From Hemiscyllium ocellatum (lineage: Eukaryota), in the NCBI RefSeq assembly GCF_020745735.1, contig NW_026867526.1, positions 474,416 to 538,415 of the forward strand: a stretch of DNA of 64,000 nt, given 5' to 3'. Positions within the stretch are counted from its first letter, which is position 1, and each line of letters starts with the position of its first letter. The notes below the pieces were generated by a model that worked only from the letters and a program-made list of their open reading frames with translations, was not told where the DNA came from and ran no database searches. The translations under genes and the position numbers were made by a program. This document shows, one piece after another, positions 1 through 64,000 of this stretch.

Positions 1-672
1 GGGTGGGGAGTAAATAGGTCAAATAAAGACTTGTCTGCACTGGGACAGAGGGGAAATATCCCAAATGCAAGGATTCAAGTTTAACTTCCTTATCTCGGAA
101 CAAGAAACTCAAGGTCTTTATACACGATTGCTAATTTAACCCTTACAAGCACAATTTGTAACTCAATGTTTGATTCAGAATCCGAACATAGTAATTTCTC
201 ATTATTCAAATTTACTGAAGGTTCATGTCATATTAGTCAGTATTGGCTGTTTTGTTGAAAAGAGAATTTTATTCCTTTTCCTTTCCTGCTCCTTCATCCA
301 TTCGCAGTTTACTGAAAGATCTGACCATAATAAACCCAGGAATAATTACAGGTCTCTGACCCAGAGCAGTGTAATCACCTCAGTATTTAGACTTCTGTTA
401 ATTGATGACATCAGTGAAATGGTGTGGATGTGATGCTGCCTGTATTGAATTTGCCATGAAAACACTTTATAAGCTTGATTCAAACAAATACCTATTACTA
501 GGGAATGTGCCTGACTCCGTGGATACACATGACCTCTGGCCAACTTAAATTATAAAAAGTGCAAAGCATTCAATAGCGACATTGTATGGGAGATAGACCA
601 AGGCAAGGAGACCAGGAGCCGATCCTAATCCATAGCCATATTTCTTCAAATATGTAGGCATATTTCATCAAA

Positions 673-943
673 TGTCACCAGACTCTGGAGACCCATGGCA
701 ATGATTTTGGAGGGAGTGAAGAATGGGGGGTGGGCAGGAAGAGGCTTGAATGTTCCCAACCCTTGTGCTTGAGCTTGTGATAAGAATAAGCAAAAAATAG
801 TATAAAGAGAATATGTGAAACTTGTTCAGGGCCCTTATATAAGACATTTTTGCCAAATCTATTAGCCCCCTGTAGAGGTTACAATAAAGCTTTGTCTATG
901 CTCTTGCTAGCATTTGAGTCGAGTCAATTTAACTTCCATGACA
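673..943 (+). mobile_element. Candidate solo LTR
   Basis: TGTCA...TGACA termini, TATATAA at 836-842, AATAAA at 883-888; no matching TSD seen. Confidence 0.4.
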
Positions 944-1160
944 CCAGCTACTTGACCCCTGCTGAGATATAACATAGGCCAGTGTCCAATAGGAATAATC
1001 TACTTCCAATAGGTTCCTAATGCCAGGCACGGACTTCTGTAGATGTTCTACTTGCATCCACTTTCGACTAATGTGCCTGAGGTCACAGCAATGGAAAATG
1101 TGAGTGATGTTGTGGGAAAGGAGAACGTGATATAGGTTAATTATAGCTCAAGGTCCTAAA

Positions 1161-1690
1161 CCATAAGAAATAGGAATAGGAACAGACCATTTGGCTCATT
1201 AAGCCTGCTCCATCGTTCGTTAGGATCATTGCTGATACGACATTCCACACTATTTACTTTTCTGTATTTTCCTATTACCTCAATTCTCCTACTGCTCAAG
1301 AATTTATCTCAGCCTTAAATATAGACAGGGATGTTACTCCCACAGCTCTATGTAATGAGGAGTTCCAAAGACTCTCAAACCTAGGAACAAATTCCTCTGC
1401 ATCTCAGTCTTAAATTGTCAACCCTTCATTATGAGACCATCCCCTCTGGTCCTCGACTCTCCCGTGAGGGATAATATCCTCTCAGCATTTACCCTGTCAA
1501 GTCCCTTAAGAACCCTATATGTTGCAATGAGATCATATCGCATTCTTCTAAATTCTCAGCCTGTTTAGCCTTTTCCTCTTGATCAGGGATCACCCACATC
1601 AATGTTCTGGAACTGCCTCCAATGAAATAATAGCTTTCCTTAAATATTGGGTCCAAAACTACTCACATGCAACTGTGAAGATGCTAAAAG
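1161..1690 (-). mobile_element. CR1 LINE 3' fragment, decayed
   Basis: Minus strand resembles the CR1 ORF2 C-terminus (LEFRRMR-DLI-like) followed by a CR1-type 3' UTR and tail. Confidence 0.7.
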
Positions 1691-1704
1691 AGGGAGAGAT
1701 ATGC

Positions 1705-4266
1705 ACTTAGTCAAGGATAGTGGCAGAAAGGACATTTGAGGACTCAACTACTGAGGGAGCACGAGCTGAGGTAAGCAACAGTAAAGGAGAAAGCACTCTG
1801 TTGGGAGTTTTCTCTCGGCCTCCGAATAGTTCCAGTGATGTAGAGGAAAGGATACCAACGATAATTCTGGATAGCAGCAAGAGTAACAAGATTATTGTTA
1901 CGGGGGATTTTAACTTTAAAAATATTGACTGGAAATACAATAGCTCGAGTACTTTAGATGGGTCAGTTTTTGTCCAATGTATACAGGATGGTTTCCTGAC
2001 ACAGTATGTAGACAAGCCAACAAGGGGCGAGACCACATTGGATTTGGTACTGGGTAAGGAACCCAGCCAGGTATTAGATTTGGAGGTAGGTGAGCACTTT
2101 GGTGACAGTGACCACAATTCGAGTTATGTTTACTTTAGTGATGGAAAGGGATAGGTATATGCGGCACTGTAAGAGTTATTGCTGGAGGACAGGCAATTAT
2201 GATGCGACTAGGCAAGATTTAGGATGCATAGGATAGGGAAGGAAACTGCAGGGGTTGGGCACAGTTGAAATGTGAAGCTTTTTCAAGGAACAGCTACTGC
2301 GTGTCCTTGATAAGCATGTGCCTGTCAGGCAGGGAGGAAATTGTCGAGCGATAGAGCTATAGTTTTCTAAAAAGTTTGAATCTCGTGTCAAGAAGAAGAA
2401 AAAGGCTTCTATTAGGATGAGACACTTTAGGGCACTTTAGATTTACAAGTCAGCCAGAAAAGACCTAAAGAGAAGGCTAAGAACCACCAGTGTCCTCTAA
2501 AGCGTTCTCTGGGTATATCAGGAATAAAAGAATGACTGGAGAAAGATTAAGGCCAATCAAGAACCGGAGTTGGAAGTTGTGGGTGGAGTTTGAAGAGGTA
2601 GGGGAATTGCTAAATGAATATCTTTCATCAGTATTCACACTGGAAAAAGACAATATTGTCAAGGAGAATACTGAGAAACAGGCTACTAGATGGAATTCAG
2701 TTCACAAAGAGGAGGTGTGAGCAATTTTGGAAAGTGTGAAAATAGATGAGTCACCTCGGTCGGATGGGATTTATTCCAGGATTCTCTGGGAAGGCAGAGA
2801 GGAGATTGCAGAGCCTTTGGCTTTGATCTTTGTGTTGTCATTGTCTACAGGAATAGTGCCAGAAGACTGGAGGACAACTCCCTCTTGTTCAAGAAGGGGA
2901 ATAGAGTCAACCCCGGTAATTATAGATCAGTGAGCCTTACTTCAGTTGTGGGTAAAGTGTCCGAAAAAGTCATAAGAGAAAGGATTTATAATTACCTAGA
3001 GAGGAATAAGTTGATTAGGGGTAGACAACACGGTTTTGTGAAGGGGAGATTGTGCCTCACAAATCTTCTTGAGTGCTTTAAGATGGTGACCAAACAGGTG
3101 GATCAGGGTAAGGTGGTTGATGTGGTTTTCAGTAAGGCGTTTGATACAGATCCTCATGGTATGCTATTGCAGAAAATAGCGAGGCACGGAATCGAGGGAA
3201 ATTTAATGGTTTGTATCAGAAATTGGCTAGCTGAAAGACTGAAAATTGACTAGCTGAAAAGTGTTGGTTGATGGGAAAGGTTCATCCTGGAGTTCAATTA
3301 CCAGTGGTGTAATGCAAGGATCTGTTTTTGTCACTTTTATAAATGACCTAGATGAAGGTGTAGAAGGATAGGTTAGTAAATTTATGGATGACACTAAGGT
3401 CAATGGGGTTGTGGACAGTGCCAAAGGATGTTGCAGGTTACAGAGGGACATACGTAAGCTGCAGAGCTGGGCTGAGGTGGCATATTGAGCTTAATGCAAA
3501 AACGTGAGGTGATTCACTTTGGAAGGAACAACAGGAAAACAGAGTACTGGGCTAATGGTAAGATTCTTGGTAGTGTAGCTGAGCAGATAGATCTCGGTGT
3601 CCATGTACATGGATCCCTGAAAGTTGGTACCCAGGTTGATAGGGTTGTTAAGTTGGCACTCAGTGTGTTAGCTTTAATTGGTAGAGGGATGGAGTTTCAG
3701 AGTCATGAGGTTGTGCTGCAGCGGTACAAAACTCTAGTGCGGCTGCACTTTGAGTATTACTTACAGTTCTGGTCACCGCATTATAGGAAGGATGTGGAAA
3801 TTTTGGAAAGGATGCAGAGAAACTTTGCTAGGATGTTGCTTGTTATGGAGGGAAGGTCTTAAGAGGAAAGGCTGAAGTACTTGAGCTGTTTTCATTAGAG
3901 AGAAGGTTGAGAGGTGACTTAATTGAGACATACAAGATAATCAGAGGGTTAGATAGAGTGTACAGTGAGAGTTTTTCTTCTCAGATAGTGATGGCTGGCA
4001 CAAGGGGAAATAGCTTTAAATTGGGGGTGATAGATATAGGACAGATGTCTGAGATAGTTTCTTTACTCAGAGAGGAGTAGGGGCGTAGAACACACTGCTT
4101 GCAATAGGAGTAGACTTGCCAACCTTTAGGGCATTAGAATGGGCATTGGATAACCATCTGGATGAAAATGGAATAGTGCAGGATAGATGGACTTCAGATT
4201 AGTTCCACAGGTCAGTGCAACATCAAGGGCCGAAGGGCCTGTACTGCACCATAATGTTCTATGTTC
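1705..4266 (+). mobile_element. CR1 LINE, decayed ORF2 (APE endonuclease + RT) and 3' tail
   Basis: ORF pieces 1720-2154 (GVFSRPPNS, GDFNF, TRGETTLDLVL, GDSDHN), 2885-3253 (GNYRSVSLTS, QHGFVKGR), 3485-3862; ends atgttctatgttc. Confidence 0.92.
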
Positions 4267-4432
4267 AATCTAAAGGTGTGGAGACATCACTTATTTGCAT
4301 TCTGAGAGTGGACTTCACAATCAGCATGGATGTGGAGAGCATCGTGGAAGACCACCCCAGGAGACCAGCAGGAGGAAGTGCATCTAACTGGAGGAGCTGA
4401 GACATTTCTCATTTGCATTCTGGAAGTGGACT

Positions 4433-4738
4433 GTACGGTGTCACATCAAATAAACAAACAAAACATTGGACTTGGATTCTGCCAAAAAACGGAAGCAAAA
4501 TCCACTCTTGTGTGCAAATACTAATAGGTAGATATATTTGAGAAACTGCCTCATTTATGTAACTATTAGTATTGCATATATAAGAAAAGTCTTTGGGTAT
4601 TTGGACAGGTCAAAGTCCAATGTTGTGTTTGCTTATTTGATATGCAACTGTATAGAACTGAACCGCACTTGTGCCAATGTATTTATAAAGACATTATGAG
4701 ATTTCTTATGAATAAATTTATTTTTGAAATTAAAAAAA
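4433..4738 (+). mobile_element. Poly(A)-tailed retroelement 3' fragment with internal inverted repeat
   Basis: AATAAA 4711-4716, A-run 4732-4738, diverged ~16-bp flanking direct repeat (attctggaagtggact / attttgggagtggact), inverted arms 4445-4473 and 4613-4641. Confidence 0.35.
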
Positions 4739-4859
4739 CTATTTTGGGAGTGGACTTTGCAGAGCATCGTGGACCAACCTGGTGTTAAGGAATGGTCAGC
4801 CCCCTTCCTCCTCTAACTAAAAGACAAAAGAGCAAGGTTCAGAAGAGAGGAGAGAGAGA

Positions 4860-5623
4860 GAACATCAGGAGAGTATTGATGGGACCGCATCAAGCCATCA
4901 ACAATTGCAGACTGTTGGTACAATAGCTTGTGTATTGGGAGCTGTGCCAGTGAAGTGGACACCCGTTCAGAACAAAGCATAACCACTGAAATCACTGAAA
5001 ACTGCAGACACCTGGGTTTAGGAGACTTTGCAGAGACAGAGATTGATGCTTGGGTGAACTCTGACAATGAAATTGAAACAGAGACATTCTCCGATGATCA
5101 AATCGTCAACGTAGTCACAGAGGAACAGCAGGACTGTATGAATGGTGTGGATAGTAAGGAAATTCTGATACCGGCACCACCTCCAGTTAATGAAGCTATT
5201 GACAGTTTGCGACTTTTCATGGAGTGGTATGAAACACAAGATGAAGTTGATGCTGTTAAATTGATGCATCTTCGTCACATGTTATTGTTTGGAAACAAAA
5301 AAGAGACAGCACTTCCTCAAACAACAGCCGCTGGATAATTTCTTCGGAAATAATAAATAAACTCCACCTCAATGATTTTTTTTAATTGTACAAGTACATA
5401 AAAAGTGATCTGAGTTGTAAAATGTCATGCATTTTTAAGCAATATGCAGTGTTTGTGAAGATTTTAGTGATCAAATGAAATAAACACACTGTTAGCATGC
5501 TTTTTAATGCAATTATGGGCAATGCAGCTTCAATTGTTTAACGTCAAATCAATTTACCGAATGATCAATTACCTGAATGAAAACCTGCTCGCCCAAGGAC
5601 TTTGGATAATCGAGGTTCCACTG
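4860..5623 (+). mobile_element. Tigger/pogo DNA transposon, 3' part
   Basis: ORF 4928-5338 resembles an acidic Tigger transposase C-terminus (FSDDQIV...EAIDSLRLFMEWYE); right TIR ggataatcgaggttccactg 5604-5623 followed by TA. Confidence 0.8.
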
Positions 5624-5635
5624 TAGAGGGATATG

Positions 5636-7697
5636 GATCCTGTGGGGGAATGCAATTGGGGGAAGGGAAATTACGATGCTGTAAGACAGGATTTGAGGAA
5701 CATAAGTTGGGAGCATAGGCTGTCAGGGAAGGATGTGGTGGAAATGTGGAACTTTTTCAAGGAGCAGATACGACGTGTCCTTGATATGTATGTACCTATC
5801 AGGCAGGAAAGAAATGGTCGTGTGAGGGAGCCTTGGTTGACGAGGGAGGTTGAATGTCTAGTAAAGAGGAAGAAGGAGGCTTACATAAGGTTGAGGAAAC
5901 AGGGTTCAGACAGAGCAGTGGATGGATACAGGATAGCCAGAAGGGACCTGAAGAAAGGGATTAGGAGAGCTAAGAGAGGGCATGAAAAATCCTTGGCGGA
6001 TAGGATCAAGGATAACCCCAAGGCATTTTATGCGTATGTGAGAAACATGAGAATGACGAGAATGAGGGTAGGTCCGATCAAGGACAGTAGTGGGAGATTG
6101 TGTATTGAGTCGGAAGAGATAGGAGAGGTCTTGAATGAGTACTTTTCTTCAGTATTTATGAACGAGAGGGACCGTATTGTTGAAGAGGAGAGTGTGAAAC
6201 GGACTGGTAAGCTAGAAGAGATACTTGTTTGGAAGGAAGATGTGTTGGACATTTTGAACAACTTGAGGATAGACAAGTCCCCCGGGCCTGACGGGATATA
6301 TCCTAGGATTATGTGGGAAGCAAGAGAGGAAATTGCAGTACCGTTGGCAATGATCTTCACTGTCAACGGGGGTGGTACCAGGGGACTGGAGAGTAGCGAA
6401 TGTTGTGCCCCTGTTCAAAAAAGTATCTGGAAAGACACTGCTTGATTAGGGACAACCAGCACGGATTTGTGAAGGGTAGGTCTTGCCTTACAAGTCTTAT
6501 TGAATTCCTTGAGGAGGTGACCAAGCATGTGGATGAGGGTAGAGCGGTGGATGTAGTGTACATGGATTTTAGTAAGGCATTTGATAAGGTTCCCCATGGT
6601 AGGCTTATGCGGAAAGTCAGGAGGCATGGGATAGAGGGAAATTTGGCCAATTGGATAGAAAACTGGCTAACCTGGTCGAAGTCAGAGAGTGGTGGTAGAT
6701 GGTAAATATTCAGCCTGGAGCCCAGTTACAAGTGGAGTTCCGCAGGGATCAGTTCTGGGTCCTCTGCTGTTTGTAATTTTTATTAATGACTTGGATGAGG
6801 GAGTCGAAGGGTGGGTCAGTAAATTTGCAGATGATACGAAGATTGGTGGAGTTGTGGACAGTGAGGAGGGCTGTTGTCGGCTGCAAAGGGACTTAGATAT
6901 GATGCAGAGCTGGGCTGAGGAGTGGCAGATGGAGTTCAACCCTGCCAAGTGTGAGGTTGTCCATTTTGGAAGAACAAATAAGAATGCGGAATACAGGGTT
7001 AACGGTAGGGTTCTTAGTCAGGTGGAGGAACAGAGGGATCTTGGGGTCTATGTACATAGATCTTTGAAAGTTGCCACTCAGGTGGATAGAGCTTATAAGA
7101 AGGCCTATGGTGTATTAGCGTTCATTAGCAGAGGGATTGAATTCAAGAGTCGTGAAGTGATGTTGCAGCTGTACAGGACTTTGGTTAGGCCACATTTGGA
7201 GTACTGTGTGCAGTTCTGGTCGCCTCACTTTAGGAAAGATGTGGAAGCTTTGGAGAGGGTGCAGAGAAGATTTACCAGGATGTTGCCTGGAATGGAGAAT
7301 AGGTCGTACGAGGATAGGTTGAGAGTTCTCGGCCTTTTCTCGTTGGAACGGCGAAGGATGAGGGGTGACTTGACAGAGGTTTATAAGATGATCAGAGGAA
7401 TAGACAGAGTAGACAGTCAGAAACTTTTTCCCCGGGTACAACAGAGTGTTACAAGGGGACATAAATTTAAGGTGAAGGGTGGAAGGTATAGGGGAGATGT
7501 CAGGGGTGGGTTCTTTACCCAGAGAGTGGTGGGGGCATGGAATGTGCTGCCCGTGGGAGTGGTAGAGTCAGAATCATTGGCGACTTTTAAGCGGCAATTG
7601 GATAGGTACATGCATGGGTGCTTAATCTAGGATAGATGTTCGGCACAACATCGTTGTCCGAAGGGCCTGTTCTGTGCTGTATTGTTCTATGTTCTGT
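5636..7697 (+). mobile_element. Young CR1 (HER1-like) LINE, 5'-truncated, small internal deletions near 6360 and 6420
   Basis: ORF2 linker and RT in ORFs 5633-6445, 6400-6705, 6689-7630; tail tattgttctatgttct; nearly identical to the copy at 31449-34787. Confidence 0.95.
6689..7630 (+). CDS. CR1 ORF2 RT C-terminal half (TE ORF fragment)
   Basis: SGVPQGSVLGPLLF, KFADD, RPHLEYCVQFW motifs; 313 aa open. Confidence 0.85.
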   Translation: MVVDGKYSAWSPVTSGVPQGSVLGPLLFVIFINDLDEGVEGWVSKFADDTKIGGVVDSEEGCCRLQRDLDMMQSWAEEWQMEFNPAKCEVVHFGRTNKNAEYRVNGRVLSQVEEQRDLGVYVHRSLKVATQVDRAYKKAYGVLAFISRGIEFKSREVMLQLYRTLVRPHLEYCVQFWSPHFRKDVEALERVQRRFTRMLPGMENRSYEDRLRVLGLFSLERRRMRGDLTEVYKMIRGIDRVDSQKLFPRVQQSVTRGHKFKVKGGRYRGDVRGGFFTQRVVGAWNVLPVGVVESESLATFKRQLDRYMHGCLI

Positions 7698-8213
7698 GAG
7701 GACGGTTTTAGTATAGAAGGGCGAAATGAGTTGGCGCAGACTTGGAGAGCTGAAGGGCCTTGTGGCCAGGCAGGCCACTCAAAATGGTGGACTTATGAGA
7801 AATGGACAATAAGTGAGGCATGCTGGGAAATTGAGACAAGCTTTAACCAAAAGTGCAGAATCCAGGCAGACTGCAGCTACAGACAGACAGTATACAATTG
7901 ACTCAGCAGCTGTAGACAATACAATCTACACTTGAATTTCAATTGAGTTGAATTTACCTGAATACCATCCCCAGGACAACTGGAAAAATTAAGCTGTTTA
8001 CCATACGCAGGGGTGCCTTAGCCCTTACTTAGAGATGGCTTCCTGATCAATGTATTGGTGGATGCTGAAGTCTTTATACCCTTTTGGGAGAATCCTCAAA
8101 GTGTAAGGATCATTGCAAGACCATCCTCAGGAGCGGTAACCTGAGACCAACCACGTGAAGACACGCCTGAAACCAGCAGGAGAAGATGACTAGATGATCA
8201 TCATCATGTAGAT

Positions 8214-8512
8214 TATAGAACATAGAGAACATAGAACATAGAACAATACAGCGCAGAACAGGCTTTTCGCCCCTCGATGTTGCACCGACCTGTGAACTAT
8301 TCTCAGCTCGTTCCATTATCCCAAAATCATCCATGTGCTTATCGAAGGATTGTTTAAATCCCTAATGTGGCTGAGTTGACTACATTAGCAGGTAGGACAT
8401 TCTACACCCTTACCACTCTCTGCGTAAAGAACCTGCCTCTGACATTTGTTTTAATTCTATCACCCTCAATTTGTAGTTATGCCCCCTTGTACACGCTGAC
8501 GTCAGCATCCTA
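8214..8512 (-). mobile_element. CR1 LINE 3' end
   Basis: (agaacat)n tail on +; minus strand reads as the CR1 ORF2 end and 3' UTR. Confidence 0.85.
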
Positions 8513-8619
8513 AGGTTAATTAGAGTTAAGCTAAAGCACAAGACAGTTCATTAGATTTATAGTGTAAATTGTTAGTTTGCATTTTGTTAATATCGTATTA
8601 ATTGTGATAAGCCATAGCC

Positions 8620-8940
8620 TATCTACACCTAAGTGCCAAAGCTGCCTTTGGTCAACATCCCTTCATAACAAAATGTTACCTATCACAGATTGAAAATCAA
8701 CTAATCTAACATTCACTGCCATTTGAGAAAAAAGTTCTAAATATCTCCCACCTTGTATGTAGAAGTGCTTTTGAACATCTCTCCTGAGTGGTCAGGCCCT
8801 AATTCTCAGACTATGTACCCTAATTCTAGAATCCCCAATCAGTAGAAATAGTTTATCTTAATTTACTCTGTCGTTTCCTGGTAATATCATAATGACCTTA
8901 ATCAGATCATCCTTTAACCTTCTAAATTCTCAAGAAAATT
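8620..8940 (-). mobile_element. CR1 LINE 3' fragment, old
   Basis: Minus strand translates to LEFRRLKDDLIKV...GDSRIRVHSLRIR-like CR1 C-terminus. Confidence 0.65.
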
Positions 8941-8944
8941 TCAA

Positions 8945-9555
8945 GTAATAATCCGCTCAATGAAGCCCAGTTTGGGTTTCACTAGGGCCACATAGGTCCC
9001 TGACCTCATTACAACCTTGGTTCAAACATGGAGGTGAAGCCAAAGTGATAGCCCTTGACATCAAGACCATGTTCAATTGTGTGTGGCATCAAGGAGCTGT
9101 AGGAAAACTGGAATATGAGGGGTGGATGGCAAATTCTCTGCTGGGTAAAGTCATACCAGGCACCCAGGATGCAACAACATGAACTGCACAAATTCACCAA
9201 AGATCCTTAGTCTGCACTTATAATCGAGGGAACATCATTAATGGTGCAGCTGAAGATGGTTGGGCTTCAGACACTACACTGAGGAACTCCTGAAGACACG
9301 TCCTGGAGCTGAGGTGACTGGCCTCCAACAATCACAATCAAATTCATATGTGCCTAACATGATTCATCATGTAAAACCACTTTCTTCAAGAATGACAAGG
9401 GCAGCAGATTCATGGGAACACCAACACCAGCAAGTTCCCCTCCAAACGACTCGCCATCCAGGATTGGAAAAATATTATTATTTGTTCAGTCACTGGATCA
9501 AAACCCTGGAATTTCTTCCCTAAGTGCATTGTGGATTCACCAACAGCTTATGGAC
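8945..9555 (+). mobile_element. L2/CR1-group LINE RT fragment
   Basis: Decayed NNPLNEAQFGF...PDLITTLVQTW...ALDIK...VWHQGA RT motifs. Confidence 0.7.
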
Positions 9556-9559
9556 CTTT

Positions 9560-10430
9560 TATTCATTTGTAGTATGTGGGCATCACTGGCTGGCCAGCAT
9601 TTTATGCCTGTCCCTAGATGTCGTTGAGGAGGTGGTGGTGAGTTGCCTTCTTGAACCACTGCAGTTCACCTGTTGTAGGTTGACCTACACTGACATGAGG
9701 AAGGGAATTCCATGATTTTAACCCAATGACAAGGAAGAAAAGGCAATGTATTTCCAAGTCAGACTATTAAGTGGACGTTAAGAAGGGAACTTGAAGGTGA
9801 TGGTGCTGCTCTTCTCCTTTGAGATACAAGTGGTCATGATTTTGGAAGGTGATGTCTGAGGATCTCTGGTGAATTTCTGCAGTGCATCTTGTTGACAGTA
9901 CACACTACTGCTATTGAGCATAAGTGGCAGAGGGAGTGGATGTAAAGCCAATGAAGCAGGCTGTTCTGTCCTGGATGATGTCAAGCTTTTTCAGCATTGT
10001 GGGAGCTGCACTCATCCAGGAAAGTTGCCCTCCAACTGACTCTGGACTTGTGCCATATTGATAATGATCAGGCTTTGGGAGTCACAACCTGAGTTACTTG
10101 CCACACGATTCCTAATCTCTGATCTGCTCCGATAGCCACTGTGTTTGTGTGACAAGTCCAGTTGAGTTCCTGGTCAATGGTAACGCCTAGGATGTTGATA
10201 GTTGGGGATTTGGTGATGATAATACAATTGAATACCAGGGGATGATGGTCAGATTGTCTTTATTGGTAATGGTTGTAGCCCTGCATTTGTTTAGTGTAAA
10301 TATTACTTATCACTTGTCAGCCTGATTCTGGAAATTGTCCAGATCTTGTTGCATTTGAACATGGACTATTCAGTATCTGAGGAGTCGCCAATTCCAACCA
10401 CTCTACAATCATCAGTGAACATCCCCACTT
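9560..10430 (-). mobile_element. Same L2/CR1-group LINE, 3' part, inverted
   Basis: Minus strand carries the 3' end gttcaagaaggcaactcaccaccacc...atgaataa also seen at 10440-10570 on +. Confidence 0.65.
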
Positions 10431-10439
10431 CTGACCTTA

Positions 10440-10570
10440 TGATGGATGAACCAGCAACATCAACTGCAGCAATTCAAGAAGGCATACTACCACCGTCTTC
10501 ACAAAGGCATCTCGGGTGGGATAATAAGCGCTCACCAGTCGACAAAGCTTACATCCCATGAGTGAATAAA
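10440..10570 (+). mobile_element. L2/CR1-group LINE 3' end
   Basis: caattcaagaaggc...cccatgagtgaataaa terminus. Confidence 0.55.
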
Positions 10571-10574
10571 CTAC

Positions 10575-10975
10575 AAGTCTCATTCTTGTAAACATATTTT
10601 GTACTCACTACAAGCCAATGTATCCTTCCTAAGACCTGATGCCCAAATCTGTTCTCAGTACTCCAGGTAAGGTTCGAACAGTTTTGAATACTCACAGCGT
10701 AACTTCTGCATCCTTGTACTGTCTTCCTCTCGTTATAAAAGCTGGCATTTGTTTGATTATAATTTTTTTCTGCATCTATTCATGGCATTTTAAAGATCTA
10801 TTCACCTAAAACCAAAGTCTCTTTGGACTTCCACTATACTTAACTTCATACCATCTTGAAAAACATCATGATCTATCCTCCTTCAGTCCAAAATTGATAC
10901 CTCACACTCACACTGAACTCTCTCTATCACAGTTTTGCCCATCCACCTAGTCTATGAATATCCCCTTGTAATTTT
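10575..10975 (-). mobile_element. Old CR1-type RT fragment
   Basis: Minus strand LEY-EQIWA-like motif and decayed RT C-terminal sequence. Confidence 0.5.
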
Positions 10976-10991
10976 ATGCCATCATGTACAC

Positions 10992-12119
10992 CAGTGTTTC
11001 TCAACGGGGGCGGAAGTGCCTCCTGAGGGGCGTTTCCCTTCCTTCGGTCGGCGTTGAAGTCAAAGGGGACGGCAAGGGGTCACTGAACGACTTTGTAGAG
11101 AGCTTACCAATCAATTGGAAGACTGCCATGTCCTTGAAGGACATTGCTGGGTGCAGATGGACAGTCGCATAACACGAGTCTGTTATTTTCCTGCACCCAT
11201 GGAGGAGTGCGCTCTGACTGGTTCCTGAGCTATTATTGATAGTCTTTTCCGTGAATAGCAAACCATTTGAACTCGTTCGCAGTTGGCACTGATTCTACTG
11301 CTGAGATCAATATCACCTAACTCGTGTCGCTTCTAAGATGGCATTCTGCTCGAGTGGCAGAATGAATGCACATTATAGCTAATTAGCCAATCAAATTTTG
11401 CCACTTGTCTGAGCGTCTTAAAATAATTGTGATAAGGTAATATCCATGATTCCATTAGGGTATTCGAGCGACAGTGTAAAAATGGCCTCATTGAGTAAGA
11501 AAAAGTGGAGTATAGCATGCAGTATAGTATGGACTATTTGTGATATGGCTTTATTCAATCTCTATCTAATAAACAATTACCACTGTGCTTGCTCTGTCTG
11601 TGAACAAAGTTTTTCCAATGAGGCCATGAAGCCTTCCTATCTTATTAAACATTTGGAAAAGAAATAGTGACAAAAAGGACGAAGATTTGGCATATTTTCA
11701 AGCATTAAGAATAAATTCAATCAACAACCAACGATTTCCATTGCTTTTTCAAAGATAGGAGCCACAAATGTGGATGGCCTTGTGGCATCATACAACATAG
11801 CGAAGCTAATTGCAAAATGTGGTAAACCTCATTCCGTGGGTGAATTGTTGGTGCTTCCAGCTATTGCCAAAATATTATCAACTGTGCTACATCAGGAACT
11901 ATCAATGACTATCAAGCATATTCTTCTTGCACCTTCCGTGAGAAGGTGCATCGATGAAATGGCCTCAAATCTTGAGGATAAATTATCTTCCCTTTTGATA
12001 TCGAAAGAAACTGATTGATGAAAGTACTATATGTGAATTCAAGCTTTACTTTTGGGAGGCGTTGCATGATTTCAAGGATAAGAAGGGGGCTTTGAATAGG
12101 GAAAGGTTGAGAGACACTG
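10992..12119 (+). mobile_element. hAT (Buster/Charlie-type) DNA transposon, internally deleted
   Basis: TIRs cagtgtttctcaac / gttgagagacactg; 8-bp TSD atgtacac / atgtacat; BED-finger remnant CSVCEQSFSNEAMKPSYLIKHL (11446-11667) and ASYNIAKLIAKCGKPHSVGE (11770-12018). Confidence 0.93.
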
Positions 12120-12189
12120 ATGTACATGTCTATAATGCCATCTAATATGCATTGAAGCTGTCACCTAGATAGGAGACAAAAATGTCTGC

Positions 12190-12700
12190 AAATCAACTTC
12201 CCAGCTCAGCGATCATACCCACAACCATGGCAACAGGCACCTGAGCTACAAATCTTTACACCAACCTTGAATACCTAACATTGTGTCATCAGCAAATTTG
12301 GATATATGGCCATTGTGTCATTGTCCGATTAATCAATAAATAATGAATAACTGAAGCCAAACACAGATCCCAACAGGACACCACTGGTCACATCCTGCCA
12401 AATCTGAGTTCCTATCCATTATCCATCCATGTCAGTAATTTGCCTTCAATTTCATAGGTTTCTGACTAAGACTATTATGTGGGATTCATCAAATGCCTCC
12501 TGGTAGTCCATGTAAGCACTGCCTCTGTTGACATTGCCATGTCCGACCTCAGTCATCTCGTCAAACAATTCAGAAGTTTGTCAGGCATGACCTACGTGTC
12601 ATGACGCTCATTGATTAACTTAAAAATGTACAAGATATTCAGTGACCCCATCCCTGATGATAAACTCCAACACTTAGACTAACTGCTCAGTGTGTCCCTG
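12190..12700 (-). mobile_element. Old CR1/L2 RT fragment
   Basis: Minus strand DVTSGVLLGSV and KFADD-like (atccaaatttgctgatgacac) remnants. Confidence 0.55.
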
Positions 12701-12859
12701 GTTTTCCTCGGAGTGGTGTTATTTTCCGATCGAGAATACTCTGCAATGATTATAATGAGGGAATTTCCTTTAACACACTCGGATGGTAACGAGCAAATCC
12801 CGGGGATCTCCACTCTTTAAATCCATTACCTCCCTTATTACCAGAGTTCTCCTGATAAC

Positions 12860-13120
12860 TGACCGACTTAATCCTAAACCCAGCGCCGCTCAACAACCGC
12901 TGCCACTGCCGGCTCTCGGCAAGGAACGTCAGGCGGGGGAAGGCATTTACTGCGCATGTTCCCTCCCAGGCCACCACCTACTGCGCATGCTCTGGCCAAG
13001 AGCGGGAAGGTTAAACGGTTCAACGGAAAGTTCTGGAACGTGGTGAGTGACGTCATCAGGGCTGGGTGTGGTCGCGAGGGAAACGTGTCTGCTCCAGTCA
13101 GTGAGATGTCAGGGTGAGCT
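12860..13120. promoter_or_regulatory. CpG-rich, possibly bidirectional promoter
   Basis: Local CpG enrichment; GC box 12931-12938; two ACTGCGCATG NRF1-like sites (12949, 12980); full CRE TGACGTCA 13048-13055; donor-like sites on both strands. Confidence 0.6.
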
Positions 13121-13599
13121 CCTGAGGAGGGGGCAAGGGGGAGGCTGGTTTCCACTCCAACCAGCACAATATTGTGTAGTCGGTGGGGTGTGAGGGAGAG
13201 AAGGTCAGGGTCAGTGTGGGCTCTGAGGAAGATGTTGAGTTGGGTTCAGATCAGATGAGGGTTGTGGAGGAGTCTGGATGGGGTGGGGGGTGTGAGTTGG
13301 AATGGGGGAGTGGGATGGGAATGTTGCTCTGGAGCCCAGAGATAAAGTGGATTTCGCGATTACCAAACAGTTGGAGAACGTTTTTCAACTCGGAACTTTT
13401 TGTTGTGTAATTATTAAGCTTGAGTAAGTTAGAATCCTCTGAAAGTTAAAGTTTCCAGTTGCACAGAGATTACCCTGACAGAATTTTCAATTTTTCAGGA
13501 AATTCCCTTGGCTTCAGCCACATCTCCAAAAATTCCATAGACCCCACAGTGCAATTACAATTTATACTGCTTCAGTGACTAGCGAGAGATTTATATAAA

Positions 13600-13770
13600 A
13601 CAAACCCTGTAGATGTTGGAATCTGAAGTAGACAAACAGGAGGCTGGAAGAACACAGCAAACCAGGCAGCTTCGGGAGGTGGAGAAGTCAATGTTTCAGG
13701 TATAACCCTTCTTCAGGACCTGGGTGGGGGTAAGGGGTGCTACAGATAGAGAGGGAGGTAGTTGGGGTCC
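13600..13770 (-). mobile_element. Penelope pseudo-LTR, inverted relative to the adjacent ORF
   Basis: Minus strand reads as a shark PLE 3' end: C-rich tract, hammerhead-like motif, gctgcctggtttgctgtgttcttccagc...ccaacatctacag. Confidence 0.75.
13684..13720 (-). ncRNA. Minimal type-I hammerhead ribozyme motif, one stem III mismatch
   Basis: ggtc-CUGAAGA-a gggu uau accu-GAAA-caUU-gacu; stem I ggtc/gact pairs; ACGU stem III decayed to ACAU. Confidence 0.5.
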
Positions 13771-13774
13771 TAGC

Positions 13775-15016
13775 TCCCATCCTTGCGGTGTCTTCACCAT
13801 TCCTCCAGACCTTCCCCTCACTAGGGACGAATGTGTCGTCGTCACTAAAGGCCTCACCTTTATCCCTCTACGGTCCCAGTTTAATGAGTTCGACACAAGC
13901 TGCAACCTTGAATGTTTCTTCCTCTGCCTCTGTATTGACTGTTTTTAACCGAGACACCTGCACATCCACGGGGAACCCTCTTGTCCCGCCTTCACCACAC
14001 CACATCCATGGACACCCCATGCTGGCCTGTTACCTGTGCTTGACCTCTTCATTTCAAACTGCTACCATGACATTGACTGCCTCAACTTGTCCAACCACCT
14101 CACTCACTCCAACCTCTTTCCCTCTCAACATACAGTCCTCCACTCCTTCCGCTCCAACCCCAACCTCACCATCAAACCTGCGGGCGGGGGGGTGGTGGGA
14201 TTCATAGTAGTCGTGTGGTGCACTGACCTCTACACTACTGAAGCCAGGCACCAACTTGCAGACTCCGCCTCCGACCGTCCCCTTGCTCACTATCTCACTT
14301 TCCATCACCAAGCCATCATCCCCCGGACCATCCACAATCTCATCATCTCTGGGGATCACCCGTCCACAGACTCCAACCTCATTGTCCATGAACCCTGCAC
14401 TGCCTGATTCCACCTCCTTCCTAAGACACTCAAACCTGACTGCCCTGGTCGACCCATTGTCTCAACCTGCACTTGTCCCACTGAACTAATGGACCACCAA
14501 ACGGACCCCACCACCAGAAATATATTTCCCGCCCCACTCTTATCAGCTTTCCAAAAAGACCATACCTTCCGTGACTCCCTCGTCAGGTCCACATCCCCTA
14601 CCAGCCTACACCCCACTCCTGGCCCTGTTTCCTGCCACCACAGGAAGTGCAAAACCTATGGCCGCACCACTCCCCTCGCCTCCATCCAAGGCCCCAAGGG
14701 ATTCTTCCACATCCGTCAAAAATTTAACTATACCTCTACCAGCAACATCTACTGCATCCGTTGCACCCGGTGTGGTCTCCTCTACATCAGGGAGACAGGA
14801 TGTTTTCTTGTGGATCGTTTCGGAGAACATCTCTGGGACACCTGCATGCACCAACCTCATCGTCCCGTGGCTGTACACTTCAACTCCCTCTCCCACTCCA
14901 TCAAGGGCATGCAGGTCCTGGGCCTTCTCCACTGCCATACCATTACCAGCCGAAACCTGGTGGAGAAACGCCTCATATTCCGCCTTGGGACCCTGCAACC
15001 ATATGGGATAAATGTG
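13775..15016 (+). mobile_element. Penelope-like element: N-terminus/RT start fused by deletion to GIY-YIG endonuclease
   Basis: VFTIPPDLPL...KGLTFIP, NPNLTIKPA, KPDCPGRPIVS; ORF 14489-15088 NIYCIRCTRCGLLYIRETG...RFGEH...HFN...LIFRLGTLQPYGIN. Confidence 0.92.
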
Positions 15017-16445
15017 AAAGGGGATTTGGGGCATGGGTGGGCAGGTTATTTGAAATTGGAGAACTGTGTTGAGTTCTCTAGGCTGTAGGCTGCCCAGGTA
15101 GAAGATGCAGTGTTCCCCTGATTCACTGCGACAATGGAGGTCGAGAATTAACGCGTAAGGGAGGGAGTGGGAGGCGGAATTGAAATGGATGGTGAGTAGG
15201 GGCCAGGCTGACCCTTATTTTACTTTGTTTGGTCCCACCAATGTAGAGAGTACCACATCAGGAGCACTGGATGCAGTAAACTAGATTGAATAGAAGTTCA
15301 CCTGCAAGGACTGTTTGGGGCCCTGGATGGAGGTGAGGGAAAAACTGGCAAGTGTTGCATCTTTTACAGTTCTGGGGTGGATATATTAGATGGGTTTGGT
15401 GGGAGTGTGATGTGACCCAATGATTGGTGATGGGAACTGCCCTAGTGGAAAGAAGAGAGGAGTAGGGAGAAGAACACTTTCTGGGTAATGAGGTTTATTT
15501 GGAGATGGTGGAGGATGATATGTTGGATGTGGAGACTGATGAGTTGGAAATTGAGGACAAGGGGAACCATTTCTTTGTTTGGATGGGATGGGCTTTAGAG
15601 CAGTCAAGTGGGGAATGAAGGAAATGCAGTGGAAGGCTGTCTGGATGAACGAGGAGGAAAGAAATCATTGTTTGAAATAAGAGAGCATCTTGGATGTTTG
15701 GGAGTGGAACATCATGTCAGAGCAAATGTGATGGAGATGGAGGAATTGGAATAATGGGAATGGAATTCTTACAGGAGGAGGTTCAGTCTAGGTAATTACA
15801 GGAGTCTGTGGATTTATTGTAAATGCTAGTCTGTAAATGTACTGGAGATGGAAGCAGAGAGTTCAAAAAAGGGGAGGGAGCTGTCTGAGATAGACAAAGT
15901 GAATTTGAGGGCAGGGTGGAAGTTGACGATAAAGCCCAGTTCAGCCTGGGTGCAGGATGCAACACTGCAATCATTAATGTAATGGCAGAAGAGTTGGGGA
16001 ACAGTACTGGTGTATGTACTGAAGAGGGACGCTTCGCGACGCCTGACAAAGAGGCAGGCATAGCTAGGACCCACGCAAGTGCCTGTGGTGCCCCCGTGGA
16101 TTTGAGGAAAGTGGGGAAAAGTTGATTGAAAAGTTATTGAGTGTGAGGCGGAAGAAGGTATTGATGGTGGGGGTCGGGGGGGTACTAATTGGGTCTGTTG
16201 GAGAGGAAATAAGCTGAGGACCTCCAGGCTGTCCTTGTCAGGTATGGATTTGTAAAAGGACTATCTGTCCATAGTGAAGATGAAGTGCTGGATGCGAGGG
16301 AACAGGAAGTTTCCAAAGAGGTAGAGGGAGTGGTTTGTGTCTTGGCTATAGGTGGGAAATGCCTGCACCAAGGGGGAGAGAATGGAGTTTGGTGAGATTG
16401 GAGCATGGAGACGATGAGCTGGCTGTGGTAGTTGGGCTTGTGGAT
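15017..16445 (-). mobile_element. Second Penelope-like element, decayed, opposite orientation
   Basis: ORF 15826-16074 GPSYACLFV...HYINDC...NFHPALKFT...LPF (PLE RT); FYLGSLQPRELN C-terminus near 15060-15120. Confidence 0.85.
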
Positions 16446-17410
16446 CCATTTTGGCAGCTTAGGTATGCTATTTAGAAAGGGATAGTCTTACAAATAGTGA
16501 CGTTGCCAAGAAGTAGCCTTTTGGAAGTGAAAACACGGATTTCATTGTTTAAAGTCTTGGCAAAGAATAATCCCCAGTGAGACGTGTTGCTGACATGTGC
16601 AGCGTTCCGATACTCTACCAGTGTCTGGCTCACCGATGGCTCAACAGGGAGGACTGTCCGATTAGTGTACGTTTCCCAGACTTCAGCTGATGCCAAATGA
16701 AGATGCATCGCATAGAGAAACAAAGTTTGGCAGGAATCTTTGTGTGAGAACGTTCAATCAATACCTTTCTACGCATACATTTGAAACAGTAATGGACCCA
16801 AACCCTTGTTAAGATGAGCTGAAGAGGACAGGGCCATCCCACTTCTAGGTTCTGGTCAAATTCAGCCGTGAGCTGTTATTAAGTGCATACAACTACAAGT
16901 TGGAACACCAAGCAGGCGGTCAAGTGGTTAATGCCTGAAGCCAACTCCCAATAATGGATACACTGGAAAAGTCTGTTCTGGTTTTAAACTTTCTGCACAC
17001 CCTTCCAGTCATCTCTGACAATTTCCGATTAGAACAAGGTCCCGTACTGGTGAGAAAAAAGAAACAACTGCAGTATTAGAAACGAAAAGATCATCATAAG
17101 CAGGATTGAATCGTTTGTGGATCTGGTGAGATCAGATGGCCACTGAAAACTGCATACTAATATGGGGAACAAGGCTGAAAAATGTGTTGCTAGAAAAGTG
17201 CAGCAGGTCAGACAGCATCAAAGGAGCAGGAGAATCGACGTTTCAGGCATAAACCCTTCTTCAGCTCCAGCAGGGTCATCCTGTGATTTCCAAAATTAGG
17301 ATGTTGATAAGAATTTATGTTTGGTGGCCAGGATTGGATGCTGTGATAGCCATGTTGGTGGGGCAGTCGCCTGAGTGCCAATAGGGACAAGAATTGACTG
17401 GCCAGATATA
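16446..17410 (+). mobile_element. Gypsy pol remnant (RNaseH to integrase zinc finger), first array segment
   Basis: Homologous to the RNaseH/integrase segments in later monomers. Confidence 0.75.
17173..17264 (-). mobile_element. Truncated mini-Penelope pLTR with intact hammerhead core
   Basis: Minus strand CUGAAGA-a gggu uuau gccu-GAAA-CG-UC; 5' strand of stem I missing. Confidence 0.7.
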
Positions 17411-17419
17411 ACCTGGATT

Positions 17420-17535
17420 CAGTTATATTTTGACTATGCCATCGCATCGCCTTGCCTCACGTCTCTGCACATCGCATCGCGTCGCGTCACATATCGCATC
17501 GCCCCTCCCCTCCCCTCGGCTGAGCCCCCCCCCCG
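17420..17535. repeat. Low-complexity (ATCGC)n/(CCCCT)n tract at a Gypsy-RTE junction
   Basis: gccatcgcatcgcc...atcgcatcgcgtcgcgtc...cccctcccctcccctc...ccccccccc. Confidence 0.8.
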
Positions 17536-17850
17536 CCAGGATCCCAGTTTGGCTTTCAGCCAGAGAGTGATCCATTGAATATGATTTTCACTGCAGTATA
17601 TGGCCTTCTGGGATCTTTAAAAAGGCCTTTAACATCATCAATCGGGAAGCATTTCTGGAGCATTCTTCGTCGCTTTCGTTGCACCATGATGTTTGTCACC
17701 ATCCTTCACCTGCTCCACAATGATGTATAATTCATCAAAATGACAAACAACTTCAACACCTACCCATTCACCCTCTGAACCGGTGTCGAGCAGGGTATGT
17801 CATCACCGCAACACTTCTGAATCTACCTCGCTGCACAACTTCACTTCCGA
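17535..17850 (+). mobile_element. RTE LINE RT fragment (monomer 1, 3' half)
   Basis: SQFGFQP...KAFNIINREAF...TGVEQGYVI...DKLP. Confidence 0.8.
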
Positions 17851-18089
17851 CAAGCTGCCCATGTTTGATCCAAGGGGGCTTTAGTTGTGGTTCTGAACCA
17901 TTGCTGTCCCAGATGCTCTTAGTGGGGATCAGTGTGAGTGATGTCTTATTTTTAGTTGAAATATACAAGTGTACTTTCTCTGAATTTTAAACCGTTATTC
18001 TTCATTTCCCAGGAGTTTTCAATTTGCGACAGAGCAGAGATTTATTTAATTGAAAAGAACATTTAATTAATTAGTTTTTTATTTGGTTG

Positions 18090-18185
18090 AAAAGAACAAA
18101 TGCTGGCGAACTCAGCAGGTCAGAGAACATCCACGAGAGAGGGCAGCTAGTATTTCAAGACCAAATGAGTCCTCATTAGAGCTGT
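18090..18185 (-). mobile_element. Penelope pLTR module with decayed hammerhead (monomer 1)
   Basis: Minus strand cagct-CTAATGA-...-GAAA-tact-agctg. Confidence 0.7.
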
Positions 18186-18721
18186 TCATGTGTTGTTTAA
18201 TTTGCTTGAGAATATTTTTATTTTGGCCCCCTGTAGCCCCTGCCCACAAGTGGTTGGTGGGGCAGGGGAAGCCAGTTTTTGCCTGTTAAACAAAAAAGGC
18301 ACTATTGCTCTGTGGAAAGCCAGAAATAAATAAACCAAGTGAAAGCAGTTTAATTTCTGTTTTGAATATGCACAACATTTTTCCTGGTGATGTGTCTGTT
18401 CCAGGAATGTCTGATGCAGGCAGTATCAGGGGATCTTGGTTTTATTTTTTCATTTGCATTTTTGGTTTTAAAAGAGTTGGAGGGTTGTTTTGCAGACTGG
18501 AGGCCGGTGACAAATGCAGGGATTGGTACTGGGTGTAATGCCATTTTTCATTTCGGTAAAGGATTGGAATGTGAATATGAATGTGAATGTTCAACTGCAT
18601 CAGGAAATTCAATGCCGGCCACAAAACTCCTCTTTGCGCGTGAGGCAGTTTACTACATTGGACAAAATGTGCTGTTTAAACCATTGGAATGGCATGCATG
18701 GGGAAGGGGCATGGTCGAAGT

Positions 18722-18937
18722 AAAAGGAGAAAGTGAGGACTGCAGATGCTGGAGATCAGAGCTGAAAAAGCGCAGCAGGTCAGGCAGCATCCAAGGAGCA
18801 GGAGAATTGACGTTTTGGGCATAATCCTTCTTCAGGAATCAGTAATGAAGAAGGGCTTATGCCCGAAGCGTCGATTCTCCTGCTTCTTGGATGCTGCCTG
18901 ACCTGCTGTGCTTTTCCAGCAACACATTTTTCAGCTC
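18722..18937. mobile_element. Palindromic mini-Penelope element (two inverted pLTRs)
   Basis: Arms ~18758-18836 and ~18844-18937; TSD atggtcgaagt (18711-18721, 18938-18948); empty site at 49414. Confidence 0.85.
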
Positions 18938-19241
18938 ATGGTCGAAGTTAAGGGCAGGTCCCATGATGTCGGAGAGGCGGTCCTGAACAAATGTGAGGAT
19001 CTCATGATAGCTGTAACCCGCAAGTGGCCAAGGGCACGGCATAACCAGCTCCTCAGAACATGTGGCAAGGATGTTCTTGCCTGTGGGTTCTCCTCATCCT
19101 GCCAGTGTAGAAGATTTGAGGGCAAATGTGGCAGCCTTGATGCCATTACCAACTGCAGAAGAAGACAAATTTCTGCTGTGATGCAAATGGTGGTTGACAG
19201 TCCAGCATGTGGCGACAGGAACCAAGCTAGAGTCTGAGGAA

Positions 19242-19720
19242 AAAATGAGGTCTGCAGATGCTGGAGATCAGAGCTGAAAATGTGTTGCTGGAAAAGCGCA
19301 GCATCCAGATGATTAGGGGTTTAGATAGGGTAGATACTAAGAACCTTTTACCGCTAATGAGTCAGGTGTTACTAGGGGACATAGCTTTAAATTAAGGGGT
19401 GGTAGGTATAGGACAGATGTTAGGGGTAGATTCTTCACACAGCGGGTTGTGAGTTCATGGAATGCCCTGCCCGTATCAGTGGTGAACTCTCCTTCTTTAT
19501 GGTCATTTAAGCGGGCATTGGATAGGCATTTGGAAGTTATTGGGCTAGTATAGGTTAGGTAGGATTCGGCGCAACATCGAGGGCCGAAGGGCCTGTACTG
19601 CGCTGTATCCTTCTATGTTCTATGTTCTATGTTCTATGAACAGAAAATTCGACGTTTCGGGCATAAGCCCCTCATCATTCCTGCCTGACGTGCGCTTTTC
19701 CAGCCACACATTTTCAGTTC
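19242..19720. mobile_element. Mini-Penelope element with nested CR1 tail
   Basis: TSD gagtctgaggaa (19230-19241, 19721-19732); inverted ends gagctgaaaatgtgttgctggaaaagcgca; empty site at 49995. Confidence 0.85.
19308..19638 (+). mobile_element. CR1 LINE 3' end nested in mini-Penelope
   Basis: MIRGLDRVD...TRGHSFKLRG, tail (ctatgtt)n. Confidence 0.9.
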
Positions 19721-19879
19721 GAGTCTGAGGAAGTTGACCTAGTGGGAAAATGGTTATGGCTGGTCACCTTGTCCAATCAGGGAGTCCTGATTGGCAGATA
19801 TGTCAGGGGTCCTGCTCGATGAGTCATCTCTATGAAAGCCAGGTCAGTGTTGTGTACTGTGCATGTGGAAATTCTTGAA

Positions 19880-20520
19880 TTGCATCCAGTGGCATATTGC
19901 ACTCAAGGAGTTCAGTTATCGCCTAGCCTTGATGAAAAGGCAAACCTCCAGCTCAACAACAAAGCTGCAGGTGCAAGTGGTATTCCCCCTGAAGCATTGA
20001 AGTGTGGAGGCACTGAGCTCCCAGTGTAACTGTATGTCCTTGTGTGCCCTATGTAAAAGGAGGAGAGGATCCCAAGGGGGCTCCCAGATGCAAAAGTTAT
20101 TAGCATTGTCAACAAAGGGAACGTGTCAAACTGTGGTAACTGCAAGGTCAAATCCCTGATGTCAACCATTGGAAAACTCATCGCCAAGGTCCTTTTCAAG
20201 TGGCTCCTCCCTGCGTTTGAGGAACTCCTCTCTGGAGTCTCAGTGTGGCTTTGGCCCCAGAAAGTTACAATGGACATGTTTTTCACTGCTGTCTTGGACC
20301 CTCATGGAGCTTTGACACAATTAATTGAGAAGCATTTGTGAAGTGTTCTTCTCCAATTTAGTTGCAGTCTTTGGTCTGATCCACAACAAAGTGTAAGTCA
20401 TTATAATGGCAAACAGGGTCACCACCTGCCCATTTCCCCCTCTGAACCAGTGTCGAGCAGGGCCAAGTCATCACCTGAACACTGTTCTGAATCTGTGTTG
20501 CTGCAGGATCTCAATGCTGA
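19880..20520 (+). mobile_element. RTE LINE RT fragment (monomer 2)
   Basis: PSLDE...NNKAAGASGIPPEALKCGG; CGNCKVKSLMSTIGKLIAKVLF. Confidence 0.85.
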
Positions 20521-20685
20521 CAAGCTGACAACTTTTGACCCAATAGGACTTTAATTGTAGTCCTACATTGTCGCTGTCCCAGAAGCTCTTGATGGGGATC
20601 AGTGTGAGCTGTAAGTTATGTACAGCTGTACTTCCTCTCGATTTTATGCATCATTGTTCCTTTCCATGGAGTGTTCAATCATGAC

Positions 20686-21011
20686 GGCACGGTGGCACAG
20701 TGATGGGCGGCACGGTGGCACAGTGGTTAGCACTGCTGCCTCACAGCGCCTGTAGACCCGGGTTCAATTCCCGACTCAGGCGACTGACTGTGTGGAGTTT
20801 GCACGTTCTCCCCGTGTCTGCGTGGGTTTCCTCCGGGCGCTCCGGTTTCCTCCCACAGTCCAAAGATGTGCTCAGGTGAATTGGCCAAGCTAAATTGCCC
20901 GTAGTGTTAGGTAAGGTGTAATATGTAGGGGTATGGGTGGGTTGCGCTTCGGCGGGTCGGTGTGGACTTGTTGGGCTGAAGGGCCTGTTTCCACACTGTA
21001 AGTCTAATCTA
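20686..21011 (+). mobile_element. HE1 SINE (tRNA-derived), full length with duplicated 5' start
   Basis: A box tggcacagtgg, B box ggttcaattcc, HER1-type tail ccacactgtaagtctaatct; possible TSD atgac. Confidence 0.93.
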
Positions 21012-21049
21012 AAATGACAGTGCAGAGAGGATTCATTTATTCAGTTGAA

Positions 21050-21145
21050 AAGAACAAATGCTGGAGGTCGCAACAGGTCAGACAGCATCCATGACAGAGA
21101 GAGCAAGCTAAGACTTTGAGTCTAGCTGACTCCTCATCAGAGCTG
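21050..21145 (-). mobile_element. Penelope pLTR module with decayed hammerhead (monomer 2)
   Basis: cagct-CTGATGA-g gagtc agcta gactc-AAAG-tctt-agct. Confidence 0.75.
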
Positions 21146-21564
21146 TTCATTTATCATTTGTTTTCTTATATTTGCTTGAGTTTATTTTTATTTTGGCCCC
21201 CTTTGGCCACTGCCTAAAGCGGGTTGTTGCAGACATTGTCAACGGTGAGCCAATTTTTGTGAGTGTGTTTGTTTTTGCCGTTCCCTAGAGTCATAGTATC
21301 TTCATTTTTGGTTGACACACTGACAGTTGCTTTAATTCTTGTTTTGAAGTAGCAGAGTTAAAAAAAAATCACCAGGCTCATCCAAATGTTTGTTTGATAA
21401 TTCAATTTTTTTTGGAACGCTGTCCAATGAACATGGTGGATGACAATGTGTTGAGCGATGTTTAACTTTGTTGACCCCACTCCAACATTGGGCCCCACCT
21501 AGTCTTGAAAGAATAGAGTGTTTCACCCGGTGCTGTGCCTGTTTTGGGATTTTCTGATGCAGGA

Positions 21565-21970
21565 AATATCACAACTGCAATATTTAAAAGGCATCTGGAT
21601 GGAAATATGAATAGAAAGAGTTTTGATGGATATGAGCCAAGTGCTGGTAAGTGGGACTGGATACATTTAGAATATGTGGTTGGCATATTGAGTTGGGCTG
21701 AAGAGCCTGTTTCCATGTTATACGTCTCTGTAACTCTGTGCTTAGTGATTTTGCAGATGTCACCAAGTTTGCCGTATAGTAGATAGTGAAGTAGGTGATC
21801 AAAGATTCCAAATGTATCCTGATCAAGTGGGCCAATGGGCCAAGGAGAGGCAGATGGAGTTTATTCTTGATAAATGTGAGATGTTCCATTTTGATTAGAT
21901 GGACAGGGCAAGACTTTCACAGTTAATGGTAAGGCCTCTGGAGAATTGCCGAAGAGCAACCTAAGGTTTG
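21565..21970 (+). mobile_element. CR1 3' end plus CR1 RT fragment (monomer 2)
   Basis: IFKRHLDGNMNRKSFDGYEPSAGKWD, then DFAD-TK...QWAKE-QMEF. Confidence 0.8.
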
Positions 21971-22029
21971 GTAGAACCTCTATAATGCGGAAGCCGGCCA
22001 TTTGGCCTGTCGAGTTCACACAACCAATA

Positions 22030-24810
22030 CCACTTGATGTGCGTGCAAATGTAGAGGCAGCATTCATGAGGCTGGAAAGTGAAGCAATAATAAAACCACT
22101 ATATTTACTGTATCCACTGTAATGGTCGTCGCCATTGTGGGTCAGTTTGCCTTTGTGGAGATTTTGATGAAACAGTGATCTGTATTTTGCAGCCAGATAA
22201 ATAACCGATCCATCACATTGAGGAATTAAATGCAAAACTTTATAGGCTTTGTACTTCATGAAGCTGGATATGAGCCATGTGAAACTGCCATTGTGATTTG
22301 ATGAAGATTCCCATCAATATGCTACAATTACCAATATCCGAGACTGCTTTTTGTGTTGGGATATCATCAACTTGTGAAATTGTCCAGTGAACAATGGAGA
22401 ACGTTTCACTAGGTGTACCCCAGGATACAGTCGTTATGAATAATGTACGAATAACCGGGAAGAGGATTTTGAGAGAGTGTGCACAGCAATTAAATGGTTC
22501 TCCAGGGTCTTAGAAGGAAAAATGTGTATTCCAAGGCATTCCAAGTAACCTCCTTGAGCTATAGCATCATCAAGACCAGGTTAAACACATTGGAAAATTA
22601 AGTGAGGTCAATCAAGGGTGCCCTGGCACCCAGCAGAGCTTCGATCTTACCTTGGTTTGGTGAAATATTATGGATGCTTCTGTAATGTCCTGGCTTCCAT
22701 CTTGGCAGCTTGGATTTGCTATTCAGAAATGATCAGCATTGCAAATGATCTCATCGCCCAGAAGTAATCTTCAGGGAAGTGAAAAAGCAGGTATTGTAGA
22801 TGGTGTTGGCACACAATAAAGTTCCCATTGAGATGTGGTGCTGACATGTGATGCCTCCCAATACAGTTTGAGATGACTGCTGGCTCACTGATGCCTTGGC
22901 AGACATGGTATATGTTTCTCAAACTTTGTCTAATGTCAAATGAAGACATGTCCAGATAGAGAAGGAAGGTTTGGTGGTAATCCTTTGTGTGAGAAAGTGA
23001 CACCAATACCTTTTAGGACATCAATTTGAAATATAAATGGACCACAAACCGTTGCCAGGGAGACCTGATGGTATCAGGGCCATCACACCTCAAGCTTCAG
23101 GTCAGATTCAGTGGGCTGTCATGCTGAGTGCATAAACCCTCAGAAACCTGTGTGAGCAATCATGTGTTAAATGCAGTTGCGTGAAGCCTACTCCCTCTGG
23201 TGGATACACCATGGTGGGTGCCAGCAGTGAAAGAGTCTGTTCTGGTTTTAAACATTGCGGGCATGCTTCCCATCATCTCTGACAATCTCAGACTGTGGGT
23301 ACAAAAAGATCCCTTCCTGGTGAATCACAAACAGCTGGTGGTGTTGGAAATGAAAGGAGCATCACAACCAGAATTGAATCCTTTCTGGACTTGGTGAGAC
23401 TAGATGTCCATTGAGGATGGCATAGTAATACGGGGAGCAAGTGTGTTTGTCCCAAGCAAAGGTCACTGTCAGATACTGGCTGAACTCCACCAGGATCATC
23501 CTGTGATTTCCAAAATGAAGATGTTGACAAGATGTTTTGTCTGGTGGCCGGGATCAGATGCCGACGCAGCCATGTTTGTGGGTCAATGGCTGGAGTGCCA
23601 ACAAAGACAAAGATTGCCACCAGCAACTGCACCCCATCCATAGAACTGGTCAGGTAACATCTGGACACAGTTGCACGTCAACTGTGCCAGTGCTTTCATG
23701 GTGGTTATCCATTTAATCATTGTGTACACACAATGTGGTTGGATGTGCATGTCGTGCATTTGTCAAATGTGGGGATGACAATTGAAAAGTTGTGAGGATC
23801 TTTTACAGTACACAGAAACTGGACATGCTGGTCCCAGCTAGCAGGCCATCATTTAGCAGGAGGGAGCCTTGTGTCTTTCTTAAAGTGGAATGATATTCAG
23901 CATGTAAGGACAGCTGCATCTGTTGTCTGATAGTCTGGGGGAAAGAGCAGTTCAAACATTGAAAGAAAGTTTAAAGATACAGCCTGCAACTTTAGTCAAT
24001 ACACAAGTGTCCCAATTTGTGATTGATTATAGAACCAGCACTCACACAAATACAGGAACAGAAGCATTGGTATTGCAGAGAAGACTCCACTCCAGATTAA
24101 ATCTGATGTTCTTCCACCTTGTGGAGTGTGTGAAAAGGTGTCATGAACACCAATGCTGGCCGGAAGGTATTTCTATACGAGAGAGGCAGTTTAGGCCAGG
24201 AGACAAAATTTGCTGTTAAAGCGATTGGAATTGCCATGTATGTGTAAGAGGCATGGTCGAATGATGTACACTTCTCAAGGCAGAGAGGTGATCCTGATTC
24301 AGTATTTGTGTCAACCGATACCTATAACATCAAAAGTGGGGCAGGAAGAAAACATACCCAGCCACACGGAACATCCAACAGGCTGCCAGAAACTGTGGGT
24401 TCTCCCTGTCCTCCCAGTGTCCAAGAAACCTCTGAGGGCAAGATTGACATGGCAGATATCGCAGCCTTGATGCCATTACCACCAGCAGAAAAAGATGAAT
24501 TCCTGCTGAGATGCTCAATGGGCAAGAGGTAGGCAGCAGTCCAGTACATGCCAGCAGTATCTGCGCCAGACTCCGTGGAACCAAATCTGGTGTAAGCATG
24601 CCCCAGGAGAGGCAACAGCAAACAGAATGGGCCTTTTTCTCAGGACTGCAGAGTGGTGGACCTCACTGGATATGATTTCCCCGATTGGGGCAGTTAACCT
24701 GGTCCAATCAGGCAGTCCAGGCAGACAGATGTGTTAGCAGTTCTGCTCACTTGAGTTTCCAGCTCTGTAAAGTCTTGCTGAAGTATTACACAGTGTGCAT
24801 GTGTACATTG
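22030..24810 (+). mobile_element. Gypsy pol (RT-RNaseH-integrase) pseudogene, PPT/LTR remnant (monomer 2)
   Basis: Integrase zinc finger SIEDGIVIRGASVFVP...ELHQDHPVISKMKML...WWPG (23404-23643); core GERAVQTLK...DYRT..H..TG (23923-24219). Confidence 0.9.
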
Positions 24811-24819
24811 TTGATTTGC

Positions 24820-25450
24820 TTCGCCCAGCATATTACACGCAAGGAGCTCAGCTTTACCATATCTTGGATGGAACAGAGATGGCCATCCACCCGATGAGGA
24901 AGATGACAGCTGCAAATGGCTCTTCCCTTGAGGCATTGATGTGTGAAGTACTGAGCTCCCAGTGCAGTTGAATTCCCTTGCCTGAATGATCTGGAAGGAG
25001 GAGGGCACCCCAGGAGAGCTCCCAGATGACAAAGTCATTAGTGCTTTCAAAAATGGCAACATGTCAGACTGTTGTAACCACAGGGGATTATTCCAGATGT
25101 TGGCCACTGGAAACTCACCATCAACTGTCTCTTCCCTGTGGCTGAGGAACTCCTCCCAGAGTCTCAGCGTCAGTCAACCATAGTTAAGCACAATGGACAT
25201 GGTTTTCAATGCTGTATATGTCCCTTTTGAACCTTATAAAGGCCTTTGACACCATCAGTTGGGAAGCATTTGTCGAACATTCTTTTCCGCTTAGTTGCAG
25301 CTTGAAGTTTGTAACCATCCTTTGACACTTCCACAAATGTCTATAAGTAATCGTAATGACAAACTGCTTCAATACTTACCCAGTTGAGCAGGGCTGTCTG
25401 ATCAACTCAACACTGTTCTGAATTGACCTCGCTGCAGGGTGTCATTGCTG
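24820..25450 (+). mobile_element. RTE LINE RT fragment (monomer 3)
   Basis: IWKEEGTPGELPDDKVISAFKNGNMSDCCNHRG. Confidence 0.85.
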
Positions 25451-25561
25451 ACAATCTGCCCAGTTTTGAGCCCAGGTGGCTTTTATTGTAGTCCTGCATT
25501 TTCGCTGTCCCAGAAGCTCTTGTTGGGCTTCAGTTTGAGGGTCAAGGTACTTTTCTTTGAA

Positions 25562-25855
25562 GGGTGCGGCACAGTGGTTAGCAATGCTGCCTCACAGCGC
25601 CAGAGACCTGGGTTCCATTCCTGCCTCAGGCAACTGTCTGTGTGGAGTTTGCACATTCTCCCTGTGTTTGCATGGGTTTCCTCTGTGTGCTCCAGATTCC
25701 TCCCACAGTCCAAAAATTTGCAGGTTAGGTAAATTGGCCATTCTAAATTGCCATTCGTATTTGTTGAGGGGGTAAATGTTGAGGAATGGGTCTGGGTGGG
25801 TTGCTCTTTGGAGGGTCAGTGTGGGCTTGTTTCCACACTGTAAGTAATCTAGTCT
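25562..25855 (+). mobile_element. HE1 SINE shared by both higher-order copies
   Basis: A/B boxes and tail; same site as 54973-55285. Confidence 0.92.
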
Positions 25856-25954
25856 GTGAGCAGTTGTAGGACCTCTGGGTTTTAACAAGTATTGTTCCTT
25901 TCCCAGGAGTGTTCCATAGCAACAAAGCAGAGAACATTTTTTAATTTCGTTGAA

Positions 25955-26050
25955 AAGAGCAAATGCTGGAGATCACAGTGGGTCAGACAGCATCCATGAG
26001 AGAGAGCAAGCTAAGTTTTAGTGTCGGGATGTCTCCTCATCAGAGCTGTT
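25955..26050 (-). mobile_element. Penelope pLTR module with decayed hammerhead (monomer 3)
   Basis: cagct-CTGATGA-...-AAAA-ctt-agct. Confidence 0.75.
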
Positions 26051-26279
26051 CATTTATTGTTTGTTTTCTGTGATTTACTTGAGGTTAGTTTTATATTGGC
26101 CCCTTGTGACCCCTGCCCACGAGTGCTTGGTGGGGACTGAGGCCAGGGATAGCCAGTTTTTGATTATTTATTTCCTTCTGACTTTGCCCAGAGGGAATAG
26201 TTTTTTTTTGTTTTAGAAATTGACAGCAGGTTTAGTTTCTGTTTTAAGAGCAGAGTGTATGCCACAGTGTGGTGCCTGA

Positions 26280-27215
26280 TCTGGGAATGTCTGTTGCAGG
26301 CAGTGGAGGTTGTTTTTCAGGCTGGAGGCTTGAGGGGAAGACAGGAATGGATGCGGGGTCCAATTCCATTTTTCATTTATGTAAAAGATTTCAATGAGAA
26401 TATAGGATGCATGGTTTGTGAGGAATGGCAGTTCGAGTTTAATTTTAATAAATGCAATGTGGTGCATTCAGGTAAGAGGGACAGGACAAAGTATACACAG
26501 TTCATAGTAGGGCTTGTGAAGTGTTGTCAAACAGAGAGACCTCAGAGTTGGCAGAATGTCTTGGTGGCCAAGTACATCGATCCCTGAAATATCCCACCCA
26601 GGTTGGTAGGCCTGTCAAGAAAGCATACGATGTTAGCTTTTCTTGGTAGAGGTATTGAGTTTCTGAGCCATGAGGTCATGTTGCAGCTGTAGAAAACTCT
26701 GGTGTGGCCACACTTGGTGTATTGTGTGCTTTTTGGTTACTGCATTATAGGAAGGATGCAGATTGTTTGGAAAAGGTTCACAGGCAATTTATTAGGATGT
26801 TGTCTGGTCTGAAGGGAAGTTCTTTTGAAGAAAGGCTGAGGGACTTGAGGCTGTTTTCATTAGAGAGAAGGTTGAGAGGTGAATTAATTGAAGTATCTGA
26901 GGTAATCCGAGGATTCAGGGTAGAGAGTGAGAGCCTTTTTCAACGGATAGTGATGGCTCGCATGAGGGGACACAGCTTTAAATCGAGGAGTGATTGATAC
27001 AGGACAGTTGTCAGAGGTAGTTTCATTACTCAGAGTTGTACGGGTGTGGAATGCCCTGCCTGCAACTGTTGTAGACTCACCAAATTTATGGGAATTTAAA
27101 TGGTCGTTGGATAAACTATGGATGAAAATGAAATTTTGTGCAGGATAGATGGGCTTCAGATTGGTTCCACAAGTCATCGCATCATCGAGGGTTGAAGGAC
27201 CTGTGCTGCGCTCTA
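26280..27215 (+). mobile_element. CR1 RT to 3' tail (monomer 3)
   Basis: ORF 26704-26997 HYRKD...LEKVHRQFIRML...LFSLERRLRGELIEV; tail ctattctatgt. Confidence 0.88.
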
Positions 27216-27216
27216 A

Positions 27217-27770
27217 TGGTCTCTATTCTATGTCCTGAACAAACGTGCAGATAACATGATAGCTGCAAATTCTCATGTAGCCAGTCTCAAAACATACCCA
27301 GCCACTCAGAACATCCAGCACGGCTGTCCGAAGCTGTGAGTTCTCCCAGTCTCCCCAGCCTGGAAGAAACCTCTGAGGGCAAGATGGATGCGGCAGATGT
27401 CTCAGCCTTGACACCTTTTACCTACCAGCAGAAGAAGAAAAATCTTTTCTGCGACGCAAGAAGTTGGCCACTGTACAGCACTGGCACCATTGGTCAAGCC
27501 AGAGTCCGAGGAAGTGGACCGAGTGGGAAAGTAACTCAGGAAAGTGACAGGAAAGAGAATGGGCCCATGTCCCAGGGCTTAGAGGAGGATGGAGGTAATG
27601 ATTGGAACGTAGTCACCCAGTGAATGTCATGAAGTATACTTCCCCTGGTTGGGCTCATCCCCTGGTCCAAGCAGGGAGACCTGACTGGCAGGTGTGTCAG
27701 GGGTTCTGCTCACTCGAGGAGACATCTGTGCAAAGACTAGGTCAGTGTCATGTCCTGTGCATGTGTAAAT
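27217..27770 (+). mobile_element. Gypsy pol 3' end, PPT, LTR remnant (monomer 3)
   Basis: PSLEETSEGKMDAADVSALTP; ttagaggaggatggag PPT-like tract. Confidence 0.75.
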
Positions 27771-27779
27771 TGTTGACGT

Positions 27780-28440
27780 GCACCCCGCAGCATGTTGCAC
27801 GCAAGGACCTCAGCAGGAATCAAGCCTTAGATGAGACAAAGAAGATTGTTCTCCATCTTAAGAATGAGACTGCGGGTGCAAGTGGTACTCCCCCTGAGTG
27901 CGGAGATACTGAGCTCCCAGTGTAGCTGCATGCCCTTGTCTGTTTTACCTGGAAGGAGGAGAACATCCCAGGAGTGTTCCCAAATGCCACAGTTGTGAGT
28001 GTTATCAAAAAATGGTACACGTCAGACTGTGGTAACTCCAGGGGAATATCCTCAATGTCGAGCATTGGAAAACCTATCGCCAAGGTCCTGTTCAACTCTC
28101 TCATTCTAGTGCCTGAGGACCTCCTCCTGGAGACTCAGTCTGGCTTTCTGTCACAGAGGACCAGAAGGGACATGATTTTCACTGCTGCATATAGCATTCT
28201 TCGACCTTATAAAGGCGTTTGACACCATCAATCAGGAAGCATTTTTGAAGTGTTCTTCACCACTTTAGTTACAGCATGACATTTGTCACCACCCTTCTCC
28301 TGGTCCACAATGACAGATGTCATCATTATGACAAATGGCTTCAACACCTGCCCGTTGCCCCTTTGAACTGGTGGCGAGCAGGGTTGTGTCATCACCACAA
28401 CACTCCTGAACCTAAGTTGCTGCAGGACCACTCCACCGAC
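27780..28440 (+). mobile_element. RTE LINE RT fragment (monomer 4)
   Basis: SDCGNSRGISSMSSIGKPIAKVLFNSL...ETQSGF. Confidence 0.85.
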
Positions 28441-28649
28441 AAGCTGCCCACATTTACTCCAAGGGGGCTTTTGTTTTAGTCCTGCACTGTTGTTGTCCCA
28501 AAAACACTTGATGGGGTTCAGTGTGAGTGATAAATTATTTTCAGTTGAAATGAGCAGGTGTACTTCCTCTGGATTGCAACCCATTGTTGTTCTTTTCCCA
28601 GGAGTGTTCAATAGCGACATAACAGAGAGGGTTTATTCTTTGAAAAAAC

Positions 28650-28740
28650 CAAATGCTGGATATTACTGCAGGTCAGACAGCATCCATGAGAGAGAGCAAG
28701 CTAGGATATAGAGTCTAGATGACTCCTCAGCAGAGCTGTT
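28650..28740 (-). mobile_element. Penelope pLTR module (monomer 4)
   Basis: cagct-CTGCTGA-g gagtc atcta gactc; GAAA lost. Confidence 0.7.
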
Positions 28741-28789
28741 CATTTATTGATTGTTTTCTTTGATTGACTAAAGTTTCTTTTTATGAGGC

Positions 28790-29365
28790 TACAGGTGCAA
28801 TAGGTATTCCCCTGAGGCATTGAGGTGGATGGGCACTGAGCTCCCAATGCAGCTGCATGCCCTTGTCTGCCTTACCTGGAAGGAGGGGAGCATCCCAGGA
28901 GAGCTCCCAGATGCCACAGTTGTGAGTGTTTTCACAAGAGAACGTGTGAGGCTGTGCTAACTACAGCAAAATCTCCCTGATGTCGACCATTGGAAAATGT
29001 ATCACCAAGGTTCTTGTCAACTCTCTCCTGCCTGTGCCTGAGGAACCCATCCCGGAATTTCCCTGTTCTTCAGCGCCAGACGGGAACAAAGGACATGATT
29101 TTTACTGTTATATACGGTGCTCTTAGAACTTCCAAAGTCCTTTGACACCATCAAACAGGAAGCATCTGTGGAGCATTCTTCTCTGATTTAGTTGCATCAT
29201 GAAACTTGTCACCATCCCTCACCTGGTCCAGAACGATGTGTGAGTCATTTTAAAGACAAATGGTTTCAACACTGACCCATTCTGCCTCTGACCCAGTGTC
29301 GAGTAGGGCAATGTCATCACCACAAAACAGCTCTGAATCTACTTCACTGCAGGACCTCACCTCAG
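28790..29365 (+). mobile_element. RTE LINE RT fragment (monomer 5)
   Basis: Same RTE segment ending QDLTSDKLP. Confidence 0.85.
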
Positions 29366-29589
29366 ATAAGCTGCCCACTTTTAGACCAAGGTGGCTTGTA
29401 TTGAAGTCTTGCAATATCGCTAACCAGAAACCCTTGATGGTAGTCCATGTAAGCAGTTCATTGTTTTTAGTTGAAATGAGCAGGTGTCCTTCCTCTGGAT
29501 TTTTAACCATTCCCAGATATCCTCCGTAGGAATGTTCAACATCGACAGAGCGGAGAGAGGTGATTTTTAACATAATTTTTGTTGAAATG

Positions 29590-29680
29590 AACAAATGCTG
29601 GAGATTACAGCTGGTCAGAGAAAATCCGTGAGAGAGAGCAAGCTAAGATTTTGTGTTCAGATGACCGTGCATTTGAGCTG
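29590..29680 (-). mobile_element. Penelope pLTR module (monomer 5), strongly decayed
   Basis: aaatgctggagattacag...gagagagcaagctaag...gagctgttc. Confidence 0.65.
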
Positions 29681-30164
29681 TTCATTTGTTGTTTGTTTTA
29701 GTTGACAAACTTGACTTTATTTTATTTTGACACTGTGTGACCCATGCCCAGAAGTGGTTGGTGGACACAGGGAGAGCCAATTTTTAATTGTTTATTTCCT
29801 TCTGTTTTTCCCTCAAGGAGAAGTGTCCTTTTTGTTTTATAACGTGAAAGCAGCTTGTGTTTCTGTTTTGGAAGTGTAGAGTGCTATGTCTATTTGGATG
29901 AGCGTGTTGCACAGACTGGGTGTTGGTTATCAGTCTGGAGGCTTGTGATGAATATATGAATTGGTGATGTGTCCGGTGCCGTTTGTCATTTATGTAAAGG
30001 ATTTGGTTGAGAAAATAGGGCGCATGGTTTGTAAGGAGTGTTAGGCAGATTATAATTTTGATACATGCAAAATGGTGCATTTAGGTTTGAGGAACAAGCC
30101 AAGACCACATTTGGAACGGCCTGTAGAGTGTTGTCAAACAGAGAGTCCGAGGGTTGACAAAACC

Positions 30165-31448
30165 TCTACAGTGCGGAAGTAGGCCATTTGGCACAACAGA
30201 CCCACACTATCAGTCTCATTTCCCTTACGTGCAAAAGTAGAGGCACACATCAAGAGCCTGGAAAGCTAACGATGATCAAACCACTGCAGTGTGCCCTATG
30301 TGCAGCACTGTTCGAACCCATTGTATCAATTTGTCTATGTGGAGATTTTAAAGATTTGATGAGAGAATTTTTGAAGCCAGGTATAAAACTGATGCATCAT
30401 GTTGAGGACTTGGCTGGAAAACCGTAGATGCCTGGTCATTGACAAAGCTGGATATGTGTCATACGAATGTAGCATTATGCTTCAATGAGGATTCCCGTAA
30501 ATATGCTACAGTTAATACCCATAAAGGGTGTAACCACTGTATTTGACTGCATTTGTTTTGGGATATCGTCAGCCAATGTATCGTTCCAGTGAATGGCCAA
30601 GAACTGTTTACAAGGTCTACCCATGGTCCCTATTTCTATGAAGATTTGCTAATCACAGGGGAGATCAATAAAGATCATTTAATGTTTATCCAAGACCTTA
30701 GGAAGGAAGAAAATGTGTTCCAAGGCACCCCAAGTGACGTAATTGAGCTACTGCATGGACAAGTGGGTAAGACAGATTTGAAGATAAAGCGAGGACAACC
30801 AAGAGTTCATCGGCTCTTACGTCTGCATTGGAGCTTCAGTCTTTCCTTGGGTTAGTGAATTATTACGGAAAATTGTGTAATCACCTGGCCTCCATTTTGG
30901 CAGCTGAGATTTGCAATTGAGAAGGGCCTGCATTGCAAATACTCACATCGCCAAGAAGAACCCTTATTGGAATTGAAAAAGCAGCTATCATCATTTAATG
31001 CCTTGGCAGAGAATGATCTCCAGTCAGATGTGGTACTGACGTACAAAGCGTCACCATCTGGTATCCAGTTACTGCTAGCTCACCGACAGAAGGGATTGCC
31101 TGGTCGTACTTGCTTCCCAGAGTTTGGCTGATGCTGAATGAAAATGCATCCAGATGGAGATGGAATGTTTGGCAGTAACCTTTTGTGTGAGAAAGTTCAG
31201 CCAATAGATTCCTGCAGTTATCTTTGATGTAGCAATGCATCACAAAACCCTGCTAGAGCTACCTGGAGAAGGCAGGGCTATCCCACTTCCAGCTTGAGGT
31301 TAAATTCAGAAGTGAGCTCTTATTCTGAGTGCATGGATTTACAGCTTGGAACACCATATCTGCAGTCAACTGGTTAATGCCTGAAGTCACCATGGCACGT
31401 GCCACCAAAGGAAGAGTTCATTTTAGTTTTAACCATTCTGCATCCCTT
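30165..31448 (+). mobile_element. Gypsy RT-RNaseH remnant (monomer 5, left of CR1 insertion)
   Basis: YEDLLITGE (decayed YxDD region), RNaseH remnants. Confidence 0.85.
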
Positions 31449-31737
31449 AGAACATAGAACATAGAACAATACAGCACAGAACAGGCTCTTCGGCCCACGA
31501 TATTGTGCCGAACATCTATCCTAGATTAAGCACCCATCCATGTACCTATCCAATTGCCGTTTAAAGGTCGCCAATGATTCTGACTCTACACTCCCACGGG
31601 CAGCGCATTCCATGCCCCCACCACTCTCTGGGTAAAGAACCCACCCCTGACATCTCCCCTATACCTTCCACCCTTCACCTTAAATTTATGTCCCCTTGTA
31701 ACACTCTGTTGTACCCGGGGAAAAAGTTTCTGACTGT

Positions 31738-33195
31738 CTACTCTATCATTTCTCTGATCATTTTATAAACCTCTATCAAGTCACCCCTCATCCTTCGCCG
31801 TTCCAACGAGAAAAGACCGAGAACTCTCAACCTATCCTCGTACGACCTATTCTCCATTCCAGGCAACATCCTGGTAAATCTTCTCTGCACCCTCTCCAAA
31901 GCTTCCACATCTTTCCTAAAGTGAAGCGACCAGAACTGCACACAGTACTCCAAATGTGGCCTAACCAAAGTCCTGTACAGCTGCAACATCACTTCACGAC
32001 TCTTGAATTCAATCCCTCTGCTAATGAACGCTAATACACCATAGGCCTTCTTACAAGCTCTATCCACCTGAGTGGCAACTTTCAAAGATCTATGTACATA
32101 GACCCCAAGATCCCTCTCTTCCTCCACCTGACTAAGAACCCTACCGTTAACCCTGTATTCCGCATTCTTATTTGTTCTTCTAAAATGGACAACCTCACAC
32201 TTGGCAGGGTTGAACTCCATCTGCCATTCCTCAGCCCAGATCTGCATCATATCTAAGTCCCTTTGCAGCCGACAACAGCCCTCCTCACTGTCCACAACTC
32301 TACCAATCTTGGTATCATCTGCAAATTTACTGACCCACCCTTCAACTCCCTCATCCAAGTCATTAATAAAAATTACAAACAGCAGAGGACCCAGAACTGA
32401 TCCCTGCGGGACTCCACTTGTAACTGGGCTCCAGGCTGAATATTTACCATCCACCACCACTCTCTGACTTCGACCGGCTAGCCAGTTTTCTATCCAATTG
32501 GCCAAATTTCCCTCTATCCCATGTCTCCTGACTTTCCACATAAGCCTACCATGGGGAACCTTATCAAATGCCTTACTAAAATCCATGTACACTACATCCA
32601 CTGCTCTACCCTCATCCACATGCTTGGTCACCTCCTCAAAGAATTCAATAAGACTTGTAAGGCAAGACCTACCCTTCACAAATCCGTGCTGGCTGTCCCT
32701 AATCAAGCAGTGTCTTTCCAGATACTCATAAATCCTATACCTCAGTACCCTTTCCATTACTTTGCCTACCACAGAAGTAAGACTAACTGGCCTGTAATTC
32801 CCGGGGTTATCCCTATTCCCTTTTTCGAACCGGGGCACAACATTCGCTACTCTCCAGTCCCCTGGTACCACCCCCGTTGACAGTGAAGACGAAAAGATCA
32901 TTGCCAACGGTACTGCAATTTCCTCTCTTGCTTCCCACATAATCCTAGGATATATCCTGTCAGGCCCAGGGGACTTGTCTATCCTCAAGTTGTTCAAAAT
33001 GTCCAATACATCTTCCTTCCTAACAAGTATCTCTTCTAGCTTACCAGTCAGTTTCACACTCTCCTCTTCAACAATACAGTCCCTCTCGTTCGTAAATACT
33101 GAAGAAAAGTACTCATTCAAGACCTCTCCTATCTCTTCCGACTCAATACACAATCTTGGGGGGCCTATAGTAAACACCCAACAAGGTGACTGCAC
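31738..33195 (-). CDS. CR1 ORF2 linker + complete RT domain (485 aa open)
   Basis: PGNYRPVSLTS, QHGFVKGRSC, YMDFSKAFD, SGVPQGSVLGP, KFADD. Confidence 0.88.
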   Translation of the reverse strand: MQSPCWVFTIGPPRLCIESEEIGEVLNEYFSSVFTNERDCIVEEESVKLTGKLEEILVRKEDVLDILNNLRIDKSPGPDRIYPRIMWEAREEIAVPLAMIFSSSLSTGVVPGDWRVANVVPRFEKGNRDNPGNYRPVSLTSVVGKVMERVLRYRIYEYLERHCLIRDSQHGFVKGRSCLTSLIEFFEEVTKHVDEGRAVDVVYMDFSKAFDKVPHGRLMWKVRRHGIEGNLANWIENWLAGRSQRVVVDGKYSAWSPVTSGVPQGSVLGPLLFVIFINDLDEGVEGWVSKFADDTKIGRVVDSEEGCCRLQRDLDMMQIWAEEWQMEFNPAKCEVVHFRRTNKNAEYRVNGRVLSQVEEERDLGVYVHRSLKVATQVDRACKKAYGVLAFISRGIEFKSREVMLQLYRTLVRPHLEYCVQFWSLHFRKDVEALERVQRRFTRMLPGMENRSYEDRLRVLGLFSLERRRMRGDLIEVYKMIREMIE

Positions 33196-33625
33196 CTTTC
33201 CTATTTCTGACTTCAGCCCATACTACCTCCAAAGGCAGATCCCCCTCAAACTTCCTTTCTGCAGCCATTATACCATTTCTAATTAGCAATGCCACCCCCC
33301 TCCTTTTTTACCACCCTCCCTAATCTTACTGAAACATCTGTAACCAGGAACCTCCAACAACCATTCCTGTCCCTCATCTATCCACGTTTCCGTGATGGCC
33401 ACAACATCGTAGTCCCAGATACCAATCCACACCTTAAGTTTACCCACCTTATTTCTGATACTCCTTGCGTTGAAGTATACGCACTTGAGCCCATCTCTGT
33501 GTCCGCAAGTATTCCCTGTCAGTGCTACCTTCTCCACAGCCTCCCTACATTCTTGGACATCCTGACAAACAGCTAGCTTACTTGCTGGACTACAAGTCCG
33601 GATCCCATCCCCCTGCCAAATTAGT

Positions 33626-34237
33626 TTAAACCCCCCCCCGAAGAGTGCTAGCAAACCTACCCCCCAGGATATTGGTGCCCTTCTGGTTCAGGTGCAACCC
33701 GTCCTGTTTGTACAGGTCCCACCTTCCCCAGAATGCAATCCAATTGTCCAAATACCTGAAGCCCTCCCTCCTACACCATCCTTGCAGCCACGTGTTCAAC
33801 TGCACTCTCTCCCTATTCCTTGCCTTGCTGTCACATGGCACCAGCAACAACCCAGAGATGACGACTCTGTCCGTCCTAGCTTTTAGCTTCCAGCCTAACT
33901 CCCTGAGCTCTTGAATGACCTCCCCGCCCCTCTTCCTACCTATGTCGTTGGTGCCAATGTGTACCACGACTTCTGGCTGCACACCCTCCCCCTTAAGGAT
34001 TTTGAAGACACGGTCCGAGACGTCTCGGACCCTGGCACCCGGGAGGCAACAAACCATCCGAGAGTCTCGCCCATGTCCACAGAACCGCCTGTCCGTCCCT
34101 CTAACTAGAGAGTCTCCTATAACTAGCGCTCTCCTCCTCTCCCCCTTTCCCTTCTGAGTCTCAGAGCCAGACCTCACGCCACAGACCCCGTCATTGCAGC
34201 TTACACCTGCAAGGCTGTCCCCCCCAACAGTTTCCAA
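33626..34237 (-). CDS. CR1 ORF1 SGNH esterase domain
   Basis: VIGDSLVRG, CLPGA, VHIGTNDI, DGLHLN; zinc-finger/coiled-coil N-terminus in separate ORF 34388-34573. Confidence 0.88.
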   Translation of the reverse strand: METVGGDSLAGVSCNDGVCGVRSGSETQKGKGERRRALVIGDSLVRGTDRRFCGHGRDSRMVCCLPGARVRDVSDRVFKILKGEGVQPEVVVHIGTNDIGRKRGGEVIQELRELGWKLKARTDRVVISGLLLVPCDSKARNRERVQLNTWLQGWCRREGFRYLDNWIAFWGRWDLYKQDGLHLNQKGTNILGGRFASTLRGGV

Positions 34238-34787
34238 AGCTGTTTACTTATTGTTTAGGGGAACAACCACAGGGGAACCCTGCACTGCCTGCTTCTTCCC
34301 CTTCCCACCTCTAACTGTTACCCAGCTACCTCTGTTCTCCGGCGTAACTATGTCCCTGTAGTTTCTATCAATCACCCTCTCAGCCTCTCAAATAATGCTC
34401 AGTTCATCCAACTCCAGTTCCAGTTCCCTAACTCGTTCAGTGAGGAGCAGGATCTGACTGCATTTCCTGCAGATGATGTCGGCAGGAGTATCGGTGGTCA
34501 CCCCTACCTCAAACATCCTGCAGGAGGAACATTCCACTGCCTGCGCTGCCATGACTGTACACTTTGTCTCCAAAACAAGAACACTGAGTCAATAACACTG
34601 AGTCGCTTACCTGTGGACTTTAAAGTTAGGTTAGAGGAGGAGGATGGGAGGGAGGCCTGGGGTCTAGAACACACCCACTCAAATACCAATCACTTACCTT
34701 CCCGACCAGCTCTGCATTCCAACCTCACTTCCACCCAGCTCGCGCCGCTGTCTGCGGTGAAAGGACCGTTGGCGTCGAGGTCATCTT

Positions 34788-36215
34788 CTGGTCATCTCTG
34801 ACAATATCACACTGTAGATACAAGAATTTCCTTTCCTGATGAAACAAGAACCACTGGTGGTGTTCAAAACTGATGACGATCATCATAACCAGGATGGAAT
34901 TCTTTCTGGAGCTGGCAAGACCAGATGACAGTTGAAGATGGCACGCTTATGTGGGGAGCAAAGATGTTTGTTACAGACAAAGGTCATTGTCAGATACCAC
35001 CAGACTCCACCTATGATTTCCAAAATGAAGATATTGGTGAGAGGTTATGTCTGATAGCCAGAATTGGATGCCGATGCAGCCATGTTGGTGGGGCAATATC
35101 CACAATGCCAAGGACAGAGGACAGAAATTGTCACCAGCAGTGCATCATTTTCATGGCACTGACCAGGTAGAACCTTAGCTCAGTTACAAGTCGAATGTGC
35201 CGGTCCATTATGTGGGATCTGTACTTTAAGGATGTCGGTCACAGATAAAGGGTATTCATTTGCCAGCAGGTAGTTTAGTGTATTGCCTAAAATCGAATGG
35301 CATTAGCATGTAGTGACAACTGCATGCGTTGTCTGATTCTATGGTGGAAAGTATGGTCCAAACATTGATGGCAAAGTTAAGTAAACAGCCAACAACTTCA
35401 CTGGATGTCAAACTGTCCCACTTTCTCTCTGATTATAGAAACATCGCTCACACAACTGCAGTGACAACGCCACCAGAATTGCTAATGTGAAGAAGCCTCC
35501 AAGTTAAATCGGATCTTCTCGGATGTTGTGGGGAGAGTGACACGGCATCAGGAAGGCCAATGCCAGTCACAAAACCCCTCTTTGTGGGAGGCAGTTTATT
35601 TCATGGCACAAAATGTGCTGTTGAATCGATGGGAATGGACCTGAATGTGTTCAAAGTGAAGTCAGGTCACAAGATGTGCAATGCTTATGTCACACTAGAA
35701 GTCCTGAACAATTTTGAGGATCGCATGATTGCTGCAACCTCAAGACTTGGTCAGGAGCACAACATACCCAGCCCCTCACAACATTCAGCAAGGCTGTCCG
35801 AACCTGTGGGTTCTCCCCCTCCTCCACTCAGTGTGGAAGAATCCCCTGAGAGTGAGATGGACATGGCAGATGTTGCAGCATTGGCACCATTACCACCTGT
35901 AGAAGAAGATACATTTCTTCTGAGATGCAAGAAGTGGGCCACAGTCCAGCCCAAGGCGGCGGAATGCAGCCCCGAGTCCGAAGAAGTAGATCTTGTGGGA
36001 AAATGACTCATGATATGTTGCAAGAAAGAGAATGGGCCTTTGTCCCAGGAATTAGAGGGGGACGGAAGTGAACCTCATTGAATATATATTTCCAGGTTGG
36101 GGCTGTTCACCTGGTCTAATCAGGGAGACCTGACTGGCAGATGTGTCGGCGATCTGCTCACTTGAGGAGCTGTGTCGATGAAGGCTAGGTCAGTGTCATG
36201 TACTTTGCCCATGGC
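34788..36215 (+). mobile_element. Gypsy integrase remnant, PPT and LTR remnant (monomer 5, right of CR1)
   Basis: TVEDGTLMWGA; PPT ttagagggggacgg ~36052-36066. Confidence 0.85.
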
Positions 36216-36239
36216 GAATTTTGGATTGCATGCCATAAC

Positions 36240-36875
36240 ATGTTACATGCATGGAGTTCAGCAATATCTAAGCCTTGGATCAAATAGAGAAAGTGGTCCT
36301 CCAGCTCGAGAACAGGGCTGCAGTTGCAATTGGTATTCCCCCTCCAGCATAGAACTGCGGAGGCTCCGAGCTTCCAGTGCAACTGAATATCCTTGTCTGC
36401 CTTCTCTGGAAGGAGGAGAGCATCCCAGGATAGCTCCCAGATGCCAACATCAGGAGTATTTTCAAATAATGGAACATATCAGACTGTGGTACGTTCAGGG
36501 CAATGTCCGTGATGTTGACCACTGGACAATTCATCACCAAGGTACTTTTCAACTGTCTCTTCCTTATGGCTGATGAACTCCCTCTGCAGTTTCAGTGTGA
36601 CTTTCGGCCTCAGATGGGCACATTCAGCATGACTGCGTAGGGCCTTCTTCAACCTTACAAAGGCCTTTGACACCATCAATCAGAAAGCACTTGTACAGCA
36701 TTCCTCTCCACTTTCGATGCAGCATGAAGTTTGTAACCATATGTCACCTGATCCACAACAACGTGCAAATCATCATAATAACAAGCGGCCTCAACACCCG
36801 TCCATTCCCACTTTAACTCAGCGTCGATCATTGCTGTGTCTTCACCACAAAACTGCTCTGAATCTACCTCACAAC
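36240..36875 (+). mobile_element. RTE LINE RT fragment (monomer 6)
   Basis: Same RTE segment; U1 deleted in this monomer. Confidence 0.85.
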
Positions 36876-36879
36876 ACCG

Positions 36880-36935
36880 ATGAGAGAGAGAGCAAACTAA
36901 GATTTTGAATCTTGATGACTTCTCATCAGAGCTGT
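36880..36935 (-). mobile_element. Penelope pLTR module, partial (monomer 6)
   Basis: cagct-CTGATGA-gaagtcatcaagattc-AAAA-tctt-agtt. Confidence 0.7.
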
Positions 36936-37334
36936 TTGTATTCTATGATATGTTTGAGTTTGCTTTTATGTTACCCCCTGTGGACCCTGCCCCTGAGTGA
37001 TTAGTGGGAACAGAGTCCAGCAGAGTCAGGTTTTGATTATGTCTTTCTACAGAATAATAGTGTCTTTTTTGTTCAACTAGTCGCTTTAGGTTCTTTTTGA
37101 AAGAGCAGAGCATATGTCATGGTCTTGTGCCGGTTCTGGGAGTCTCTGATGCAGGCAGTGATAGTTGTTTATCAGATTGGAAGCCTGTGATGAATGCAGG
37201 AATCGGTGCTGGGTCGAATGCCGTTTGTCATTTATGTAAAGGATTTGCGTGAGAATATGAGATGCATGGTTGGTGAGGATTGGCAGGTGGAGTTTAATTG
37301 GCAGGACCTGTGTTGAACCGAGAGACCCCGGGGT

Positions 37335-39990
37335 TGACAGAACTTCTACAGTGTGGAGGCAGGCCATTTGACACAATAGGTCCACACCACCAGTGCCATT
37401 CGCCTTGTGTGCAAAAGTAGAGTCATGTGCCTGGAGCGCTGAGGGATCATCAAACCACCGTAGTTTGCAGCACTGTTGATATCCATTATTGGTCGAGTCG
37501 CATTTGTGCCAATTTGAAAGAAATGTTGAGCCAGTTTTTGAAGCCAGATAAATAAACAGTAAATTGCATTGAGGAGTTTTACGCAAAAGTGCACGGAACT
37601 TGTTTTACACAATGCTGGAAATGAGCTGAGTGAATGTGCCATTGTGATTCAGTGAGGATTTCCATAAACATGCACCAATTAATACCCATGAGGGATGGAA
37701 ACAATATCCTTGACTGCCTGTCTTTTAGGGTGTCATCAGCTGGTGAACAGTTCCAGGGAATGAGGGAGAACATTTTACAAGGTCTACTGCAGGTCGATAT
37801 TTATCTGAATGATGTGCTAAATACAGTGATGATCAATAAAAATGTGTTTAATGTTTCTCCAAATCCTTAGAATGGTAAAAAAAGCAGATGGGTTCCAAGG
37901 CATCCCAACTGAACTCATTGAGCGTCAGCATCAACAACAGTGGGCTATGCACATCCAACAATAACATGAGGGTATCCAAGGGTTCCTCAGTTCCCACATC
38001 TGTATCAGTGCTTTGGACTTTCCTTGGCTTGGTGAATTATTACGGAAAATTCTGTAATGAGCTAGCATTCATTCTGGCAGCTTAGATTTGCTATTCAGAA
38101 AGAGCCAACTTTGCAAGTAGCCGAGTCACCAAGATGTAGCTTTTCAGGAATTGAAAAAGCAGCTATCGGCATTTAAAATTTTTGCACAGACTAATCCCCA
38201 GTGAGACGTGGTGCTGACATGCGAAGCCTCCCCACACAGTATCCAGTTACTGCTGGCTCACCGACAGCTCAGCAGAGAGAACTGCCCAGTGGTATATGCT
38301 GACCAGGCTTTGGCTGATGCCAAATGAAAATTCATCCAGAGTGAGAAGGAAAGTTTGGTGATAATCTTTTGTGTGAGAAAATACATCCAACCAATATATT
38401 CATTTTACATACGTTTGATGTAGTAATGCACCACAAACCTCTACTAAGGCTACCCGATGAAGACAGGGCCATCCCACTTTTTGCTTCACGTTCGAATTCT
38501 GATGTGAGCTTTTATTCTGAGTGCATGGAATTACAAGTTGGAACAGCATACGTGCAATCAAGTGTTTAATGCCTGCAGCCAACTCCCTACGGTGGATACA
38601 CCATGGTGAGTTCAACCTAAGGAAGAATCCGTTCTGGTTTTAAAATTCCTGTACACCCATCTAGTCATCTCTGACAATATCACACTGCGGGTACAACTGA
38701 TGTCTTCAAAACCAAAAGGTGATCATTACCAGAATGGAATCCTTTCTGAACCTGGCGAGACCAGACTTGAAGACTGCATATTAATGTGGGGAACCAGTGT
38801 GTTTGTCACAAGCAATGGTCACTGTTGGATACCAGGTCAACTCCATCAGGGTCATCCTGTGATTTCCAAAATGAAGATGTTGACGAGAAGCTATGTCTTG
38901 TGACCAGAATTGGATGCCGATACAGCCATTTTTGTGAGGCATTACCCACAGTGCTAACAAGGACAGAAATTGTCACCAGCAGAGCACTATATTCATTGGA
39001 ATAGCCAGGTATTACATTGGATCAGTTACGCATTCAATGTGCCTGTCCATTTACGGGATGTATACTTGTAATGATGTTGGTCACAGATAAAGGGCATTCA
39101 TTTGCCAGCAGGGAGTTTTGAGTATTTCCGAAAGTCGATTGGGATTTGGCATGTAACGACAGCTGCATCTGTTGTCCGATAGTCTGGTGGAAATAACAGT
39201 CCAAACTTAATAGGCAAAGTTAAGAAAACAGCTGACAACTTCACAGGATTCCATTCCGTGATAAATCTCATCTTCCCAGACCTTGTAGGAAATGGAAAAC
39301 AACATCTAGAATGCCAATGCCGGCCACAAAATGGCTCTTTGTGAGAGAGACAGTTTACATCATGGGGCAAAATTTGCTGTTGCAGCCATGGGCAGAGACT
39401 TGTGTGGCTAAGAGGCATATAGTCAGGGTGAGGACAGATTCCATGATGTACAATGCTTGAATTGGACAAGCAGTACTGAACAAATGTGAGGATCACGTGA
39501 TTGCTGTAACCTCACAAGTGGTCAGGAGAAATACACACCCAGTTGTTCTGAACATCCAGATATTCTGTCCAAACGTGTGGGTTCTCTTGGTCCTCCTAGT
39601 GTGGAAGAAACCTCTGAGAGTGAGATGGATACAGCAGGTGTTGCAACATTGTGGCTGTTACCATATGTGGAAGAAGGTAAACATTTTCTGAGATGCAAGA
39701 GGTGGGCTGCCGACCAACACATGCCAACATTAGCCAAGCCAGAGTCCAGGTTAGTGGACCTCATGGGGAAATGCCTCAGGAGATGCTTCAGGAAAAAGAA
39801 AGGGCCTGTAGCTCAGGACTTAGAGCATGATGGAGGTGATGATTGGAACGGAGTCAGCCAGGTAACAGTTGTAGCTGTTAATCTGATCCACTCAGGGAGT
39901 CCTGGTTATCAGGTGTGTCAGGGATTCTGCTGCACGTGAGGAGCTGTCGCAAAGAAGGCAAGGTCAGTATCATATACGTGCATGTGCAAG
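37335..39990 (+). mobile_element. Gypsy pol pseudogene, PPT/LTR remnant (monomer 6)
   Basis: GVSSAGEQFQGMRENILQGLLQVDIYLNDVL (YLDD box); LEDCILMWG...QLHQGHPVISKMKMLTRSYV. Confidence 0.9.
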
Positions 39991-39999
39991 ATCTTGTAC

Positions 40000-40760
40000 T
40001 GTATCCCACAGAGTATTAGACGTAAGGAGCTCAGCAATCCCCAGTCTTGGACGAAACAGAGAAGGCTGTCATCCAGTTTAAGAATGAGATTAGATTAGAT
40101 TAGATTACTTACCGTGTGGAAACAGGCCCTTCGGCCCAACAAGTCCACACTGACCTGACGAAGCGCAACCCACCCATACCCCTACATTTACCCCTTGCCT
40201 AACACTACGGGCAATTTTAGCATGGCCAATTCACCTGATCCGCACATCTTTGGACTGTGGGAGGAAACCGGAGCACCCGGAGGAAACCCACGTTTGAGGT
40301 GGAGGCACAATTGGTATTCCCCCTGAGACATTGAAATGGAGGGGCAATGAGCTCCCAATGCAACGGCGTGCCCTTGTCTGCGTCATCTGGATGGAGGAGA
40401 GCATCTCAAGAGAGCTCCCAGATGCCACAGTTGTGAGTGTTTTCAAGACAAGAGAATGTGTCAGACTATGGTAACTACAGCAAAATATCCCTGATGTCGA
40501 TCATTGGAAAACGTATCGCTAAGGCCCTTGTCTACTGTCTCCTGCCTTTGCGTGATGATCCCATCCTGGAATTTCTGTCCATACTTCAGCCACAGATGGG
40601 CACAAAGGACAGGATTTTACTGTTATGTAGGGTGCTCTTAGACCCTTCAAAGCCTTTGACACCATCGATCAGGAAGCATATATGGAGCGTTCTTCTCCAC
40701 TTTATTTGCATCATGCAACTTGTCACCATCCATCACCTGGTCCATAATGACGTGTAAGTC
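40000..40760 (+). mobile_element. RTE LINE RT fragment (monomer 7), interrupted by HE1
   Basis: SDYGNYSKISLMSIIGKRIAKAL. Confidence 0.8.
40087..40292 (-). mobile_element. HE1 SINE, 5'-truncated
   Basis: (agatt)n tail on +, HE1 3' half. Confidence 0.9.
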
Positions 40761-40789
40761 ATCTTCATGACGTGTTCAACATATTGGTT

Positions 40790-42205
40790 GAACTTTGTCA
40801 GGCTCAACATTCCATCTCCATCTGAATGCATTTTCATTCGGCATCAGCCAAACTCTGGGAAGCAAGTACTATCAGGTGGTTCTCTCTGTCATTGAGCCAG
40901 CAATAACCGGATACCAGATGGTGAGGCTTCGCATGTCAGTGTCTCATCTCACTGTAAAATCCTGTCCTTTGTGCCCAGCTACTCCACCAGGGTCACCCTG
41001 TGATTTCCAAAATTAAGATGTTGATGAGAAGTTATGTCTTGTTGCCAGAATTGGATTCTGATACAACCATGTTCGTGGGGCATTTCCCACAGTGCCAACA
41101 AAGGCAGAACTTGTCACCAGCAGCGCACTATATTCATGGGAATGGCCAGGTATAACCTTAGCTCAGTTACACATCAAATGTGCCAGTCTGTTCTGTAGGA
41201 TCTGTACTTGTAATGATGTTGGTCACAGGTAAAGGGCATTCATTTGCCAGCAGGTAGTTTTGAGTATTACCTAAAATCGAATGGCATTCAGCATGTAGTG
41301 ACAGCTGTATCCATTGTCCGATTGTCTGGTGGAAAGAACAGTCCAAATATTGAGGGCAAAGTTAAGAAAACAGCTGGCAACATCGCTGGATACCAAACTG
41401 TCCCACTTTCTGTTGATTATAGAAACACCGCTCACACAACTGCAGTGACAACTCCACCAGATTTGCTGATGCGAAGAAGACTCCAAGGTAAATGTGATCT
41501 TTTTGGATGCTGTGGGGAGAGTGAAACGGCATCAGGGAGGCCAATGCCGGCCACAAAACCCCTCTTTGTGTGTGAGGCTGTTTACTTCATGGGACAAAAT
41601 GTGCTGTTGAAACTGTGGGAATGGCCCCGAATAGGTACAGGATATGTTCAAAGTGAGGACAGGTCGCAAGATGTACAATGCTTAGGTCACACAAGAGGTC
41701 CTGAACAATTGTGAGGATCATATGATTGCTGCAACCTCAGGACATGGTCAGGAGCAAAACATACCCAGCTCCTCACAACATTCAGCAAGGCTGTCCAAAC
41801 CTGTCCTTCACCCAGTGTGGAAAAATCCTCTGAGGGTGAGATGGACATGGCAGATGTTGCAGCATTGGCACCATTGCCACCTGCAGAAGAAGATAATTTC
41901 TTTCTGAGACACAAGGGGAAGGCCACAGTCCAGCACATGGTGGCAGATTGCAGCGCGGAGTCCGAGGAGGTGGACCGAGTGGGAAAGTGACTCAAGAGAT
42001 GGTGCAAGAAAGAGGGATTAGATGGGGACGGAATTGATGATTGGAATGCAGTCAGCAAGTGAACCTCATTGAATATAATTTTCCAGGTTGAGGCTGTTCA
42101 CCTCGGCTAATCAGAGAGACCTGACTGACAGATGTGTCAGGGATTCTGCTCATTCGAGGAGCAGTCTCTATGAAGGCTAGGTCAGTGTCACGTACTATGC
42201 ACGTG
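40790..42205 (+). mobile_element. Gypsy RNaseH-integrase remnant and LTR (monomer 7)
   Basis: DYRNTAHTTAVTTPPDLLMRRRL integrase-core remnant. Confidence 0.85.
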
Positions 42206-42219
42206 GAAAATTTTGGAGT

Positions 42220-42895
42220 GCATGCCACAGCATATTACATGCACTGAGTTTAGGAATACTTAAACCTTGGTCGAAACAGAGGATGCGGTCCTTCAGCTGA
42301 AGAACAAGGCTGCAGTTGCAAATGGGAGTCCCCCTCAAGCATAGAACTGCAGAGGCACTGTGCTTCCAGTGCAGCTGAATATCCTTGTCTGCCTTCTCTG
42401 GAAGGAGGAGAGCATCCCAGGAGAGCTGCCATATGCCAACGTCAGGAAATTTTCAAATAATGGAACATGTCAAACAGTGGTACGTACAGGGGAGTGTCCC
42501 TGATGTTGACCCCTGGACAATTCATCACCAAGGTCCTTTTCAACTGTCTCCTCCTTATGGCTGATGAACTACGTCCGAAGTTTGAGTGTGACTTTCAGTC
42601 GCAGAGGTGCACATTGTACATAATTTTCACGATTGTAAATGGCCTTCTTGGACCTTACAAAGGCCTTTGGTACCATCAATCAGAAAGCACTTGGGCAGCA
42701 TTCTTCTCTGCTTTCGATGCAGTATGAAGTTTGTCACCGTCCGTCAACTGATCCACAACAACATGCCAGTCACTGTAATAACAAGCAGCCTCAGTACCCG
42801 TCCATTCCCCCTTTTACCCGGTGTCCTGCAGGGCTGTGTCATCACCACAAACTGCTGTGAAGCTGCCTCGCAGCATGACCTCATCACAGATAAGC
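42220..42895 (+). mobile_element. RTE LINE RT fragment (monomer 8)
   Basis: GTYRGVSLM...MAFLDLTKAFGTINQKAL. Confidence 0.88.
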
Positions 42896-43099
42896 TGCCC
42901 ACTTGAGCCAAGGCGGGTGTATTGAAGTCCTGCAATGTCGCTGTCCCAGAAACCCTTGATGGGTGTCATTGTGAGTGGTAAGTTATTTTCAATTGAAATG
43001 AGCATGTGTACTTTCTCTGGATTTCAAACCATTGTTGTTTCTTTCCAGGAGTGTTCAATCATGACAGAGCAGAGCGAATTGATTTACCTAGTAGAAAGG

Positions 43100-43195
43100 A
43101 ACAAATTCTGGAGATCACAGTGGGTCAGACATGATCCATGAAAGAGAGCAAGTTAAGACTTTGTGTCGAGATGGCACCGCATCTGAGCTGTTCAT
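43100..43195 (-). mobile_element. Penelope pLTR module (monomer 8), decayed
   Basis: ctggagatcacagtgggtcagac...gagagcaagttaag...gagctgttc. Confidence 0.65.
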
Positions 43196-43684
43196 TTGTT
43201 GTTTGTTTTCTTTTTCTACCTTGAGTTTATTTTTATTTTGGCGCCGTGTGGCCCATGCCCACGAGTGGTTGTTGGGCACTGAATCCAGGAGAGGCAATGT
43301 TTGATTGTTTATTTCCTTCTGTCTTTCTCTGGAGGAACAGAATAGAGAGACAAAAACAGTCTTTTTTGTTGTACAAAGTGAAAGCGGAGTTTGCTTATGT
43401 TTTGGGAGAGTAGAGTGTATGTCCTGGTGCAATGCCTATTCGGGCAGTATCTGTCTGGTGTTGTTTTTCAGACTGGAGGATCGTGATGAATATAGGAATC
43501 GGTGATGTGTCCATGCCATTTGTCATTTATGTAAAGGATTTGAATGAGAATATAGGATGCATGGTTTGTGAGGAATGGCCGGGAGAGATACTTGCAAAAT
43601 GTTGCATTTTGGTAAGTGGAACAGGGCAAGACCACTTTTGGTAGGGCCTGTGGAGTGATGACGAACAGAGAGTCCTAGGAGTTG

Positions 43685-45625
43685 ACAGAACCTCTACAGT
43701 GCGGAAGTAGGCTATTTTGCACAACAGGCCCAGAGTATCAGTCCCATTTCCCTTGCATGCAAAAGTAGAGGCACAAGTCAATAGCCGAGAAAGCTAAGCG
43801 ATGACCAAATCACTACAGTGGGCCCTATGTACAGTGCTATTCGAATCCATTATGTGTCAGTTCGCCTGCGTGGAGATTTAAAGAATTGATGAGCTAATTT
43901 TTGAAGCCAGGTATATCACCAATCCATCACATTGAGGACTTGTCTGCAAAACTGCAGGTGCCCTGTCCTTGACCAAACTGGATATGGGCCAGATGAACAT
44001 GGCATTGAGCTTCAGTAAGGATTCCCACAAATATGCTACAATCAATACCTATAAAGGGTGGAACCACTGTACTTGACTGCCTTTCTTTGGGGATATCATC
44101 AGCCGGTAAATCGTTCGAGTGAATGGCGGAGATCAGTTACAAGGTCTACCCATGGTCCCTATCTATCTGAAAGTTTGCTCATCACTGGGAAGATCAATAA
44201 ATATTATTGAGTGTTTGAACAAGACCTTAGGAAGGAAAACAAATGTGTTCCAAGGCAGCCCAAGTGACCTTCTTGGGCTACAGAATGGACAAGAGTGGCT
44301 TCCACACATTGAAAGATAAAGCAAGGGCAACCAAGGTTCCCTTGGTTCCCATCTCTGCATCGGAGCTTCAGTCTTTCCTTGGGTTGTTGAATTATTATGG
44401 AAAATTCTGTCATCACCTGGCCTCCATTTTGGCAGCTAGGATGTGATATTCAGAAAGGGCCAGCATTGAAAGTACTCGTATCGCCAAGAAGAACTCTTAT
44501 GAGAATTGAAAAAGCATCTATCCGTGTTTAATGCTTTGGCACAGAGTGATCTCCAGTGAGATGTGGCACGGACACGTGAAGCCTCACCATTTGGTATCCA
44601 GTTACTGCTGGCTCACCGACAGAGAGAACCGCCTCATATTATGTGCATCCCAGAGTTTGGCTGATGCCGAATGAAAATGCGTCCAGATGGAGATGGAATG
44701 TTTGGCAGTAACCTTTGTGTGACAAAGTTCAACCAATATGTTTTTGATGTAGTAATGGACCACAAAACCCTGCTAGAGCTTCCTGAAAAAGGCAGGGCTA
44801 TCCCACTTGCAGATTCAGGTTAAGTTCAGAAGTGAGCTCTTATTCTGAGTGCATGGATTTACAAATTGGAACACCATCCCTGCAGTCACCTGGTTAATGC
44901 CTGAGGTCACCATGGCACGTTCCACCAAAGGAAGAGTCCATTATGGTTTTAAACTTCCTGCTTCCCTTCTAGTCATTTCTGACAATATCTCACTGTAGAT
45001 ATAAGAATTTCCCGTCCTTACTTAGCAAAAACCACTGGTGGTGTTCAAAACGAAAAAGTCATCACAAGCAGGATGGAATTCTTTCTGGAGCTGGCAAGGG
45101 CAGATGACCATTGAAGGTGGCATACTAATATGGGGAGCAAACGTGTTTGTCACAAGCAAAGGTCATGATCAGATAACAGCTAAATGCTCCCAGGCTCATC
45201 CTATCATTTCCAAAATGAAGGCGTTATGTTTCGTGGCCAGAATTGGATGCCAATACAGCCATGTTTGGGCAGTATCCATAATGCCAAGAAGGACAGAAAT
45301 TGTCACCAGCAGTGCTCTATATTCATGGCTCTGCTAGGTCTAACCTTAGCTCAGTTATGCATCGAATGTGCCAGTCTGTTTTGTGGGATCTGTACTTGTA
45401 ATGATGTTGATCACAGATAAAGTGCATTCATTTGCCAGCAGGTAGTTTTGAGCATTACCTAAAATCGATGACATTCGGCATGTGTTGTCCTATTGTATGG
45501 CAGAAAGAACAGTCCAAATATTGAGGGCAAAGTTAAGAAAACAGCTGACAACTTCACTGGATACCAAACTGTCCCGCTTTCTCTTTGATTATAGAAAGGT
45601 AACCATTTTCTGAGATGCAAGAGGT
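43685..45625 (+). mobile_element. Gypsy pol remnant (monomer 8)
   Basis: LQSFLGLLNYYGKF; TIEGGILIWGA. Confidence 0.88.
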
Positions 45626-45629
45626 GCAC

Positions 45630-45790
45630 TGCCATCCCTCACCAGGTCTGGAACGATGTGTAGGTCATCTTAATGACTAACAGCTTGAATACTGACCCAT
45701 TCTGCCTCTGAACTCGTGTCGAGTGGGGCTATGTCATTACAACAAAACCGCTCTGAATCTACCTCACTGCATGACCTCACCGCAGAGAAG
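45630..45790 (+). mobile_element. RTE fragment, 3' part only (monomer 9)
   Basis: Ends at the same EKLP junction into U1. Confidence 0.7.
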
Positions 45791-46004
45791 CTGCCCAATT
45801 GTAGGCCAAGGGGGCTTGTATTGAAGCCCTGCAATGTCACTATCCCAGAAACCCTTGATGGGGATCAGTGTGAGCAGTAAGTTGTTTTAGGTTGAAATGA
45901 ACAGGAATCCTTCTTCGGGATTTTTAACCATTCCCAGATTCCTTTCTCAGGAGTGTTCAATCTCAACAAAGCAGAGCAGATTTTTTCAAACTTTTTTCAT
46001 TGAA

Positions 46005-46100
46005 ATAAATAAATGCTGGAGATCACAGTGGGTCAGACATAATCCATGAGAGAGAGCAAACTAAGATTTTGTGACGAGAAGACCCCGCATCCGAGCTGTT
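46005..46100 (-). mobile_element. Penelope pLTR module (monomer 9), decayed
   Basis: aaatgctggagatcacagtgggtcagac...gagagcaaactaag. Confidence 0.65.
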
Positions 46101-46594
46101 CTTTTGTTGTTTGTTTTATTTGATGACCTTGACTTTGTTTTTATTTTGGTGCTGTATGGCCCATGCCCACGAGTGGTTGGTTGGCACAGCGAGAGCCAAT
46201 TTTTGATTGTTTATTTCCTTCTGTCTTTCCCGAGAGGAACAGTGTCTTTTTTTTTTGTTTTACAAAGTGAAAGCAGCTTTTGTTTCTGTTTTGGAAGAGC
46301 AGAGTGTATGTGCTGGTACGATACATATTTGGACAGAATCTGTTGCACATAATGGGTGTTGTTTTTCAGACTGGAGGCTTGTGATAAATACAGGAATCGG
46401 TGATGTGTCCAATGCTGTTTGTCATATATGTGAAGGATTTGGATGAGAATATAGGGTGCATGGTTTGTGAGAAGTGGCAGGTAGAGTATAATTTTGATAC
46501 ATGCAAAATGTTGCATTTTGGTAAGAGGACGAAGCCAAGACCACTTTTGGAACGGCTTGTGGAGTGTTGTCGAACAGAGAGTCCGAGGGGTTGA

Positions 46595-47895
46595 CAGAAC
46601 CTCTACAGTGTGGAAGTAGGCCATTTGGCACAACAGGCCCACACTATCAGTCCCATTTCACTAACGTGCAAAAGTACAGCCACAAATCAAGAGCTTGGAA
46701 AGCTAAGCGATGATCAAACCACTACAGTGTACCCAATGTGCAGGGCAATTTCATCCCATTATGTGTCAATTTCATCCACATCGATGTGGATGTTTTAAAG
46801 AATTGATGAGTGAATTTTTGAAGCCAGGAATATGACCAATCCATCACATTGAGGACTTGTCTGGAAAACCACAGATGCCCTGTCCTTTACTAGCTGAATA
46901 TGAGCCATACGGACAGGGCATTGTCCTTCAGTGAGGATTCCCATAAATATGCTGCAGTTGATACCCATAAGGGGTGTAACCACTGTACTTGAATGCCTTT
47001 GTTTTGGGATATCATTCCAGTGAATTGTTCCAGTGAATGGTGAAGAACAGTTTGCAAGGTCTTCCCATGGTCCCTATTTATCTGAATATTTGCTAATCAC
47101 TGGGAAGTTCAATAAAGATCATTTAATGTTGATCCAAGGCTTTAGGAGGAAAACAAATGTGTTCCAAGGCACCCCAAGTGACATAATTAAGCTACAACAT
47201 GGACAAGTGGGTAGCACACATTGAAAGATAAACAAGGGCAGCCAAGGGGCCATCGGCTCCCACGTCTGCATCGGAGCTTCTAGTCTTTCCTTGGGTTGGT
47301 GAAATATGACGGAAAATTGTGTAATCACCTGACCTCCATTTTGGCAGCTGAGATTTGGTATTCAGAAAGGGCCAACTTTGCAAATACTCACGTCACCAAG
47401 AAGAACCCTAACAAGAATTGAAAAAGCAGCTATCATCATTTAATGTCTTGGCACAGGATGATCTCCAGTGAGATGTGCCGCTGACGTGCGAAGCCTCACC
47501 ATATGGTATCCGGTTACTGCTGCTCACTGACAGAGAGGACTGCCTGATAGTATGTGCTTCCCAGAGTCTGTCTGAAACTGAATGGGTCAGCTTTGCAAAT
47601 AGTCACAGCGCCAAGAAGTAGCCTTTTGGGAATTGAACAAGCAGCTCTCGTCATTTAATGTTTCAGCACAGAATAATCCCCAGTGAGCTGTGGTGCTGAC
47701 ATGCAAAGCTTCCACATATGGTATCAAGTTCCTGTTCACTCCAGTGAACCTCATTGAATATAATTTCTCAAGTTGTGCCTGGTAACCTGATCCAGTCAGG
47801 GAGTCCTGTCTGGCAGGTGTGTCAGGGGTTCTGCTCTCTCGAGGAGCCATCTTTATGAAAGCTAGGTCAGAATCATGTACTGTGCACATGGAAAT
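46595..47895 (+). mobile_element. Gypsy RT-RNaseH remnant with short internal re-start near 47580 and LTR remnant
   Basis: YLSEYLLITGK region; RNaseH start occurs twice (47380 and 47600). Confidence 0.8.
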
Positions 47896-47899
47896 TATT

Positions 47900-48575
47900 T
47901 GAATTGCATCCCACAGCAAATTATACTCAAGGAGATCAGCAATACCTAATCTTGGATGAAACAGATAAGTCTGTCCTCCAACTTAAGAAACAGGCTGCAG
48001 GTGCAAATGGCATTCCCACTGAGGCATTGAAGTGTAGAGGTACTGAGCTCCCAATGCAGCTGCATGCCCTTGTCTGCCTTATCTGGAAGTAGGAGAGCTT
48101 CCCAGAAGAGCTCCAAGATGCCAAAGTTGTAAGTATTTTATGAAGAGATGGACATGTCAGACTGTGGTAACTACAGAGGAATATCCCTGATGTCAACCAT
48201 TGGAAATGTATCACCAAAGTCCTTTTCAACTTTCTCCTCCCTGTGACTGAGGAAGTCCTTCCAGGATCTCAGTGTGGCTTTCAGCCAGAGAGTGATCCAT
48301 TGAACATGATTTTCACTGCTGTATATGGCCCTCTGGGATCTTTAAAAAGGCCTTTAACATCATCAATCGGGAAGTATTTCTCGAGCGTTCTTCTTTGCTT
48401 TACTTGTACCATGATGTTTGTCACCATCCTTCACCTGCTCCACAATGATGTGTAATTCATCAAAATGACAAACAGCTTCAACACCTACCCATTCACCCTC
48501 TCAACCGGTGTCGAACAGGGCTATGTCATCACTGCAACACTTCCGAATCTACCTCACTGTCAGACCTCACTGCCA
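47900..48575 (+). mobile_element. RTE LINE RT fragment (copy B, monomer 1)
   Basis: LDETDKSVLQLKKQAAGANGIPTEALK; TGVEQGYVI. Confidence 0.88.
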
Positions 48576-48819
48576 GCAAGCTGCCCACTTGTGATCCAAG
48601 GGGCTTTAATTGTAGTCCTGAACCATTGCTGTCCCAGATGTTTTTGGTGGGGATTGTTGTGAGTGATATGTTATTTTTAGTTGAAATGTGCAGGTATGCT
48701 TTCTCTGAATTTTAAACTATTATTGTTCATTTCCCAGGAGTTTTCAATTGCAACAGAGCAGAGATTTATTTTATTGAAAATAGCATTTAGTTGTTTAGTT
48801 TTTTATTTGGTTGAAAGGA

Positions 48820-48910
48820 ACAAATGCTGGAGATCACAGCAGGTCAGACAGCATCCACGAGAGAGGGCAGCTAGTATTTCAAAACCAAATGAGTCCTCAT
48901 CAGAGCTGTT
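48820..48910 (-). mobile_element. Penelope pLTR module retaining CUGAUGA and GAAA
   Basis: cagct-CTGATGA-ggactcatttggtttt-GAAA-tact-agctg; weak stem II and U16.1 replaced. Confidence 0.7.
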
Positions 48911-49552
48911 CGTGTGTTGTCTAATTTGCTTGAGTATATATTTATTTTGACCCCCAGTAGCTCCTGCTCACAAGTGGTCAGTGGGGCAGGGAAAGCCAGT
49001 TTTTGCCTGTTTAACAAAAAAGACACAATTGCTCTGGGGAAAGCTAGAAAGAAGTAAGCAAAGTGAAAGCAGTTTAATTTCTGTTTTGAATGAGTGCACC
49101 ATTTTTCCCGGTGATGTGTCTGATTCAGGAATGTCTGATGCAGGCAGGATCAGGGCATCTTGGTTTTATTTTTCCATTTACATCTTTGGTTTTAAAAGAG
49201 TGGAGGCCTGTGACAAATGCAGGGATTGGGACTGGGTGTAATGCCAGTTTTCATTTCTGTCATGGATTGGAATGTGAATATGAATGTGAATGTTAAACAG
49301 CATCAGGAACTTCAATACCAGCCACAAACCTCCATTTTGCTCATGAGGCACTTTACTACATTGGACAAAATGTGCTGTTTAAACCATTGGAAAGGCATGC
49401 ATGGGGAACAGGCATGGTCGAAGTAAAGGACATGATGTCGGAGAAGCATTCCTGAACAAATGTGAGGATCACATGATAGCTGTAACCCGCAAGTGACCAA
49501 GAGCATGGCATAACCAGCTCCTCAGATGGCAAGGATGTCCGCACCTGTGGGT

Positions 49553-49864
49553 TTAGATTAGACTTACAGTGTGGAAACAGGCCCTTCGGCCCAACAAGTC
49601 CACACCGACCCGCCGAAGCACAACCCACCCATGCCCCTACATTTACCCCTTACCTAACACTATGGGCAATTTAGCTTGGCCAATTCACCTGACCAGCACA
49701 TCTTTGTGACTGTGGGAGGAAACCGGAGCACCCGGAGGAAACCCACGCAGACACGGGGAGAGCGTGCAAACTCCACACAGTCAGTCGCCTGAGTCGGGAA
49801 TTGAACCCGGGTCTACAGGCGCTGTGAGGCAACAGTGCTAACCACTGTGCCACCGTGCCGCCCA
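49553..49864 (-). mobile_element. HE1 SINE, young, specific to copy B
   Basis: Full-length, near-identical to 20686-21011; absent at the matching site ~19085. Confidence 0.93.
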
Positions 49865-50149
49865 CTCTCCTCACTCTCCCAGTGTAGAAGAAACCTCAAG
49901 GCAGATGTGGCAGCCTTGATGCCATTACCAACTGCAGAAGAAGATAAATTTCTGCTGGTCAACAGTCCAGCACATGGTGACAGTAACCAAGCCAGAATCT
50001 GAGGAAGTTGACCTCGTGGGAAAATGGTTATGGCTGGTCACCTTGTCCAGTTAGGGAGTCCTGATTGGCAGATATGTCAGGGGTCCTGCTCACTCGATGA
50101 GCCGCCTCTATTGAAAGCCAGGTCAGTGTTGTATACTGAGCATGTGGAA

Positions 50150-50798
50150 ATTCTTGAATTGCATCCAGCAGCAAATTACACTCAGGGAATTCAGTTATCG
50201 CCTAGCCTTGGTGAAAAGGCAGACCTCCAGCTCAAGAACAAGGCTGCAGGTGCAAATGGTATTCCCCTGAAGCATTGAAGTGTGGAGGCACTGAGCTCCC
50301 AGTGTAGCTGCATGTCCTTGTGTGCCCTATCTAAAAGGTGGAGAGCATCCCGGGAGGGCTCCCACATGCCAAAGTTAGCATTGTCAACAAAGGGAACATG
50401 TCAAACTGTGGTAACTGCAAGGTCAAATCCCTGATGGCAACCATTGGAAAACTCATCGCCAAGGTCCTTTTCAAGTGGCTCCTCCCTATGGTTGAGGAAC
50501 TCCTTCCAGAGTCTCAGTGTGGCTTTGGCCCCAGAAAGTTACAATGGACATGGTTTTCACTGATGTCTTGGACCCTCATGGACTTTACAAAGGCCTTTGA
50601 CACAATCAATTGAGAAGCATTTGTGGTGTTCTTCTCCAATTTAGTTGCAACATGAAGTTAGCCGTGGTCTTTGTCCTGATCGACAACAAAGTGTAAATCA
50701 TTATAATGGCAAACAGGGTCACCACCTGCCCATTTCCCCCTCTGAACCAGTGTCGAGCAGGGCCAAGTCATCACCTGAACACTGTTCTGAATCTGTGG
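50150..50798 (+). mobile_element. RTE LINE RT fragment (copy B, monomer 2)
   Basis: ORF 50338-50613 ...VEELLPESQCGF; DFTKAFDTIN. Confidence 0.88.
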
Positions 50799-51184
50799 AC
50801 AGAAGGGTGAGCCAATTTTTGTGTATATATTTTTTTTGCCGTTCCCCAGAGTCATAGTGTCTTCATTTTTGGTTGATACACTAATAGTTGCTTTAATTCT
50901 TGTTTTGAAATAGCAGAGTTACAAAAAATCACCAGGTTCATCCAAATGTTTGTTTGGAAATTTTATTTTTCGGAACGCTGCTGGTAGTTCTTCTAAATGA
51001 ACATGATGAGCGATTTTTAACTTTGTTGACCCCACTCCAACGCTGGGCCCCACCTAGTCTTGAAAGAGCAGAGTGTTTCACCCGGTGCTGTGCCTGTCTT
51101 GGGATTATCTGATGCAGGAAATATCAGGTGTTCTTGGTTTCTTTCCTTTTACATCTTTGGTTTTAGAAGAGTGGAGGATTGTTG

Positions 51185-51725
51185 ATCAAACTGGAGACCT
51201 GTGACGAATAAAAGAATTGGTGCTGGGTCCATTGCCATTTGTCATTTATGTAAATGGATTAGCATTGAGAATATAGGAAACATAAGTTGCATGTATGAAA
51301 CGAGCTGCCAAAGAATGTGGCGGAGGCTGGTGCAACTCCAATATTTAAAAGGCATCTGGATGGAAATACGAATAGCAAGAGTTTTGATGGATATGAGCCA
51401 AGTGCTGGCGAATGGGACTGGGTACATTTAGAATATGTGGTTGGCATATTGAGTTGGAGTGAAGAGTCTGTTTGCATGTTATACATCTCTGCAACTCTAT
51501 GTTTAGTGATTTTGCAGATGTCACCAAGCTTGCCGTATACTGGATAGTGAAGTAGGTGATGAAAGATTCCAAATGTGTCCTCATCAATTGGGCCAATGGG
51601 CCGAGGAGTGGCAGATGGAGTTTAGTCTTGATAAATGTAAGATGTTCCATTTTGCTTAGATGGACAAGGCAAGACTTTCACAGTTAATGGTAAGGCCTCT
51701 GGAGAATTGCCGAAGAGCAACCTAA
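51185..51725 (+). mobile_element. CR1 RT fragments with embedded CR1 3' end (copy B, monomer 2)
   Basis: Paralog of 21565-21970. Confidence 0.8.
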
Positions 51726-51789
51726 GGTTTGATAGAACCTCTATAATGCGGAAGCCGGCCATTTGGACTGTCGAGTCCACACGACCAGT

Positions 51790-54225
51790 GCCACTTGATG
51801 TGCGTGCAAATGTAGAGGCAGCATTCATGAGGCTGGAAAGTGAAGCAATAATAAAACCACTATGTTTACTGTGTCCACTGTAATGGTCGTCGCCATTGTT
51901 GGTCAGTTTGCCTTTGTGGAGATTGTCATGAAACAGTGATCTGTATTTTGCAGCCAGATAAATAACTGATCTGGCACATTGAGGCCTTAAATGCAAAACT
52001 TTATAGACTTTGTACTTCATGAAGACGATTTTGAGAGATTGTGCACAGCAATTAAATGGTTCTCTAGGGTCTTAGAAGGAAAAATGTGTATTCCAAGGCA
52101 TTCCAAGTGACCTCCTTGAGCTATAGCATCATCAAGACCAGATTAAACACGTTGCAAAATTAAGTGAGGTCAATCAAGGGTGCCCTGGCACCCAGCAGAG
52201 CTTCGATCTTACCTTGGTTTGGTGAAATATTCTGGATGCTTCTGTAATGTCCTGGCTTCCATCTTGGCAGCTTGGATTTGCTATTCAGAAATGATCAGCA
52301 TTGCAAATGATCTCATCGCCCAGAAGTAACCTTTAGGGAAGTGAAAAAGCAGGTATTGTAGATGGTGTTAGCACACAATAGTCCCCAGTGAGCTGTAGTG
52401 CTGTCATGTGATGCCTCCCAATACAGTTTGAGGTGACTGCTGGCTCACTGATGGCTTGGCAGCCATGGTATATGTTTCTCAAACTTTGACTAATGTCAAA
52501 TGAAGACATGTCCAGATAGAGAAGGAAGGTTTGGTGGTAATCCTTTGTGTGAGAAAGGGACACCAATACCTTTTAGGACATCAATTTGAAATATAAATGG
52601 ACCACAAACCGCTGCCAGGGAGACCTGATGATGACAGGGCCATCACACCTCAGGCTTCAGGTCAGATTCAGTGGGCTGTCATGCTGAGTGCATAAACCCT
52701 CAGAAACCTGAGTGAGCAATCATGTGTTAAATGCAGTTGTGTGAAGCCTAATCCCTCCGGTAGGTACACGATGGTGGGTGCCAGCAGTGAAAGAGTCTGT
52801 TCTGTTTTTAAACATTGTGGGCATGCTTCCCATCATCTCTGACCATATCAGACTGTGGGTACAAAAAGATCCCTTCCTGGTGAATCACAAACAGGTGGTG
52901 GTGTTGGAAATGAAAGGGGCATCACAACCAGAATTGAATCCTTTCTGGACTTGGTGAGACTCGATGTCCATTGAGGATGGCATAGCAATACGGGGAGCAA
53001 GTGTGTTTGTCCCAAGCAAAGATCACTGTCAGATACTGGCTGAACTCCACCAGGGTCATCCTGTGATTTCCAAAATGAAGGTGTTGACAAGATGTTTTGT
53101 CTGGTGGCCGGGATCAGATGCCGACGCAGCCATGTTTGTGGGTCAATGGCTAGAGTACCAACAAAGACAAAGATTGCCACCAGCAGCTGCACCACATCCA
53201 TAGAACTGGTCAGGTAAAACCTGGACTCATTTGCATGTCAACTGTGCCAGTGCTTTCATGGTGGTTATCCATTTAATCATTGTGTACACACAATGTGGTT
53301 GGATGTGCATGTCGTGGATTTGTCAAATGTGGGGATGACAATTGAAAAGTTGTGAGGATCTTTTACAGTACACAGAAACTGGACATGCTGGTCCCAGCTA
53401 GCAGGCCATCATTTAGCAGGAGGGAGCCTTGTGTCTTTCCTAAAGTGGAATGATATTCAGCATGTAAGGACAGCTGCATCTGTTGTCTGATAGTCTGGGG
53501 GAAAGAGCAGTCCAAACATTGAAAGAAAGTTTAAAGATACAGCCTGCAACTTTAGTCAATACACAAGTGTCCCAATTTGTGATTGAGTATAAAACCAGCA
53601 CTCACACAAATACAGGAACAGAAGCATTGGTATTTCAGAGAAGACTCCACTCCAGATTAAATCTGATGTTCTTCCAACCTTGTGGAGTGTGTGAAAAGGT
53701 GTCATGAACACCAATGCTGGCCGGAAGACATTTCTATACGAGAGAGGCAGTTTAGTCCAGGAGACACAATTTGCTGTTACAACAATTGGAATTGCCATGC
53801 ATGCGTAAGAGGCATGGTCGAATGCTGTACACTTCTCAAGGCAGAGAGGAGATCCTGATTCAGTATTTGTGTCAACTGATAGCTATTACATCAAAAGTGG
53901 GGCAGGAAGAAAACATACCCAGCCACTCGGAACATCCAACAGGTTGCCAGAAACTGTGGGTTCTCCCTGTCCTCCCAGTGTCCAAGAAACCTCTGAGGGC
54001 AAGATTGACATGGCAGATATCGCAGCCTTGATGCCATTACCACCAGCAGAAAAAGATGAATCCCTGCTGAGATGCTCAATGGGTAAGAGGTAGGCCGCAG
54101 TCCAGTACATGCCAGCAGTATCTGGCAGTCCAGGCAGACAGATGTGTTAGCAGTTCTGCTCACTCGAGTTTCCAGCTCTGTAAAGTCTCGCTGAAGTATC
54201 ACGCAGTGTGCATGTGTACATTGTT
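51790..54225 (+). mobile_element. Gypsy pol pseudogene (copy B, monomer 2)
   Basis: ORFs 52964-53203 and 53483-53707 match 23404 and 23923. Confidence 0.9.
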
Positions 54226-54229
54226 GATT

Positions 54230-54865
54230 TGCTTCGCCCAGCATATTACACGCAAGGAGCTCAGCTTTACCATGCCTTGAATGGATCAGAGATGGCCATC
54301 CACCCGATGAGGAAGACTACAGCTGCAAATGGCTCTTCCCGTGAGGCATTGATGTGTGAAGTATTGAGCTCCCAGTGCAGTTGAATCCCTTGCCTGAATG
54401 ATCTGGTAGGAGGAGGGCACCCCAGGAGAGCTCCCAGATGACAAAGTCATTAGTGCTTTCAAAAATGGCAACATGTCAGACTGTTGTAACCACAGGGGAA
54501 CATCCCTGATGGTGACCACTGGAAACTCATCACCAACTGTCTCTTCCCTGTAGCTGAGGAACTCCTCCCAGAGTCTCAGCGTCAGTCAACCATAATCGAG
54601 CACAATAGACATGGTTTTCACTGCTGTATATGTCCCTCTTGAACCTAATAAAGGCCTTTGACACCATCAGTTGGGAAGCATTTGTGGAACATTCTTCTCC
54701 GCTTAGTTGCAGCTTGAAGTTTGTAACCATCCTTCGACACTTCCGCAAATGTATGTATGTAATCGTAATGACAAACGGCTCCAACACCTACCCAGTTGAG
54801 CAGGGCTGTGTCATCAACTCAACACTGTCCTGAATCGACCTCGCTGCAGGGTGTCATTGCCGACA
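54230..54865 (+). mobile_element. RTE LINE RT fragment (copy B, monomer 3)
   Basis: LNLIKAFDTISWEA...KFVTILR. Confidence 0.85.
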
Positions 54866-54972
54866 ATCTGCTCATTTTGAGCCCAGGTGGCTTTTATTGT
54901 AGTCCTGCATTTTCGCTGTCCCAGAAGCTCTTGTTGGACTTCAGTATGAGGGTTTAGATACTTTTCTTTGAC

Positions 54973-55285
54973 GTGGGAGACACAGTGGCACAGTGGTTAG
55001 CAATGCAGCCTCACAGCGCCAGAGACCTGGGTTCCATTCCTGCCTCAGGCAACTGTCTGTGTGGAGTTTGCACATTCTCCCTGCATGGGTTTCCTCTGTG
55101 TGCTCCAGTTTCCTCCCACAGTCCAAAAATGTTCAGGTTAGGTGAATTGGCCATTCTAAATTGCCAGTCGTATTTGTTGAGGGGGTAAATGTCGAGGAAT
55201 GGGTCTGGGTGGGTTCCTCTTTGGAGGGTCGGTGTGGGCTTGTTGGGCCGAAGGGCCTGTTTCCACACTGTAAGTAATCTAATCT
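54973..55285 (+). mobile_element. HE1 SINE shared with copy A
   Basis: Same insertion site as 25562-25855. Confidence 0.92.
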
Positions 55286-55384
55286 GTGAGCAGTTGTAGG
55301 ACTTCTGGATTTTAACAAATATTGTTCCTTTCCCAGGAGTGTTCCATAGCAACAAAGCAGAGAGCATTTTTTATTTCATTGAAA

Positions 55385-55478
55385 AGAGCAAATGCTGGAG
55401 ATCACAGTGGGTCAGACAGCATCCATGAGAGAGAGCAAGCTAAGTTTTAGTGTTGAGACGTCTCCTCATCAGAGCTGT
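55385..55478 (-). mobile_element. Penelope pLTR module (copy B, monomer 3)
   Basis: Paralog of 25955-26050. Confidence 0.7.
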
Positions 55479-55709
55479 TCATTTATTGTTTGCTTTCTGT
55501 GATTTGCTTGAGGTTAGTTTTATATTGGCCCCTTGTGGCCCCTGCCCACGAGTGCTTGGTGGGGACTGAGTCCAGGGAGAGCCAGTTTGCGATTGTTTAT
55601 TTCCTCCTGACTTTGCCCAGAGGAATAGTATGTTTTTGTTTTGTTTTAGAAATTGAAAGCAGGTTTAGTTTCTGTTTTAAGAGCAGAGTGTATGCCGCAG
55701 TGTGGTGCC

Positions 55710-56665
55710 TGATCTTGGGAATGTCTGTTGCAGGCAGTGAGGGATGTTTTTCAGGCTGGAGGCCTGTGGTGAATACAGGAATGGATGCTGGGTCCAATTC
55801 CATTTTTCATTTATGTAAAAGATTTCAATGAGAATATAGGATGCATGGTTTGTGAGGAATGGCAGGTCAAGTTTAATTTTAATAAATGCAATATGTTGCA
55901 CTTTGGTTAGAGGGACAGGACAAGATTTACACAGTTCACAGTAGGGCTTGTGGAGTGTTGTCAAACAGAGAGACCTCGGGGTTGGCAGAATGTCTTGGTG
56001 ACCAATTACATCGATCCCTGAAATTTCCCATCCAGGTTGGTAGGCCTGTCAAGAAAGCATACGATGTTAGCTTTTCTTGGTAGAGGTATTGAGTTTCTGA
56101 GCCATGAGGTCATGTTGCAGCTGTAGAAAACTCTGGTTTGGCCACACTTCGAGTATTGTGTGCTTTCTGGTCACTGCATTATAGGAAGGATGCAGATTGT
56201 TGGGAAAGGGTTCAGAGGCGATTTATTAGGATGTTGTCTGGTCTGAAGGGAAGTTCTTTTGAAGAAAGGCTGAGGGACTTGAGGCTGTTTTCATTCGAGA
56301 GAAAAAGGTTGAGAGGTGACTTAATTGAAATATCTGGGGCAATCAGAAGATTCAGGGTGGAGAGTGAGAGTCTTTTTCAACGGATGGTGATGGCTCACAT
56401 GAGGGGACACAGCTTTAAATCGAGGAGTGATTGATGCAGGACAGATGTCAGAGGTAGTTTCTTTACTCAGAGAGTTGTACGGGTGTGGAATGCCCTGCCT
56501 GCAACTGTTGTAGACTCACCTAATTTATGGGAATTTAAATGGTCATTGGATAAACTATGGATGAAAATGAAATTGTGCAGGATAGATGGGCTTCAGATTG
56601 GTTCCACAAGTCATTGCATCATCGAGGGTTGAAGGACCTGTGCTGCGCTCTAATGGTCTCTGTTG
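55710..56665 (+). mobile_element. CR1 RT to 3' tail (copy B, monomer 3)
   Basis: ORF 56138-56434, paralog of 26704-26997. Confidence 0.88.
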
Positions 56666-56669
56666 TATG

Positions 56670-57205
56670 CCCTGAACAAACGTGCAGATAACAGGACAGC
56701 TGCAAATTCTCAAGTGGCCAGTCTCAAAACATACCCAGCCCCTCAGAACATCTGGCACGGCTGTCCGAACCTTTGGGTTCTCCCCGTCTCCCCATTGTGG
56801 AAGAAACTTCTGAGGGCGAGATGGACGTGGCAGATGTCTCAGCCTTGACACCTTTACCCACCAGCAGAAGAAGATAAATCTTTTCTGAGACGCAAGAAGT
56901 GGGCCACAGTACAGCATGGCACCTTTGTTCAAGCCAGAGCCCGAGGAAGTGGACCGAGTGGGAAGATGACTCAGGAAAGTGACAGGAAAGAGAATGGGCC
57001 CATGTCCCAGGGCTGAGAGGAGGATGGAGGTAGTGATTGGAACGTAGTCACCCAGTGAACCTCAGTAAATATAATTCCCCTGGTTGGGGCTCTTCCCCTG
57101 GTCCAAGCCGGGAGAACTGACTGGCAGGTGTGTCAGGGGTTCTGCTCACTCGAGGAGACATCTGTGTGAAGGCTCGGTCAGTGTCATGTCCTGTGCATGT
57201 GTAAA
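56670..57205 (+). mobile_element. Gypsy 3' end, PPT, LTR remnant (copy B, monomer 3)
   Basis: Paralog of 27217-27770. Confidence 0.75.
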
Positions 57206-57209
57206 TTGT

Positions 57210-57880
57210 TGAAGTGCATCCCGCAGCATGTTGCATGCAAGGAGCTCAGCAGTAACCAAGCCTTAGATGAGACCAAGAAGACTGTCCACCATCTTAAGAA
57301 TGAGACTGTGGGTGCAAGTGGTACTCCCCCGAGTGCGGAGATACTGAGCTCCCCGTGTAGCTGTATGCCCTTGTCTGCCTTACCTGGAAGGAGGAGAACA
57401 TCCCAGGAGAGTTCCCAAATGCCACAGTTGTGAGTGTTATCAAAAAACGGAACACGTCAGAGTGTGGGAACTCCAGGGGAATATTCTCAATGTCGAGCAT
57501 TGGAAAACTCATCGCCAAGGCCCTGTTCAACTCTCTCATCCTAGTGCCTGAGGAACTCCTCCCGGAGACTCAGTCTGGCTTTCTGTCACAGAGGACCACA
57601 ATGGACATGATTGTCACTGCTGCATATCAAGTTCTTCGACCTTACAAAGGCGTTTGACACCATCAATCAGGAAGCATTTTTGAAGTGTTCTTCACCACTT
57701 TAGTTACAGCATGACATTTGTCACCACCCTTCTCCTGGTCCACAATGACAGATGTCATCATCATGACATGGCTTCAACACCTGCCCTTTGCCCCTTTGAA
57801 CTGGTGGTGAGCAGGGCTGTGTCATCACCACAACACTCCTGAACCTAAGTTGCTGCAGGACCACTCCACCGACAAGCTGC
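57210..57880 (+). mobile_element. RTE LINE RT fragment (copy B, monomer 4)
   Basis: SECGNSRGIFSMSSIGKLIAKALFNSL. Confidence 0.85.
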
Positions 57881-58082
57881 CCACATTTACTCCTAGGGGG
57901 CTTTTGTTTTAGTCCTGCACTGTTGTTGTCCCAAAAACACTTGATGGGGTTCAGTGTGAGTGATAAATTATTTTCAGTTGAAATGAGCAGGTGTACTTCC
58001 TCTGGATTGCAACCCATTGTTGTTCTTTTCCCAGGAGTGTTCAATAGCGACATAACAGAGAGGGTTTATTCTTTGAAAAAAC

Positions 58083-58173
58083 CAAATGCTGGATATTACT
58101 GCAGGTCAGACAGCATCCATGAGAGAGAGCAAGCTTGGATATAGAGTCGAGATGATTCCTCATCAGAGCTGTT
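58083..58173 (-). mobile_element. Penelope pLTR module (copy B, monomer 4)
   Basis: CTGATGA retained, GAAA lost. Confidence 0.7.
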
Positions 58174-58219
58174 CATTTATTGTTTCTCTTCTTTGATTGA
58201 CTTGAGTTTCTTTTTATGA

Positions 58220-58810
58220 GGCTACAGGTGCAATAGGTGTTCCCCCTGAGGCATTGAGGTGGATGGGCACTGAGCTCCCAATGCAGCTGCATGCCCTTGT
58301 CTGCCTTACCTGGAAGGAGGAGAGCATCCCAGGAGAGCTCCCAGATGCCACAGTTGTGAGTGTTTTCACAAGAGAACGTGTGAGGCTGTGCTAACTACAG
58401 CAAAATCTCCCTGATGTCGACCATTGGAAAACGTATCACCAAGGTCCTTGTCAACTCTCTCCTGCCTGTGCCTGAGTAACCCATCCTGGAATTTCTGTGT
58501 TCTTCAGCCCCAGACGGGAACAAAGGACAAAATTTTTGCTGTTCTATACGGTGCTCTTAGAACTTTCAAAGTCCTTTGACACCATCAAACAGGAAGCATC
58601 TGTGGAGCATTCTTCTCTGATTTAGTTGCATCATGAACCTTGTCACCATCCCTCACCTGGTCCAGAACGATGTGTGAGTCATTTTAAAGACAAATGGTTT
58701 CAACACTGACCCATTCTGCCTCTGACCCAGTGTCGAGTAGGGCAATGTCATCACCACAAAACAGCTCTGAATCTACCTCACTGCAGGACCTCACCTCAGA
58801 TAAGCTGCCC
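58220..58810 (+). mobile_element. RTE LINE RT fragment (copy B, monomer 5)
   Basis: Paralog of 28790-29365. Confidence 0.85.
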
Positions 58811-59024
58811 ACTTTTAGACCAAGGTGGCTTGTATTGAAGTCCTGCAATGCCGCTAACCAGAAACCCTTGATGGTAGTCAGTGTAAGCAGTACATTGTTT
58901 TTAGTTGAAATGAGCAGGTGTCCTTCCTCTGGATTTTTAACCATTCCCAGATACCCTCCTTAGGACTGTTCAATATTGACAGAGCAGAGAGAGGTGATTT
59001 TTAACATAAATTTTGTTGAAATGA

Positions 59025-59118
59025 ACAAATGCTGGAGATTACAGCGGGTCAGACGAAATCCATGAGAGAGAGCAAGCTAAGATTTTGTGTTAAGATGACT
59101 GTGCATTTGAGCTGTTCA
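59025..59118 (-). mobile_element. Penelope pLTR module (copy B, monomer 5)
   Basis: Paralog of 29590-29680. Confidence 0.65.
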
Positions 59119-59599
59119 TCTGTTGTTTGTTTTATTTGACAACCTTGACTTTATTTTATTTTGGCACTGTGTGACCCATGCCCAGGAGTGGTTGGTGGAC
59201 ACAGGGAGAGCCAGGTTTTAATTGTTTATTTCCTTCTGGTTTTCCCTCAAGGAAAAGTGTGTTTTTTTCGTTTTACAAAGTGAAAGCAGCTTGTGTTTCT
59301 GTTTTGGAAGAGTAGAGTACTATGCCTATTTGGATGAGTGTGTTGCACAGACTGGGTGTTAGTTATCAGACTGGAGGCTTGTGATGAATATATGAATTGG
59401 TGATGTGTCCAATGCTGTTTGTCATTTATGTAAAGGATTGGGTTGAGAAAATAGGGCGCATGGTTTGTAAGGAATGTTAGGCAGAGTATAATTTTGATGC
59501 ATGCAAAATAGTGCATTTGGTATGTGGAATAAGCCAAGACCACATTTGGAATGGCCTGTAGAGTGTTGTCGAACAGAGAGCCCGAGGGTTGACAAAACC

Positions 59600-62345
59600 T
59601 CTACAGTGCGGAAGTAGGCCATTTGGCACAACAGGCCCACACTATCAGTCTCATTTCCCTTACGTGCAAAAGTAGAGGCACAAATCAAGGGCCTGGAAAG
59701 CTAACGATGATCAAACCACTGCAGTGTGCCCTATGTGCAGCACTGTTCAAACCCATTATGCGTCAATTTGCCTATGTGGAGATTTCAAAGATTCGATGAG
59801 GGAATTTTTGAAGCCAGGTATATAACTGATGCATCACATTAAGGACTTGTCTGGAAAACCACAGATGCCTTGTCCTTTACAAAGCTGGATATGTGTCATA
59901 TGAATGTAGCATTGTGCTTCAATGAGGATTCCCATAAATATGCTACAGTTAATACCCATAAAGGGTATAATCACTGTATTTGACTGCGTTTGTTTTGGGA
60001 TATCATCAGCCAATGAATCGTTTCCAGTGAATGGCCGAGAACTGTTTACAAGGTCTACCCATGATCCCTATTTCTATGAAGATTTGCTAATCACAGGGAA
60101 GATCAATAAAGATCATTTAATGTTTGTCCAAGATCTTAGGAAGGAAGAAAATGTGTTCCAAGCCACCTCAAGTGGCATAATTGAGCTACTGCATGGCCAA
60201 GTGGGTAAGACAGATTGAAAGATAAAGCAAGGACAACCAAGGGTTCATCGGCTCCTACGTCTGCATTGGAGCTTTAGTCTTTCCTTGGGTTGGTGAATTA
60301 TTACGGAGAAAATTGTGTAATCCCCTGGCCTCCATTTTGGCAGCTGAGATTTGCTATTGAGAAGGGCCTGCTTTGCAAATACTCACATCGCCAAGAAGAA
60401 CCCTTAGGGGAATTGAAAAAGCAGCTATCATCATTTAATGCCTTGGCAGAGAATGGTCTCCAGTCAGATGTGGCACTGACGTACAAAGCATCACCATCTG
60501 GTATCCAGTTACTGCTGGCTCACCGACAGAAGGGATTGCCTGGTCGTACTTGCTTCCCAGAGTTTGGCTGATGCTGAATGAAAATGCATCCAGATGGAGA
60601 TGGAAAGTTTGACAGTAACCTTTTGTTTGAGAAATTTCAAACAATACACTTTTGCACATATCTTTGGTGCAGTAATGTGCCACAAAGCCCTGCTAGAGCG
60701 ACCTGAAGAAGGCAGGGTTATCCCATTTGCAGCTTCAGGTTAAGTTCAGAAGTGAGCTCTTATTCTGAGTACATGGATTTACAAGTTGGAATACCATATC
60801 TGCAGTCACCTGGTTAATGCCTGAAGTCACCATGGCGCGTGCCACCAATGGAAGAGTTCATTTTGGTTTTAACCGTTCTGCATCCTTTCTGGTCATCTCT
60901 GACAATATCACACTGTAGATACAAGAATTTCCTGTCCTGGCGAAACAAGAACCACTGGTGGTGTTCGAAACTGATGACGATCATCATAACCAGGATGGAA
61001 TTCTTTCTGGAGCTGGCAAGACCAGATGACTGTTGAAGATGGCACGCTTATGTGGGGAGCAAACGTGTTTGTTACAGACAAAGGTCATTGTCAGATACCA
61101 GCTAAACTCCACCAGACTCCACCTATGATTTCCAAAATGAAGATATTGGTGAGAGGTTATGTCTGATAGCCAGAATTGGATGCCGATGCAGCCATGTTGG
61201 TGGGACAGTATCCACAATGCCAAGAAGGACAGAAATTGTCACCAGCAGTGCACCATTTTCATGGCACTGACCAGGTAGAACCTTAGCTCAGTTACACGTC
61301 GAATGTGCCAGTCCATTTTGTGGGATCTGTACTTTAAGGATGTCGGTCACAGATAAAGGGTATTCATTTGCCAGCAGGTAGTTTAGTGTATTACCTAAAA
61401 TCGAATGGCATTCGCATGTAGTGACAACTGCATGTGTTGTCTGATTGTATGGTGGAAAGTACAGTCCAAACATTGAGGGCAAAGTTAAGTAAACAGCCGA
61501 CAACTTCACTGGATGTCAAACTGTCCCACTTTCTCTCTGATTATAGAAACATCGCTCACACAACTGCAGTGACATCGCCACCAGAATAGCTAATGTGAAG
61601 AAGCCTCCAAGTTAAATTGGATCTTCTCGGATGTTGTGGGGAGAGTGACACGGCATCAGGAAGGCCAATGCCAGTCACAAAACCCCTCTTTGTGGGAGGC
61701 AGTTTATTTCATGGCACAAAATGTGCGGTTGAATCGGTGGGAATGGCCCTGAATGTGTTCAAAGTGAAGTCAGGTCACAAGATGTACAATGCTTATGTCA
61801 CACTAGAAGTCCTGAACAATTTTGAGGATCACATGATTGCTGCAACCTCAAGACGTGGTCAGGAGCACAACATACCCAGCCCCTCACAACATTCAGCAAG
61901 GATGTCCGAACCTGTGGGTTCTCCCCCTCCTCCACTCAGTGTGGAAGAATCCTCTGAGAGTGAGATGGACGTGGCAGATGTTGCAGCATTGACACCATTA
62001 CCACCTGTAGAAGAAGATACATTTCTTCTGAGATGCAAGAGGTGGGCCACAGTCCAGCCCAAGGCGGCGGAATGCAGCCTCGAGTCCGAAGAAGTGGATC
62101 TCGTGGGAAAATGACTCATGATATGTTGCAGGAAAGAGAATGGGCCTTTGTCCCAGGAATTAGATGGGGATGGAAGTAATGACTGGGACTCAGTCAATGA
62201 GTGAACCTCATTGAATATATATTTCCAGGTTGGGGCTGTTCACCTGGTCTAATCAGGGAGACCTGATTGGCAGATGTGTCGGCGATCTGCTCACTTGAGG
62301 AGCTGTCTCTATGAAAGCGAGGTCAGTGTCATGTACTTTGCCCAT
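59600..62345 (+). mobile_element. Gypsy pol pseudogene, uninterrupted, with PPT and LTR remnant (copy B, monomer 5)
   Basis: Equals 30165-31448 joined to 34788-36215. Confidence 0.9.
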
Positions 62346-62354
62346 GGAGAATTT

Positions 62355-63008
62355 TGGATTGCATGCCATAACATGTTACATGCATGGAGTTCAGCAATAT
62401 CTAAGCCTTGGATCAAATAGAGAAAGTGGTCCTCCAGCTCGAGAACAGGGCTGCAGTTGCAAATGGTATTCCCCCTCCAGCCTAGAACTGAGGAGGCACC
62501 GAGCTTCCAGTGCAACTGAATATCCTTGTCTGCCTTCTCTGGAAGGAGGAGAGCATCCCAGGAGAGCTGCCAGATGCCAAAGTCAGGAGTATTTTCAAAT
62601 AATGGAACATGTCAGACTGTGGTACGTTCAGGGCAATGTCCGTGATGTTGACCACTGGACAATTCATCGCCAAGGTACTTTTCAACTGTCTCTTCCTTAT
62701 GGCTGATGAACTCCCTCTGCAGTTTCAGTGTGACTTTCGGACTCAGATGGGCACATTAAGCATGACTGTGTAGGGCCTTCTTCAACCTTACAAAGGCCTT
62801 TGACACCATCAATCAGAAAGCACTTGTACAGCATTCCTCTCCACCTTCGATGCAGCATGAAGTTTGTAACCATATGTCACCTGATCCACAACAACGTGTA
62901 AATCACCGTAATAACAAGCGGCCTCAACACCCGTCCATTCCCCCTTTAACTCGGTGTCGAGCATTGCTGTGTCTTCACCACAAAACTGCTCTGAATCTAC
63001 CTCACAAC
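62355..63008 (+). mobile_element. RTE LINE RT fragment (copy B, monomer 6)
   Basis: Paralog of 36240-36875. Confidence 0.85.
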
Positions 63009-63066
63009 ATCCATGAGAGAGAGCAAGCTAAGATTTTGAATCTTGATGACTTCTCATCAGAGCTGT
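63008..63066 (-). mobile_element. Penelope pLTR module (copy B, monomer 6)
   Basis: cagct-CTGATGA-gaagtcatcaagattc-AAAA-tctt-agct. Confidence 0.7.
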
Positions 63067-63544
63067 TTATTTATTGTTTGTTTTCTATGATATGTTTGAG
63101 TTTGTTTTTATGTTACCCCCTGTAGACCCTGCCCCTGAGTGATTGGTGGGAACAGAGTCCAGCAGAGCCAGGTTTTGATTCTGTCTTTCTACAGAATAAT
63201 AGTGTCTTTTTTGTTCAACTAGTCGCTTTAGGTTCTTTTTGAAAGAGCAGAGCATATGTCACGGTCTTGTGCCTGTTCTGGGAGTGTCTGATGCAGGCAG
63301 TGATGGTTGTTTATCAGATTGGAAGCCTGTGATGAATGCAGGAATCGGTGCTGGGTCGAATGCCGTTGGTCATTTATGTAAAGGATTTGGGTGAGAATAT
63401 GGGATGCATGGTTGGTGAGGATTGGCAGGTGGAGTTTTATTTTGATAAATGAAAATTGTCGCATATTGGTAAGTGTTGCAGTGCAAGACCTACACAGGGC
63501 GGGGCAGGGCCTGTGGATTGTTGTTGAACCAAGAGTCCCGGGGG

Positions 63545-64000
63545 TTGACAGAACTTCTACAGTGTGGAGGCAGGCCATTTGACAGAATAGGTCCACACCA
63601 CCAGTGCCATTCGCCTTGTGTGCAAAAGTAGAGGCATGAGCCTGGAGAGCTGAGGGATCATCAAACCACCGTAGTTTGCCATAGGAGAGTACTGTTGATA
63701 CCCAATATTGGTCGAGTAGCATTTGTGGCAATTTGAAAGAAATATTGAGCCAGTTTTTGAAGCCAGATAAATAACCAGTAAATTGCATTGAGGCGTTTTA
63801 TGCAAAAGTGCACGGGACCTGTTTGTCATGACGCTGGAAATGAGCTGTGTGAATGTGCCATTGTGATTCAGTGAGGATTCCCATAAACATGCACCAATTA
63901 ATACCCATGAGGGATGGAAACAATATACTTGACTGCCTGTCTTTTAGGGTATCATCAGGCGGTGAACAGTTCCAGGGAATGAGGAGAACATTTTACAAGG
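63545..64000 (+). mobile_element. Gypsy RT start (copy B, monomer 6), cut by the window end
   Basis: Paralog of 37335-37780. Confidence 0.8.

What the first reader, a model, noticed from the sequence alone, without database searches (positions are those of the whole stretch)
16446..64000. Macrosatellite whose monomer is a chimera of four retroelement classes
Seen: about 15 head-to-tail monomers (~1-5 kb, excluding later insertions) with a fixed order: RTE RT > U1 > Penelope pLTR > U2 > CR1 RT > Gypsy pol > PPT > LTR. The junctions are shared: the LTR remnant runs into RTE at LNCIPQH-like codons and RTE stops at DKLP before U1 wherever the modules are present. Established: TE-derived satellites exist, but usually derive from one element. 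Inference: a single nested-TE pile-up was amplified as a unit long ago, since monomers are clearly diverged and differently deleted. It may be a lineage-specific heterochromatic, sex-chromosome or piRNA-source repeat. Standard repeat masking would split it into unrelated fragments and miss it.
Basis: partly seen in the sequence, partly recalled or inferred. Interest (0 to 1): 0.8.

Follow-up and report, generated by a model that had tools for sequence, protein, structure and literature searches.

The report
Shark macrosatellite built from dead retroelements
From base 16445 to the end of the window, a 4.2-kb block of fused, dead fragments of at least three kinds of jumping genes is repeated head-to-tail about 16 times; it is a real and old repeat also found in related sharks, but it is a clean example of a kind already described, not a new one.

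Summary
Window 16445-64000 tiles collinearly, all on the + strand, with one 4230-bp unit (reference copy 58219-62448). There are 16 monomers of 0.9-4.9 kb once later insertions are removed, each with its own deletions.

- **Junctions.** The truncation points are the same in every monomer that keeps them. This rules out independent insertions.
- **Age tiers.** Divergence falls into three tiers (K2P 0.3-0.47, 0.16-0.19, 0.03-0.09). The youngest is a ~30-kb higher-order repeat.
- **Other copies.** Contigs from runs of the same organism and two other labelled organisms bridge the junctions and share one monomer-specific deletion. The repeat is therefore multi-copy and older than those species.

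Not verified: the PPT/LTR label, the RTE clade, and any function (no RNA evidence; the longest ORF evolves neutrally). Composite satellites from 'TE graveyards' are already published (PMC12628747). Verdict: a real new member of a known kind, of moderate interest.

The parts
16445..64000 (+). Whole array within the window: 16 head-to-tail monomers of a 4230-bp composite unit. It is cut by the window end, so it continues beyond.
16445..17620 (+). M1: partial monomer at the array's left edge (ref 2113-3020, inside the pol RNase H/integrase region).
17621..19963 (+). M2 (ref 350-1234, then 3432-4222). It carries a later short CR1 3'-end insertion at ~19241-19721.
19964..24905 (+). M3 (ref 3-4081). 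It carries a later SINE at 20704-21013 and a CR1 3'-end insertion within ~21200-21930 (clearest ~21517-21783; limits approximate). It keeps ~30 CR1 codons (KFADDTK...) that the other monomers lost.
24906..27866 (+). M4 (ref 6-1379, then 3591-4221). It carries a SINE at 25568-25831. Its CR1 fragment runs on to the CR1 3' end (26556-27232) in place of the pol.
27867..28785 (+). M5: short monomer (ref 1-944) that restarts directly at ref 1.
28786..36315 (+). M6: full monomer split by a young LINE insertion. It is 93-97% identical to M15.
31449..34785 (-). Later insertion: a young CR1-like LINE with GDSL-esterase ORF1 (33626-34237) and RT ORF (31738-33195). The empty site is preserved in M15 at 60887/60888. 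It is 97% identical to 6422-7698.
36316..40307 (+). M7 (ref 2-563, then 846-4219; deletion 564-839). A SINE at 40095-40292 (-) lies at its end.
40308..42306 (+). M8 (ref 13-473, an inverted 149-bp piece of ref 2243-2391, then ref 2880-4221).
42307..45631 (+). M9 (ref 1-3331). It is joined to M10 through 34 unrelated bases (45598-45631).
   Evidence: the same joint in a contig of run X1
45632..47991 (+). M10 (ref 428-2362, a short duplication of 2146-2296, then 3982-4221).
47992..50240 (+). M11 (ref 1-1010, then 3432-4193). It carries a later SINE at 49552-49864 (-). The empty site is in M2 at 19089.
50241..54313 (+). M12: higher-order copy of M3.
54314..57342 (+). M13: higher-order copy of M4 (SINE at 54973-55282, CR1 3' part at 55990-56671).
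57343..58218 (+). M14: higher-order copy of M5.
58219..62448 (+). M15: the reference monomer, 4230 bp, with no later insertion.
62449..64000 (+). M16: higher-order copy of M7, with the same 563->840 deletion. Cut by the window end.
62328..63018 (+). It covers profile positions ~459-701 of 1063.
58804..59016 (.). U1 spacer in M15 (ref ~586-798), unidentified.
59017..59178 (-). Remnant in M15 of the abundant hammerhead-type (Penelope-like) repeat. The minus strand reads CTGATGAG-stem-loop-stem-AAA, with the GAAA box decayed.
   Evidence: Rfam negative
59179..59362 (.). U2 spacer in M15 (ref ~961-1144), unidentified.
59363..59583 (+). CR1-like RT fragment in M15. It corresponds to aa ~264-343 of the window's own CR1-like ORF2.
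59584..62111 (+). LTR-retroelement (Ty3/Gypsy-type) pol remnant in M15: RT, FLGLVNYY linker, RNase H, integrase zinc finger, integrase C-terminus. It is full of stops and internal deletions, and the frame ends at ref 3893.
62112..62327 (.). A purine-rich run follows the pol stop. No LTR evidence was found.
17536..37782 (+). Higher-order repeat, copy A.
48261..64000 (+). Higher-order repeat, copy B. It is 88-96% identical to copy A (up to 97% in sub-regions), with an offset of ~29.4-30.7 kb ahead of the LINE insertion in copy A and ~26.1 kb past it.

Best explanation
This is a TE-derived composite macrosatellite. An ancestral ~4.2-kb (or somewhat longer) stretch had already been reduced by truncation and deletion to a mosaic of dead retroelement fragments. 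In order, these are: a LINE RT piece, a spacer holding a small antisense hammerhead-type Penelope-like remnant, a CR1-like RT piece, an LTR-retroelement pol from the start of RT to the integrase C-terminus, and 215 unidentified bases.

That stretch was duplicated in tandem and expanded as one unit. The likely mechanism is unequal crossing-over or other non-allelic homologous repair between misaligned copies. Repeated rounds gave three age tiers: old monomer lineages; an intermediate duplication of the M6/M7-like segment into M8-M10; and a recent ~30-kb higher-order repeat of about nine monomers. Monomer-specific deletions, a small inversion and mosaic monomers appeared along the way. CR1-like LINEs and tRNA-like SINEs kept inserting afterwards.

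Shown: the tandem structure, the shared junctions, the age tiers, the later insertions with empty sites, and the presence of the same junctions in other runs and in other labelled organisms. Inferred: the recombination mechanism, and that the array has no sequence-specific function.
For: - **Tiling.** The array tiles collinearly and head-to-tail with one unit.
- **Shared LINE truncation.** The LINE fragment starts at profile position ~457-465 in all five monomers whose 5' edge is visible, and ends at ~688-705 in every monomer that keeps its 3' part.
- **Two LINEs, not one.** The CR1 fragment starts at aa ~264 wherever its start is kept (M10, M13; ~269 in M4). Both LINE fragments contain the same RT motif.
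- **Pol remnant.** Integrase_H2C2 scores E 1.3e-7, with weak collinear RT_RNaseH_2 and RT_RNaseH matches.
- **Age tiers.** Identity and K2P values fall into 0.29-0.47, 0.16-0.19 and 0.03-0.09.
- **Later insertions.** The 3.3-kb LINE and a SINE each have a filled site in one higher-order copy and an empty site in the other, so they came after that duplication.
- **No coding constraint.** The longest ORF (171 aa) differs between M6 and M15 at 12 residues for ~15 base changes (sequences).
- **Other copies and species.** Thousands of contigs at least 85% alike occur in runs of organisms A, B and D. Contigs in D bridge LINE|U1|hammerhead remnant (58664-59151, ~94% identity) and pol|X|LINE|next monomer (61953-62567). 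The M16-type deletion joint is present in A and B. The M9|M10 joint occurs in A with 3 changed letters, so it comes from another copy.
- **Copy number.** Even a 594-million-letter run holds 41% of the junction words.
- **Literature.** The concept is published.
Against: - The closure junction of the first duplication was not identified. The left edge of the array (ref 2113) is a secondary break.
- Two characters conflict on a simple tree. A 90-bp CR1 deletion is shared by M4 and most other monomers, while loss of the CR1 3' part is shared by M3 and most other monomers. This needs recombination or conversion among monomers.
- Other first-reader notes report look-alike arrays at several loci. Simple in-place unequal crossing-over does not explain that by itself.
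- Absence of function was not tested. No RNA or small-RNA data could be laid.
Confidence: 0.85

Rival explanations
1. The array began as one LTR retrotransposon whose 5' half was overwritten by nested LINE and Penelope-like insertions. Exchange between its two LTRs then produced an (LTR-internal)n tandem that later expanded. The 215 unidentified bases would be the shared LTR.
For: The pol runs to its natural stop at ref 3893 and is followed by a purine-rich run. The non-pol modules sit where gag and protease would be. (LTR-internal)n tandem arrays are known from established knowledge.
Against: Only 215 bp separate the pol stop from the LINE fragment. That stretch matches nothing and shows no LTR ends. 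Neither LINE fragment has its 3' end, as a clean nested insertion would, so deletions must be assumed anyway. No second LTR copy exists in the window for comparison.
Confidence: 0.12
2. The unit is, or was, spread between loci as a unit, for example by circular DNA re-insertion or by large segmental duplications. It may have a locus-linked role, such as at immunoglobulin clusters, as a heterochromatin block, or as a piRNA source.
For: It is multi-copy well beyond the window. Unchecked first-reader notes describe look-alike 'four-family ~4 kb cassette' arrays 383 kb upstream and on other pieces, two of them beside IgM clusters. It is retained in at least two other labelled organisms.
Against: No Ig gene lies in the 16 kb upstream in this window. 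No RNA run holds the sequence. The ORFs evolve neutrally. The other notes were not followed up, and their sequences could not be compared here.
Confidence: 0.1
3. The same elements inserted independently and repeatedly into a hotspot.
For: CR1-like LINEs and SINEs did insert repeatedly into the array.
Against: Every monomer shares the same internal truncation points of all the fragments, and the unidentified spacers align between monomers.
Confidence: 0.01
4. The array is an assembly artefact, a falsely expanded repeat.
For: Long repeats are hard to assemble.
Against: Monomers differ by 3-35% and carry different deletions. Contigs from independent runs, samples and studies, and from other labelled organisms, hold the same junctions.
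Confidence: 0.02

Closest known systems
Composite satellite DNA monomers from 'TE graveyards' (Satovic-Vuksic, Majcen & Plohl 2025, DNA Res, PMC12628747)
   Same: The monomer is a series of consecutive stretches similar to different, degraded TE types. The proposed origin is tandem amplification of a shuffled dead-TE locus.
   Different: The published cases are described as monomers with short stretches of TE similarity, reported from bivalves. Here the unit is 4.2 kb, still shows readable coding remnants of at least three retroelement types, has a ~30-kb higher-order repeat, and is in a cartilaginous fish.
Human macrosatellites such as D4Z4 (3.3-kb unit), reviewed in PMC5687341
   Same: The unit is kilobase-sized and head-to-tail, occurs at more than one locus, and has a composite repeat-derived content (the last point from my own knowledge).
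   Different: D4Z4 carries a retrogene (DUX4) and has a known epigenetic role. No intact gene or function is seen here.
Satellites born from a single TE, and tandem TE dimers that expand into arrays (McGurk & Barbash 2018, from my own knowledge; mechanisms reviewed in PMC12628747)
   Same: Tandem amplification of TE sequence by unequal exchange.
   Different: Those derive from one element. Here several unrelated fragments with fixed junctions form the unit.

Membership tests
Macrosatellite / satellite DNA | Head-to-tail tandem copies of one unit | tested here: met
   Collinear tiling of 16445-64000 by one 4230-bp unit, all on the + strand.
Macrosatellite / satellite DNA | Unit of a kilobase or more, present in many copies | tested here: met
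   16 monomers lie in the window, and the array is cut by the window end. Junction contigs from low-coverage runs are multi-copy.
Macrosatellite / satellite DNA | Higher-order repeat structure | tested here: met
   17536-37782 matches 48261-64000 at 88-96% identity, against 68-78% between the oldest monomer lineages and 83-86% in the intermediate tier.
Composite TE-graveyard satellite (PMC12628747) | Monomer made of consecutive stretches similar to different TE types | tested here: met
   LINE RT fragment, CR1-like RT fragment and LTR-retroelement pol are shown. The hammerhead-type remnant is only partly supported.
Composite TE-graveyard satellite (PMC12628747) | Location in heterochromatin | not testable with these tools
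   No chromatin or cytogenetic data are available.
RTE-clade LINE (module 1) | Single ORF with an N-terminal APE endonuclease and an RT, in a compact ~3.2-4 kb element without ORF1 | tested here: inconclusive
   Intact relatives are 1030-1075 aa with APE+RT, mostly on contigs of 3.3-5 kb. This fits RTE, but contig length is only indirect evidence.
RTE-clade LINE (module 1) | Placement inside the RTE clade in an RT phylogeny with reference elements | not testable with these tools
   No reference LINE set was available, and source names were uninformative.
CR1-like LINE (module 5) | Homology to a LINE with an esterase ORF1 and a CR1-type RT | tested here: met
   tblastn of the window's own LINE ORF2 matches the module; that LINE's ORF1 hits GDSL lipase at 2.3e-13. 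In M4 the CR1 3' part is 76% identical in DNA to 3592-4269.
Ty3/Gypsy LTR retrotransposon (module 6) | pol with RT, then RNase H, then integrase, in that order | tested here: met
   Integrase_H2C2 scores E 1.3e-7 at ref ~2850-3040. RT_RNaseH_2 (E 0.012) and RT_RNaseH (E 0.2) lie upstream and collinear. RT and FLGLVNYY motifs were read directly. Gypsy was not separated from other RT-RH-IN groups.
Ty3/Gypsy LTR retrotransposon (module 6) | Flanking LTR and polypurine tract | tested here: inconclusive
   A purine-rich run follows the stop, but the next 215 bp match nothing and have no second copy for comparison.
Penelope-like element (module 3) | Hammerhead ribozyme motif of the pseudo-LTR | tested here: inconclusive
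   Rfam gave no hammerhead hit at any threshold, and the window has no intact CTGATGA...GAAAC. The minus strand keeps CTGATGAG plus a 5-bp stem. Contigs of the matching, very abundant dispersed family keep ...CTGATGA...GACTCGAAA.
Penelope-like element (module 3) | Penelope RT or GIY-YIG coding sequence | tested here: not met
   The module is ~150 bp and non-coding.
piRNA cluster | Dense small-RNA production | not testable with these tools
   No RNA run holds the sequence.

The most novel reading that the evidence does not exclude
The cassette may be a multi-locus repeat family, conserved among related sharks, that sits beside the dispersed immunoglobulin heavy-chain clusters (IgM, IgNAR). There it could act either as the homologous substrate that lets whole clusters duplicate and be lost, or as a macrosatellite-type chromatin block involved in silencing all but a few clusters per B cell.
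Probability: 0.08. Interest if true: 0.7.

Novelty: new member of a known kind. Interest (0 to 1): 0.4.

Why it matters
This is an unusually legible vertebrate example of a satellite recycled from a 'graveyard' of several unrelated transposons. The coding remnants still show exactly which part of each element was frozen into the unit. The three age tiers and the shared deletion across species give a timeline for how a macrosatellite grows. Standard repeat masking would report it as scattered LINE, LTR and unknown fragments. Arrays like this may therefore be under-counted in shark genomes and may confuse TE age and abundance landscapes. If the unchecked lead that look-alike arrays flank Ig clusters holds, it could bear on how the shark multi-cluster Ig loci expand.

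Tried and rejected
- **Tandem Repeats Finder:** no rows, because the period exceeds its 500-bp limit.
- **Rfam:** no hammerhead or any credible family with the whole window at gathering score, 42-64 kb at E up to 5, or 261 bp around the best-preserved motif at E up to 10.
- **Exact hammerhead pattern:** no match to CTGATGA-N6-30-GAAAC in the window.
- **Pfam on about 35 stop-free pieces of the monomers and 13 ORFs or pieces of the left flank:** only Integrase_H2C2 was significant. RVT_1, RT_RNaseH_2 and RT_RNaseH were weak, and the rest gave nothing.
- **The search for homologous proteins on decayed pieces:** nothing. With an intact relative it returned many hits but no informative names.
- **ESM Atlas on two pol pieces:** nothing usable.
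- **Are the 215 bp before the LINE fragment its own linker region?** A profile of 108 intact relatives finds no consistent match, so this was rejected.
- **Does the LINE fragment run on beyond 'DKLP' (an apparent DKLFSVEMSR ~ DGKLFNLRRL match seen by eye)?** The profile gives no support, so this was rejected.
- **RNA evidence:** no run on record as RNA holds the stretch.
- **Literature on repeats flanking shark IgM clusters:** nothing found.
not built (see referred steps).
Full report

The window has no N runs. Self-BLASTN gives 274 non-redundant repeat pairs, 254 of them direct. A 1-kb dot plot shows that nearly all lie between ~16.4 kb and the window end. Within-window repeat depth jumps from 0 to 4-12 at ~16.5 kb.

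I took 58219-62440 as a reference. The whole of 16445-64000 is tiled collinearly and head-to-tail on the + strand. The true period is 4230 bp, because the next monomer starts at 62449. There are 16 monomers, M1-M16. They measure 0.87-4.9 kb once later insertions are removed, and each has its own deletions. Tandem Repeats Finder saw nothing only because its period limit is 500 bp.

**2. What is the unit made of?**

Coordinates are in the reference monomer, where ref x = window 58218 + x.

(a) LINE RT fragment, ref ~4110-4230 and on through 1 to ~585.
- A profile of seven stop-free pieces from different monomers (A1) found 1632 proteins. The best is from whale shark.
- Long hits are APE+RT ORFs of 1030-1210 aa.
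- A local profile of 108 intact relatives (mostly 1030-1075 aa) matches the monomers only at positions ~457-705 of 1063. The start (457-465) is the same in all five monomers whose 5' edge is visible, and the end (688-705) is the same in every monomer that keeps the 3' part.
- It does not extend further on either side.
- Relatives sit mostly on contigs of 3.3-5 kb with a single ORF. This fits an RTE-type architecture, but the clade was not tested.

(b) Spacers and hammerhead-type remnant, ref ~585-1145.
- This stretch aligns between monomers.
- Its middle (~ref 800-960) reads on the minus strand as CTGATGAG, a 5-bp stem, a loop, the stem again, then AAA. This is a hammerhead-like core with the GAAA box decayed.
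- Rfam does not recognise it.
- In the read-laying experiment this bin is by far the deepest. The clipped ends of the dispersed copies read ...TTTCGAGTC...CTTCATCAG, which is CTGATGA...GACTCGAAA on the minus strand.
- Earlier notes on this genome describe very abundant ~90-bp Penelope-type hammerhead mini-elements. I treat those notes as a lead only.
- The 'Penelope' module is therefore a small antisense remnant, plausibly of that family. It is not a pseudo-LTR that I could verify.

(c) CR1-like RT fragment, ref ~1145-1365.
- It matches aa ~264-343 of the window's own young LINE, whose ORF1 is a GDSL esterase and whose ORF2 hits RVT_1 at 1e-34.
- Fragments (a) and (c) both contain the same RT motif (G-x-x-QG-x-x-L-x-P-x-LF region). 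They are only ~25% identical to each other's family. They are therefore two different LINEs, not one.

(d) LTR-retroelement pol, ref ~1365-3893.
- The parts in order are an RT with a decayed YxDD box, the FLGLVNYY linker, RNase H, the integrase zinc finger and the integrase C-terminus, ending at the natural stop.
- Pfam gives RT_RNaseH_2 at E 0.012, RT_RNaseH at E 0.2 and Integrase_H2C2 at E 1.3e-7 (above the curated cut-off), all collinear.
- The pol is riddled with stops and has internal deletions.

(e) Unidentified 215 bp, ref 3895-4110.
- It begins with a purine-rich run.

**3. Are the junctions shared?**

Yes.
- Alignments to the reference span each junction in several monomer lineages that are independent of the recent higher-order duplication. 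LINE|U1 is spanned in seven lineages, U2|CR1 and CR1|pol in four to five, pol|X in five, X|LINE in at least seven, and the monomer-to-monomer passage in at least seven.
- The protein-level truncation points are identical.
- Independent insertion into a hotspot is excluded.

**4. History**

Identity matrices for three regions give three tiers.
- **Old lineages** (M1, M3, M4, M5, M7, the M6 group): 66-78% identity, K2P 0.29-0.47.
- **Intermediate tier:** M6/M15 with M8, M9 and M10, and the M7/M16 head with the M9 head, at 83-86% identity, K2P 0.16-0.19.
- **Recent tier:** a higher-order duplication, 17536-37782 against 48261-64000, at 88-96% identity by BLAST (up to 97% in sub-regions), K2P 0.03-0.09. 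Its period is ~30 kb, about nine monomers.

M9 is a mosaic: its head resembles M7 and its body resembles M6. Two deletion characters conflict on any simple tree. Both facts are expected if unequal exchange shuffles monomers.

Later insertions are dated by filled and empty sites.
- The 3.3-kb CR1-like LINE at 31449-34785 (-) is absent from the exact site in M15. It is 97% identical to another copy at 6422-7698.
- A SINE at 49552-49864 is absent from M2 at 19089.
- Other SINE and short CR1 3'-end insertions lie at different positions in different monomers.

The array's left edge (ref 2113) falls inside the pol. It is therefore a secondary break, not the original unit boundary.

**5. Beyond the window**

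- Runs of the source organism hold ~40% of the monomer's 31-mers, even though each run is only 0.6-3.7 billion letters. Three other labelled organisms hold 5-10%.
- I laid contigs of four runs on 58219-63005 at 85% likeness or more. This gave 2000-2800 contigs each in organisms A, B and D, covering all 30 bins.
- In organism D, contigs bridge LINE|U1|hammerhead remnant (58664-59151, ~94% identity). They also bridge pol|X|LINE|next monomer (61953-62567).
- The M16-type deletion joint (63005 to 59058) occurs in A with the window's own three letters, AAC, and in B with CAC.
- The M9|M10 joint, with its 34 filler letters, occurs in A with three changed letters relative to the window. That contig therefore comes from a further copy of the higher-order repeat.
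- The unit is thus multi-copy beyond this window, and its diversification predates the split of at least A and B.
- Depth figures are sums over contigs and are not copy numbers. A count in the tens to hundreds is my rough inference only.

**6. Function**

- None is shown. No run on record as RNA holds the sequence.
- The longest ORF (171 aa, integrase C-terminus) differs between M6 and M15 at 12 residues for about 15 base changes. That is neutral decay.
- The piRNA, heterochromatin and sex-chromosome ideas remain untested.

**7. Comparison with what is known**

- Satellites whose monomers are strings of similarities to several TE types, born from 'TE graveyards', were described and explained in 2025 (PMC12628747).
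- This array fits that model and is a large, legible vertebrate case with a higher-order repeat. I therefore file it as a new member of a known kind.
It does not make this categorically new.

**8. A lead not tested here**

First-reader notes on the same genome describe look-alike 'four-family ~4 kb cassette' macrosatellites 383 kb upstream on the same piece and on other pieces. Two of these are beside IgM clusters and one is near an IgNAR V gene. I could not read those windows. This window has no Ig gene in its 16-kb left flank. The notes agree with the multi-copy signal and motivate the novel reading, which I rate at under 10%.

**9. Limits**

All comparisons are between real copies.

Noticed in passing
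window 1500-8500: At least two further copies of the same CR1-like LINE family lie here. They give an APE hit at 1720-2154 (+), RT hits at 2574-3951 and 6095-7396, and a 270-aa ORF at 5633-6445 with no Pfam family. The copy at 6422-7698 is 97% identical to the insertion inside the array.
   Followed up: partly
window 31449-34785 (-): The young LINE inside M6 has a GDSL-esterase ORF1 and an RT ORF. There is no recognisable APE domain between them, only ~430 bp, so it looks internally deleted.
   Followed up: no
window 20704-21013, 25568-25831, 40095-40292, 49552-49864, 54973-55282: A ~310-bp tRNA-like SINE (GGCACAGTGGTTAGCACTGCTGCC...) is inserted in both orientations at different monomer positions. 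Two copies are 96% identical, so the family was active after the higher-order duplication.
   Followed up: partly
window 13700-16300: Stop-free pieces on both strands (14408-15085 +, 15261-16260 -) look by eye like Penelope-type GIY-YIG and RT sequence in opposed orientation, just left of the array. Pfam found nothing, so this is unverified.
   Followed up: partly
window 11422-12015 (+): Two adjacent stop-free pieces look by eye like a hAT/ZBED-type transposase remnant. Pfam found nothing.
   Followed up: partly
window 40806-40954: Inside M8, a 149-bp piece of the pol region (ref 2243-2391) sits inverted between ref 473 and ref 2880. It is a small local inversion or insertion at a deletion joint.
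   Followed up: no
window 26556-27232 and 55990-56671: In M4/M13 the CR1 fragment continues collinearly to the CR1 3' end instead of joining the pol. This is either an ancestral state lost elsewhere or a conversion from a dispersed CR1 copy. It conflicts with the distribution of a 90-bp CR1 deletion.
   Followed up: partly
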